In this document: piece after piece, positions 1 through 64,000 of the stretch
Layout: each line of letters opens with the position of its first letter
Numbering within the stretch: position 1 is the first letter of the stretch
NCBI GenBank assembly: GCA_051362555.1
Contig: CM120644.1
Span: 7,820,954 to 7,884,953 of the forward strand
Length of the DNA: 64,000 bases
Source of the DNA: Lingula anatina
Taxonomy: Eukaryota > Animalia > Brachiopoda
Reading direction: 5' to 3'
Notes under the pieces: model-generated
What the model was told of the DNA's origin: nothing
Databases searched by the model: none
The model's input: the letters and a program-made list of their open reading frames with translations, nothing else
Made by a program: the position numbers and the translations under genes

Positions 1-299
1 GCCTGGAGCCCAGCCCCAAGGGGAACGGAGAATAGCAGTTAATTTTACTCCTTCGAGGGGCGGGGCGGAGGGAGGTAACGGGTTAGCACAGCAAAAGCAT
101 GCATTGATAGGTAAGAAAAGATCTGTAGTTGCAGTGTGTAATATTAGGCCATTTAATATTTTTTCTCTTTTTCGGGCCTACTGGACTCTTGATCGGGGGT
201 TGGCCCTTTGCCTGGTCAGAAATATTTGTGTTAAAACATCCCATGAAAAACAGTTGTCTCTCTTCTTAAAATCATAAACGCCGTTTGGATCTTCACTGA

Positions 300-1253
300 T
301 GCTGTCATGTTTTTCTTCTCACCTTTGCTCTTTCTTTATCACAATAAAGGTTATCCTGTCACTACGTAGTGAAACATTTCTTTTGCATTACTCTCATTCA
401 ATTATCTTGCTTGTTTCTTTTAAGTTACTGTTCTTTTCGCGGTCCTCCTTTGACATGTCGTAGGTATAGATCTATTTATACTTTTGTCCTTATAAGATGC
501 GTAAAACTTCTTCATAATTTTTATCTTGTCCTCCATGTTTTCAAAGTGAACAATCAGGGGCCGACATTAGGACATAATGCTCTTCCCACCTGTGGGCTTT
601 GTGCTTTTTCACCTTTCCTTTTCGGTTTTTGTGGGAACTCCTCACTCGCTGTGAGAAGGCATAGCCTCTTGCATATGTATATATCATGTTACAAGTAATC
701 TTCTTTCCGGTAGCTCTCCTTTTCCGGTGTTCTGAATATACATGTTATATGCTGTTATTCGCTCTTGATTCACTGTCCTTTAATTATTACATAACTTTTC
801 CATTAGTTGATTATCGCTACTTTTTACATTATAAATTGACTGAGTTTTCACCTGAAACATTTTGTCTGTTCCCAATAGCAAGTTTATCGATTCCTTCAGT
901 TGACTAATTTCCGTTGTTGTCTATTGTCTAAAGCTAGACAACTTGGCAATACTTGCCTTACTGTGCAGTGCTAATTCTACTTTTGCGGCCTTTCCGCGAT
1001 TCTCATCAAGAAATCGTTGCAGCGTTCCTTATTGTCCTTGTCCGTTTTTTACCGCTTGCAGTGTTTTGTTCTCTTTAAAAGGTATGTATCATTCAGCGCA
1101 GAACCAATGCAATATGGCCTGTCAGTAAAAACTTGGTATGCGTTTTAATTGGTTTTAAGGAAGTTGAGAGAACCGAATATCACACCTGTCGCATTGTAGC
1201 GCCAACTTCACGTCGTTAAAACCTATTTTACATTTTCCACACAATCCTTCCAT
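300..1253 (-). mobile_element. Degenerate non-LTR retrotransposon ORF1 (PHD finger + RNA-binding region; CR1/L2-like)
   Basis: Minus-strand translation from ATG 1253 gives MEGLCGKCK...LQCDRCD, then after frameshifts LHWFCAE, RPLIVHFENMEDKIKIMKK and TYDMSKEDREKN: a PHD followed by the RPLIVxF / DxTxxER-like motifs typical of LINE ORF1. Several stops and frameshifts, no introns. Left boundary approximate. Confidence 0.65.
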
Positions 1254-2572
1254 CTACTTGTCCGTCATCTTCTTCCCGCCCTTTCCACGTAATTTGTTCA
1301 CTTGCTTTCTTGACCTTCGCCTAGCGGGAGTGACGTCATTTCCTGATCCTTTAATTGACTTTCTCAAAATATCGATTGCCTGCTACGGCTTTGTCTCTCC
1401 GATGGTGTAAGTATAATGGCGTTCTAATCCTACTAGATAAACTAACCTTCAACGTACTTTGTGGATATTTGATACACTGTGGTGCAAGCTTGCAATTTAG
1501 CTGGTCAAGATATATGAACTTTTCAATTTGACCGCCTTATCTCACACATTCGCAATATTATACTACATGTTATATAATATACGTTATCTACATATCCTGA
1601 TGTTTGAGTTCAATGTTGACTATCAAATATTGCCTTAACCCAATCTATGGACGAGAGAGGTGGGAATGTTACCTCGAGGTGAAAGGGGGCTTTACCAGTT
1701 GTTGCAAGGCTAACATAGAGCACATGTAGATGCATGTTTAAGGTTATACCACTATTCAGACTGGGGTCACCAAGAGTAAGGAGAGGCTTAATTTGAAGTT
1801 CATCAGGATGACGCCCGTCCCACCTGCCACAGGTGCAAAATGTATAAATTGGAATGCATAGATAACTCGTACTACCCCTGAGTCAGAGCTTCCAGTGAAT
1901 ACGGTGAAATCTCGGGAAAGGTAAGAGATTTACAGGGTCATAACTCTCAGTGAGAACTACATGTAGTCGTTTGGAAAAAGTATTCCGAACACGACAAGGC
2001 TCGACAATAAAGGGTAATTTTTGTCATAAAAATCATTCCCAAAGATCTAAATGTCCTGTCAGTATGTATATACTTGACTATTTTTTACACGCTAAAAACC
2101 TTAACAATGCAATACATACCCAGATATTTATTATTTTTACATTTGTTCAGGACAACAACATCGAATTCAGTTTCGACAAAAGAACATATCGTATAATGAA
2201 ACTCGTTTTATTATAATTATTATCATTTCATTATAAAGAACAAAAGTGCAATATTGACTGCATGCCGATATTCAAACAATATTTCTCTTTTACTTATGGG
2301 GTAACGCAATATGACATAAAGACTGCCTTCATTTGATGAACAGCAGGCTACATAATCTCCCTCTCTATGTTTGTCTTTCAAGTCATAATGTTATCGAATT
2401 GAAGATATATGCGCATTATCTTTGAACTCTTTGACTTCGGTGTTGTAACGGTTTACCGTTACACAAGATAGTGTGTTAGGCCCCATTCCCATAGACACCA
2501 CCGGTCTACGTAGCTCGATCCAACTCTGCTCGGAATCGCGCCGATCTACATAGACCGATCGATCTTAGGAGA

Positions 2573-2777
2573 CATTCCCATAGATTTTAGATCAATCTAT
2601 CCCCGTGGGGAGTCTCACTAGATTATTGTCAGATAATCCGGTTTTAATGTCCGTCCCGCCTACTACAAGCTGTAAGGGGGTAATTAACTTTCGAGCCCGC
2701 TCGGCTGACAGGTATTTAGCGTGAACCCTCAGGGAGATAGGTCGATCTAGTTGGATCGATTTAATCTCTGGGAATGG
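2573..2777 (+). mobile_element. ~205 bp MITE, family A
   Basis: Terminal inverted repeats CATTCCCATAGATTTTAGATC ... GATCGATTTAATCTCTGGGAATG; interior shared with copies at 3277, 4321, 4684, 37081. Confidence 0.8.
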
Positions 2778-3276
2778 GGTCTCAGTCATGCACATAACCT
2801 GTTACAACCCGCTTTATTTTTTGGATCCTATTTAATAGCAACTTGTAGAGGAACTAGATGAACCCGGTTTATTGTTTAATTACAATGATTGCGTGCCTTC
2901 TGTTTGTTTGTTGTACAAACCAAGATGGTCTTGGAGTCAGCGGACTCGTTAAGTGAAAGGCGAAGTCAGTATTTACTCCACGTGCTTGGCTGTTATACAG
3001 ACAAGTTGCATATTAATAAAAAGCTTATTTAAATGGCTTTTCATTTCATATTGTTACTTTCTCATGTACTAATTAAGTAAGGAGATATGATATTTAATAC
3101 GTTTTCTTGATCTGATCTTTATACACTGAAACTAGAAGTCCACTACAAATGCACTTGTGCAGACAGCATGGTCCCTTGAAGCATCAGCAGGAGTTCTTGA
3201 AGTTCTTGATATGCGCCTATTTACGAAAATATCCTAATTTACAAAATTACCACCTCAGCGATACCCCCTACTATCA

Positions 3277-3418
3277 CCCCATTTCCATAGATTTTTAGAT
3301 CGATCTATCCCTGTGGGGAGTCTCACTAGATAACTGTCAGCTTGGCCGGCTTAAGCGTCTGTCCTGCCTACTAAAAGCTCTAAAACTTAATCTTTAGATC
3401 GATCTAAATCTCTGGGAA
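3277..3418 (+). mobile_element. MITE family A, internally deleted copy
   Basis: Same left end (CCATAGATTTTTAGATCGATCTATCCCTGTGGGGAGTCTCACTAGAT) and right end (AGATCGATCTAAATCTCTGGGAA); central part missing. Confidence 0.75.
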
Positions 3419-4320
3419 AGCACCCTATGACTAAGACTCTTGTTTGAAAACGGATCTGGTATTATGAAATCCCATGCAAGCACATTTCTTCAGACAAAGT
3501 ATAGATCTAGGGAATAAATGCAATCTTTAGGGGTTCTAATTAATTTTGAAACGGGTCGAAATCTTTCTCTGAAAAAATCCTAGTACGCATTATATCTCCT
3601 TATATAACTATTATGTAGTAAAATAAATAAGGATATGAAATAAAAAGCTTTTGGAATAAGCTTTTTATTAATATGCATTTCCTAATGTTGGTACATTAGG
3701 TCCGTACAGAATATATCCACGTTTTTGCCGCCACCCTCTGCGCTTGACTATTTTCCTAGGCTGAACCATGTTTGTTTACTAATTCTTAATCCAGACGCCT
3801 TTCAAATTAGCCTTGTATCTGAAGCACAATGACGCCTCTTTTTTAAAATAATAATAACAAATGTGCACCGTTTTTTTCATCCAATTCAATCGCACTTTTT
3901 TGTTTAACGTAGTAAAACAGACAAATCCTAGGCATACACCTGTTTGTTGATCATTACCAGAATAAACAATTTCCTTTTTAATTAAGTAAAATCTACATAA
4001 AATTTAATTGAACCAATGGCTCCTTACAGAAAGATAATATAAATAATATCTCCTCTATGTTTAAAAGAATAGTTACTTGTACTTAAGAAACGGTCTGTTT
4101 CTAGGGCAAAGAGTATATTTTAGCACGTGTTTGCACACTTACACGTGTGAACAGATGACAAGGGCGGTGTGGACTATGTTAGCTATGTATCCAGGCACAC
4201 ACATCTGGCTGCAATTATTGTGGATTGTGACTGGGTTCCCATCCCTAGATCGATCTAACAGGATCGGTCCATCTCCACGAGGCCCCTCGCCAAATTGCTT
4301 TCAGCCCAAGGGACTTAGAC

Positions 4321-4527
4321 CCTATTCCCATAGATTTTAGATCGATCTATCCCTGTGGGGAGTCTCACTTGATTACTTTCAGCTTAGCCGGCTTAAGCGT
4401 CTGTCCCGCCTACTAAAAGCTGAAAGGGGGTAATTAACTACCGTGCGCGCTCGGCTGACATCAATTTAGCGTAAACCCCCAGGGAGTTAGGTCAATCTAG
4501 ATGGATAGATCTAAATCTATGGGAATA
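4321..4527 (+). mobile_element. MITE family A
   Basis: TATTCCCATAGATTTTAGATCGATC ... GATAGATCTAAATCTATGGGAATA inverted ends, full-length interior. Confidence 0.8.
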
Positions 4528-4683
4528 CACTCTTAGACTCTCCATTAAAGCTGCCAAACGAATTAGTTTATTACCTCCTAACAGCTTTAGTCGGCGTGAC
4601 AGACAGTTAACCGGCTTGAGCTGATAGAAATTAAATGAGAACCCCCTCTGAGATAGATCGATCCAAAGTTAGTAGGATAGAGA

Positions 4684-4901
4684 CCATTCCCACAGATATT
4701 TAGATCGATCTTTCCCCCTGAGGAGTCTCACTAGATTGCTGTCAAGTTGACCGGCTTAAATGTCTGTCCCGCTTACTAAAAGCTGTACAGGGGTAATTAA
4801 CTTTTGTGCGCGCTAGGCTCCCGGAAGCTGACAGCAATTTAGCGTGAACCCACAGGTAGTTAGGTCGATCCAGATGGATCGAGCTAAAACTGTGGGAATG
4901 G
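4684..4901 (+). mobile_element. MITE family A
   Basis: CCATTCCCACAG ... CTGTGGGAATGG inverted ends; preceded by a decayed reverse-orientation fragment at ~4545-4680. Confidence 0.8.
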
Positions 4902-5408
4902 TATTTATGCTACTATTTCTATTGAGGTGGCATCAGTGTTCAGTCAACCAGCATTTTGTTGCTGAAAAGCACCAGCGTTGTCTCTTAGGTGTACAGTTGA
5001 ACAGTTTTATCCGCAACACTTGAAGAGCACTATCTTTGTTAGTTCTGTTTCATATCAGTCTTTTCTTTTTTAAGAGCAGGGATTATTTTGCCTACCCTTT
5101 GTTACATGGAGAATCAACATTATTTTTTACCTTAATCTCATAATACCCCATTGTGTTTACTATGCATTATGTTAATATATTTTTGGTTATATTTTATGGA
5201 CAGAAATGTATTGGGGGATGTATGCATGGTAACTTTATTTAACGGTTATTTTGCTTATCCCCCTTTTTTAACTTCGTACAATATTACATTTTCGTCATTT
5301 TGATAAAAGACAATTATCAGTCATATGGATTTAATTTGGCGACAAAAATGAAATCATTTTATTTTATTCTCCAGAATCTTTATTGGGGGAACCACTGACG
5401 GGAACGAT

Positions 5409-8400
5409 ATGCCTGCAGCAAAGAATGATTCATACTCCCTGACGGCACTTGGCGAGCCAACTTCAGAGAAAGAGAAAAACGCCCTGTCAGAAGAGCAACA
5501 TGGTTAGTAATGAGGGCTGGGATGAAAATTGTTTATTTTACTCATGCGTACACGAAAGCTTGAAACGTGTTTCCCTTAGACCGTTTAAGTAGTTGGTCGT
5601 TTTATCTCTACGAATATCAGATACAAATGCTGCGCCTTAAAAACATTTGCATTAAATAAAAAAAAAGTTCTGTGGGGATCATATTTTACCGCGCTGAACG
5701 TGATACTTTAGCAAGATACCCCTTAGCGTCGTATGTTAACGTTAACTCAAGGCGGTATTTGAGGAAAGTTAGGACAGTAACGCCATCTGCCAGGGCAACA
5801 GATTTTTTTCACTAGATATTCACAGATACAATGTATGCCACTGGCTACAGCACTTCACGCGACCAATTACATATTTTGGGATATAATTCTCACATTTACA
5901 CTGGCAGATCTCGGGGAGGCGCTCAGGGGGGTCCTGACCCTCTTCGATTTCTGAAAAAAAAAGACACCAAAGGTTCCCTCTTCAAATAAGAATTTTGACA
6001 AGCTGAATCAAAGTTCTAAACCGTACCAAATGGCACCGTTCACCCTCTAAAAATACCACAAATTTTCGCTCCCCCCCCCCAACAGGCCCCGAACCCACGG
6101 GCTGAGGGTCGGCTTCGCATCCGCGGACCCCTCCTTCAAATAATCCTGAATCCGCCCCTGATTTATGTATGAGGTCTTTTATAAACAGCCCAAGCTATTG
6201 TTATATGCTGGTCATAATATTAAGACAATCCTGATTACTCTAATGCTACTGCACAAACTGGTGCACGTCGTACTCCTGTACCACCACAGTGAGCGACTGC
6301 AATTAAAAGGATTTGAAAATTGTGCCTCCTTATGCTATGATCGATTTTATATGGAATTAATACAGCTGCGTGCATGTCACTATTAGATATGTGCTGCCTT
6401 TTAATCTCCAATTACGTCATCATTAACGATCTTCTCTTCATTTACAGTTCCGTTCTGGACGTCGTGTCGAGTTATACTGTCCTTGATGGGTTTTATTGGC
6501 ATGATAAACGTGTATACCCTGCGTACAAACATAAGTTTCGCCATAGTTTGCATGCTGAGGCAGGATGGTTCAGTCTTCCGTCCAGGCCAAAATGGAACCA
6601 ATACGACGATAGATGGCGCAAGAAATGGAGAAAATGCTTCCATTGGCGGCAGTGATTTTATCCTTAGTGACCCCCGAGGAACATACGTAAGTGGCATCAG
6701 TATAATACAGTGTGTACAATGTATATTCCCGCGTTTTCTCTTAAGAAAAATTGGATTTCTGAGTAGAAGTATCATATCAAAATGACCATAGTCTGTTACA
6801 AATCTTTAGCAAACAAAACTAAGTTTTGGTTTTAAACAAGGATTTATTCAGTTGTCTGACATGAAACAAATTCTGTAGTATCTTGCACCACGGGTAATAC
6901 TTTATATACAACTGGACATATAATAGTTTGTGCCAACCATTTTGCAGGAAGGTGAATTCGACTGGGATAAAAACCTCAGAGGCACAATATTGAGTTCGTT
7001 CTACTATGGGTACATATGCACCCAAATATTTGGTGGCTGGCTGGCGGGAAGATATGGCGGGAAACACGTGTTCGGCGCAGCGATGGCCATTGTGTTAGTG
7101 ATGACGGTTGTGACGCCGATTGCGGCCAGGACAGATCCCGCTCTTTTGATAGCAGCACGTGTTCTGATGGGGCTAGCGTCTGTAAGTTCCACAACCAAAC
7201 ATGATTTAGCGTTAATTAAGATATAAATGTTACTTTCTAGCAATTTAGTGGGGGCAATATTTTGTCATCCTACAAGAAGATGCCTGTCCACATGAAGCAA
7301 CTAGTTGCTGGCGCCCTTTTTTATTGACACATTAATCAAGGAATAGAAATTACATTCAAGTTTAATGATAAGAAAGGAAAGAACAAGAAAATTTTATTTT
7401 TAGTCTGGGTTTTCGTACCCATACTGAAATAAGCAATCCTCACTGTGTTTTCCAGGGATTTGTATTCCCGGCAATGCATGCAATGTGGGGGAAATGGGCG
7501 CCGCCATTAGAGAGGAGTAGGCTGATGACCTTCTGTTATTCAGGTACGTTTTTAAAGAGTTATCTGATTCCATGTTAAAGAGGAAAAATAAAATTAGACT
7601 TTGTGTCGCAGTTACAGTATATATGTGACAAAAGGTGAGATAGCCCCTAATAATGCTAGGACATGATTGAAAAGGTCAATAATATCGAAATTTAATTCTG
7701 CTGTCTATGCCTAACATGTTATGTTGCAGGCCCTTTTGTTGGGATCGTAATCTGTTTATCGATTTCCGGATTACTGTGTGAGATTCAGCTGGATAACGGA
7801 TGGCCATTTATTTTTTACGTTTACGGTAAGTTTTATTTTCTAATAACAAAACATTAGCAGGTAGCGAGAAACAGAATTTTTATCCTTTTTTGATTCCGTT
7901 TACAACAAAGATGCCCATGTAATTTCCTTAGATTATTCCCATTTTTTGTTAAATTTGTTTGTCTCTTTTGCTTTTTTATCTTAAATTCAATGCAAGTTCT
8001 ACGGATCCAAGAACTGTCGTAGAGTTTATCCAACCAACTATTGTGTTCCAAACTCGAGGTTATTTACTAAAAGACTACTCTTTCTTCGCTTGACTTAAAC
8101 TAAGTCTACGATAACGGTAGTTTTAATTCATTTTTTAAAGGAAAAATGTAGTATCTAAGCAGTTAGCTGTATCTTTGTATTGTATTGGATTGTTTTACTC
8201 TCTATTACATTAACCATGGTACAAAGGTACATGGCTGTGTACAGAGAAAATTGGAAATTGCAAAAACAGTTTCTTAATTTTACAAAAATAATAATAAATA
8301 CCAGGTGGCCTCTGTTTCATCTGGTTATGCGGGTGGTACTTGCTCGTGTTTGACTCCCCCGCCAGTCACCCAAGAATAAGCCAAGCGGAGAGAGAGTACA

Positions 8401-10230
8401 TAGAGACAGCCATTGGTCATCAACCAGGAGAAGAGGTCAGACGAATATTAATAAAAGCGGTGTATGACCGCATTTTGCAACTGAACACTTTCTACAACGC
8501 AAGCATTTTGCAACCAAAGGAAACCGCGAGGACGCATTTTGCAACCGGCTGTTTTTTTTTTTGTTGTTGTTTTGTTTTGTTTTTTTTTTCTAAGTCACTC
8601 AAACGGCCATGAGTACTATCGTGATGTTTAGTGAGAAATGAATGGGGTTGCCTTGATCCAGTGCGCCGAATCTGGTGGGATTGAATGAGGAACTTAAACA
8701 CTTGGGTTTTGATAAATATTTATCAGGAATGTGCATAAGCCCTTTTGAAATTTAAAGCGAATAAGGGTGGCTGATTCTAATATTTCACATTGTAATTTCC
8801 TCCCTTTTTTTCTAGACCATCAGTGTGACGAACGTGTCCTAGCACATCCCTGAATAAAGTCTGTTTATCCCAAATTTTTAAACATACTCACTGCAATGAT
8901 TTATGAAGAAGAATGAAGACGTTTAGCAGAAAACCAACGTGCAAATATGGCATCATCTACAGCCAGTGGCGTGAAATTTCCAAAGGACCTTGCACTTCCC
9001 TGATGATAGGTTTATCAATCCCCAAAATTCTAAGTCCCTTTCTCAGCCACACCAGATTTCGGATACGGCATCATTCACATCTCACTTCTATTTATCTTTA
9101 TTACTTATAACCGTTCCAGTGACTAAAAAAAAGGGGGGCTGCAAAATGCGTTTTGGTTGCTAAATGCGTATTCAGGGTTTTCTTTGATTACAAAATATGG
9201 CCCAACAGGGGATTCCATACGTTATATTTAAAGAGTACATTTGAGGAAGAAGCTTTTTGTCAGGTTTTTGTCAGGTTTTAAATATTTATCTGAATATTGT
9301 CGCATTAAAAACACTTTTAGAACAAAAATCATTTAGGTTGTTTTATTCAAAGGATGGCCAAGTGTTTATCGTTAAACCTCACTTCTTTGTAAGTTGGTTT
9401 CCAAATAGAAACCCTCTTTGCAGAAAGTACCAGTCCCGTGGTTGGCAATCGCCAAGTCCCCAGCCGTCTGGGCCATCATAGTGGCGCACACCTGTGACAA
9501 CTGGGGCCTTTACACCCTGTTGACCAGTCAGCCTATCTATATGAAAGAAGTTCTGGAGTTTGATATAAAACAGGTAAGGGAGGTCACTCTGGTCCATTAA
9601 ACTTAGGCAGCACTGATATTGATATTGATATTGATGTAAAAAAAGGAGGCCAATATATTTGTGTTTTGGTGCCGCTGCTTCTCTCATACTTGTAGAACTT
9701 ACACGGGTGCTTGTTACCAGCCTTTTAATCAACATTACAAATGAATTTCATTTTAAAGAGAACGCCATGGACGACGAGAAAATACTGTAGATATAGATAG
9801 ATATAATCTATTCTACATGTATTATGATAAAAGGTATAGGACGTGAAACACGCCCTTCCAACAGTAGGTACTAATCTGCTTGCCTTTTATCAGAAGAGAT
9901 TTATTTTCTATTACATGCACTATACACAAACATGACCACTGTGTAATTTAAATTAAGTGAGAGCAAGTATATTGACATTACTAGCTTGTACCTTATTTCT
10001 ACCGGGCAACCTTCTCTTTGATTCTCCAGAATGGATTGTTCTCCGCTTTACCTTACGTTGTCGTGGTTTTCGGTATCATACTCAGTGGCCAGGTCGCAGA
10101 CCAGCTAATACAGCGTGGCATACTAAGTGTAACGCGGACTAGGAAACTCTTTCAGTCAATTGGTGAGAATCATAGTGAGCAACATGATTGAATGGAATGT
10201 AACGAAATACGATATGCAATTTAATTTTTT

Positions 10231-10267
<37 letters not shown>

Positions 10268-11804
10268 GGGGGGGGGTTATCATTTTTTTAGATGTTTTTC
10301 TGGGGTGATCATTTTTAAGTCGACAGTTTTGCTTTGCCACCCACGAAACAATTACGTGTAACAATACCAGATGATAGTTATTATGTTTATGCCATGTATG
10401 ATTATTTGAGTGTACCCAAGGGTAAATCAGAACGGGGTATAAGGCGGAGGTATTGGTGATGCATGTAGCATTTTTCTTCATTTTTTCACTTTTGTTTTAT
10501 TTTTCTCTGTTTTGATTGTTGTTTAATACATTTGTTATTACAATTTTTCTTTAATTTTATTTTAGGTTAGTTTTTTATATTATTGTTTTTTAGAAATGTA
10601 TATGCTTATTTTACATTGCAAAACATATATAAAGCGAAAAACATTTCATAGACGCGCACATATCATAATTAAATTTTTGGTCTTTGGTCGGAGTCAACGA
10701 ATAAAGGTTACAAGGTCACCATTTACTAGTAGGCTTACCTCTCTCTGTTTTAGGCGGATTTTTCCCTGCGATCTTTATGCTTGCCACAGCTTTTGTAGAC
10801 TATGACACCAGAATGCTGGGCGTGGCCTTTTTAACATTGGGAGTTACCTTCTATGCGGGAACCATGGCAGCAAATCAAATAAACCATGCAGACATTGCTC
10901 CTAGGTGAGATAAATGTACCCAAAATCTTCATTTTAAACTAGACCAAGATGCTCAGTGTGACTTTTCCGTATAAAACTAATGTTAAACTACTTTTCCTTG
11001 GGTACAAAGCATTTTTTCCGCATTCATCTTTTCTGACACTTGCCATTACTCTGTGACCATCTTGGAAAAACGCCTGAGCGTAGTTTTTCAACCTCTGCGT
11101 TCACTTCTAGCACTGACTTCTGAGTTTCACTCGCTTCAAAAGTGTCAAGATTTTTGACAGACGACCAAGTTCATTGCATTTATCTGTGATTACATTGTGC
11201 ATCTGTTTGTGAGCATGTACATTGTAGAAATAAAAAGAAATGCCTTGCAATTGTACGAACTTTTCAATTGTTTATTATACAGGTTTGCTGGTGAAATATA
11301 TGGAATCACCAACATGGCTTCTACACTTCCGGGCATTATATCTCCCAGCATGGTCAGTGCCCTTACGCCTAATGTAAGTGTTATATTACCCTCAGTTTTC
11401 CTATTATTATCTTTTTGCAAAAAAAAAAAATGTTAGAGGTATAACTGAGTTTATCTACATTTAAGAACTAAGGAGGAAATTACTGTTTTTAGTCTTCATT
11501 TTTGTATTTGTTTATATCGATCTTTATGTGTTTATTTTTCAAATCCATGTATTCATTTTTTATTTGTTTTCCTTATGCACATTTATCTTTTGTGTAGGGT
11601 ACAAGGGAAGAGTGGCAGCGTGTTCTGTTTATAAGTTGTGGTGTATACTGTTTTGGCGCGCTATTTTATCTGATATTTGCGAGCGGTGAGGAGCAGCCGT
11701 GGAGCAAACCGGAGAAATTGCGTTATGAAGGCGAACAGGAAGAAAAAGAAAAAATGAATGTTGAAAATGAAGATGATGATGATGATGACCAATCGGCAGT
11801 ATAA
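5409..11804 (+). CDS. SLC17-family (sialin/VGLUT-like) MFS organic anion transporter, 537 aa, 11 coding exons
   Basis: Exons 5409-5502, 6448-6686, 6948-7181, 7456-7543, 7730-7825, 8305-8435, 9424-9573, 10030-10162, 10754-10904, 11283-11373, 11598-11804; all GT-AG, phases compatible, 1614 nt ending in TAA. Motifs YTLRTNISFAIVCM, GEFDWD, SSFYYGYICTQIFGGWLA, FPAMHAMWGKWAPPLERSRL, GWPFIFY, HPRIS..EREYI, VPWLAIAKSPAVWAIIVAH, NHADIAPRFAG, ASGEEQPW are characteristic of SLC17. Orthology to a specific member (e.g. SLC17A5) not established. Confidence 0.93.
5899..6160. mobile_element. GC-rich-ended non-autonomous DNA transposon (MITE) in SLC17 intron 1
   Basis: Imperfect TIRs CACTGGCAGATC / GAATCCGCCCCTG; flanked by 5-bp direct repeat ATTTA (5894-5898 and 6161-6165). 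Confidence 0.65.
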
Positions 11805-14222
11805 CCCTCATGCAATTTTAGGGTTTTTTTTTTTTTTTTGGTCGTGCTTTTTTAAGCCGTCTACATTGTATTTTATCCTTATTATATTTCCTGGTGTTGC
11901 GGTGTGGTGTGGTGTATTGTTTAAGTTATATTGGTATAGCGTGTAGAATTTGGAGAGGCGGTTGGCAACTTAACTCGAAAGCGGGAGCATTCCATGCCAA
12001 AGTATATATATTAATATACATTACTCACGACACCTTCCAGAGTGGATAGCATTATATTACTTAGAACCACATTGTACCGTGTAGTGATGTAAGTTATTGT
12101 GCTGTGTTGTTAAATATTTGTTATATCAAATAAGGACATACTAGTATAAACCACGAATATCGAGCTAAATATCATGTGAATGACAATGCACTTTTGTGTT
12201 GCCTTTTGCTCCGTTAGGTCTTATTATACTTATTTAAGTATATACATGCCGATGTGACTTTGTTATATCCTACTGTTTTGAAGCAATCCCTTATTCAGAT
12301 TGCTGTAATGTCTCTAGTGTGATTTGTTTCGCATTGTTGTTATGTGATCTGTTGTATTGTATCACGATGGAAGACCCGTACCTACATTGTATAGCAGACA
12401 AGCCCACCTACGCCCTATAGCTTCGGAGGTGCGGTACCCCTTTCACCCCCCCCCCCTCCGACCTCCCACTCCAACAAATTCGAATAAGGAACTAAACGCA
12501 ACAAGCCCAAGACATGTTCTCTGTACCTTGTGAATGATGGAAAATTGCAATCGACTTCTGTTATTTTATTAGTCTGGCAAACATTTTATGCTAGTGACCA
12601 TATATATTTTTTGGGACTTGAAGATTTTACAATACGTTATATAAGTCGATGCAATTCTTAGATGCGTTAAGTGAGATCAAATGAAATAATGAAATTGAAT
12701 GACAATTATTTGAATCGTTTAAATGAATTTAAATTATATTTGTCACATTAAGGATTTTTTTTAATTAAATTTTAAAATGCATCAAGTGTAGCATAGTACA
12801 CTATGCTGTGAAAGAACGAACTGAATTGTAAATTTAACATCGTACTACACATTTATCACATGATTTTTATGAACATTATATGAGGCCATGTCATCGTTTT
12901 ATTTAATTTTTTCACAGTTTTACCTATTTTAAAACGCACAATTCTGTGAAAAATAAATTTAGAAATTGAAATATTTAACAGCTTGGAGTTGGTTGAATAC
13001 GGTTCAAATTATGATCTCTGTAAAAATTACACAGTAACAATTGCACTTTTAACTCCTTTTTATTAAAATATAAATTTACTGAAAGTAGAAATAAATCAAG
13101 TATTCACAGTCACAACACTACACAACATAAACATTAACAACAATGTTTACATGTATACAGGTGTTGTCAGAGGAAGATAAAAGGAATAAAAACTATTCGT
13201 ATGAGATCCATATTACAGAATAAATACAATGTAAACAACTCAGAAATATAAAAAAGACTATTTTACCACCAAAACGGCGGTTATCGCAAACATTCTGGAA
13301 TCTGTGCTTGCCATCGGACCACTTGATTCCCATAGATGTTTTCCTTTTGCAACAATCTCTTCAGAGAATAATCTAGTCAGGGATGATTACAAAAACCAAA
13401 CTCTTTATAAATAACCAAGGAGTGTATGGAGTCCGATACCAAAACTTCCATTCTTTGATGTAATTGTTATTCATGAGAAGGGGAAAATTCCACATTGGCA
13501 CTAGTATATTTTACAAAACTACCGACGCAAATACAATTCCTTCCATTCAACTCATGACATCCCAGCCATATTAACAATGTCCCTTATAATTTAGCCCAAC
13601 GGATATGCACAATTGTCTGTAGTGGCGCCAAAAACGTTAGAAAGCCAATATCAAACAAGAGCCAAGTACGCTGATCTTGCACTAATCTATACAGACATAA
13701 AGCAGCAGGATGAGAACGCTAACAAGCCGTGCAGTCTACAATCTCGCCAAAAACGGACACGTGTCCCCTGAGCCACTTTATCATATTGCACGCTGCCACG
13801 CCGAACTGACCAAGTCGACATGTTCTTCTACACTTGCCCCATTGCCCACTTTCTCACTAATCTATAAAACAATGTATAAAACCCCAAATCTGACCATATT
13901 TACATTTAATATAATTGTTAATGTGTTATATGTTTTATGTATACAATATCACAGCACTGGTATAATAAGTCTTCATAAGTCGTAAAAACATTTATAATGT
14001 GTAAACTAGCAGTGGTACTGGCGTATATTGATATTGATTTGTACAGCTTCAACAAGCTTATTGTGATAGTCATACATGAATGTCAATATCATTTCTTTTT
14101 ATCCGTTTTTAAGGCACTAATATAAAACAATGTAGTACCCACGTAACCCCATGTAATGGGCATTTACTGCTACTAGATTACAACGTAGTATTTTACTTCC
14201 TTCCGCTCCAAACGTGACTTTC

Positions 14223-17200
14223 CTACAGAATCAGTGAGAACAGTGATAAAATGAAAAGCAGCGAAAAAGAGTTCAAATACAGATTGCTCTCCGCGGAACA
14301 CTTTGGCGTGGTTTCCACATTCATAGCGTTACAATGGTTCGAACTGCAGCACTGCGTGTATTGTGAATATCCACCAGTGTAGACACATTGCGCAGAGCCC
14401 TCTGGCGGGCAGTCACCGGCGCTCATGCATCCTCTATCGTGTCGGTATGTATTGGTGGACGCTGTGTTTTGGTTTGTAGCATTGGCCTGAAATAAGTGAA
14501 ACTTGATATCAAACGTACACCGTTGTTTTAAACGTGAGCATGAAACTTGAGCAGGTGAATATAAAGTAAATTACGTTCATCAACCAAGTCTGGGCAGAAA
14601 AAAAATTGTAATGAATAAAGACAATCAGAACCGTTTGGCTGAGTATATTGAGCCATACAGTGTGTGTGGGGAGGGGGCTAAATGAAACTTATCTATTATC
14701 ATGATACTTACAAAACATTTGTTTCCCTCCGTGCACGCTGTGACGACAGTGCATGCAGCAGCGCACGACGTAGCATCCGTACATATATTAACATTTTCGC
14801 AACTGTAACACAGTAGGAAGGCCTGAAATTAAAACACGCAAATGAAGATATAGACACCATTGTCATATGAATTTAGTATGCTTTCAAAGCCAGTAACTAT
14901 AATAACAGAAGAAGTCTATTTTAATACTCTATCTGTTTATATAATAAGCGGGGCGTGACCATTGTTATATAAAACCCTTTTGTGTAGCCGGTGTATATCC
15001 ATATGGTAAACAAGAGCATTGTTTAATATATATTGAGATATCAGCTGAAAGTTTTGTCGTGAAATTATAATTGATGCAAGACCATCATTTTTCGTAGAAG
15101 CAACATTTAAAACAATTTCTAGCAACAGACGAAGTATGCTTTGACAAACATATCACCAAAACGATTTTCACGAAGCCCCAAATTTGATTTTAAACATTCT
15201 CTTTGTTTGACCGTTAATTACCTCTGTTGTTACTGTAGAAGGTGTTGTTGCACCTTTTGTCGTTGTAGATACAGTGACTGAGCTGGTACCGCTAGACGCC
15301 ACAGAACTTGTTGCAGACGTTCCAGAACCTGCCACAGACGCCACAGAACTTGCTGCAGACGTACCAGAACCTGATGCAGACGCCACAGAACTTGCTGCGG
15401 ACGTACCAGAACCTGATGCAGACGCCACAGAACTTGCTGCAGACGTTCCAGTACTTGTTGCAGACGTTCCAGAACTTGTTGCAGACGCCACAGAACTTGC
15501 TGCAGGCGTACCAGAACCTGATGCAGACGCCACAGAACTTGCTGCAGACGTACCAGAACCTGATGCAGACGCCACAGAACTTGCTGCAGACGTTCCAGAA
15601 CTTGTTGCAGACGCCACAGAATTTGTTGCAGACGCCACAGAGCTTGATGAGGCTGCCATAGAACCTGTCGTTGACGCTGTACTTACCGTTGCCAAGGAGG
15701 ATGTCGAGGGTGAGTTTGATGCTGACACCACAGAATTTGCTGAAGACGAGGAACCTGTTTCTGACGTTGAACTCGTAAAAGACGTCCCCGTCGCCGAGAG
15801 TGAAGATGTTGACGTTGTCATCGAACTTGCCGTTGCTAAGGAACTCGTTGATGATGTTATTAATGATCCTCCCGTTGCTGACGTACTTGCCGCCGTTGTT
15901 ATTTGTGAAGCAGTCGCTGCTGAGGAGCTGGTAGACGATGTTATTTGTGAAGCAGCCGTTGCTGAGGTGATGGTCGGCGATGATGTGAGTGACTCAGGCG
16001 TTGCTGAGGAAGTTGTTGGCGATGAGGAACTGGAGGAACTTAGCATAGAAGATGTTGTGCTTTCAACAGCTAAAACATGCAATTTGAAACCTCAATTTCT
16101 TGGCGTGATTTCACGACAATACTATAATACGTAACATATGTAATGAACAACATTCATCATCAATGCGACCGTTACAAAATGAAATATATGTAGCATGTAG
16201 CTGAGGGTGACTAGAGTTCACTAACTGACCATAGTACATGTCACAGTGCAAAATGTTGCAAACACTTAACTGACTTCTAAGAAAAGCCGGGCAGATACAG
16301 ACATACTGAAATTAATTTTCTTATACGGTAATCTCCGCCCGTAACGTACGGTAAATACAGATATCCGTTTCATTACGTTGAACTGCCAAATTTGTGCATG
16401 AGATAGTTATTTACATTGTCATACTTCTACCTAATGAAAAGTGGTAAATTGTAATCAGAATAACATGCACAAATATCGTTGCATATTTTAGGCGCTAATA
16501 TTATTCTGTAAATTTGTTAAAAATCTACCCATTTTAAAGGGAGAAGGATGACCTCCATGGCCTAATATCAGAGAGAAATGATGGAAAACTCTTTGTTTAA
16601 AGCATGAGTACTACATGTAATGAGTGGCATTTAAGTCTAAAACATTTCCTCATGGACAGATATCAGTGGTAGTGACTAATGGTGTGAAGGTTATCAGATA
16701 TATCACGTTCCTTTATTTCGGCATATTTCTTTACCAGAAATCTTTGACGTTTTATATCAGTCTAAATGTCCTGTGCGTTATGCTTTACGATATCATATGA
16801 ATACACGTCGCTTACCTTCGCAAACCCCGGAACTGACGTCATCAGAATATGTGCCGTTTACACACTGAATGGTGGACGTGTTGGTCCCTGCAAACGTGTA
16901 GCCACTTCCACACGTGTAGCTGACATTTGCATAATTATGACAACACACGTCACTGCAGTTGATCCCGTTGGTTGTTGACCACGTGGCATTTGCTACTTCC
17001 GGTGGCGCTGCGCAGTCGAGGTATTCAGTGAGCGCTAACAGTTAAAAACGACATAGAATTAGATGCAACGAAATTAGATGAACGTATTTGAAACTCTTGT
17101 CCACTTAGGGGATTGGAATGTTGGAATGCTTGGTGAATGTGAGTTCAACAGACTTAACAATGATATTTACAAGAGAAGGGAAAAATTGATTAAAAACAAT

Positions 17201-18525
17201 CCAACTTACACCTGAAGCACACATAATACCCGAGAGCAGAACAGTTATGCTGCTCCCAGTCCATGTTCGTGTCTACTTTAGCAGCATAGCACTCTCCAGG
17301 AGGGGCGGTGTCGTTATGATTGTAGCCAGCGGCCCACGCATTGGTCCTGGTGACGGTGGTGTTCGTTGCCGAATACTTCCACACGTCACCGTTGTTGCTC
17401 TGGACACCGATCCACGCGGTGGTGATGCCTCCAGATCTGAGGAGGCGGAGAAATGGTGTGAGTAAATCTCCATGCACACGTGAAGATACAAATCAAACAG
17501 CTTCAAGCTCATACGTCAGTGTTAATAAATTTTAAAGAATTGCAGACCTTTTTTACTTGTTGTGGTGCAATAAGAGAGGCATAAGTAAAAACCCACATTT
17601 TCTAAAATAAGAATGGTTTCTTTTTCTTTTTAAAGGTGAGTTACAGAGTAAATCTATAAGTTTTATCTGGTAGCAAGATGGACCATTACGAGCATTTTTC
17701 AGTGGAAGAGAGAATAAAGATTGTGTATTTATTTTTGGCCCTCGTATTGTGCCCCACCCTGTAAAAAAGGAAAAGGCTGCAATTCATAAACACTGACGCA
17801 TGAGTTTGATGTTGATGCCGTACATATCCCGTACATTGGCAAATTTCATTTCAAGTCCCGTCTAAGCATTCTCTTTGTGAATTAGTTAAGAGTTTATAAG
17901 GCAGTTGTTAGCAGGGATTTTGATATTTACTGATTTTAGCACGACAATATGCGCAGTATTGATATACTTACAACTCACTAATCACGTCCAAGTTGTATGT
18001 AAAGGCGGTATACGAATCATACAGGTACGGCTCTGGAAGAAACCCACATATCGACGTGCACCCATCCACGGCGCCGTTATAATCCGTCTGGCTGTCCGAT
18101 ATACAGACGTCAAAATAGTTACCAGTTGTGAAGGTTGGGCAGGCTGCCTCAGCTTAAATGATATGAAAAAAAATTTTTTTTTGACAAATTTGTGACTGTG
18201 AATTGGTGACGAGTGACAAGTATGTATCGCGTCACGTGTGGACCACGTGCTACAGAGTGGATAGTCATGTGGTGTCCAAATGGGATCTGATAAATTTATG
18301 GCGATGAAGAAACAGATCTACCATTAGGCTTATTCTGAAGCAATACTCAAAAAGAAAATTTACACAACAAAATACAAAAAAATGCATACCTAGTTTTTTA
18401 AAGTGTTTTTATAGATTTTCATAAGAAGTTCCTAAGATTGATCTTTTAAAAATCCACTAATCGTTACATTACATACCGAGCACGACGCAGGTGGCGATGG
18501 ACAACAGAGGCAACGCCAAATTCAT
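14223..18525 (-). CDS. Secreted/GPI-anchored mosaic glycoprotein: C-type lectin-like + sushi (CCP) + mucin stalk + Ly6/uPAR domain, 632 aa, 7 coding exons
   Basis: Exons 18525-18477 (signal MNLALPLLSIATCVVLA), 18152-17972 and 17436-17210 (CTLD: C...AVDGC...AWIGV...W...ECY...WEQHNC...YYVC), 17034-16816 (CCP: CAAPPEVANA...YTCGSGY..G..TIQCVNG...C), 16069-15222 (S/T/A-rich), 14822-14712 and 14486-14223 (LU domain LLCYSC...RGC...CCSSNHCN + hydrophobic C-terminus with no cytoplasmic tail). All GT-AG, phases compatible, 1899 nt ending in TAG. Confidence 0.88.
15290..15645 (-). repeat. Coding minisatellite (21/42-nt units, ASSVASASGSGTSA) in the mucin exon
   Basis: Repeated gcagacgccacagaactt / gcagacgtaccagaacctgat units visible on the + strand. 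Confidence 0.9.
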
Positions 18526-19039
18526 CTGAAAAAAATAATAAAAGAATGATGTTTTTTGCCTTTAAACAAAACACGGGGAACCTGCTAACCATTGCTACGG
18601 CAAAGCATGCAGGACGATGAAGACAATCATAACACCCACATTGAATGGGCAGTAATGGCAGAAATGTAATGGCAGAAATGACATAGATCTTTAAAGAAAC
18701 AGTGGCCAAGATGGGATCAAAAACTTATAGAGAACAATGTGTCAGCTAGTAGTTCAACGACTATCATTCATAAGTTTTGACACAGGTGGTTCTGTCAAAA
18801 AAAGGTACGTCACAGAAGCGAAACCCGCTGATAAATGCCCAAAAAAAAAAATCAAACTTACGGTTTTCAGGCGGGACACTAAAATAATTGCCTGAAGGTC
18901 AATGCACAGATTTTAGAGGTACGATTACTCAGAATATGTAACTCAATGACATTTTTTTTTCTGTTTTAAACTGGCTATTTTGATGACCAATTATTTTGGG
19001 AAGCGTAACAATAAAATCATTCTCATGTTACCTCCTCGC

Positions 19040-19198
19040 TTTTTACTACCCAATTACGATTTTTCTTCATTCATTTATAGTATTCAAATACTTTTTACTA
19101 CCCAATTACGATTATTTCTTCATTCATTTATAGTATTCAAATACTTTTTACTACCCAATTACGATTATTTCCACATTCATTTATATTATTCAAATACT
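19040..19198. repeat. Tandem repeat, ~53 bp x 3
   Basis: ttttactacccaattacgatt...cattcatttatagtattcaaatac occurs three times in tandem. Confidence 0.85.
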
Positions 19199-22100
19199 AA
19201 TATGTTGTGAAATTAACCTTGCCAGTACAAATTCAAACCTTGCTGCTTTTTATACCTGTAAATCACCAGGTGTTCCTATTTTGGCAGACGTACCTATTTT
19301 CGTTTTGAGGTGACAAATGTGCGTGTAAACTGAAATCACGAACTTGGACCACGTACTCTCTGTACAGTGGGGTTGTTTGTCAACCAGGTCGCCCGTTAGG
19401 TTGACAAAGCTTTTTGTTCAGCAAAATTGTATCGGAAACGCATTAGTGAGTCAATACACAATATTGCGTTCCCTTTACTATTCACAGGTTAGACTTCATT
19501 ATAACCGTTTATAGAATCGGCACCGCTTAATACGCATTTTTTATTTACATTTACCTACAGTGATAAATTGTTCGCCTTATTTACATTAGTTAATATTGCG
19601 TACTAAATAATACTAGCTAATGGAGTAGGGCTGCTACACTGAGGACATGCCCGGGTACGATGGAGTGAATTCGTGTCCTTATAACGCGCACGGCGAATAA
19701 GGTTATGAATTGAAAGCACCTCAACGGGAAAGGAGGTATGAAATTACTGGATCTGAAAGCAATTGGACTTTTTGGCAGGTTTTCATTTTCATTTGCACTC
19801 AATTGATATTTGCCCAGTAGCATTTTGATATGCCGTTTTCGCTGCTGACACGTAAACGATGAAATTTCGGTTTACGCTGAGAATGAACAATTTGCTTCGA
19901 TTCAAAATGACTGACGTCTAATTCTAATTCTCATTTGATGATAATAAGTTTCAATAATTATTTTTTAAGAGCTCGAATCACACAGATTAAAAACTGAGCG
20001 TAAGTTTTCCTCCCACTCAGAAGAAACGTAAAAAAACGTTTTGCATGTCACCATGGATAGTTTTTGTTTGAGGAGGTTCAAGACACAACACTCAAGAACA
20101 AAAATATAATTTCCTATTTATTCACACCACCCATTGCCTATGATTTATATGAACAACTGTGGTTGAACTTGGACGAATAAAACAGTTTTCTTCCAAGGGT
20201 TGAAGTAAGCATAGCCGTGCGCTTTTACGGACAACATTAAATCGGTCTCACCTCTGTCGCCAAAAGGGACTTAAATTTACGCAATGGAATAAGACTCGCA
20301 CCAATGTTGAAATAAAAGGAAATAAATTCGACCAAAAACTCTTTAATAACGTCTTTATATTTCCCAGTTATTTCGACTTGATTGCAAACTATAAAATTGA
20401 AAATCGTAACAGTATGCTTGTGCTTTACAAAGTTACACGCACAGCAGCGGGGGAAAACATTGTTCCTCTTCCTCCAGAAAAATAGAAAACGGACATTAAC
20501 AATGCCCATGCAGTGAAATCAAAGACGGTGCTTTGTTGTTTACTTATAACAGGCTTCATATTCAACGAGGCATTATAGCATCGGGCATGTATCATATTCC
20601 ACCAGTTTGAGTCTTAATAAACTAAAATAATATTATGATTAACGTTTTAATCTGAATTTGGAATGAGCTAGAGGGGCCTTTGTCTGGTTGTCAAAACACT
20701 CCATTAGATCAATGCTTTTGATTACTTATGTTACCTGGAGTTCTTAATGCCTGCGTTTGTTAAGTTAACTTTAAGTGAGACCTACCTCTGATTTGCTTAA
20801 CAATTTGCAGTTGGTTTTATGCGATCAATTTGTGAGTCAAACTAGTCTAGTTATCGTGTAGGGAAAGCTTTGGTGTGACGGCAGGTGCAGCTCACCTCCT
20901 AACTGGCAGACAATAATAGAGTCATAACTTTCAAGCAACATATAAAAATGCCTATATATTTGGAGAAGAATGACAGAAATTCATTTAGAATATACAATTA
21001 CTTACGAATTAATGAAATTGATGGATATTAATTATACAACCTTTTGGTGTAACTCTCTTATTTACACAATATTCTAACTAAGCAAAAAATATAACAAGCC
21101 TTAATGAGCACTTTTAATTAACTTGAATAAAATACGATCGAAGTATTTTATCATTGGCTTATATAGCTTGGGATATTTATGGATTTGAAAATTATTTCAG
21201 TTCATTTTTGTTTTCACAGCTTTCCTATGTCGTCACCAACCATTCACTAAGAATTCACAAGATAAATAATATGTGTGCTCCCAAGCGTGGCCGAGCTCAA
21301 ATCTAATGGATATCTTTTATATAGTATCACAGACTTGAGCACATTCACAACGGTTAAGAATAATAAATAATAATGGTTATGATAATAATAATACTCAATA
21401 CTTTGATATCGCTCTCCGAATGGATCTCAGCACTGTAAATAATATAGACATTTAAGCTTAGAATGAGAAAGCATACCAAATAATGGACATATACTTGGCC
21501 AGACTTGGTGCAAGTAGTTGTCAATAATATGGACATTTCAGCTTACAATGAGAAAGCGCACCAACTAATGGACACACAAACTTGACCAGACCTAACACTG
21601 CAGGCAAGTTGGTTATGTGTGCATTATCCGCTGAAACCAAAGAGGCCTTGAGGGGCGCTAGATTATTCCACACATTTCCCTCTTTATGATTTCTATGCAT
21701 TCCTTTATTAATACAGCTTGCTAAGCTGACCGTACAAGCGGGGGATTGAGAATGGATTGTATTAATGGGAGGGTGGGTAAAACCAATAGTGCACAAGGCA
21801 ACATTCAAAATAAAGTGTTCTAGTGTGTCCAAACCAATTGCGACCATGTCACGGCACTTTCTAACAGGTAGAGTCGTCAGTACTGATGACTAAACAAAGG
21901 ATTTTCAATGAACAGCAAGCAAAGGAAATTACAATATAATATATTAGTACAAATGAATAACAACTTGGCTCGGTCAAGTGAGCAATAACACAGAACGCGT
22001 TAATCCCCTATAGTCCGAAGTCACTCCTGCTTTGTACGTTTAATTGAGAGCGGTCAGTTAAGGCGGTGATATTTGTATTTATAACTGTCTGACTTATGCT

Positions 22101-24307
22101 GAGGTTATATTTCTATAATATCACGGAGAAATCCGATATATGTAACTTTCATTATACTGGCCTTGTTTTAATTAAAATGATTCAGAAATGTACAAAAAGG
22201 GAATCGATACTTTTAATCGAAAAAGTTGGGAAACGTAATAACAGGGATTTACTGTGAATGGTTTTATCGATGTTGATAATCAAAAAACAGTGAGACATGC
22301 ATAGAGTTTATAACTCACTTTTCTATTCAACCAGTGATGAGAAACACAAATGAAAGTCTTTAGGCTTAAATGTCTAAGCTATCGCAATATAGGTCTTCTA
22401 TGTATATAAGAATAATCCTATATTTTGATCTCGTTAGGGCCTATAGACACGGTTTCTCTGCAAAAAAAAAATAATAAAATAAAAAAATGCTAAAATCATA
22501 TTTCTTTCGCTTGATTAAATTTAGTTGTTGGTCAGTGATTATCATAGATTATCTCGCTCAATATATCACATATTATAACTCGAGTGGTAGTTATGGGGTG
22601 TGCTGCAATAAATTTGCGTCTCTAACTAATTAAATGAAATAATGTGCACCAACATATTTATCAGTCACGTTCCTCCACGGACAGGTCTCCTTCCAGAGTA
22701 CGATATATCCCAACAAATCATCATGTAAAATATTAATGATAATTGTAAATAATTGACTGCAGCTAGTCATCCAACTATTATTAATGTCGGTTTTCCATTT
22801 TTCTGGAGGAATAGGGACAATGTTTTCCCCCGCAACTGTGAGTGTAACTTTTATAAAGCATAAGGTGTTATCCAGCTACCATCTCCATCTTGGTTTGGCC
22901 GTTCCACTAGCAATCAACAATAATTAAACCAATAATATTTCGTGACGTCGGAACACACTTATCTTTAGTTTTTTCCTCGAAAAGGAAAAACCCATACAAT
23001 GCGAAAAATCACCTTACCTTTAATGGTCCAGACAGTAAATGTGAGATCGACAAATAGTTGAGCAAATTTCACCACACACCCTTATTGTTAACCCCTACGC
23101 TAATTTGTGCACAGCAGAAGATGTTGACATAAGACCGTTGAATACCTTTAGTTGGTGACATATGATTATCAGGGGTCAAGCGAACAGAAAAGAAGAAGCA
23201 ATCACGTGTTGTAGGTGTATTACCGGGGGCAAGGTTATGGGGAAGTTTATCTGTAGGGGTCATCACCATGGTAGCGGGAGGTCAGAGGTGCCGTGAAGCT
23301 CAAAGGAGGAACATTTTTAGTCAGGGAGTTCGTTATCTCTTTCCTGAAAAATATGAAGAAGACGCAAGATAGCATTACTGATTACTATGATCCATATCAT
23401 ATTCTATTACCGAGAAAGATATCTTATTCATTTACAAAAGATGTCATTTTGCGCTTTATTTTTCGTTCTATTTATATACCACAAAGCAAACCGACGTTAT
23501 GTAATTTACTTGTAGAGCGTGGGAACACAATCACATTCAAATGACAACTCATGACACATTGCGATAGAGAAGCCGCGACACAATCTTGATTTGCCCATTA
23601 GAGTACAGCTTTATAAGCTTGACCTTGGACCCAACGTGTGGTGTGTTCTAGGTTTGACAAACTCATAAACGGGGCCAGGGGAGGGTGGTGAGTGCTTCCC
23701 CTCCCCTTTAAAAAGCAAAACAAGTTATCCACCTCTTCCGAAAATATGAGAAAAGTAACCATATTTCCTATTGTAGGAGCTGGGGTGTACAGAAGACTAG
23801 ACCTCATGAAAATGTTTGACATTTAACAGAATGTTACATTGGGGGTCAGAATGGGTCTTTTTCCTCTCTTGTAGACCAGGCTGGATAGACTTTTTTTTCT
23901 GGATCACCACAAGGTTGTCACATGACAGTGGGCACGTTATCAGCCACTGCCAGTTTACCGATAGGCTTATAAGATTATCTCCAAGGGCGAGGTGCGCAGA
24001 CGGATCCGTTGTGACGGTAAGTTTAGATCTACCAGGTACCTGTAAGTGTACAATAGGATTCAGGGTGGTTCTTCTGTACAAGTATCTTAAATCATTGAGA
24101 TAGATTTTTAATGAAGTAGAAAGTTGACTGTGTTTTCTACAGGACGTATTTTGCCATTTATCTTAACCAGTGGATAACTTGGTTGTTCCAATCGTATTTA
24201 TTCCATGTTTTAAGCACATATTCACCCGTGTGAATATACATATGAACAGAAAAGACCACGTACCCCTTCGCTCATAAGCGCAAGAAAAAGCTCAAGCGCG
24301 CTCGCGT

Positions 24308-24349
<42 letters not shown>

Positions 24350-24774
24350 GGAAAACAACACTTCGATCGGCAAGGGTGACAGTGCCATATATTGACCTGG
24401 AGTTTGTTGCACGAGGAGATAAATCTGTTAGAAACTGGCACCTATGACCTGAATTTCTTTTTATTATCGCGCCGCGGAGATCATTTCAGAAAAGGACGCC
24501 CCCCTCTCCTCCCTGAGCTTACGGATGAATTTATCAAGTTATTAAATTTAATCTAAAGAGAAAGTTAAATACATCTCAGTTCGTGAAATGTTGAAAAGAG
24601 GATAGACAAACATAGAAATCATGGCGGTATGCATTGGATCAAAGATTGAGTCACTGCTTAAACAGAGCGCGGTATGGTTAAAACCAATTTAGAACATTAT
24701 TTAGGAGCTTAATAACGTGAGCGTTTTGAAAATATCAGTTTTTCGTTACAGGGTTTTTACACCTCTATAACGAG

Positions 24775-27255
24775 ATGGAAAGACTGGGAAAATTTGGCTC
24801 TCTTCAAACTAGTTATTACCATAGACCGTTGTCCACTGCTGCTGCCTACGTCACGCTGCCTGAGGTTTTCGATTCCACGGCGACTAGGCTGCCCACCAAG
24901 ACTGCCGTGGTGGTATACCAGAGTCGAGACAACAGAGAATGCCTGACATTTGCTGAACTGCAGGTACACTGAAAAAATAATGCCGTGACAAAACAGTAAT
25001 AGGAGAAAATGAAGAAAAAGTATAAATTGATTTTCCTTAAATCAGTTTTCGAAAAGCGTTTGAAACTTCAATGAATTATCTCTCGTTTCCATTTCCCCTG
25101 CTGATTGTTAATCAACCACTTTTTTCTTTTTTTTCTTCCAGAACCAATCCAAGACTCTAGCAGCAGCTCTGACACGGCGAGGATATGCGCGCGGAGACCG
25201 CGTGGCCTTTTTCGCGCCAAATTGCATCGAATACTTCACAATCCAGTTAGCACTGAGTCGCATTGGCTGCAATATTTTTCTCCTTAGCAACCTCAACGCC
25301 CTGGAGTCTGACGTGTGGCAATACAAGTGTCGGGCCCTGTTTATGTACATAAAAAACAATGAAGAGGTGGACATTTGCAGAAAGTTAGTCGACAGAAAAT
25401 CTCGCGAGAGTGTGGAAAAAGACGTGATCATCTTTGGTCCAAACTGTGACGTCCCCATGGAGGGGACCGTGCCCCTGGCCAGCGTCATGGCTGCAGGAGC
25501 GGGACATGACTGGGATGACGTCAAAATTAAAGCTGGAGAGGTGGGGTCAAACCCGGATGACCCTTACTGCGTCTTCTTAACATCGGGTTCTACGGGTAAG
25601 CCCAAAGGAGTCCAGTACACCCATATCAAGTACCTACACCAGTGCAGCGTGCTGCATTCAACGGCTATAACGGAAGACAGCTGCTTCTTCAACGACCGCC
25701 CTGTGACTTGGCTGGGCGGTAGTATGACCTTGCTTAGTATGTCGGTGTTTGGAGCGACAGGAGTGACGGTGAATTCTGCTCTGGTGGTCGGCGGGGGAGA
25801 CGTGGATTTTGTAATTGGAGTCTTGAAGCGGGAGGTGTGTACAGATGCAGTGATGATGCATTATTTCATGGTGGATCTTCTACGTCGTTATAACCCGGAG
25901 ATCCACGCGGTACCCTCTCTACGACATATTTTAACAGGGGGCCAGAGGATGGATGTGGACGTCTTAAAGAAGATTCAGGCTCTATTGCCACACGTTGAGT
26001 ATCTCGTGGATAGTTACGGTTAGTTATATCACCAATTGTTGAAATAGGCGTTTATCTATTCATTTATTATTATTATTATTTTTTAAAGATATTTACATTC
26101 CATTAGCATTCATCTAACTATAATCAAAGTAAATTCTTGTTAAAGACAATATTTATTCGACAGTATATCCTGTGTACTTTATCCATATTGTACCTACCAT
26201 CGAACGTGAGTAGTTATCTTTTGCACTTCTATGTTTTCTACAGAGTCACTTTTTTAAAGAGCAGGTTGGGGGAATGAGCAGTCAATGTTCCCCATTGTCT
26301 TTGAGCATAAATGCGGGGATACCACCCTCCCGTTGATCACTCAAAACCAAAACAGTATTTTTCAGTTTTGGAAACGTTGACAAGGTACGGAAACACCCGA
26401 GAATCACCAAACGGTGCCTTTATTACTTGGGTTATTGGTGAGGGTAAGATTAAAAGTGGGAAGTCACATTCTTTCGAATGCACCTCACAGGGTCAGAGGC
26501 TCGACAGACGAGCGCCATGGTAATCAAGCTAGAGGGCTGATACACATGTTAATGTGTAACCCGTTCTCCTAAAACAATAAACATGATCCTTGACGTTCTA
26601 TTTGTTAAATGAAATCTGATGCTTTTTTACAGGGTCTGCTGAGTGCGGCCTTGTTTCAGTTGCCCAGTGTTGCCACACCTACAAGGCTTCTGACGGTGAA
26701 GAAATTTTCGACGGCATCGAAGTGAGAATCGTCGACGAAAACCACCGAGACGTCCCTCGCGGAACCAGCGGCGAAATCTGCGTGCGTTCGCCGACCGTCT
26801 ATGCCAACTGCTACGTGGACAACGAGGAAGCATCCAAGGCAGTGATTGACAACGCTGGATGGTATTGCACCGGGGACATCGGAGTTATCGACGCAGACGG
26901 GAGACTCGCGATAAGCGGCCGCAAGGATGACATGATAAAGCGAGCGACTGTTAAAATATTCCCTGTCGATATTGAGCCGATACTCAAGCAACACTCCGCC
27001 ATAAAAGATGTCGTGGTGATAGGCGTGCCTGATGATCGGTTAGGGGAGGAAATCTGTGCATGCGTCATACTAGATGATGCGTCCTCATTGGCTGACGTAA
27101 AGAGCTGGTGTAAAGAGCAGTTTTCTGTCGGACCTGATGGCCTATCAATAGCCCCTGTGTTATCCGTGCAGTTTTCTCAATTTCCCACGACTGCCTCTGG
27201 GAAAACTGATAAACGTTTGGTGAAACAGGCGGCACTGGACTATTTGAAAGTATGA
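24775..27255 (+). CDS. ANL-superfamily adenylate-forming enzyme (acyl-CoA synthetase-like), copy 1, clade A, 562 aa
   Basis: Exons 24775-24963, 25142-26018, 26633-27255 (1689 nt, GT-AG). P-loop LTSGSTGKPKG, YGSAE across intron 2, GEICVRSP, TGDIG, GRKDDMIK, GVPDDRLGEEICA, PTTASGK. N-terminus (TA.RLP.K.A.V...LTFAEL...GDRVA..APN) resembles ACSF2-type enzymes. Confidence 0.92.
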
Positions 27256-27269
27256 CTTCCATATGTGTT

Positions 27270-27283
27270 CAGGGCCGTAGCCT

Positions 27284-27316
<33 letters not shown>

Positions 27317-27802
27317 GCTGCCCCCCCCCCCTGGGATTTGAGGTGCAAAAAAAAAAAATAATCTCAAAGGTAAAAATAATAACTGCAAAGTTGGTATCAA
27401 TTCTGTGGCCAGAACTCATGGCCACTAGACAATCTAGGCTAATCATTCAACAATCTGTTTACAAAGGTGTACTGTTTTTAGCCAACTCAGTTCATGCCAA
27501 AAAACTCGCCCTCCCTTAGGGACCTATCCCCCAGGCTGTTATCAGGTTATTGTTTACCCTGACTGTTTGCCCAACAAATCTGGGAGGGCTGTTTTGAAAA
27601 AATGACTGTACTTATGGCAAAATGAACCCACGATTTCTGACTTCTGATTGAGCAATAAATAACAGTTAAAACGCACCAGAATGCAGTATTATACATACAG
27701 TTTTTAAAAATTTTCCACACCGTGGGAGGGGCACACCCACACCCACGTCCCCCTCGTGTCCGCTTACTGCCCCCCTGGCATTTTGCTCAGGCTACGGCCC
27801 TG
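27270..27802. mobile_element. hAT-like MITE inserted 14 bp after the stop codon of copy 1
   Basis: TIRs CAGGGCCGTAGCC / GGCTACGGCCCTG, subterminal poly-G/poly-C; flanks GTGTT / GTGCT (possible 5-bp TSD, 1 mismatch); absent after the stop of copy 2. Confidence 0.8.
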
Positions 27803-28383
27803 GTGCTGCGTGTATTTTTGAAAGGGCACTTACTGGGGACTTTTCAGTTATCTATGCTGTTTGGAGGCCTGTTTGCAATGTTTAAATTTTATACGGTTTT
27901 CCATACCAATTGACAGTGGTAATTTTATTACAGACGCTCGCCACATTCTTCATTTAAAATGTATCGTTGATCAGGATGAAAGAATATTCTTTTCTTTTTT
28001 CGCCCTTTGCAAATGAAAAAAGGCCACAGCTTTGTGTCATAATAATACTTATAGCATGCGGCATTGGAAAATTTGAAAGTTTGACTTTCATCTGCTGGTA
28101 CTTTTGATGGGACACGTTCCATTCGGACATACTGGATACTACCCTGAGTGTCAGAGCAACGTAAAAATTAGCTTGCAAATATTAAATATACCTTGGAGTC
28201 ATTTTTACTAGGTATTGCTGATATGGGTTATATATGAAATCAAGATCGAGCTGGCAATACCGGAATCTAGAACCTAGGGTAACTGGATACAGGTTTATAT
28301 GTCAAATGTGCTATCTATATGGTTTTCTACACTAAAATTATGTCTGTTATGATAGAGACGATGACCATTAAGTTCAAATCTAT

Positions 28384-28619
28384 GACTCCGTTCACACGGA
28401 AAGTCTATTTTCTAAAAATATATTTTCTATTCGCGGTATCTTGTAATCACGGTCCCTGTGCCCTGATTATCCCGCAGCGTAATTACTGGCGGCGCGAGCC
28501 AGTTACTTCCAAAGCTGTAATTAATTCTCGGGGTATTCAGGGCACAGGGACCGTGATTACAAGATACCGCGAATAGAAAACAGATTTTTAGAAAATAGAC
28601 TTTCCATGTGAACCAAGCC
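28384..28619. mobile_element. PIF/Harbinger (Tourist-like) hairpin MITE
   Basis: ~90-bp inverted arms (GTTCACACGGAAAGTCTATTTTCTAAAAAT...GGTATCTTGTAATCACGGTCCCTGTGCCCTGA and its reverse complement); 3-bp TSD TAT; empty paralogous site TCAAATCTATATTTGATAAGGATG at ~40471. Confidence 0.85.
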
Positions 28620-29557
28620 TATATTTGATAAGGATGCAAATTTTATTCGTATATAAATTTGTTCTACAGCTACAATTTCCTGTCTTAACACGGTAAAGAG
28701 GCCTAAGATGTGTGCCTTAATCATAATATTTTACCAGCACGACTAATATCACGCAATTTTTGTTTTAAGTAAATAGCCTAAATAACTCATGACACATTGC
28801 GATAGAGAAGCCCCGACACAATCGACATCTTGATTTGACCATTAGAGTACTTCCTTAAAAGTGTGAACTTGGACCCAACGTGTGATGTGTCCTAGGTTTG
28901 ACAAACTCATACCTGGGGCAAGGGGAGGGGTGTGAGTGCTTCCCCACTGCTTTCAAAAGCAAAACGAGTTATCCCCTCCCCCATTCCGAAATTATGGAAA
29001 AAGTAAACACGTTTCCTATTGTAGGAGCTAGGGTCGCCCATACTTGTCCCATATAATTATGTAATAGTCTCTATGTGATATTGCTATTTGCAATACGCCA
29101 TGCTGTCGAGTTACGGGGCCCAGGCTGGATAGACTTGTTTGTTATATCCTGAATAAGCCACACCCGTGTCACATGACAGTGCGTGCATTATCAGCCATTG
29201 TCATTTAGGCCTACCGATAGGCTTATAAGATTATCTCCAAGGGCGCAAGGTGCACAAAGATCCGTTGTGACGGTAAGTTGTAGACGATATAACTACATGT
29301 ACCATGGAGGTACCTGAATGGATGGTGCTTCTTTACAAATATCTTAAATCATCGATGGAGTTCTTCGATGAATTAGAAAGATGATTGTGTTTTCTTCAGG
29401 AGGTAGGGCCTATTTTGTCATTGATCTTAGCCAGTGAAATATAACTTAGTTGTTCCAATCGCATTCATTCCATGTTTTAAGCACAGATTCACCCGTGTGC
29501 ATACACACATGAACTGACAAGAGCACACACCCCTTCGCTCATAAGCACAAGAACAAG

Positions 29558-30004
29558 TTGATAAAATTGAATCCATCCAGATTAGAGCATGTAAGATTAT
29601 ATTCCCAGAGCTGCCCTACGATAGGGCATGTTTTGAAACATGGAAACTTATCACTCTTGCTTGTAGAAGAGATGAATGATCCTTAACGATATTGCATAAC
29701 ATGTACAATTTACTCTGAAGGGCACAAAATCCATCATTTGCTGCCAGAGATAAATGAAAGTTCCTATACTTTGCGCCGGGTTTATAAGTACACTGTGCCA
29801 AAATTGAGGACTGTACGGTCGTCAAAAACTTTTATCCCATGGGCTTTATCAAATTTTAAGAACTGAGGTTTTTATAAACTTTTAATGTGTATCGAATCAT
29901 TTTAACACTTACAAGTATATTTTAAGATTGTGCATCTCACGTCTATTTGCTTTTATTGTAAAATCCAACTTTTTAAGTTGCAAATAAATACATCTTATTA
30001 TTAT
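29558..30004 (+). mobile_element. 5'-truncated LINE (RT C-terminal fragment, CR1/L2-group-like)
   Basis: Translates as IESIQIRACKIIFPELPYDRAC... and ...FIPWALSNF; AATAAA then (TTA)n tail; 9-bp TSD AAGAACAAG; empty site upstream of copy 1 at ~24280. Confidence 0.8.
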
Positions 30005-30025
30005 AAGAACAAGCTCGCGCGTGCG

Positions 30026-30059
<34 letters not shown>

Positions 30060-30467
30060 ACTACGATACATAGCTCTCCGATCGGCAAGGGCGACAGTGT
30101 CGTCTTCTGACCTGTAGTTTGTTGAACGAGGATATAAAACTGGCAGTAACTGGCATATGTGACCTGAATTTCTCTTAATTTTCGCCCTCGGTGATCATTT
30201 CAGAAAAGGACGCCCCCCCCCCTTTCCCCTGAGGGTACTAATGAATTTGTGACATTATTATATCATTCTAAAGAGAAACTTGAATACACTGCAGCTCGTG
30301 AAATGTTGAAAAGGAGATAGACAAACATCGGAAACATGGCGGGATGTACTGCTACTAAGATTGAGTCACTGCTTAAATAGAGCATTATATTATTTAGGAG
30401 CTTAATAACATGAGCGTTTTGAACTTATTAGTTTTTCATTACAGGGCTTTTACACATCTATAACGAG

Positions 30468-33400
30468 ATGGAAACCTTGGGAAAATTTGGCTCTCTTCAA
30501 ACCAGTTATTACCACAGCCCGCTGTCCACTGCTGCTGCCTACGTCACGCTGCCTGAGGTTTTCGATTCCACGGCGACCAGGCTGCCCACCAAGACTGCCG
30601 TGGTGGTATACCAGAGTCGAGACAACAGAGAATGCCTGACATTTGCTGAACTGCAGGTAAATCGTACGCTGAAAAAAAATGCCGTGACAAAACAATTAAA
30701 AGGAGAAAGATGAAGAACAACTATTATTTCTGTCTTCTTTAATCAATTTTCAAAAAAAAAAAAAAAAAAAAAACGTTTGAAATGTGCCATATCTTTGTTA
30801 ATGAATTATTTTGTTTCTTTTAAGAATTAATAAAAAATAGATCATATGTAGAAATGGTTTATATTTCTTATTTTCATTTCACCTTCTGATCGCTAATCAA
30901 CCACTTATTTCTTTTTTCATCCAGAACCAATCCAAGACCCTAGCACTAGCTCTGACGCAACGCGGATATGCTCGCGGTGACCGCGTGGCCTTTTTCGCGC
31001 CAAATTGCATCGAATACTTCAACATCCAGTTAGCACTGAGTCGCATCGGCTGCAATATTTTCCTCCTTAGCAACCTGAGCACCCTCGAGTCTGACGTGTG
31101 GCAATACAAGTGTCGTGCCCTGTTTATGTACATAAAAAACGAAGAAGAGGTGGACATTTGCAGAAAGTTAGTCGACAGAAAATCTCGCGAGAGTGTGGAA
31201 AAAGACGTGATCATCTTTGGTCCAAAATGTGACGTCACCATGGCGGGGACCGTGCCCCTGGCCAGCGTCATGGCTGCAGGAGCGGGACATGACTGGGATG
31301 ACGTCAAAATTAAAGGTGGAGATGTGGGGCCAAACCCGGATGACCCTTACTGCGTCTTCTTAACATCGGGTTCTACGGGTAAACCCAAAGGAGTCCAGTA
31401 CACCCATATCAAGTACCTACACCATTGCAGAGTGCTGCATTCAACGGCTATAACGGAAGACAGCTGCTTCTTCAACGACCGCCCTGTGACTTGGCTGGGC
31501 GGTAGTATGACCTTGCTTAGTATGTCGGTGTTTGGAGCGACAGGAGTGACGGTGAATTCTGCTCTGGTGGTCGGCGGGGGAGACATGGATTTTGTAATTG
31601 GAGTCATGAAGCGGGAGGTGTGTACAGAAGCATTGATTATGTATTATTTCATGGTGGATCTTCTACGTCGATATAACCCGGAAATTCACGCGATGCCCTC
31701 TCTACGACATATCTTAACAGGGGGCCAGAGGATGGATGTGGGCGTCTTAAAGAAGATTCAGACTCTATTGCCACACGTTGAGTATATCGTGGATAGTTAC
31801 GGTTAGTTATATCACCAATTGTTGAAAGATGCGTTTGTCTATTCATTTTTAATTATATCTATTTTTTTTCTTTTTTTAATCATTCATCTAATCATAATCA
31901 GAGTAATTTCTTCTTAAAGACAATATTTATTCAAAAGTATACCCTGTGTATTTTATCCACACTGTACGTACCAACCAACGTGTGTAGTTATTTTTGTCAC
32001 TTGTATGTTTTCCGCAGAGTCACTTTTGTTAAGGATTGGAGATTTGGGGAATGGTCAGACCAAATTTCCCATCGTCTTTGATAAGATAAGATAAGAGTTT
32101 ATGTAGCCAATTATAAAAATCGGAAATCATTTTCCTTTTGAAGCAATATACAGAGTAAAATAATAGAATAATACAATAAATAAATAAATTATGAATTTAG
32201 TTTTGAGATCAAATTAAAATGCGTTACTGCACTTGGATAAAAGCTGTTTAAAAAGCGTTTACTGCCTTTAAAAGTTAAAAGTCTACTGTTGCTTGGTAAA
32301 AACGTAAAAAGTGATTATGCAGGATGGAAAGAGTCTTCCGTGGTGTTGACAATTCTTTTCTCCATTCTGTCTTTAAAAGTGTCATCCAGCTTGGGGAGTT
32401 CCTGCCCGATAATCTAACTTGCAGTTTTTACAACGTTTGTTAGTTTCTTCCTTTCCTCCCCAGCTGTCCCGCTATACCATATTATAATTCCGTGCGCCAG
32501 AATGCTTTCAATTACACACCTGTAACACACACCGGGGTTTGTGCATAAATACGGGGTTATCCCCCTCCAGTTGATCACCCAAAAACCATAACGGTATATT
32601 TCAGTACTGGAAATGTTGACAAGGTACGGAAACACCTGAGAATCACCAAACGGTGCCTTTATTAGTCGGGTTATGGGTGAGGGTAAGATTAAAGTGGGTA
32701 GTCACATTCTTTCGAATGCATCTCACAGGACCAGAGGCTCGACAGAAGGTAATTTGGCAAGAGGGCTGATACACAAGTAAATGTGTAACCCGTCCTCCTA
32801 AAACAATAAATATGATATCAACCCTGTACGGTCTATTTGGTAAATGGAATCTGATGTTTTTACAGGGTCTGCTGAGTGCGGCCTTGTTTCAGTCGCCCGG
32901 TGTTGCAACACCTACATGGCTTCTGATGGTGAGGAGATTTTCGACGGCTTTGAAGTGAGAATCGTCGACGAAAACCACCGAGACGTCCCTCGCGGAACCT
33001 GCGGCGAAATCTGCGTGCGTTCGCCGACCATCTACGCCAACTGCTACGTGGACAACGAGAAAGCATCCAAGGCAGTAATTGACAACGCTGGATGGTATTG
33101 CACCGGGGACATCGGGGTTATCGGCCCAGACGGGAGACTTGCGATAAGCGGCCGCAAGGATGACATGATAAAGCGAGCGACGGTTAAAATATTTCCTGTC
33201 GATATTGAGCCGATACTCAAGCAACATTCTGCCATAAAAGATGTCGTGGTGATAGGCGTGCCTGATGATCGGTTAGGGGAGGAAATCTGCGCATGTGTCA
33301 TACTAGATGATGCGTCCTCATTGGCTGACGTAAAGAGTTGGTGTAAAGAGCAGTTTTCTGTCGGACCTGATGGCCTATCAATAGCGCCTGTGTTATATGT

Positions 33401-33488
33401 GCAGTTTTCTCAATTTCCCACGACTTCCTCAGGGAAAACTGACAGACGTTTAGTGAAACAGGCGGCACTGGAAATTTTGAAAGTTTGA
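30468..33488 (+). CDS. ANL-superfamily adenylate-forming enzyme, copy 2, clade A, 562 aa
   Basis: Exons 30468-30656, 30925-31801, 32866-33488 (same lengths as copy 1); intact frame with LTSGSTGKPKG, YGSAE, TGDIG, GRKDDMIK, PTTSSGK. Confidence 0.92.
32081..32537 (-). mobile_element. 5'-truncated Rex1/Babar-like LINE in intron 2 of copy 2
   Basis: Minus strand YRCVIESILAHGIIIWYSG...RKKLTNVVKTAS*IIGQELP...DSFHP...FLPS...RFLNSFYPSA resembles the Rex1-type post-RT domain; (CTTAT)n tail; TTTG direct repeat; absent from the same intron of copy 1 (~26303). Confidence 0.8.
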
Positions 33489-33942
33489 CCTTCACCTGTA
33501 TTTTATTTTATCAGAGACGTTGGGCACATTCTTTATTTGAAATGTATCTTTGATAAGAGTGCAAGACATTTTATTTCATTTTTAGCTCTTTCAAGTATAC
33601 AAAAGACCGCTGCTTTGTGTAATGATAATAATAAATACACCAGTACCAGTACCAATACGTAGTGTTTAAAGAAAATCCTTGATTACATTTGCCATGCGAT
33701 GTCCGCACGGTGCTTGCTTACTGCGCATAATGTACTTTTCTTAACGGCGTTTGAGCGACGGCAGACTGTGGTCGTGCGAAATAGTATGGAATCGTACAGA
33801 TTTTCGACATTCGTACATGTAGCCTAGCTGAATCTTTTAACATTTTTTAATGGTTAGCCTGTATACCGTAGCAATATAGAGATGGCATTGCACTATTCCC
33901 GCATTGTACCCGGTACGGTAGACTTGCGGTTATCTTAAATTT

Positions 33943-34493
33943 CAGGCCTACCCAACTACTAGACTCGGCACGTAAGGATCCTGAATTAACCTGTATATCG
34001 GACCAATCTACCCGTTTTCAAGGTGTGTGTCAGATCGCATTTCGGAGTATCATACCCCAGGACAAATTTTGTAGCACGACTGCGGGCTCATCCACGCTCG
34101 GCTGAACAACCATAAACTGTACTCTTACTTTAGAGTACTCTATTTTATTGTCTCTGTGGGGATAAATGGGGACTTAACGACGTTCGGTTTGAATGTTTTA
34201 CCCACTTTTGATAGGGCGTTTTTTGCATTGTATTAGATTAATGTGGCAGCCTAAGGTTCATCTAGGAGGCTTTCAAATTTATGCACCCGGTTTTAAAATC
34301 ATATAGCGAATTACGACAATCGTTTACTATCCATTCAAGGTGACAGCCGAGCATGCCAGGGCTCATCCTGTCGGTGTTCTGGCTGATACTCCGAAATGCG
34401 ATCTGAAACACACCTTGAAAACGGGTAGTGTGGCCCGATATACCGGTTAATTCAGGATCCTTAGGTGCTGAGTCTGGTAGTTGGGTAGGCCTG
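33943..34493. mobile_element. Non-autonomous DNA transposon, family B (~110-bp TIRs)
   Basis: CAGGCCTACCCAACTACTAGACTCGGCAC...TTCAAGGTGTGTGTCAGATCGCATTTCGGAGTATCA and its reverse complement at the right end; flanks AATTT / AATTC; second copy at 63308. Confidence 0.85.
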
Positions 34494-35176
34494 AATTCTA
34501 TTTTATGTATTTCTACTGAGAAAAATATTTAAATGATGAACCATTTTGTATAACATCCAAGGCGTGTTACACGTACCATAATTGTGGAGGTCTACAATAA
34601 ATGTATATTAGAAAAAAAGAAAAAAATCCGTGCCATTTTCAATTTTTTTCTCACGAAAAACACAATAATTTTTTGGCCTGAGAGGGAAGTTTTCTTTGAG
34701 ACCTTCCAGCATTACTTTCTTTGCCGTGGCTCCGTGGTGCTTCCCAGCAAACACTGGTATGTGGGGTACAGTTCTAGTAATTGAAATGCAATACTTTTTG
34801 ACAGAAAATTCAATAGTGTCTGAAAATGTCCCTTGATTTTAATATCAATATTTAAATATTAGAAGAAATTAGTATTTTAAAGTAAAAAAAAATAAAATCT
34901 TACACTTTGTCTCTCTAAGTTACATAAATTAAAACTATATTGTTTCGTTTGGTTTGGTTAAACGTTTTAAAATTATTTGACGTTATTCGGCGCTAAAGAT
35001 GTCTCATTAAAATGGAAGCTCACTTGTAAGGTTAGTTATCAATAAAAGGAAATGGTCAAATTCATGTAGGGTTTGAAAAGGAAGAATTTAAAACACAAGG
35101 AAATCAATTTTAAATGGCATTTCAGATAAAAAATAAATACACTGTAGGACAACCCAAACGAGCAACAAGCGTGTCA

Positions 35177-35345
35177 GTGTTGACGAAGCAGATGGAAAAT
35201 CGCGATGAGCGGACATAAAGATGACTTGCTAAAAAGAGCGACAGTTAAAATATCCCCTGGCGATATTGAGCAGAAACTCAAGCATTCTTTCACAAAAGGT
35301 GCGTCTGATGATGGGTTACATCGGCGCGTCTGATGATGGGTTACA
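35177..35345 (+). pseudogene. Decayed exon-3 fragment of a clade A ANL enzyme
   Basis: gcgatgagcggacataaagatgacttgctaaaaagagcgacagttaaaatatcccctggcgatattgagc matches the GRKDDMIKRATVKIFPVDIE coding sequence of copies 1/2 with substitutions and flanking indels. Confidence 0.8.
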
Positions 35346-36834
35346 AGGGGGTTGAACTCTCAAGAACGCGGTAACTTGAGTAGGTTGATATTTTTGGTGC
35401 TTTGTCTCTCGTTCACATAATACATTTAAAATGATATTTGCACCAAGTTACTACACATCGTGTCTTTCTCCCTCCCAAATGCGCCCATAGAATATAGCAC
35501 GATGCTGAGCTTACAAATGCCCCGATTTCGTGAACCTTTCAGTGCACGCTTTATAGTATGATGCAAAAATCGTCATTACGCAGTCGAGTCACATTTGTTG
35601 GTTTTCAACCATGATTCAACTCGTCTAGCTCGATATAGTCTTACAGCTAGTAATTTCTCGTTCAGTAGACTTATGCTGTTAGGCCCGCAGCTGGTTGACT
35701 GGGTTATAGCTGGCTCGATACCCTGTAATGCAAGATGTCAACTTGAGAGAACTGGGAAGACGTGAATACATCGCCTGCACTTTACCTGCAAGGTAAATAA
35801 CAAGTACATGTATGTATATACACTGTGTCCTTTACGGAGATTTCTCTGATGAAAGAGGTATACCTATAGGTATAAGTAAATGATTTATATCTAGGTAGTG
35901 ACACCATAATAAAGTTAATTAGAATGGATCATAATGATGGCCATCGAGTTAATACACAGCTAAAAGCACTCATCCAGACTTCATGAAAGAGGGAGAGACT
36001 GCATGATGACATGGATAAAGACAAGAAGATCTACAGCCCAGCTGGATAGGCCTGGAACTTGGTTTATTTCTATAATACATTAACAGAAAATTATGCCCAC
36101 GATTAGCAATGAAATGGTGCCTATTTTAATATTTGGCATTTATTTTTTAATATTAGAATTATAAAATGGCACTCAGAGTGAATGCTGTAAATTTTATGCT
36201 CTAGATATTCTATTTTAAGCTCTGAATGCTGAGGTTTATGTAACATTGGTGTCAGGCGCATCAATAATTACATAGGTACACAAAGAATACATGTCGGAGG
36301 GTTCTTTATCATAAATATAAATCCAACTGAATGATTGTCGAAAAAACCCCGTGAAATCATGCATGTTCGTGTGTTAAGTAAAGAGGAGTTCGAAAACAGC
36401 AGAAATCAATATGGTTTGTGGCAAAGGTAAAAGGTAGCGTTTTGTTTGATTTAGTAAAAACACAGCAATTCACCGGAGTAAAGATGTCTGAAGGGAGAAT
36501 TATGATCAGTCGCTACCGTTCTTCAGTAAAACACATTTGTAAAACAAAGGATTTGAACTTATTTAACATTGGCAAAAATAAATAAATAGATAAAATTCAG
36601 AAAATATAAAGTAAATAACAATAGCAAATAATTGACCCTCACAGAAGGCAAAAAATTGACTACAAAAAATGCAACTAAAAGCCGTTCTTGCAACATATTT
36701 TTTTCATGCATGTCCAATATGTATCACCAGCTGCATTTTATTTGCACAAAAATAATTACACTTTCTCTTTCAAAATCTTGACACATTTTAATCTAATAAA
36801 ATGCATTCAATTTCAGAATTTACAAGATTGAGCT

Positions 36835-38823
36835 ATGGAGCGGGTGGGAAAGCTTTACTCCTATAAAACAAGTTACCGCCATACCCCGCTGTCGACTCCC
36901 GCCGCCTACGTCACTCTACCGGAAGTCTTTGACTCCACCGCGGACCGACTGCCCACCAAGACCGCCAGGCAGCAGAGAGAATGTCTGACTTTTGCCGAAC
37001 TTCAGGTATACCGGGCTCATGCTCTTAATAATTTAAAAATTTTTATTTGTATTTTTTTAAATTTAAATTTGCTTCTTACACCCCATTTCCATAGATTAGA
37101 TCGACCTACTTTAGATCGACCTAACTCCCTGGGGGTTCACGCTAAATAGCTGTCAGCCGGGCGGACACGAAAGTTAATTATCCCCTTACAGCTTGTAGTA
37201 GGCGGGACGGACATTTAAGTCGGATTATCTGAAAGAAATCTAGTGAGACTCCCCGCGGGGATAGATCGATCTAAAATCTATGGGAATAGAGCCTTAGTGT
37301 TTCTACAGACTAATTGAATTCCACACATTTTGAAATTTGGCACTTGATCCCGTTTGAAATATGCATGTATTCACAGTTTATTAACATTGGGACGTAGCTG
37401 AAACTAGCTTAAAATAAGATGTGCCCACTAAGGGAGTGCTCTCAGATGTAAAGGAAACTATGTGGTCGGAAAGAAACATCAAGATAAAATGGTGCATTCC
37501 TGTATCTTCTGGACTCAGTTTTTCTCACTTTCATAAGTCACACATTGCAATTTCTCCTGCGCACAGGCACAGCGTATCCATGAGCGCAACATTGGCTACT
37601 TGTATGCCCAAAAAACATTAGAATTAAGAAAAAATTCACTCTCTGGGGCCTTAAGTGATTTTTTTTTTTTTTTTTTTTTTTTTTTGCAAGTAATATAAAA
37701 TAAATCAGTGAAGGAACAAATCATCGTTTTTCAAGAACAGTTGAACAAAATGAACAGAAAATAACTGAAAATGAGTAGAAAGTGCTATATTAACCATTTA
37801 AGGCCTCAGATAGAGTCGCACAACTTAAACTCAATAAAAGGTACTATTTTACGATTTTATATTACCTTTATTGTTTTGCAGAAACAGTCCAAGGTTTTGG
37901 CTACGTTACTGCTGCAGCGTGATTATTCATTTGGTGATCGCGTGGCTTTTTTCGCGCCAAACTGCATTGAATATTTTTCTGTTCAGCTGGCACTGAGTAG
38001 AATTGGGTGCAACGCGTTTCTCCTCAGCAACTTGGCCACCCTTGAAGATGACGTTTGGCAATACAGATGCCGTGCTCTGATAATGTACATAAAAACCGAC
38101 GAAGAGGTGGATGTGTGCAGAAGGATACTGGCCCGAAGATCACGCGAGAACGTGGATAAAGACATCATCATCTTTGGTCCAAAAAGTGACTTCATCACCT
38201 CTGGTCCAAAATCTAACGTCACCACTGAGGGCAATGTGACCCTCAGCAGCGTCTTTTCAGCAGGAGAGGGACAGAACTGGGAGGACGTCGTGGCGAAAAA
38301 GGGATTTGTTGCACCAAACCCAGAGGATCCACTTTGGGTTTTATTCACGTCTGGTTCCACAGGTGAACCCAAGGGAGTCCAGTACACCCATTGCAAGTTC
38401 CTACACCAACGCCCCTTTCCGGACACAGTGGAAATGGGGGATGACAGCTGTTTCTTCAACGACCGGCCGATGACTTGGTTTGGGGGCAGCATGATGTTGC
38501 TCGGTATGGCGGCGTTTGGAACGACGGGGGTTACAGTGAATTCTGCTCTTATGGTCGGCGGTGGAGACGTGGATTATGTCATTGAAATCCTGGAGAGGGA
38601 AGAATGTACGCATGCAGTGATGCTGAACTATTTCTTGGTTGATCTTGCCGCCTGTTTCAATCACTCGGTTCATTCGGTGCCTTCTCTCCGGCACATTTTA
38701 ACAGGGGGTCAAAGAATGAAGCAGGATGTCTTGAAGAAGATAATATATATACTGACTAACTTGGAAGATGTGGCAGAATGCTACGGTATGAAAACTCTCC
38801 CTCCCCCATCTTCCTGCTACTCT

Positions 38824-38859
<36 letters not shown>

Positions 38860-39626
38860 CTCTCTCTGTTTGTTGCTATACATAAATTTGTCGATTGTTT
38901 TATACGTAACATTTGAACAGCACACACAAACACACATGCCCGCACACACACGAACATCTTTTTAATGTTGAAAAATAGTGAGTACAGATCTATTTCAATA
39001 ACAGGTATGACAGAGGTGGGTTTGATTGCAAGCACCATGTGTAACAAGACATACAGTGGCCAAGACTTGGAGGACATTTACAAAGGTATTGAAGTGAGAA
39101 TCGTCGACGAAAACCACCGAGACGTCCCTCGTGGAACCAGCGGCGAAATAAGCGTGCGTTCGCCGACCATCTACGCCAATTGCTACGTGGACAACGAAAG
39201 AACTTCTCGAGAAGCGTTTGATGCAACTGGTTGGTTCTGTACTGGTGATATCGGTGTTATGAACTTGACTGGCAGGATAACAATCAGCGGACGTAAAGAT
39301 GACATGATCAAACGAGCGTCTGTTAAACTATTTCCTGCCGAAATCGAGGCAATCCTCAAACAACACCATGCTGTCAAAGATGTCGTTGTCATTGGTGCAC
39401 CGGACGTTCGGTTTGGTGAGGAAATTTGCGCGTGCGTCATTCTTGATGAAATGTCTTCACCTGCTGACGTTAAAGAGTGGTGTAAAGAAGAGTTTCCCAT
39501 TGGACGTGACGGTTTGTCTCTTGCACCGGCTTATATGTCACCTTTCGCGAATTTTCTACTACTAGTAATGGGAAAACCAACCGAAGATTGATCAAGCAAA
39601 CGGCTTTGGAAAAGCTCCAATCGTAG
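36835..39626 (+). pseudogene. ANL-superfamily enzyme copy 3, clade B, frameshifted near the C-terminus (pseudogene or assembly indel)
   Basis: Exons 36835-37005 (18-nt in-frame deletion of AVVYQS), 37882-38785, 39005-39626. A 1-nt deletion at ~39533 (gcttatatgtc versus gcttactatgtc in copies 5/6) shifts the frame before the TTSNGK motif, giving a stop at 39591; ancestral TAG at 39624-39626. Confidence 0.8.
37081..37288 (-). mobile_element. MITE family A, reverse orientation, in intron 1 of copy 3
   Basis: Reverse complement of the 4321-4527 element; not present in intron 1 of copies 4-6. Confidence 0.85.
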
Positions 39627-40044
39627 GCTTACTTCATTAATAGTGAATAATAAATGATGTTTATTGCTTAAAGGAACAGAAGGCCAATTTTTAAAGCAAT
39701 ATAGCAAATAGTAGATATTGAAAATCAAAATCGGCGCCCCTTTTCAGAGAATGTGCTTATTTTGTACGTGAGACGTTAAAAATAAAAAAAAAACATTTTT
39801 GAAAAAAAAAAAAAAAAAAAAAACACCCAAAATCCGTAAAAGAAAAGTTACCTCTGGAACTAAACTACATAACAATTCTATAGGAACAAATGAATCCATG
39901 TATCTACTACAAAACTGCAACTTGAAGATAATAAAAAATGTGTATTATTATGTTATAATAAGAAGCAAATAATAGTGAATGTTCTAAACCCACCATTACG
40001 GTAACGTTTATTTATATCATATGTAAAAACATCATTACTATATA

Positions 40045-40248
40045 AGGAAATATGCGCATGTGTCATTCTAGATGATGTGTCTTCATTGGTTATCATTTAG
40101 AGTTGTAAAAAAAAGTTTTCTGTTGAAACTGATCGCTTGTCAGTGGCGCCAATGTTATGCATGCAGTTATTCTGTGTCCAACGACTGCTACTGTGAAACT
40201 AAAAAACGTTTAGTGAAACAGGCGGCATCGTAAATAATGAAAGGTTGA
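40045..40248 (+). pseudogene. Decayed 3' end of a clade A ANL enzyme
   Basis: ggaaatatgcgcatgtgtcattctagatgatgtgtcttcattgg...cgtttagtgaaacaggcggca...aaaggttga matches EICACVILDD...RLVKQAALE.LKV* of copies 1/2. Confidence 0.85.
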
Positions 40249-40867
40249 CTTTCATTTACTGGTATTTTTGATGGGACACGTGCCATTCAGACAGTTATAC
40301 TGGATACAGGCTTATATATCAAATGTGCTTTCTATATTGTTTTCTACACTAAAATGATGACCCTTATAAGAGACGACAGCCATAAACTTAATTGTACATT
40401 TGATAGGGATGCAAGACAATATTCACTGTTCTACAGCTGCAATTTCCTTTTCAGATTAACATACTTTATTTCAAATCTATATTTGATAAGGATGTAAGAT
40501 ATTTTTCATATAAGTTCTTCTACAGCTACAATTTTCCCCCTTGAAACAGCGAAAAGACCTCAGATATGTGCTTAATCATAAAACATTTTACCAGTACAAG
40601 TAATATCACACAATTCATATTCTAAGTATATGCTAGCTGTATAGCCTATTTGTTGTGCTATATTTTCCTGCAAATTCTGTAGCTGTCACTTTCCATCAGT
40701 GGATTTCATCCTTTCTATCACACGTATTTCTAAAAGCTAGATAAATGGCAAATGCTTACTGCTAGTATACTATTTCATAAGTGAGAGATTGAGCATTTTG
40801 AGTAGATGGCTCGTATCAAAAACGTGAGTAGCATGTGTAACAAAATAAAAAAGTCTTCATCCAATGC

Positions 40868-41071
40868 CGTTTCACCCCTAAATTTTCGTTTTTTTTAATT
40901 ATTGATTGATTTTTTGATCCGGATCACCACCAAAAACTAATCATCTGTTCCTTGGCCCACTTCTGACAGTTCCTGAAAATTTCATCAAAATCGGTCCATA
41001 GCTTCTTGACTTATGTTGATGACACAAAAAACAAACAGGGGTGAAAACATAACCTCCTTGGCGGAGGTAAA
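40868..41071. mobile_element. Interspersed repeat ending in GAAAACATAACCTCCTTGGCGGAGGTAA (possibly Crypton-like non-autonomous element)
   Basis: Terminal short hairpin ACCTCCTTGGCGGAGGT and internal GATCCGGATCACCACCAAAA...TTTCATCAAAATC motifs recalled from widespread animal repeats; absent from the paralogous position near 52470. Family assignment is from memory only. Confidence 0.5.
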
Positions 41072-43385
41072 TAGGCCTATCGAGTTATTTCTTATATATG
41101 TATACAGTATGTATGACCCTGAGGCCTAACCCTATATATTGATTCAAAACGCGCGCGTACGCTTGGAAAGACAACCTAGATCAGCTTAAGTTACAGTTAC
41201 AGTTATAGCAGCACGTACGGGTCGAAAAGTTATTTGGGCACGGCTTGGATTTATGTAATGAATAATTAGGCAGGATTTCTCTCAGCAAAACTTTTACATG
41301 ATGTTTTAATTCTAACAGAGCTTCAAGTATCAGTGTCTTGCGACTCAATGACCACGTTTTCAAACCCTTAGGGAATATATGGAAACGTCAAAAACAAAAC
41401 AAGGGATCCCGCCTGTGTAGAATATAGGAATTGTGCGACCTAGCTACAGTATGTTCTTACACGTACGTACGCTTCACCCTGTAAGCACACGTTGTGACCT
41501 AGGATATAGCACTTCGCTGCTTTATATGATAATATTTAAATCATCTGTACGGGGTCGAGGCAGACTGTCGGCTTTAAAACCAACACAGACAAACAGCAAG
41601 TAATCTGTTTTTCAGCAGAACAGCCGCTTGTTGACTAGTTTTCGCCCTTAAGACACCCTGAAGTGCATAGTGCCAATTGAGGAGAACTGGGAAAACGTGA
41701 ATACATCGCCTGTTCGTGGTGGACTTCCAAGTCACAGAATACTTACAGGGTAAATAAAGAGTAAGTATACACACCAGTTAATGGTATATTTTTTTCAAGG
41801 GTGGGGGTAGGGGTAATTTGTAGCAAAGGGAGGTACCTTTAAATAGATCAATGGTCTATAAATACTTGAGTAGATATACGCTAGATCCTGGAGACGGAGA
41901 GGTTGGCCAGCTTACACAGAGGTACACTGACAAAGTTCAGTCAAGGTCAACAGCTCAGCTGGAGAAACAGAGGCCTTGAGCTTGATTTTTTATACATATC
42001 GTACGTCTTCTACTTTCAGGTGTACATGTATCAACAGATAGTTGTGACCGCGATAATCACTGAAATGTCGCCCATCTTAACATCTGGGATTGTATTTTTT
42101 AATGTGTAATTTTTTGTGTCGTTTCTTGAATACAGGTACTTTTAGTATAAAACGACGGACAGGGTGAGCACTCGAAAGGTCATGCCCTAAATACGCCACT
42201 TAACACTGTATGCCAAGGCCTATGTGACATTAGTGACAGACGCATCAATAATTACACAGGTACGCTGCGCGTTAAGTGACGCGTGACGGAGAGTGTTAAT
42301 AATGTTATGGAAAAAATAAATAATTGATTGTTAAAGTTAACTAGTATTTGCTGTTGTTCAGTAATAACAAAATTTGTTAAGCACACAGTGTATGCAATTT
42401 AGCTAATGGACAAGGTTGGCGCATTAAAAGTATGAGATCAAATAAACACACACAAAAAAAAGAGATTAAGATGAAATTAAGTTAGAAATAAACACATGCC
42501 TATAAAGGTTTATTCAAGTAAATGGGATTGAAGTATTCTGGAATCTTTCCTTCCTAATTTGTGCCACAAAAATCTCGATTGGTTTTTAGATCTTAATTTT
42601 GGAAAATCTGGTGGTTAAAAAATAATCCAACTTATCCTTGTCACCTTATGTTTTGAAAAAAGGAATTCCATAGTTCTGAAGTTTTTTAAAGTGATAAATT
42701 TTTAAAGCTTGCTTTAAGCTGGGCATGAATAAAAATTTCATGCGTATATGTCTAAAATTGTGGCCGCTATTGTGAAACAAAAAGTTGGCTGCAAACAATG
42801 AAACGAGCAGACAAAAGTAATTATAAAAACCAAAACATTTTTTTCCAATGTCAACGCTACATGTAGGACTTCCTTGTTTCTCCATTACTAAGTGCTTCAA
42901 AAATGGTCGATATGAAGTCACAGATGCCTTTTATGGTGCTCGAAAACAATTCTATTTTTAATTCCAAATTCCAGGCCTCATTAACGATGAAAGCCTTTAG
43001 CGATAGTAAGCCTTTCCTTTGTGATCATGAATAAACGACTCAAATAGCGGTATCATGGCGGTCGCTATTATCACATAAAAGAGCACAAACAATTTGGCTA
43101 GGTTTCGGGACTTATGCTGTATACACATTAGTTATTTTCCAAACCCAAACTAGTTTCAATACGGGAGTAATGAAGGTGTTATTATCATTATTATTATAAT
43201 TATAATCATTATTATTATTTTATCCATGATATTGCGGTTTAAGTCGTTAAATCAGCGTTCGCAATCACAAACCCAAGGTTTATGATCACGAACGGCTAGC
43301 TCGTTTACAAGGCCTTTATATCTTTGTTTGGATTTCTTTTCTTAATTGAAAATTCATTCAATTCCAGAATTTACCATATTGAGAT

Positions 43386-45108
43386 ATGGACCGCGTGGGG
43401 AAACTTTACTCCTATAAAACAAGTTACCACCATACCCCGATGTCGACTCCCACCGCCTACGTCACTCTACCGGAAGTGTTTGACTCCACCGCGGACCGAC
43501 TGCCCACCAAGACAGCCGCTGTGGTTTACCAGAGCAGGCAGCAGAGAGAATGTCTGACTTTTGCCGAACTTCAGGTATACCGGGTTTATACCTGTATCTG
43601 CTTTTAAATATTTAAAAATCTTTTTTGGGGGGATTTTTTTTAATTTTGTTTTTCCCAACAGTTATTTTTGTGAATTTTGACTATTTGTGAATTTGAGGGG
43701 CTAAATGTAGGTAGAAAAGCAGGGGTTTTCATTCAAACATTGACGAGGGGAGGGCTGTTTGGAAAACGACTACATTTTGTAGACTTGTGAAAATGATGAT
43801 GAAATGAATAACACCAAAATCAACAGTGAAAGCATTGCACGGGAAACGGTTGCAAAGAAAAATTTAATACTTGTTTTTATTTTCGAATATATTTCACTCT
43901 CTTGACATTGGAATAACATTGGAAAGCAGTGAATGTTTCTCTTTACTACAATGTATCACGTCTTGAAATCTTTTTTTTTTTTTTTTAGTATGTCATAAAA
44001 AAAGTTTAAAAAAAGGCCCCAAATAGTGAAGTTCTCCTTTGACTCACAAAGAATACTTCTTTACGATTTTTTAAAAATTGCCTTAATTGTTTTACAGAAA
44101 CAGTCCAAAACACTGGCTGCATCACTTTTGCAACGTGGGTATACATTTGGGTATCGTGTGGCTTTTTTCGCGCCAAACTGCATTGAATATTTTTCTGTTC
44201 AGCTGGCATTGAGTCGCATTGGCTGCAACACGTTTCTTCTCAGCAACTTGGCCACCCTTGAAGATGACGTTTGGCAATACAAATGCCGTGCTCTGATAAT
44301 GTACATAAGAACCGACGAAGAGGTGGATGTATGCAGAAAGATACTCGCCCGAAGATCACGTGAGAACGTGGATAGAGACGTCATCATCTTTGGTCCCAAA
44401 AATGACGTCATCACCTCTGGTCCAAAATATGAGGTCACCACGGAGGGTACCGTGACCCTCAGCAACGTCTTTTCAGCAGGAGAGGGACAGAACTGGGAGG
44501 ACCTCGTGGCAAAAATGGGATGGATGGCACCAAACCCGGAGGACCCACTTTGGGTCTTATTTACGTCTGGTTCCACTGGTAAACCCAAGGGAGTCCAGTA
44601 CACCCATACCAAGTATCTACACCAGTGTCCCTTCCTTGCCATGGCAAGTATCGGGGACGACAGCTGTTTCTTCAACGACCGCCCTGTTACCTGGCTTGGC
44701 GGTAGCATGACGTTGCTTAGTATGGCAGCGTTTGGAGCGACAGGAGTGACAGTGAATTCTGCTTTGGTGGTCGGTGGTGGAGACATGGATTTTGTCATAG
44801 AAATCCTTCAGCAGGAAAAGTGTTCGCATACATCAATGATGCATTATTTTATGGTTGATCTTTTCGCCCGTTTCGATCCCTCGGTTCATTCGGTGCCTTC
44901 TCTTCGGCACATTCTTACAGGGGGTCAAAGAATGAACCTGGATGTCATAAAGAAAATACAAGGCCTGTTGACTAACGTGGTAGATGTGGCAGAATGTTAC
45001 GGTATGATTACTCACAATCTCTCTCTCTGTTTCTACACATAGATTTGCTATTATTGTTTAATACGTTTATCTTTGAATAGCACTTCCCTTCCACGACACA
45101 TATACCCG

Positions 45109-45148
<40 letters not shown>

Positions 45149-45843
45149 AACTCTTTTGATGATTATTTCATGTTTATATACACTGTAGAAACACCAAGTA
45201 CAGAACTGTCTTAACTACAGGTACGGCCGAGGTGGGTTTGATGGCGGGCACCCTATGCAACCAGACTTACAATGGCCAAGACGGGGAAGAAATTTACGAA
45301 GGTACAGAAGTAAGAGTTTTGGACGAAAACCACCGAGACGTCCCTCGCGGAACCAGCGGCGAAATATGCGTGCGTTCGCCGACCATCTACTCCAATTGCT
45401 ACGTGGACAACGAGAGGGCCTCTCGAGAAGCGTTTGATGCAACTGGTTGGTTCTGTACTGGTGATATCGGTGTTATGAGCCTGAATGGTAGGATAACAAT
45501 CAGCGGACGTAAAGATGACATGATCAAACGAGCAACGCTTAAACTATTTCCTGCAGAAATCGAGGCAATCCTCAAGCAGAACCATGTCGTCAAAGATGTC
45601 GTTGTCATTGGCGCACCGGACGTCCGGCTGGGTGAGGAAATTTGCGCTTGCGTCATTCTCGATGAAGTGTCGTCACTGGCTGACGTTAAAGAGTGGTGTA
45701 AAGAAAAGTTCTCCATTGGACGTGACGGTTTATCTCTTGCACCGGCTTACTATGTTACTTTTTGCGAATTTCCTACCACAAGTAATGGGAAAACCAACCG
45801 AAAGTTGATCAAGCAAACGGCTTTGGAAAAGCTGCAATTATAG
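43386..45843 (+). CDS. ANL-superfamily adenylate-forming enzyme, copy 4, clade B, 571 aa
   Basis: Exons 43386-43574, 44098-45001, 45221-45843 (1716 nt); FTSGSTGKPKG, YGTAE, TGDIG, GRKDDMIK, PTTSNGK intact. Confidence 0.92.
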
Positions 45844-46295
45844 GCTTACTTTATCTAAGAGTGAATCATAAATGGTGCTAATTGCTTAAAGGAACAGAGG
45901 GCAAAATTTTAAAGCAATATATAGCAATAAGTAGATACCTAGTATTAGCCATGACGTTAAGCCCCTTGAGTTACAGTTTAAATATTTATCAAAACATCCT
46001 TACGTCATGTATAATTTACTATGACTGCATCACTACAAAATCTATCTGAACGCGGTATAAAATTAAATGACCCGGAACATACTTTATCATTTAGGGTTCT
46101 TTGCGTAATGTAAAGACTTTGTAAAAATTAACATTTGAATTTAAATTTAGACAGTCGTGATTTTTTGTTCTATACACATATATGTTTTAAAAAATTGATC
46201 AAAACTTTGAATTCATTCAATTTTATTTTTGAACACTTTGGCATGTGAAATGCACCTCATTATTGGGTTTGGGTGATATACATCATTACTAGGTA

Positions 46296-46488
46296 AGGAA
46301 ATATGACATGTCTCATGATACATGTAGATGATGTGTCCTCATTGGTTACATTAAAAGTTAGTAAAAAGTAAGTTTTCTGTCGGACTTGATGCTCTGTCAG
46401 TGGGTTATATGTGCATTTTTATATTTCAAACAACTACTGGGATAGACGTTTAGTGAAACAGACGGCACTGGAAATATTGAAAGTTTGA
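46296..46488 (+). pseudogene. Decayed 3' end of a clade A ANL enzyme
   Basis: tagatgatgtgtcctcattgg...ttttctgtcggacttgatg...agacgtttagtgaaacagacggcactggaaatattgaaagtttga matches the end of copy 2. Confidence 0.85.
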
Positions 46489-46525
46489 CTTTCATCTGCT
46501 AGTATTTTTGATAGGACACATGTCA

Positions 46526-46527
<2 letters not shown>

Positions 46528-46588
<61 letters not shown>
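46528..46588. repeat. (AT)n microsatellite
   Basis: About 30 uninterrupted AT units. Confidence 0.95.
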
Positions 46589-46592
<4 letters not shown>

Positions 46593-48789
46593 GTACGGGA
46601 GTTCGACGACAAGTTGATTGGGCATGGTATTTAATGCATAATTTTAAAGCAACATTATTCGCAAAAAAAAATTTGTAAGAAATTTCAATGTTTTTATGCT
46701 AACAGAACTTGAAGTACCAGTGTCAAGTGATTTTATGATCACGTTTTAAAACCCTAAGAGGATTACTGGAAACCCACAAGACAAAACAGGGGATCCCACC
46801 TGTGTAGAATACAGGGCTTACGCAACCTAGTTCAAAAAATATATGTTCTTACGTACTCTTCGTCCTATAAGCACAACATGTGGCTTATAATATAACATGT
46901 ACGCTGCTTTACATTATAATATTAAAATAATCTATACGGAGTCGAGGCAGACTGTCGGCTTCTAAACCAATAGAGACAAACAGCAAGTAATCTGCCGCTC
47001 AGTAAACCCGCCGCTTGTTGACTAGTTTTCGCCGTCAAGATACCCTGAAGTGCAAGGTGTCAACTGAGGAGAACTGCGGAGACCTGAATTAATCGTCTCT
47101 TCTTGGTGTACTTTCAAGTCGCAAGATACGTACAGGATAAAGAACGGGTAAGTATACACACCAGTTAAAGGTACAAGTATATTTTTCCAAAGGGTAGGGT
47201 TAGGGGTAATTCGTAGCAAATGCAGGTACCGTAAATTAAACCAATGCCCGGTGAATAATAATCTAGGCAATTGAGTAGATACACGCTAGGTCTTGGAGAC
47301 GGAGAGGTTGGCTCGGTTACCCAGAGGTACACACACAACATTGCGTCAAGTTTATAGGCTCAGCTGAATAAACAGAACTTGATTTAATTTATGTACATAT
47401 ATTATATGATGTCCTCTCCTCTTATTTCAGGTGTGCATGCATCCACAGATAATAATGCTTACGATAATCAATCCATCTTAATATCTGGGATATATATATA
47501 TATATTTTTTTTTTCATACAGGTAAAAGGGCGCACAGAGAGAGCGCTCTTACCTCATGCCCTAGATACGTGACCACTTACACAGACCGTACATATGCCAA
47601 GGCCTACGTAACATTAGTGTCAGACGCATCGATAATTACACACGCACACCGTGTATTAAGTAACGCAGTTGAAAAGAAAACGAAAAAAAATTAATAACGT
47701 ATTCTTGAGGTTAGGTGAAGGCTGAATGCAGCTTGTGGCAAAGGTAAAAGAAGAGGGGTGGTTATTGTTTTTTGACTGTGAACATGTAATAGAAGATTAG
47801 AAGATTAGCATAAAGATCAAATTAAGTTCAAAATAATCACAGACCTCTAAAAGTACATTAAAAAAGATGGATTAAAATTTTTATGGAATATTTCAGTCTT
47901 AATTTTCGCCACATAGATTCTGGGTTGGTTGTTAACTTTCTGTAAAATCTGGTGGATGAAAGGTAATCATACGTATCCTTGTCATTCGTACGTTCTGAAG
48001 GCAAGAATTCCATAGAGCATTGGCTTTCTCAAGTGACAATTCTTGCTAAAAAACAGGACATCAGGACATTAAAAAAAAAAAAGAACATCGCCAAATTATT
48101 CAACTGATAATTAAAACCAAACCCCTTTCTTCTAGTGCAAATGCCATTATGCCATTATTTCTCCATAACTATAAAAATGCGTTGTGCTTCAAAAAAATCA
48201 AACAATGTAGTCACAGATGCACTTTATGTTCCACGAAAACAATTTCCAATATACAAAATCCAGGCCTCACAAAGGTTAAAAGCTTTTGCCGACCCCGATC
48301 CTCTCTTTTGCGATCGCGCATACCGCGATATCATGGGGTGAACGTGTGGTCGCAAGCATTATCTAAGAGTACAAACAATTTGGCCAGCTTTCATCCTGGC
48401 CTCTAGGCAACATAATAACCAACTAGAGAAATGGTAATGCACCAATTGTATTGTATCGTCATTAGTATATCATATTGTACAAGGTCATGACAATCTATGT
48501 ACCAGTACAGAAATAAATTGAAATTGAAATTGCTAAGCTGTTTTAACACACGTGTTATTTTTCTCAACCCGAACTACCAGTACATATAATACGGCAATAA
48601 TGCAAGGGTGATTTTACGCCATGATATCGCGGTTTGAGTCGTTAAATCAACGTTCGCAATCACAAACCCAAGTCTTAAGATAACGAACAGCCAGTTCGTT
48701 TATAAGGCCTGCATATTTTCACTTATATTTTTTTTTCTAAATTGAAAATGCATTCAATTCCAGAATTAACCATATTACCATATTGAGAT

Positions 48790-51309
48790 ATGGACCGCGT
48801 GGGGAAATTTTACTCCTGTAAAACAAGTTACCACCATACCCCGATGTCGACTCCAAACGCCTACGTCACTCTTCCGGAAATCTTTGACTCCACCGCGGAC
48901 CGACTGCCCACCAAGACAGCCGCTGTGGTTTACCAGAGCAGGCAGCAGAGAGAATGTCTGATTTTTGCCGAACTTCAGGTATACCGGGCTCATTCCAGTA
49001 TATGCTTTTGATAATTTAATCTTTTTAAAATTTAATCTTCCTAACAGACATTTTCTGCGCATTTAGGCCACTTCGGGGGTTAGTTAGAGTAACAGGGTGT
49101 TTCAACCAAATGTTGACGTCGGTGATGTTGAAATGTAATACAAATAATGACTCAAATTGCTGTCAAGGGTCATCATTTTAACGTTTTGCCTTCTGCTCTC
49201 TGAAGAGGGGAAGATTGTCTGGGAAAGACTACACTTTGTAAGGCCCGTAGCCAGCAATTTTAGAGGGCGGGTTCGTTTTCTGAAAAAGTGGACCTTTTAC
49301 CATAAAATCCTCAAGTACATAGATCAAATTGTACCCAGAGTGGACCTTTTCCCAGCAAAAAGGGTGGTTCTTTCGAACCCCCCCGAACCCCCCTTAGCTA
49401 CGGGCCTGCTTTGTAGACAAATTGACGATAAACTGGTTAACCCCTAATTGATCAATAAACAAAAATTCTGCAAATGGCTGTAACCAAGAATAACCTAACA
49501 TTTCAGCCATTTAATGTCTCAGATCGTGACGCTCTCCACTAACTCACAAAGAATACCACTTAACGATGTATATTTTTAATTGTCCTTATTGTTTTGCAGA
49601 AACAGTCCAAAACATTGGCTGCTTCACTGCTGCAGCGTGGATATACTTTTGGGGATCGTGTGGCTTTTTTCGCGCCAAACTGCATTGAATATTTTTCTGT
49701 TCAGCTGGCACTGTGTCGTATTGGCTGCAACGCGTTTCTCCTCAGCAACTTGGCCACCCTTGAAGATGACGTTTGGCAATACAGATGCCGTGCTCTCATA
49801 ATGTACATAAGAACAGGCGAAGAGGTGGATGTTTGCAGAAAGATACTCACCCGAAAATCACGCGAGAACGTGGATAGAGACGTCATCATCTTTGGTCCCA
49901 AAATTGACGTAATCAGTTCTGGTCCAAAATTTGACGTTACCACGGAGGGCACTGTGACCCTCAGCAGCGTCTTTGCAGCGGGAGAGGGACAAAATTGGGA
50001 GGACATCGTGGTGAAAAAGGGATGGGTGGCACCAAACCCAGAGGACCCTCTTTGGGTCTTATTCACGTCGGATTCCACAGGTAAGCCCAAGGGAGTCCAG
50101 TATACCCATACCAAGTATCTACACCAGTGTCCCTTCCTTGCCATGGCGAGTATCGGGGACGACAGCTGTTTCTTCAACGACCGCCCTTTTACCGGGCTTG
50201 GCGGTAGCTTGACGTTGCTTAGTATGGCAGCGTTTGGAGCGACAGGAGTGACGGTGAATTCTGCTCTGGTGATTGGTGGTGGAGACATGGATTTTGTCAT
50301 GGAAATCCTGAAGAGAGAAGAATGTACGCATATTGTAATGATGCACTATTTAATGGTTGATCTTGTCGCCCTTTTCGATCCCTCGGTCCATTCTGTGCCT
50401 TCTCTCCGGTATATTCTGACAGGGGGTCAGAGAATGAAGTTGGATGTCATACAGAATATACTAGATCTGCTGACGAACGTGGAAGTTGTGGCAGAATGTT
50501 ACGGTACGATAACTTTCTCTCTCTCTCTTTGTTTCTACACATAAATTGGCTATGATTGCTTTATACGTGAATATTTGAGCAGTACCCCCTTCCCCAACAC
50601 AGACACGCGCACACGAATACACACGAACACTTTTGATGGTCTTTTAATGTTGAGAAACACTAACTAAAGAACTGTCTCAATAACAGGTACGACAGAGGTG
50701 GGTTTGATGGCGGGCACCCTATGCAACCAGGCATACAATAGCCAAGACGGGGAAGACATTTACGAAGGTACAGAAGTGAGAATCGTCGATGAAAACCATC
50801 GAGATGTCCCTCGCGGAACCAGCGGCGAAATCTGCGTGCGTTCGCCGACCATCTACGCCAATTGTTACGTGGACAACGAGAGAGCTTCTCGAGAAGCGTT
50901 TGATGCATCTGGCTGGTTTCGTACAGGTGATATCGGTGTTATGAGCTTGACTGGCAGGATAACAATTAGCGGGCGTAAAGATGACATGATCAAGCGAGCG
51001 AGTGATAAACTATTTCCTGCAGAAATCGAGGCAATCCTCAAACAACACCATGCTGTCAAAGATGTCGTCGTCATAGGCGCACCGGACGTCCGGTTGGGTG
51101 AGGAAATCTGCGCATGTGTCATTCTTGATGAGGCTTCTTCACTGGCTCACGTTAAAGAGTGGTGTAGAGAGAAGTTTCCTATTGGATTTGACGGCTTGTC
51201 TCTTGCGCCCGCTTACTATGTCACTTTTGGCGAATTTCCTACAACAATTTATGGGAAGACCAACCGAAGGTTGATCAAACAAACGGCTTTTGAAAAGCTG
51301 CAATTGTAG
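48790..51309 (+). CDS. ANL-superfamily adenylate-forming enzyme, copy 5, clade B, 571 aa (variant P-loop)
   Basis: Exons 48790-48978, 49600-50503, 50687-51309; open frame, but P-loop reads FTSDSTGKPKG and A4 region PFTGLGG. Confidence 0.9.
49241..49408. mobile_element. Short hAT-like MITE in intron 1 of copy 5
   Basis: TIRs AGGCCCGTAGC / GCTACGGGCCT; duplicated target CTTTGT(A); empty site AGACTACACTTTGTAGAC in copy 6 intron (~57463). Confidence 0.85.
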
Positions 51310-51778
51310 GATTACTGAATCTCTATAGCTGCATCTAAGAGTGAATATTAACTGGCGCTTTGTGCTTATAAAGGGATGGAGGGCAACATTTTTGTAGCAA
51401 GATATATATATATATACATATTTAGAAATCCAAAGAAACAGATATCGAAAATCAACCAGGTGCCCCCTCTCAAAATATTTTTTGATTTTGTACGTGAGAC
51501 GTTAAAAATGAAATACATTTTTGATAAAACACCCAAAATCCGAACAGCACAAGTTACCTCTGGAACTAAATTAACTATACAAGAATTGTAATGGAACAAA
51601 TTAATTCAGGTATTTTACAAACATGCGACTTGGAGACTATAAAGAATGTGTTTTATTATGTTATAATAAGAAATAAAGGAGTGAATGTTTTAAACCCGCC
51701 GCCATAGTAACGTTTACTTTTTCCTTATGTAAATCATTAGTAATGCCGCTGCTGTGGCTGGACCTCTAATCTGACTGA

Positions 51779-51887
51779 GGTGAGGAAATATGTGCATGCG
51801 TCAATCTAGATGGTGTGTCCTCATTGGCTGAGAAGTTTTCTGTCGGACCTGATGGCTTGTCAGTGGCGCCTGTGTTAAATTGTGCAG

Positions 51888-51918
<31 letters not shown>

Positions 51919-51991
51919 TTTCAAACAACTCCTAATGTGAAACTGAAAGACTTTAGTGAAACAGGCGGCATTGGAAAATTTGAAACTTTGA
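51779..51991 (+). pseudogene. Decayed 3' end of a clade A ANL enzyme
   Basis: ggtgaggaaatatgtgcatgcgtc...ttttctgtcggacctgatggc...tttagtgaaacaggcggcattggaaaatttgaaactttga matches GEEICACV...FSVGPDG...VKQAALE of copies 1/2, with deletions. Confidence 0.85.
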
Positions 51992-52676
51992 CTCTCATAT
52001 GTGGGTACTTCCGATGTGACACGTGTGTCATTTAAACCTTTTTGCTTTAATTTTGCTCAAATGTGTTTTTTATAAGGCTTTCTACACTAAAATGATGCCT
52101 GTTATAAGAGACGATAACCATGAACTTTATTTCCAAGGTATATTTGATAGGGATGCAAGACTATACTCAAATAAACTGTTCTACAGCTACAATTTCCCGC
52201 CTTAACACTGTAAAAAGGTATCAAATTTGTGCCTCAATCATATGATATTTTATCAGTACCAGTTGTTATATACATGTAATACACAATTCGTGTTGAAAGT
52301 GAATGCTAGCTATATAGCCTTTTGACTGTGCTATATTTTCCTGCAAGTTCTGTATTTGTCACATTGGTGAAACCTTATATAAGTCGATTTCATCTTTCTT
52401 TTTTATCACACGTATTTCAGAAGTATTTCATAAGTGGGAGATGGATCATTTGTATAGATGGCTTGTAGTGTAATATTGAAAAGAGAAATAGGTCCAACGA
52501 GTGATTTCTTATACATGTATTTATATGACCCTGAGGCCTAAAGTAATCTTATAGATTCATGATTCAAATACGCTGCGAAAGACAACCAAGGTCAAATGAA
52601 AGGTCTGTGACTACGATAAAAGTTTAACTACGTAAAATTATTAGGGACGGCGCTGACGCTGATATATATATATATA

Positions 52677-54342
52677 CAGCATTGGTCAAAAAGGTTGTCC
52701 CACCCCCATTTCCATGTACTTTTATTTACAAATGATCACCTAACAGCTGTGAACTGTTAGAAATAGTGCTTTTTATCACGGATACCGTGTCTAACATGAT
52801 TAATGGTTAAAAAAATACAAAATAGTGGTGAAAATATACATATTTTATACCATTTAGTAAAATTTATAAGAGGTACCCCCTCAAATCGACTGTTTCACTG
52901 TTACTTCTACAGATGTAAAGAAATGTCTATAAAATTGAAAAGGTGCCATCAAATGTCACCAAATTCACACACAATTAGCATTAGGGTGTGCTCGTTAAAG
53001 ATCACGTGCCTAACAGCGTGTGCGTCTACCGCGTACTGCAATTATCTCCTGTAGACGGAGCGACAAGCCTTCAACATGGGTAACAATTCTGTAATGTGGG
53101 ATATTGTCCCATTCATCCAAAAGAGCGTGGCGGAATTGGTCAAGATTATTTAGGAATTGGTTCTTCTCTGCAATGCACATTCCAATTTATGCCACAGGTG
53201 CTCAGTAGGATTAATATCAGGACTCAAAGACGGTTGTCCCATCCTCAGAGCCCTGTGTTTCTGCAACAAATCGTTTGCCAGACGAGAGCTGTGAGCAAGT
53301 GCGTCGTCACAATGAAGCCAGTAGTATCCCTGAAGTCACCTCTTGCAAATGGAGTGAGATTTCTGTTGAGAATGTTACATCAAAATGCCCCTGTTACGTT
53401 TTGTTCCAAAAGGAACAATGTACTAATACCATGGGCTTGGAATGTTCTCCAAATGCGGATTGATCTAACACCTCAGGCGATATTATCCTGCACACACCCT
53501 TCCAAGAGGCATTTTTAACAAGTCTATGGACCCTCTTTGACCATCGATGGGATACAAGAAATAATTTGATTCTGCATCAAAATCAACTTCCTTCCAGTGA
53601 TGGATGGCCAGGTTCAGGTGCCTGTGGGATCACTGAACGTAGCATTCTAAGCTGATATCTCATTCCATCTTCAAGAACTGACTTTGGGGTTAACTTCAGG
53701 CTTTATCATGACTGCACACTTGCTCACATCTCTCGCCTGGCAACTGTTTGTTGAAGAAACATAATGGTCTAAGGATGGAACCACCATCTTTGAGCCCTGA
53801 TATCAAACTTACGAATCAACTGTGACATGTATTGGAGTGTGCAATGCAAAGGAGAACCAACCCCATAAAAACGTGGACCAACTCCCCCAACTTGTTTAAG
53901 AAGAATGGGACAATATCCCACAAAACAGAATTGTAACCCATGTTGAAGGCTTGTCGCGCCGTCTACAGGAAATAATTGCAGTACGCGGTAGACGCACACG
54001 CTGTTAGGCACGTGATCTTTAATGAGCACACCCTAATGCTAATTGTGTGTGAATTTGGTGACATTTGATGGCGTCTTTTTAATTTTATAGTCATTTCTTT
54101 ACATCTTTAGAAGTCACAGTGAAACAGTCGATTTGAGGGGGTACCTCTTATAAATTTTACTAAATGGTATAAAATATGTATATTTTCACCACTATTTTGT
54201 ATTTTTTTAACCATTAATCATGTTAGACACGGTATACGTAATAAAAAAAACACTATTTCTAACAATTAACAGCTGTTAGGTGATCATTTGTAAATAAAAG
54301 TACATGGAAATGGGGGTGGGACAACCTTTTTGACCAATGCTG
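52677..54342. mobile_element. Palindromic Tc1-family derivative (two inverted transposase 3' halves)
   Basis: Termini CAGCATTGGTCAAAAAGGTTGTCCCACCCC and reverse complement, TA on both sides; ~700-bp inverted arms; left arm minus strand encodes DDALAHSSR...SLSPDINPTEHLW with 34 residues between D and E (DD34E), right arm carries the same motif on +. Confidence 0.88.
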
Positions 54343-54656
54343 TATGTCAGTTTTGGAGATATACCCGGTATGGGACGGAAAACTTGCAAAGTGCAGTTCA
54401 TCATGAAAAGTATAGGATAAACGGGGTCCTTTTGGACTGCTATTTTTGGATTGATTATATGAATGATTGCAATGAAATATGACTCCACGATACATGCCTA
54501 TGAATAAATGCTATCGGTAGGCCAATGATAGCAAACTCTTCTTTGCTTATTCTAAACCCATCGTCAGCAGCACAATAATGAGAATAAGAAACATAAATTG
54601 ACCTCGGGGTCAATCCAAAAATACCGATCCAATGGCACGGCTTCATTTCATAAAGC

Positions 54657-54946
54657 CCCGCAAGAAAATGCAGTAGTATCGAAGTAGCAAAGAAGCAGTA
54701 ACGCAGTAGTGGTGTGGAGCATATTTGCAGTAGAAATGCAGTATAGCTTACTGCAATTCTACTTCAAACATTACATAGGGTTTTTACAGAGGAGGAGCAT
54801 AAATGCAGTAGATTAGCAGCATGATAGAATCATGTTTCAAATATAATATGTTAATTAGCTCCCACATCGAAGCAGATTTGAAGCATGTTTGCAGTATGAT
54901 TGCAGTAGTCTACTGCGCTGGAGTATCTACTTCATTTTCGTGCGGG
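54657..54946. mobile_element. CCC-ended MITE with short internal repeats (EnSpm/CACTA-like)
   Basis: TIRs CCCGCAAGAAAATG / CATTTTCGTGCGGG; many GCAGTAG / TACTGC subrepeats; TSD not clean. Confidence 0.6.
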
Positions 54947-56477
54947 CCGTTTCACGCTATATTAAAAGCAAGGGATTCCCCTGCTGTCAAAACGACGAGG
55001 ACTTCGAAATCGTTTATCGTAGATTTCTACCGATGTGGGATTTACACACAATGAATAGAACGATGTAGCCTAGGATGTTTTTTTTAAATTTTTATGCGCG
55101 TCTAGGTTGTCTGTCTCTTTTTATTTACTCTTTGGGACCCTATGGAGATTTAACGACATTCGTTTTGAATACTTAACCGATTATGGTGTACATGTATGTT
55201 TTCTTTGCTTTATGGCACTGTAAGATCGTTTTATGTGGTTTTAAAGTTAATGCACTCGTTTTTAAATTATGTTGCGATTTTACGACAATCGTTTCTAACC
55301 AATCAAGGTGACAGCCGAGCGTGTTTTTAAGTCACAGGATACTTACAGGGTAAATAAAGAGTAAGTATACACACCAGTTAATGGTATATTTTTCTCAAGG
55401 GTAGGGTAGGGATAATTTGTAGTAAAGGGAGGTACCGTTTAATAGATCAATGTCCTGAAAATATCGGCAGATCTGTATCTAGGTCATTGAGTAGATATAC
55501 GCCAGGTCCTGGAGACGGAGAGGTTGTACCCAGTCGTACATACACGCAATAAATTGCGTCAAGGTCAACAGCACAGCTGAATAAACAGAGGCCTGGAACT
55601 TGATTTATTTGCATGTATCATATAATGTCTTCTACTTTCAGGTGCGCATGTATCCACAGATAGTTGTGACCACGATAATCACTGAAATGGTGCCCATCTT
55701 AATATTTGAGAATATATTTTTAATGATTTTTTTAAATACAGGTACTGGTAATAAAGGCGCACAGGGTGAGAGCTCTAAACGTCATGCCCTAGATACGCCA
55801 CTTAGACACTCCATATGCCAAGGCCTATGTAACATTAGTGTCAGACGAATCAATAATTACACAGGTACGCCACGCATTAAAAAACGCATGACTGAGTGCG
55901 TTACTTATGTTATGAAAAGAAAAAAAAAACAGTTGGAAAAAAACCAACTCAGAAAAATTAATAACACATGCGTGAGGTATAGTGAAGCTTGAAAGCAGCA
56001 CGTTTTGCTACTAGAGCACTACAGTATTGCGGCTTGTGGCAAAGGTAAAAGAGGAGGAGTTTTTATTGTTTTTTTTTCTCTTTTGACAACTTTTGTGTAC
56101 AAAGGTGGCTAGTAATTGTTGTTCTCCAATAATAACACGATTTGTTAAGCACACAATTTAAGCAATTTAGCAAATGGACCAGGTTGATGAAGTAAAAGCA
56201 CGAGTTCAAATTAAAAAAATCAAAAATCAAAAGAAGAGATTAAGGTTAAATTAAGTTCGAAATAAAGACAGGCCTGTATAAGTTTATTAAAGAAAACGGG
56301 ATTGCTATCGTGAAACAAAAAAGTTGGCTGCACACAAACAAACAAGCAGACCAATATGCTTGCGCAATTTTTTCACAGTAATTATTAAAACCCAAACCCT
56401 TTCTTCCAGCATCAACGCTAGGACGCCTTTGTTTCTGAAGTACTTTGAAAATAATTTATGCTTTAAAAGTGGTGAAT

Positions 56478-56585
56478 CCCAGCAAACACGTCACGTTGGT
56501 ACCACGTGGTTAATCCGTGTCTATGACGTTATAATGTGGTAGCAACGTGCTGGCCACGTGATCCGAATGTGACGTGTTTGCTGGG
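56478..56585. mobile_element. 108-bp hairpin MITE, family C (CCCAGCAAACAC ends, 2-bp TSD)
   Basis: CCCAGCAAACACGTCAC ... GTGACGTGTTTGCTGGG flanked by AT/AT; absent from the paralogous site near 42910. Confidence 0.8.
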
Positions 56586-57018
56586 ATATGTAGTCACATA
56601 CATGTATGCCTTTTATGTTGCTCGAAAACAATTCCATTTCCAATTCCATATCCCAAGCTTCATTTACGATGAAAGAATTTTATTATCGCAAATGTCGAAT
56701 TCATGGCGCGAACGTAAAATTAACGGTCGCAAGCATCTAATAATAGAGCACAAACAATTAGGCCAGCTTTCGGGCCTGAAGTTGTTTACATACTGGTTAT
56801 TTTTCCCAACCCTAACTAGTTTCAATACGGGAGTAATGCAGGAGTTATTTAAGGCCATGATATCGAGGTTTGAGTCGTTAAATCGGCGTTCGCAATCACA
56901 AATCCGAGGTTTAACATCACGAACAGCTAGTTTGTTTATGAGGCCTATATATATCTAAAAGGACTTCATTTTTTTTATCGAAAAATGTATTCAATTCCAG
57001 AATTAACCAAACTGAGAT

Positions 57019-59358
57019 ATGGATCGCGTGGGAAAACTTTACTCCTGTAAAACAAGTTACCACCATACCCCGATGTCGACTCCTACCGCCTACATCACTC
57101 TGCCGGAAGTCTTTGACTCCACCGCGGACCGACTGCCCACCAAGACCGCCGCCGTGGTTTACCAGAGCAGGCAGCAGAGAGAATGTCTGACTTTTGCCGA
57201 ACTTCAGGTATACCGGGCTCATACCAGTATATGCTTTTGATAATTAGTCTTTTTTTTTATTTTAAAATTTCGTTTTCCTAACAGTTATTTTCTGTGCATT
57301 TTGACCACTTCGGGGGTTCGTTAGAGAAGCAGGGTGTTTCAACCAAATATTACGTCAATTGTATTGAATAATGCTAAAATAATGACCCAAATTGCTGTCA
57401 AGAGTCATATCATTTTAACTTTTTGCCTTCTGCTCTCTGAAGAGGGGAAGGCTGTCTGGAAAAGACTACACTTTGTAGACTTGTCAAAATGATGATAAAA
57501 TGGATAACCCCTAAATCAACAATGAACAAAATGCAACGGATAATAACCTAACATTTTAGCCATTTAATGTCTCAGATAGTGGCGTTCTCCTTTAACTCAC
57601 AAAGAATACCACTTAAAGATTTTTTAAAATTACCTTTATTGTTTTGCAGAAACAGTCCAAAACATTGGCTGCTTCACTGCTGCAGCGTGGGTATACATTT
57701 GGGGATCGCGTGGCTTTTTTCGCGCCAAACTGCATTGAATATTTTTCTGTTCAGCTGGCATTGTGTCGTATTGGCTGCAACGCGCTTCTCCTCAGCAACT
57801 TGGCCACCCTTGAAGATGACGTTTGGCAATACAGATGCCGTGCTCTCATAATGTACTTAAGAACAGACGAAGAGGTGGATGTATGCAGAAAGATACTCAC
57901 CCGAAAATCAAGCGAGAACGTAGATAAAGACGTCATCATCTTTGGTCCCAAATTTGACGCCATCACCTCTGGTCCAAAATGTGACGTCACCACGGAGGGC
58001 ACTGTGACCCTCAGCAGCGTCTTTGCAGCAGGAAAGGGACAGAACTGGGAGGACGTCGTGGCGAAAAAGATATGGGTGGCGCCAAACCCAGAGGACCCAC
58101 TTTTGGTCTTATTCACGTCTGGTTCCACAGGTAAACCCAAGGGAGTCCAATACACCCATAGCAAGTATCTACACCAGTGTCCCTTCCTCGCCATGTCGAG
58201 TTTCGGGGACGACAGCTGTTTCTTCAACGACCGGCCGATGACTTGGCTGGGAGGTAGCATGACGCTGCTTAGAATGGCGGTGTTTGGAGGGACAGGAGTG
58301 ACGGTGAATTCTGCTCTGGTGATTGGTGGTGGAGACATGGATTTCGTCATGGAAATCCTGAAGAGGGAGGAATGTACGCATACGGTGATGATGCACTATT
58401 TCATGGTTGATCTTGTCTCCCGATTCGATCCCTCCGTCCACTCGTTGCCTTTTCTTCGGCACATAATAACAGGGGGTCAGAGAATTAATCTAGATGTCAT
58501 AAAGAAAGTACAAGGCCTGCTGACTAACGTGGAAGGTGTGTCAGAATGTTACGGTATGATAACTTTCTCTGTCTCTCTCTTACTACACATGAATTTCCTA
58601 TGATTGTTTAATAGGCTAACATTTGAACAGCACCTCCTTTCTCCAGTACAGACACGCACACACAAATACACAAGAACACTTTTGGTGGTTATTTAATGTT
58701 GAGAAACAATAAGGACAGAACTGTCTAAATAACAGGTACGGCAGAGGTGGGTTTGATGGCGGGCACCCTATGCAACCAGACATACAATAGCCAAGACGGG
58801 GAAGAAATTTACGAAGGTACAGAAGTGAGAATCGTCGATGAAAACCACCGAGACGTCCCTCGCGGAACCAGCGGCGAAATCTGCGTGCGGTCGCCAACCA
58901 TCTACGCCAATTGCTACGTGGACAACGAGAAGGCCTCACGAGAAGCGTTTGATGCGACTGGCTGGTTTTGTACAGGTGATATTGGTGTTATGAGTTTGAC
59001 TGGCAGGATAACAATTTGCGGTCGTAAAGATGACATGATCAAGCGTGCGACTTTTAAACTATTTCCTGCTGAAATAGAGGGAATCCTCAAGCAACACCAT
59101 GCTGTCAAAGATGTCGTTGTCATTGGCGCACCGGACGTCCGGTTGGGTGAAGAAATTTGCGCGTGCGTCATTCTTGATGACGTTTCGTCACTGGCTGACG
59201 TTAAAGAGTGGTGTAAAGAAAAGTGTCCCATTGGACGTGACGGTTTGTCTCTTGCACCGGCTTACTATGTCACTTTTTGCGAATTTCCTACCACAAGTAA
59301 TGGGAAAACCAACCGAAGGCTCCTTAAACAAACGGCTTTAGAAAAGCTGCGGTTGTAG
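57019..59358 (+). CDS. ANL-superfamily adenylate-forming enzyme, copy 6, clade B, 571 aa
   Basis: Exons 57019-57207, 57650-58553, 58736-59358; FTSGSTGKPKG, YGTAE, TGDIG, GRKDDMIK, PTTSNGK intact. Confidence 0.92.
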
Positions 59359-59699
59359 GCTTACTGGCGTGTCATTCAGTTAACAAGATTGCAGTCAGCG
59401 AGATTCCACTAAGACTTGGATTGTTCTACAAAAAATGCAAGGTAATCCCAAACCACAATTAGCACGGAGAATCTAAAGTTCGAATTCCGGTTTTCGGTAA
59501 CCCGCCTACTACAAAGGCTAAGCTTTTGGACCCACAATATGGATATCCCGAGAACGAATGCGGGACCAGGCATATCACCTTTTGCGTTGAAATATATTAA
59601 AAACAAGGTAGCAAAGCTGTCAAAAATACAGACAACAAAAAAGAATAAGGCAGCAAAGCTGTCAAATGTACAGACAAAAAGCACAAATTAATAACGCAC

Positions 59700-60970
59700 A
59701 AAGCTACTGTTAATTATGATGCAATTATACAGTATGCTTCAACTGTAACTGCAAAGTCAACAACTGATTTTAATTATGCACAACAGGTAATACCGATGTA
59801 AGTTAACAAGCAAAAGGCTTCAGACCCATGCAAGTTCAAGTTCACAACTTAAAAATGCTAGAATGAGAAAAATGATAATTTCAATAAATAAATAAATAAT
59901 TAAATAAATAAATAAATTCAAGAAAAAAATCATAATCCAATCAAGTTGGTTATACATAACATGGACATTTAGAAAATTTGATTTCCGTTCTTCTTCATGC
60001 CTGTGGGAGTTTTAAGTTCCACACTTAAAAGTCATATGTGAAAAATGAAATTTTCAGAAAGAACTGCAATGCTTCCAGAAGAGAATACATCAGATTGGTT
60101 TTCCAACTTAGGCTGCATTTCAGTTCTATGAATCTTTACAGTAAAGAGAATCATAAGTAACATGGTTTTCGTTTTATGGTCATTATGGCAGCCCCAAAAG
60201 GTTTCCTTCAATTTTGATGCAATATTACAATATTACAGCATATGACCGTTAATTTTAATAATAAAATATAAGTATCATGGATATTCGGAAAACAAACAAA
60301 AGTCTTCAAGCCCATGGAAGTTCAAAGTCAAACCTTGTAAATGCCACAATGTGAAAAATTAAAATGTTCACAAAACTGTATTTTTTCCAGTAACATAAGA
60401 CTGGTTTCCATCTCAAGCTGTTATTTTAGTCCTATTTTTCATTTCTGTATGCCTGAGTATAGTGTCATGGTTTTTCGTAAATGGTCAGTGCCCAAAATAG
60501 GCTTTTCTTCAATTTTGATGCAATATAGCATAATCACCATCAATCTTTTTTTATGCACTGCAGGTAATGCGGGTATTCAGAAAATATTACTAGCAAAGGT
60601 CTTCAGGCCCATGGAACTTCAAAGTCACAGCTTTAAAATGCCAAACTGTAAACAAGAGATAACTGTACTGAAATGAGTTTATTTCCATTTCAACATTATT
60701 ACAAAACACAAAATGATCATTTTACTATCATTTTCTTATGATCAACTGACAAAATTGCTGAGATTGGAAAAATGTCAATAAAACAATTTTAAATGTTCAA
60801 TTTGCTCCATTCTGAGACTGAACATAGTGAAGGATTGGATCTGACAAAATGCAATGATATGAGTTTATTTCCATTTTTACATTTTATTACACAATACACA
60901 AAAACAGATATATCACCATTTTTATGTAATCAACTAACAATATTGTTAAGAAGAAAATGTCAAAAGAACA
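59700..60970. repeat. Degenerate tandem repeat (period up to ~295 bp) followed by a ~190-bp-period duplication
   Basis: cttca(a/g)gcccatggaa(g/c)ttcaaagtca-like motif at ~59818, 59992, 60304, 60601; ttcaattttgatgcaata at ~60207 and 60508; tgagtttatttccattt at ~60674 and 60860. Confidence 0.65.
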
Positions 60971-62637
60971 CTTTAGCATATCTAATTCAATGACGAGACT
61001 GTTCACCTGCCTAGGGATCGAATCTGAGGAAAAAACCACATACATACAAAAAAGCATAACCTCACCAAAACTAAACTGATCAAGATAATTTTCGAACTTG
61101 ATCTGTATATTAGTCATATGAATAGGTCTGCAAGTTTTAAAGTAAAATATGACACAGTTTTCATGTTATCTGTATACTGGCGGATAGAATATGTTGACAA
61201 AAGCGAAAAACGGCATAACTTTTGAAAACAAAATGGCCCGATCATGCCGATTTTCGAATTTGACCTGTATTTTATTAATATTCATCAGTTCTGTAAGTTT
61301 GAAGACAAAAGTTTTCCACTTATCGTGTTATCATTGCAAGTGCATGACGACAGCGACAGCAGATGGCGACAACAGACGCAAGTGAGAGCTATATGAACAG
61401 ACACATCTGTATCTGTACATAAAAGTTTACTATCGGTGATCAATGTGACAATTATGTATTGCTGATCGTCATTTTTGTGGTACATTTGAACCGAGCGTCG
61501 GTGGAGCGTGGACTGCCATTAATGCATGTAAACAACTTCTACTAGTTTATTATGCGACTCAAATAAAGTCGACATGCTAAGGTATAAACTGAATTAATCA
61601 CTTGATCAGCCATTAAAGAGCTTTAGACGGCACCTATCTTCAAATTTTGGTCGTAAATTTGGTCTACTTGTCTTACCTGCTCATCGACCACTTTTATTTA
61701 CAGCACAGAAAGGAAGCAGAAAAAAATTCGTTCAAATAATATTTTTCGGTTAATATGAAACGATTTTCATTTTGCTATTTCTCCGAGTTATATTAAATGA
61801 AACTTATGGTGTAACAAAAATTATTTCAAATCCATCTTTAAAGGATGTGATGATTTATGTACTTTTTAGTAAAATGTTTTCAAAACCTTTTGGATACAGA
61901 GCTTAAAATATATGAAGATAGACAAAAACATGAAAATCAGCTTTAAATAATGAAATTTCAGCATAAAATATAAATGGGCGAACCCAAAAGAACAACTGGG
62001 AACACTAAACTTGTCATTATTTCATAATTTCTTATTGTTGTTTCACTTGAGGTTCACAACTTGCTCTGAAGCAACCCTCTTCGACTAGTTCTTATTAAAT
62101 CTGCGAACGCAAGGTAACAGTAAGTGTATCGTCACGATAATATAGGCATTCTTGACCAACCCATTTCTATTTCAGCGACGTTCATGCATATTAAACGGTG
62201 CAGTAACATGTAGTACATACTCATCTGGGACTGCGTTTCACTAAATAAGTCAAAGATCCTTTTTTTGCTCAGACAGATGTCAACATCAGCACACTGTTTC
62301 GTTTCACAAAGAATATTTAAGGCTTCTTCGTTTTTCAGTTTTAAAGATAAATCCCAAAGAGCAAATTGTGCTCCTCTTGAAGCAAGTTTTACTCTCAGCT
62401 GACTTTTATTGTGGGCCGATAGTTCGTGATACGGTCTTACAATAATTTTAGCAGTCTAAAGCCAAGCTCAAAACTAACGTTTGTGAAGAGGGTCCCAGTA
62501 AACGATCCTTTAATGCCATGTTAACACAGTAAAACACAACTAAACAATTACACAATATAATAAATAACCATTCCGAAACCAATCAGTGACTTTTAAACCC
62601 ACTCAGGTGAACGATGTCAATACCTCCCAAGTATAGC

Positions 62638-62677
<40 letters not shown>
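62638..62677. repeat. (AAT)n microsatellite
   Basis: About 13 AAT units. Confidence 0.95.
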
Positions 62678-62679
<2 letters not shown>

Positions 62680-63307
62680 GCATGCAAATACAAAAATGGT
62701 GCCGCCTTCTCGTGTACACCACATCCTATGATTCTGAGCCTTCAGCGGGCTAACTGGATCAAATTTGATTTGCTGCTAGGTTCTACGTCATTTCTCAAGC
62801 TGTGTCAACAAAAAGGGTAAAAATGTTCACTCATTCAGAAAAAAGCCCCTGTTGTTGGTATATTGTCAATGGTATAGACATTGTTAACGCCAAAAGAATA
62901 CACGATACCATAATAGGTTATAACCACTACTTTTTACGATTAAGAAAAAGGGTCTTCCACGGAAAAAGGTTATTCCATTCTTGGTCCAATTCACAAGGAA
63001 TGGTATAGAGGGATTCGGCGCGAAGAACGACCATCAAATTCTTTTTAAGACTCAGTACTTTCATCGTTTCACGCCCTTGTCTCGTCCTACACGTAGTTCC
63101 ATATCCCAAATAAATTTTATTTAGATGACATTTTTAACAGGTTTCTTTGTTTCAACTAGTTCGCTTTACAAGTAAATTTCGCGTAACATTGTTAACGAGT
63201 CCACCATCTTTAATAGGTGCTTGAATCATATGCTCTAAATATCTACAAAGATAAAAGACGACAGAAATAGCGTGACCGGTCCCTTTATCTGACTGACGCA
63301 GCAGTTT

Positions 63308-63625
63308 CAGGCCTACCCAACTACCAGACTCGGCACCGAATGATCCTGAATTCACTGGTAAATCGGACCACACTACCCGTTTTCAAGGTGTGTATCAGTA
63401 CGCATTTCACAGTATCAGACGCGACACCGCTCTTGCCTAGTACGCGATGTGATAGTGACGATTCTCAGCGGGGTTGAAAAGCATTGCATCACCACTCAAC
63501 ATTTTTTCAGGGTATGATACTGTGTAATGCGATCTGACACACACCTTGAAAACGGGTAGTGTGGTCTGATCTACCGGTGAATTTGAGGATCATTCGGTGC
63601 CGAGTCTGGTAGTTGGGTAGGCCTG
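63308..63625. mobile_element. Non-autonomous DNA transposon, family B, short copy
   Basis: Same ~110-bp TIRs as 33943-34493; perfect 5-bp flanking direct repeat AGTTT. Confidence 0.85.
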
Positions 63626-63872
63626 AGTTTGGTGATTCAGTGGAATTCAATAACCAAACAGAAGCCCACGTCATCACTTCACACTACATGTACGCATATG
63701 TTCTTGGTCTGGTTTTACAATTCCGATGTGAATAGCTCTCAATGTATAAATGTATATCACTGACAAGTCACTTTACATAATTTTAAATAAATTTTTGCGC
63801 TTTTTTTGATAAAGAAAAAATTACAGAGAAGTTTAACTTAGGAGGTAGGTGCCAGTAACTGCAAACCTCCTT

Positions 63873-63958
63873 CCCAGTAAACACAAACATGCCGCGACCA
63901 CGTGGTTTTTACCAGTCACTTGGTAGCCACGTGGTCCCAACGTGATTTGTTCACCGGG
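63873..63958. mobile_element. Hairpin MITE, family C
   Basis: CCCAGTAAACAC ... TTGTTCACCGGG with CCACGTGG subrepeats as in 56478-56585; flanks TT/TT. Confidence 0.7.
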
Positions 63959-64000
63959 TTGTAATAACATGTCATAAATACTGCAAATATAAATTATTAG

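What the first reader, a model, noticed from the sequence alone, without database searches (positions are those of the whole stretch)
24775..59358. Six-gene tandem array of atypical adenylate-forming enzymes: candidate animal specialised-metabolism (or luciferase-like) locus
Seen: six co-oriented ANL genes with identical 3-coding-exon structure over ~35 kb, in two clades (1-2; 3-6), five with open frames. They start directly at the domain (no evident mitochondrial presequence) and end LKV/LQL/LRL (not PTS1), so are probably cytosolic. Established: ANL enzymes include acyl/aryl-CoA ligases, NRPS A domains and beetle luciferases, the last having arisen by tandem duplication of a fatty acyl-CoA synthetase; ANL-type luciferases are also known from firefly squid. 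Inference: recent expansion plus altered motifs (see next findings) points to a lineage-specific chemistry (defence compound, pheromone, pigment, detoxification or light emission), not housekeeping lipid activation. The substrate cannot be read from the sequence.
Basis: partly seen in the sequence, partly recalled or inferred. Interest (0 to 1): 0.8.

Follow-up and report, generated by a model that had tools for sequence, protein, structure and literature searches.

The report
Brachiopod acid-activating enzymes lacking CoA glycine
A lamp shell (Lingula) carries six side-by-side genes, five with intact reading frames, for acid-activating enzymes in which a glycine that related enzymes need to attach coenzyme A is replaced, so they likely join the activated acid to some other small molecule; the firefly squid's light-organ proteins likely belong to the same invertebrate family, but no sign of light production was found here.

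Summary
The array is real: six co-oriented, three-exon ANL (adenylate-forming) genes in two subgroups, under purifying selection (dN/dS 0.14-0.34). Gene 3 has a frameshift that removes the catalytic A10 lysine. The window matches Lingula anatina RefSeq proteins labelled 'ACSF2-like' or uncharacterised (97-99.8% identity for the five intact genes). They are not ordinary ACSF2 copies. They sit on long branches in a separate clade with an N-D-R-P..W motif at A4, which also holds sea-anemone proteins and an independent tandem burst in Actinostola. The key find is the A8 glycine that lines the CoA tunnel, whose mutation to Leu in 4-chlorobenzoate:CoA ligase kills only the thioester step. It is Thr/Ser in all six genes and is kept by only 2 of 32 clade representatives, against 238 of 239 other ANL proteins and 775 of 786 NRPS sites. 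All adenylation motifs are intact. Best reading (0.5): enzymes that adenylate a hydrophobic acid and transfer it to a non-CoA acceptor, probably an amine. Main rival (0.35): CoA ligases with a remodelled tunnel. By eye, the squid luciferase candidates share the A4 signature and wsluc1 lacks the glycine, but a luciferase role in Lingula is unsupported (0.03).

The parts
24775..27255 (+). ANL gene 1, 562 aa; exons 24775-24963, 25142-26018, 26633-27255; intact; A8 residue Thr
   Evidence: 97.0% to RefSeq XP_013398299
30468..33488 (+). ANL gene 2, 562 aa; exons 30468-30656, 30925-31801, 32866-33488; intact; low-level stranded RNA coverage
   Evidence: 96.8% to XP_013398300
35184..35330 (+). decayed exon-3 fragment (A8 region) of a further copy
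36835..39627 (+). ANL gene 3; exons 36835-37005, 37882-38785, 39005 to about 39627; 18-nt deletion in exon 1, K-to-E in the P-loop, and a 1-nt deletion late in exon 3 that removes the A10 lysine; probable recent pseudogene or assembly error
   Evidence: no RefSeq protein above 81% identity was retrieved
40023..40255 (+). decayed 3' end of a gene-1/2-type exon 3
43386..45843 (+). ANL gene 4, 571 aa; exons 43386-43574, 44098-45001, 45221-45843; intact
   Evidence: 98.6% to XP_013404141
46290..46498 (+). decayed 3' end of a gene-1/2-type exon 3
48790..51309 (+). ANL gene 5, 571 aa; exons 48790-48978, 49600-50503, 50687-51309; open frame; A4 Trp-to-Gly, A8 residue Ser; P-loop G-to-D only in this assembly
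   Evidence: 99.8% to XP_013404142
51778..52003 (+). decayed 3' end of a gene-1/2-type exon 3
57019..59358 (+). ANL gene 6, 571 aa; exons 57019-57207, 57650-58553, 58736-59358; intact
   Evidence: 99.8% to XP_013404143

Best explanation
This is a tandem array of six Lingula ANL genes, five with open frames, from an uncharacterised invertebrate subfamily in which the CoA-tunnel glycine of motif A8 is replaced; the enzymes likely adenylate a hydrophobic carboxylic acid and then likely transfer it to a small non-CoA acceptor, probably an amine, to make an amide. Shown: the gene structure, intact A3/A5/A7/A10 adenylation motifs in genes 1, 2, 4 and 6 (gene 5 has a P-loop change in this assembly only), purifying selection, the separate long-branch clade, and the clade-wide loss of the A8 glycine. 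Inferred: acyl-AMP formation (from motif conservation); a non-amino-acid, hydrophobic substrate (pocket positions are mostly hydrophobic, with no Asp after the A4 aromatic residue); a blocked or re-purposed pantetheine tunnel (by analogy to one published mutant); cytosolic location; and small differences in substrate range among the copies. Speculative: an amine as the acceptor, with the clade's A4 arginine anchoring an anionic group. The array likely grew by unequal crossing-over, because a decayed gene-1/2-type tail follows each of genes 3, 4 and 5.
For: Register: Arg452+9 is Thr461 in P0004, matching Arg400+9 = Gly409 in 4-chlorobenzoate:CoA ligase. There Gly409 lines the pantetheine tunnel, and G409L loses only thioesterification (PMC6122825, passages). 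The R-A-T of gene 4 aligns to R-G-G of oxalate-CoA ligase. Gly at this column: 238 of 239 non-clade ANL proteins and 775 of 786 motif matches in 153 long NRPS-like proteins, against 2 of 32 non-redundant clade representatives (16 of 62 before removing redundancy). A7 Asp is present in 62 of 62 clade rows and A10 Lys in 54 of 62 (5 gaps). dN/dS is 0.14-0.34 in all 15 pairs. The clade has SH-aLRT 98-99. The AlphaFold model is a complete ANL fold (pLDDT 86). Pocket positions differ among the copies. No carrier-protein, PKS or NRPS domain was found among 148 of 163 other ORFs scanned. The squid crystal protein wsluc1, proposed in that paper to act on coelenterazine disulfate, has Asp at the glycine position by my reading of a peptide.
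Against: No enzyme of this clade was assayed here or found assayed in my searches. Thr and Ser are smaller than the Leu of the published mutant, and a naturally evolved loop may be compensated; I recall a Gly-to-Ser mutant of acetyl-CoA synthetase being milder, but the paper was not held. Two clade members do have Gly. An origin from ACSF2, a true CoA ligase, is not rejected (AU p = 0.41). The A4 Trp and the A5 Thr-to-Ala are not unusual: human medium-chain CoA ligase has Trp at A4. The fold search ties aryl-AMP ligases, CoA ligases, amide bond synthetases and luciferases, so it does not choose among them. The acceptor cannot be read from sequence.
Confidence: 0.5

Rival explanations
1. They are acyl- or aryl-CoA ligases, a fast-evolving offshoot of ACSF2 with a remodelled but working CoA tunnel, expanded to activate dietary or xenobiotic hydrophobic acids.
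For: The nearest outgroups are ACSF2-like and bacterial FadD-like CoA ligases. Clade plus animal ACSF2 as one group is not rejected. Most ANL enzymes of this size are CoA ligases (established knowledge). Two clade members carry the glycine. Repeated tandem expansion suits detoxification families (inference).
Against: The glycine is kept in 238 of 239 outgroup ANL proteins and 775 of 786 NRPS sites, and is lost in 30 of 32 clade representatives, where the column tolerates T, S, A, I and Y. No NCBIfam CoA-ligase model reached its cut-off, although only single exons were scanned, which lowers scores.
Confidence: 0.35
2. They are luciferases like the squid wsluc proteins.
For: The squid crystal proteins share the A4 signature (N-G/S-R-H..Y against N-D-R-P..W) and an ungapped 82-residue N-terminal register with gene 1 (32 of 82 identical by eye; 0 of 238 outgroup rows are ungapped there). 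The clade has Lys at the column that matches the recalled firefly Lys443 in 51 of 62 rows.
Against: The same paper places wsluc with non-luminous octopus proteins (PMC4899746, passages). 32 of 82 equals the best outgroup value. I recall no luminous brachiopod (recalled, not searched). Genes 1-2 are barely expressed in four runs of unknown tissue. That lysine is also usual in NRPS domains.
Confidence: 0.03
3. They are stand-alone adenylation enzymes that load acids onto a carrier protein of an animal PKS/FAS or NRPS encoded elsewhere.
For: The best Foldseek matches are aryl-acid adenylating enzymes of NRPS pathways (CahJ, EntE, PchD).
Against: Carrier proteins use the same pantetheine tunnel, and NRPS domains keep the glycine (775 of 786). 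No carrier gene was found in the window. The fold ranking is nearly tied.
Confidence: 0.06
4. They stop at the adenylate, or act mainly as ligand-binding or structural proteins, as some of the three squid crystal paralogues might.
For: The second-step loop is degenerate across the clade, and gene 5 has lost the A4 aromatic residue.
Against: ATP-binding and catalytic residues are conserved under purifying selection. Free acyl-adenylates are reactive and are rarely end products (established knowledge).
Confidence: 0.06

Closest known systems
Animal ACSF2 (medium-chain acyl-CoA ligase), the RefSeq label of several of these proteins
   Same: ANL fold and adenylation motifs; 25-29% identity; the nearest animal outgroup; shared ancestry not rejected
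   Different: Separate long-branch clade; N-D-R-P..W instead of the P-x-F/Y-H type A4; R-A-T instead of R-G-G at A8; no evident mitochondrial presequence; multi-copy tandem arrays
Watasenia scintillans photophore crystal proteins wsluc1-4 (candidate luciferases) and their non-luminous octopus relatives
   Same: By eye: A4 N-x-R..W/Y signature, ungapped N-terminal register, and loss of the A8 glycine in wsluc1
   Different: The squid P-loops are altered (T-S-G-T-S-G or T-S-G-T-T-G against T-S-G-S-T-G); no tree could include them; no light organ or luciferin is known for Lingula (recalled)
Uncharacterised anthozoan ANL proteins (Actinostola sp. QZH41_003240-3247 array; Actinia tenebrosa XP_031567739)
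   Same: Same clade, the same A4 and A8 signatures, and tandem expansion
   Different: Independent burst; 31-34% identity to the Lingula proteins
ANL amide bond synthetases (McbA, PDB 6sq8; Streptomyces hindustanus enzyme, PDB 8ppp)
   Same: Model for the proposed chemistry: adenylate attacked by an amine without CoA (established knowledge); same fold, Z 41.0, rmsd 2.9, 412 aligned for 8ppp
   Different: Bacterial, about 22% identity, tied with many CoA ligases; no evidence of special kinship; their A8 residue was not inspected

Membership tests
ANL superfamily | AMP-binding plus C-terminal domain and two-domain fold | tested here: met
   PF00501 and PF13193; model pLDDT 86 matches ANL structures
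ANL superfamily | P-loop, A5 Glu, A7 Asp, A8 Arg, A10 Lys | tested here: met
   All present in genes 1, 2, 4 and 6; gene 5 has a P-loop G-to-D in this assembly only; gene 3 lacks the A10 Lys
ANL superfamily | ATP-dependent adenylation of a carboxylate | not testable with these tools
   needs an enzyme assay
ACSF2 orthologues | groups inside the animal ACSF2 clade on ordinary branches | tested here: not met
   Separate clade with long stems in two quick trees; a sister relationship is not rejected; the ACSF2-like set held only six animal rows and no vertebrate or Lingula ACSF2
ACSF2 orthologues | N-terminal mitochondrial presequence | tested here: inconclusive
   Excluded for genes 3-6 by an upstream in-frame stop; not excluded for genes 1-2
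acyl/aryl-CoA ligases | A8 glycine lining the pantetheine tunnel | tested here: not met
   Thr or Ser in 6 of 6 genes; Gly in 238 of 239 outgroup proteins
acyl/aryl-CoA ligases | forms acyl-CoA | not testable with these tools
   needs an enzyme assay
NRPS amino-acid adenylation domains | Asp after the A4 aromatic residue, and a linked or adjacent carrier domain | tested here: not met
   Leu or Phe at that position (position mapped by recalled motif register); no carrier domain in 148 of 163 other ORFs
beetle luciferases | peroxisomal PTS1 and luciferin-pocket residues | tested here: not met
   C-termini LKV/LQL/LRL (consensus recalled); A4 is N-D-R-P..W; about 20% identity and not ranked above other ANL folds
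squid wsluc family | shared clade | tested here: inconclusive
   By-eye motif and register agreement only; the squid proteins were not retrieved by the searches and are not in the trees
squid wsluc family | light emission with coelenterazine disulfate and ATP | not testable with these tools
   needs an assay

The most novel reading that the evidence does not exclude
An old invertebrate ANL subfamily, present in cnidarians, brachiopods and probably molluscs, gave up CoA chemistry by remodelling the pantetheine tunnel. It now works as a repeatedly expanded set of CoA-independent ligases for animal small molecules, and the firefly squid luciferases arose from this already CoA-free family rather than from an ordinary fatty acyl-CoA synthetase.
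Probability: 0.3. Interest if true: 0.8.

Novelty: new variant of a known kind. Interest (0 to 1): 0.5.

Why it matters
Proteins of this clade are auto-annotated as 'ACSF2-like' CoA ligases, probably wrongly. If the clade is CoA-independent, it is an overlooked family of animal biosynthetic or conjugating enzymes, with a single-residue prediction (Thr461) that a simple assay can test. It would also identify the non-luminous stock from which the squid ANL luciferases came and suggest why they could move to a non-thioester reaction. The tandem array alone is ordinary gene-family behaviour.

Tried and rejected
No whole genome was held, so copy number rests on RefSeq proteins. The run search listed no RNA holder; this is not evidence on expression. 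Expression and the frameshift of genes 3-6 were left unchecked. The 50%-representative profile search was swamped by multi-module NRPS proteins and added only three clade members among its best 150. The three homology searches did not retrieve named squid, octopus or bivalve proteins (each scored only 7997 candidates). The careful tree did not finish, so both trees are 'quick', without bootstrap, and long branches meet at P0148/P0152. Fold searches did not discriminate among ANL subfamilies. The pocket-code regex misfired for some rows and was redone for the six genes. Primary papers on the A8 glycine were not held. The A4 Trp and A5 Thr-to-Ala were rejected as unusual features. A PKS/NRPS-type gene cluster was rejected for this window. 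Earlier scan findings returned nothing by sequence or genome, and only unrelated prokaryote-type ANL arrays by words. Literature searches for this clade or the glycine loss found no description; they cover open-access text only.
Full report
Observation. tblastn of the gene 1 exons against the window finds six full three-exon copies on the + strand and four extra exon-3 fragments. All 12 introns are GT-AG at identical positions. Genes 1, 2, 4, 5 and 6 give open frames of 562 or 571 residues. Gene 3 has an 18-nt deletion in exon 1 and a 1-nt deletion late in exon 3, which removes the A10 lysine. Genes 1-2 are 93% identical, genes 3-6 are 79-89%, and the groups are 65-69% identical. dN/dS is 0.14-0.34 in all 15 pairs, with gene 3 masked after the frameshift. 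Decayed gene-1/2-type tails follow genes 3, 4 and 5, which suggests growth by unequal crossing-over (inference).

Identity. The five intact genes match Lingula anatina RefSeq proteins at 96.8-99.8%, named 'ACSF2, mitochondrial-like' or uncharacterised; gene 3 has no match above 81%. So the genes are already annotated, and the window appears to be another haplotype or assembly. The only difference between gene 5 and its RefSeq protein is a P-loop Gly-to-Asp, so that change may be an allele or an error. In all, 21 named Lingula proteins of this family on 8 scaffolds were retrieved. The scaffolds pair up as near-identical, probably uncollapsed haplotypes, which gives about four tandem loci (inference).

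Family. The nearest non-Lingula relatives are ten Actinostola records, six of them on one scaffold, an Actinia protein, and unnamed ENA/Logan proteins at about 31-34% identity. The nearest ESM Atlas cluster is mostly molluscan (a lead only). In a 77-row tree the family is one clade of 38 rows (SH-aLRT 98). All Lingula rows group together (99), the seven Actinostola rows form their own burst (100), and six animal ACSF2-like rows group apart with bacterial FadD-like proteins. A 37-row tree agrees (clade 99) and places the clade next to the ACSF2/FadD group. An AU test does not reject clade plus animal ACSF2 as one group (p = 0.41). The family may therefore be an old, fast-evolving ACSF2 offshoot, but its members are not ordinary co-orthologues. 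Both trees are quick trees without bootstrap, with long branches, and lack beetle luciferases, 4CL, vertebrate ACSF2 and the squid proteins.

Motifs. The adenylation machinery is intact: P-loop, A5 Glu, A7 Asp (62 of 62 clade rows), A8 Arg and A10 Lys (54 of 62, 5 gaps). Two features mark the clade. A4 reads N-D-R-P..W (Asp in 60 of 62, Arg in 54 of 62; neither is among the commonest residues listed for 239 other rows). At A8 the residue nine positions after the invariant Arg is Thr (Ser in gene 5). In 4-chlorobenzoate:CoA ligase this position is Gly409 (Arg400+9); it lines the phosphopantetheine tunnel, and G409L loses activity only in the thioester step (PMC6122825: passages and part 1 of section 6 read; the primary papers were not held). 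The direct alignment to oxalate-CoA ligase shows R-A-T against R-G-G. The column is Gly in 238 of 239 non-clade ANL proteins of 300-760 aa fetched by then (the sister row P0145, which has Glu, was counted in neither set). It is Gly in 775 of 786 regex matches in 153 long NRPS-like proteins. In the clade it is Gly in 16 of 62 rows, most of them near-identical members of one cluster, or in 2 of 32 cluster representatives (P0152 read). Pocket positions, mapped by recalled NRPS register, are mostly hydrophobic, lack the amino-acid-binding Asp, and vary among the copies. The AlphaFold model of the gene-1 RefSeq match (pLDDT 86) is a complete ANL fold; aryl-AMP ligases, CoA ligases, amide bond synthetases and luciferases score nearly alike.

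The squid link. PMC4899746 (passages and parts 2-3 of supplementary file 2 read; sequences there are cut at 400 letters and the alignment figure is not held) reports that the Watasenia crystal proteins group with non-luminous octopus proteins and are 24-26% identical to human ACSF2. By eye, wsluc1 and the 545-residue crystal protein (comp83251) carry N-G/S-R-H..Y where the clade has N-D-R-P..W. The latter aligns without gaps to residues 13-94 of gene 1 with 32 of 82 identities (my count). Among 238 outgroup rows the mean is 21, the maximum 32, and none is ungapped; non-Lingula clade rows give 18-37. A wsluc1 peptide, placed by downstream conserved Glu and His, puts Asp at the A8 glycine position (my reading). 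This makes membership of one broad family likely but is not a phylogenetic test. PMC7708342 (passages and one supplement search; its alignment file could not be read and may bear on this) built a tree with invertebrate adenylating enzymes and does not mention Lingula.

Expression. Reads from 4 runs (6-25% of each read; tissues unknown) were laid on 23000-36400 only. Gene 2 has depth of about 0.4-3, on the strand expected for sense RNA, in two runs of one study (roughly 1 RPKM, my estimate). Gene 1 has sporadic reads, one run shows almost nothing on the exons, and no splice junction reached the three-read threshold. Most coverage lies on interspersed repeats. So genes 1-2 are not abundant housekeeping transcripts in these samples; genes 3-6 were not examined.

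Neighbourhood. Upstream lie an MFS transporter gene (SLC17-like by my reading) and an opposite-strand C-type lectin/mucin-like gene. Pfam scans of 148 of 163 other ORFs of 62 codons or more found no carrier protein, PKS, NRPS or tailoring enzyme.

Mechanism and verdict. The most likely function is ATP-dependent adenylation of a hydrophobic acid, followed by transfer to a small non-CoA nucleophile, probably an amine (0.5 for non-CoA chemistry; the amine itself is a guess). CoA ligation through a remodelled tunnel remains a strong rival (0.35), because Thr is smaller than the tested Leu, two members have Gly, and ACSF2 ancestry is not rejected. A luciferase role is unlikely (0.03). Nine literature searches (listings only unless named above) found no description of this clade or of its glycine loss, within open-access text. 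The array itself is ordinary; the subfamily and its testable second-step change are the interesting part. Interest 0.5; new variant of a known kind.

Noticed in passing
window 6341-11943 (+): Multi-exon MFS transporter gene (Pfam MFS_1 on two exons; SLC17/sialin-like by my reading), about 13 kb upstream of the array; no link to the array shown.
   Followed up: partly
window 14226-17500 (-): Gene with a C-type lectin domain, a sushi-like cysteine exon, a long Ser/Thr/Ala mucin-like repeat (21-bp unit, 15294-15646) and a cysteine-rich end with a hydrophobic, GPI-like tail.
   Followed up: partly
window 52674-54345: Long inverted repeat between genes 5 and 6, arms of about 708 bp at 88% identity, with decayed cysteine-rich reading frames; probably a transposon relic; no Pfam hit.
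   Followed up: partly
window 27470-28810 and 33940-34500: Interspersed, partly palindromic repeats (MITE-like) that collect most RNA reads, with many loose ends, so the reads probably come from other loci.
   Followed up: partly
gene 5, exon 2 (49600-50503): The A4 aromatic residue is Gly instead of Trp, also in RefSeq, and the A8 and A10 loops are the most divergent of the intact copies; a candidate for changed function or early decay.
   Followed up: partly
window 44377-44441, 49879-49937, 57929-57993: A 27-bp internal duplication in exon 2 explains the 9-residue insertion of genes 3-6 relative to genes 1-2.
   Followed up: yes
proteins P0134-P0144, P0163, P0263 (Actinostola sp.): An independent tandem expansion of the same glycine-less clade in a sea anemone; one record is a fused double model and one carries retroelement domains.
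   Followed up: partly
A8 motif of the clade: Lys at the column matching the recalled firefly Lys443 in 51 of 62 clade rows against 10 of 239 other rows; also common in NRPS domains, so not diagnostic.
   Followed up: partly
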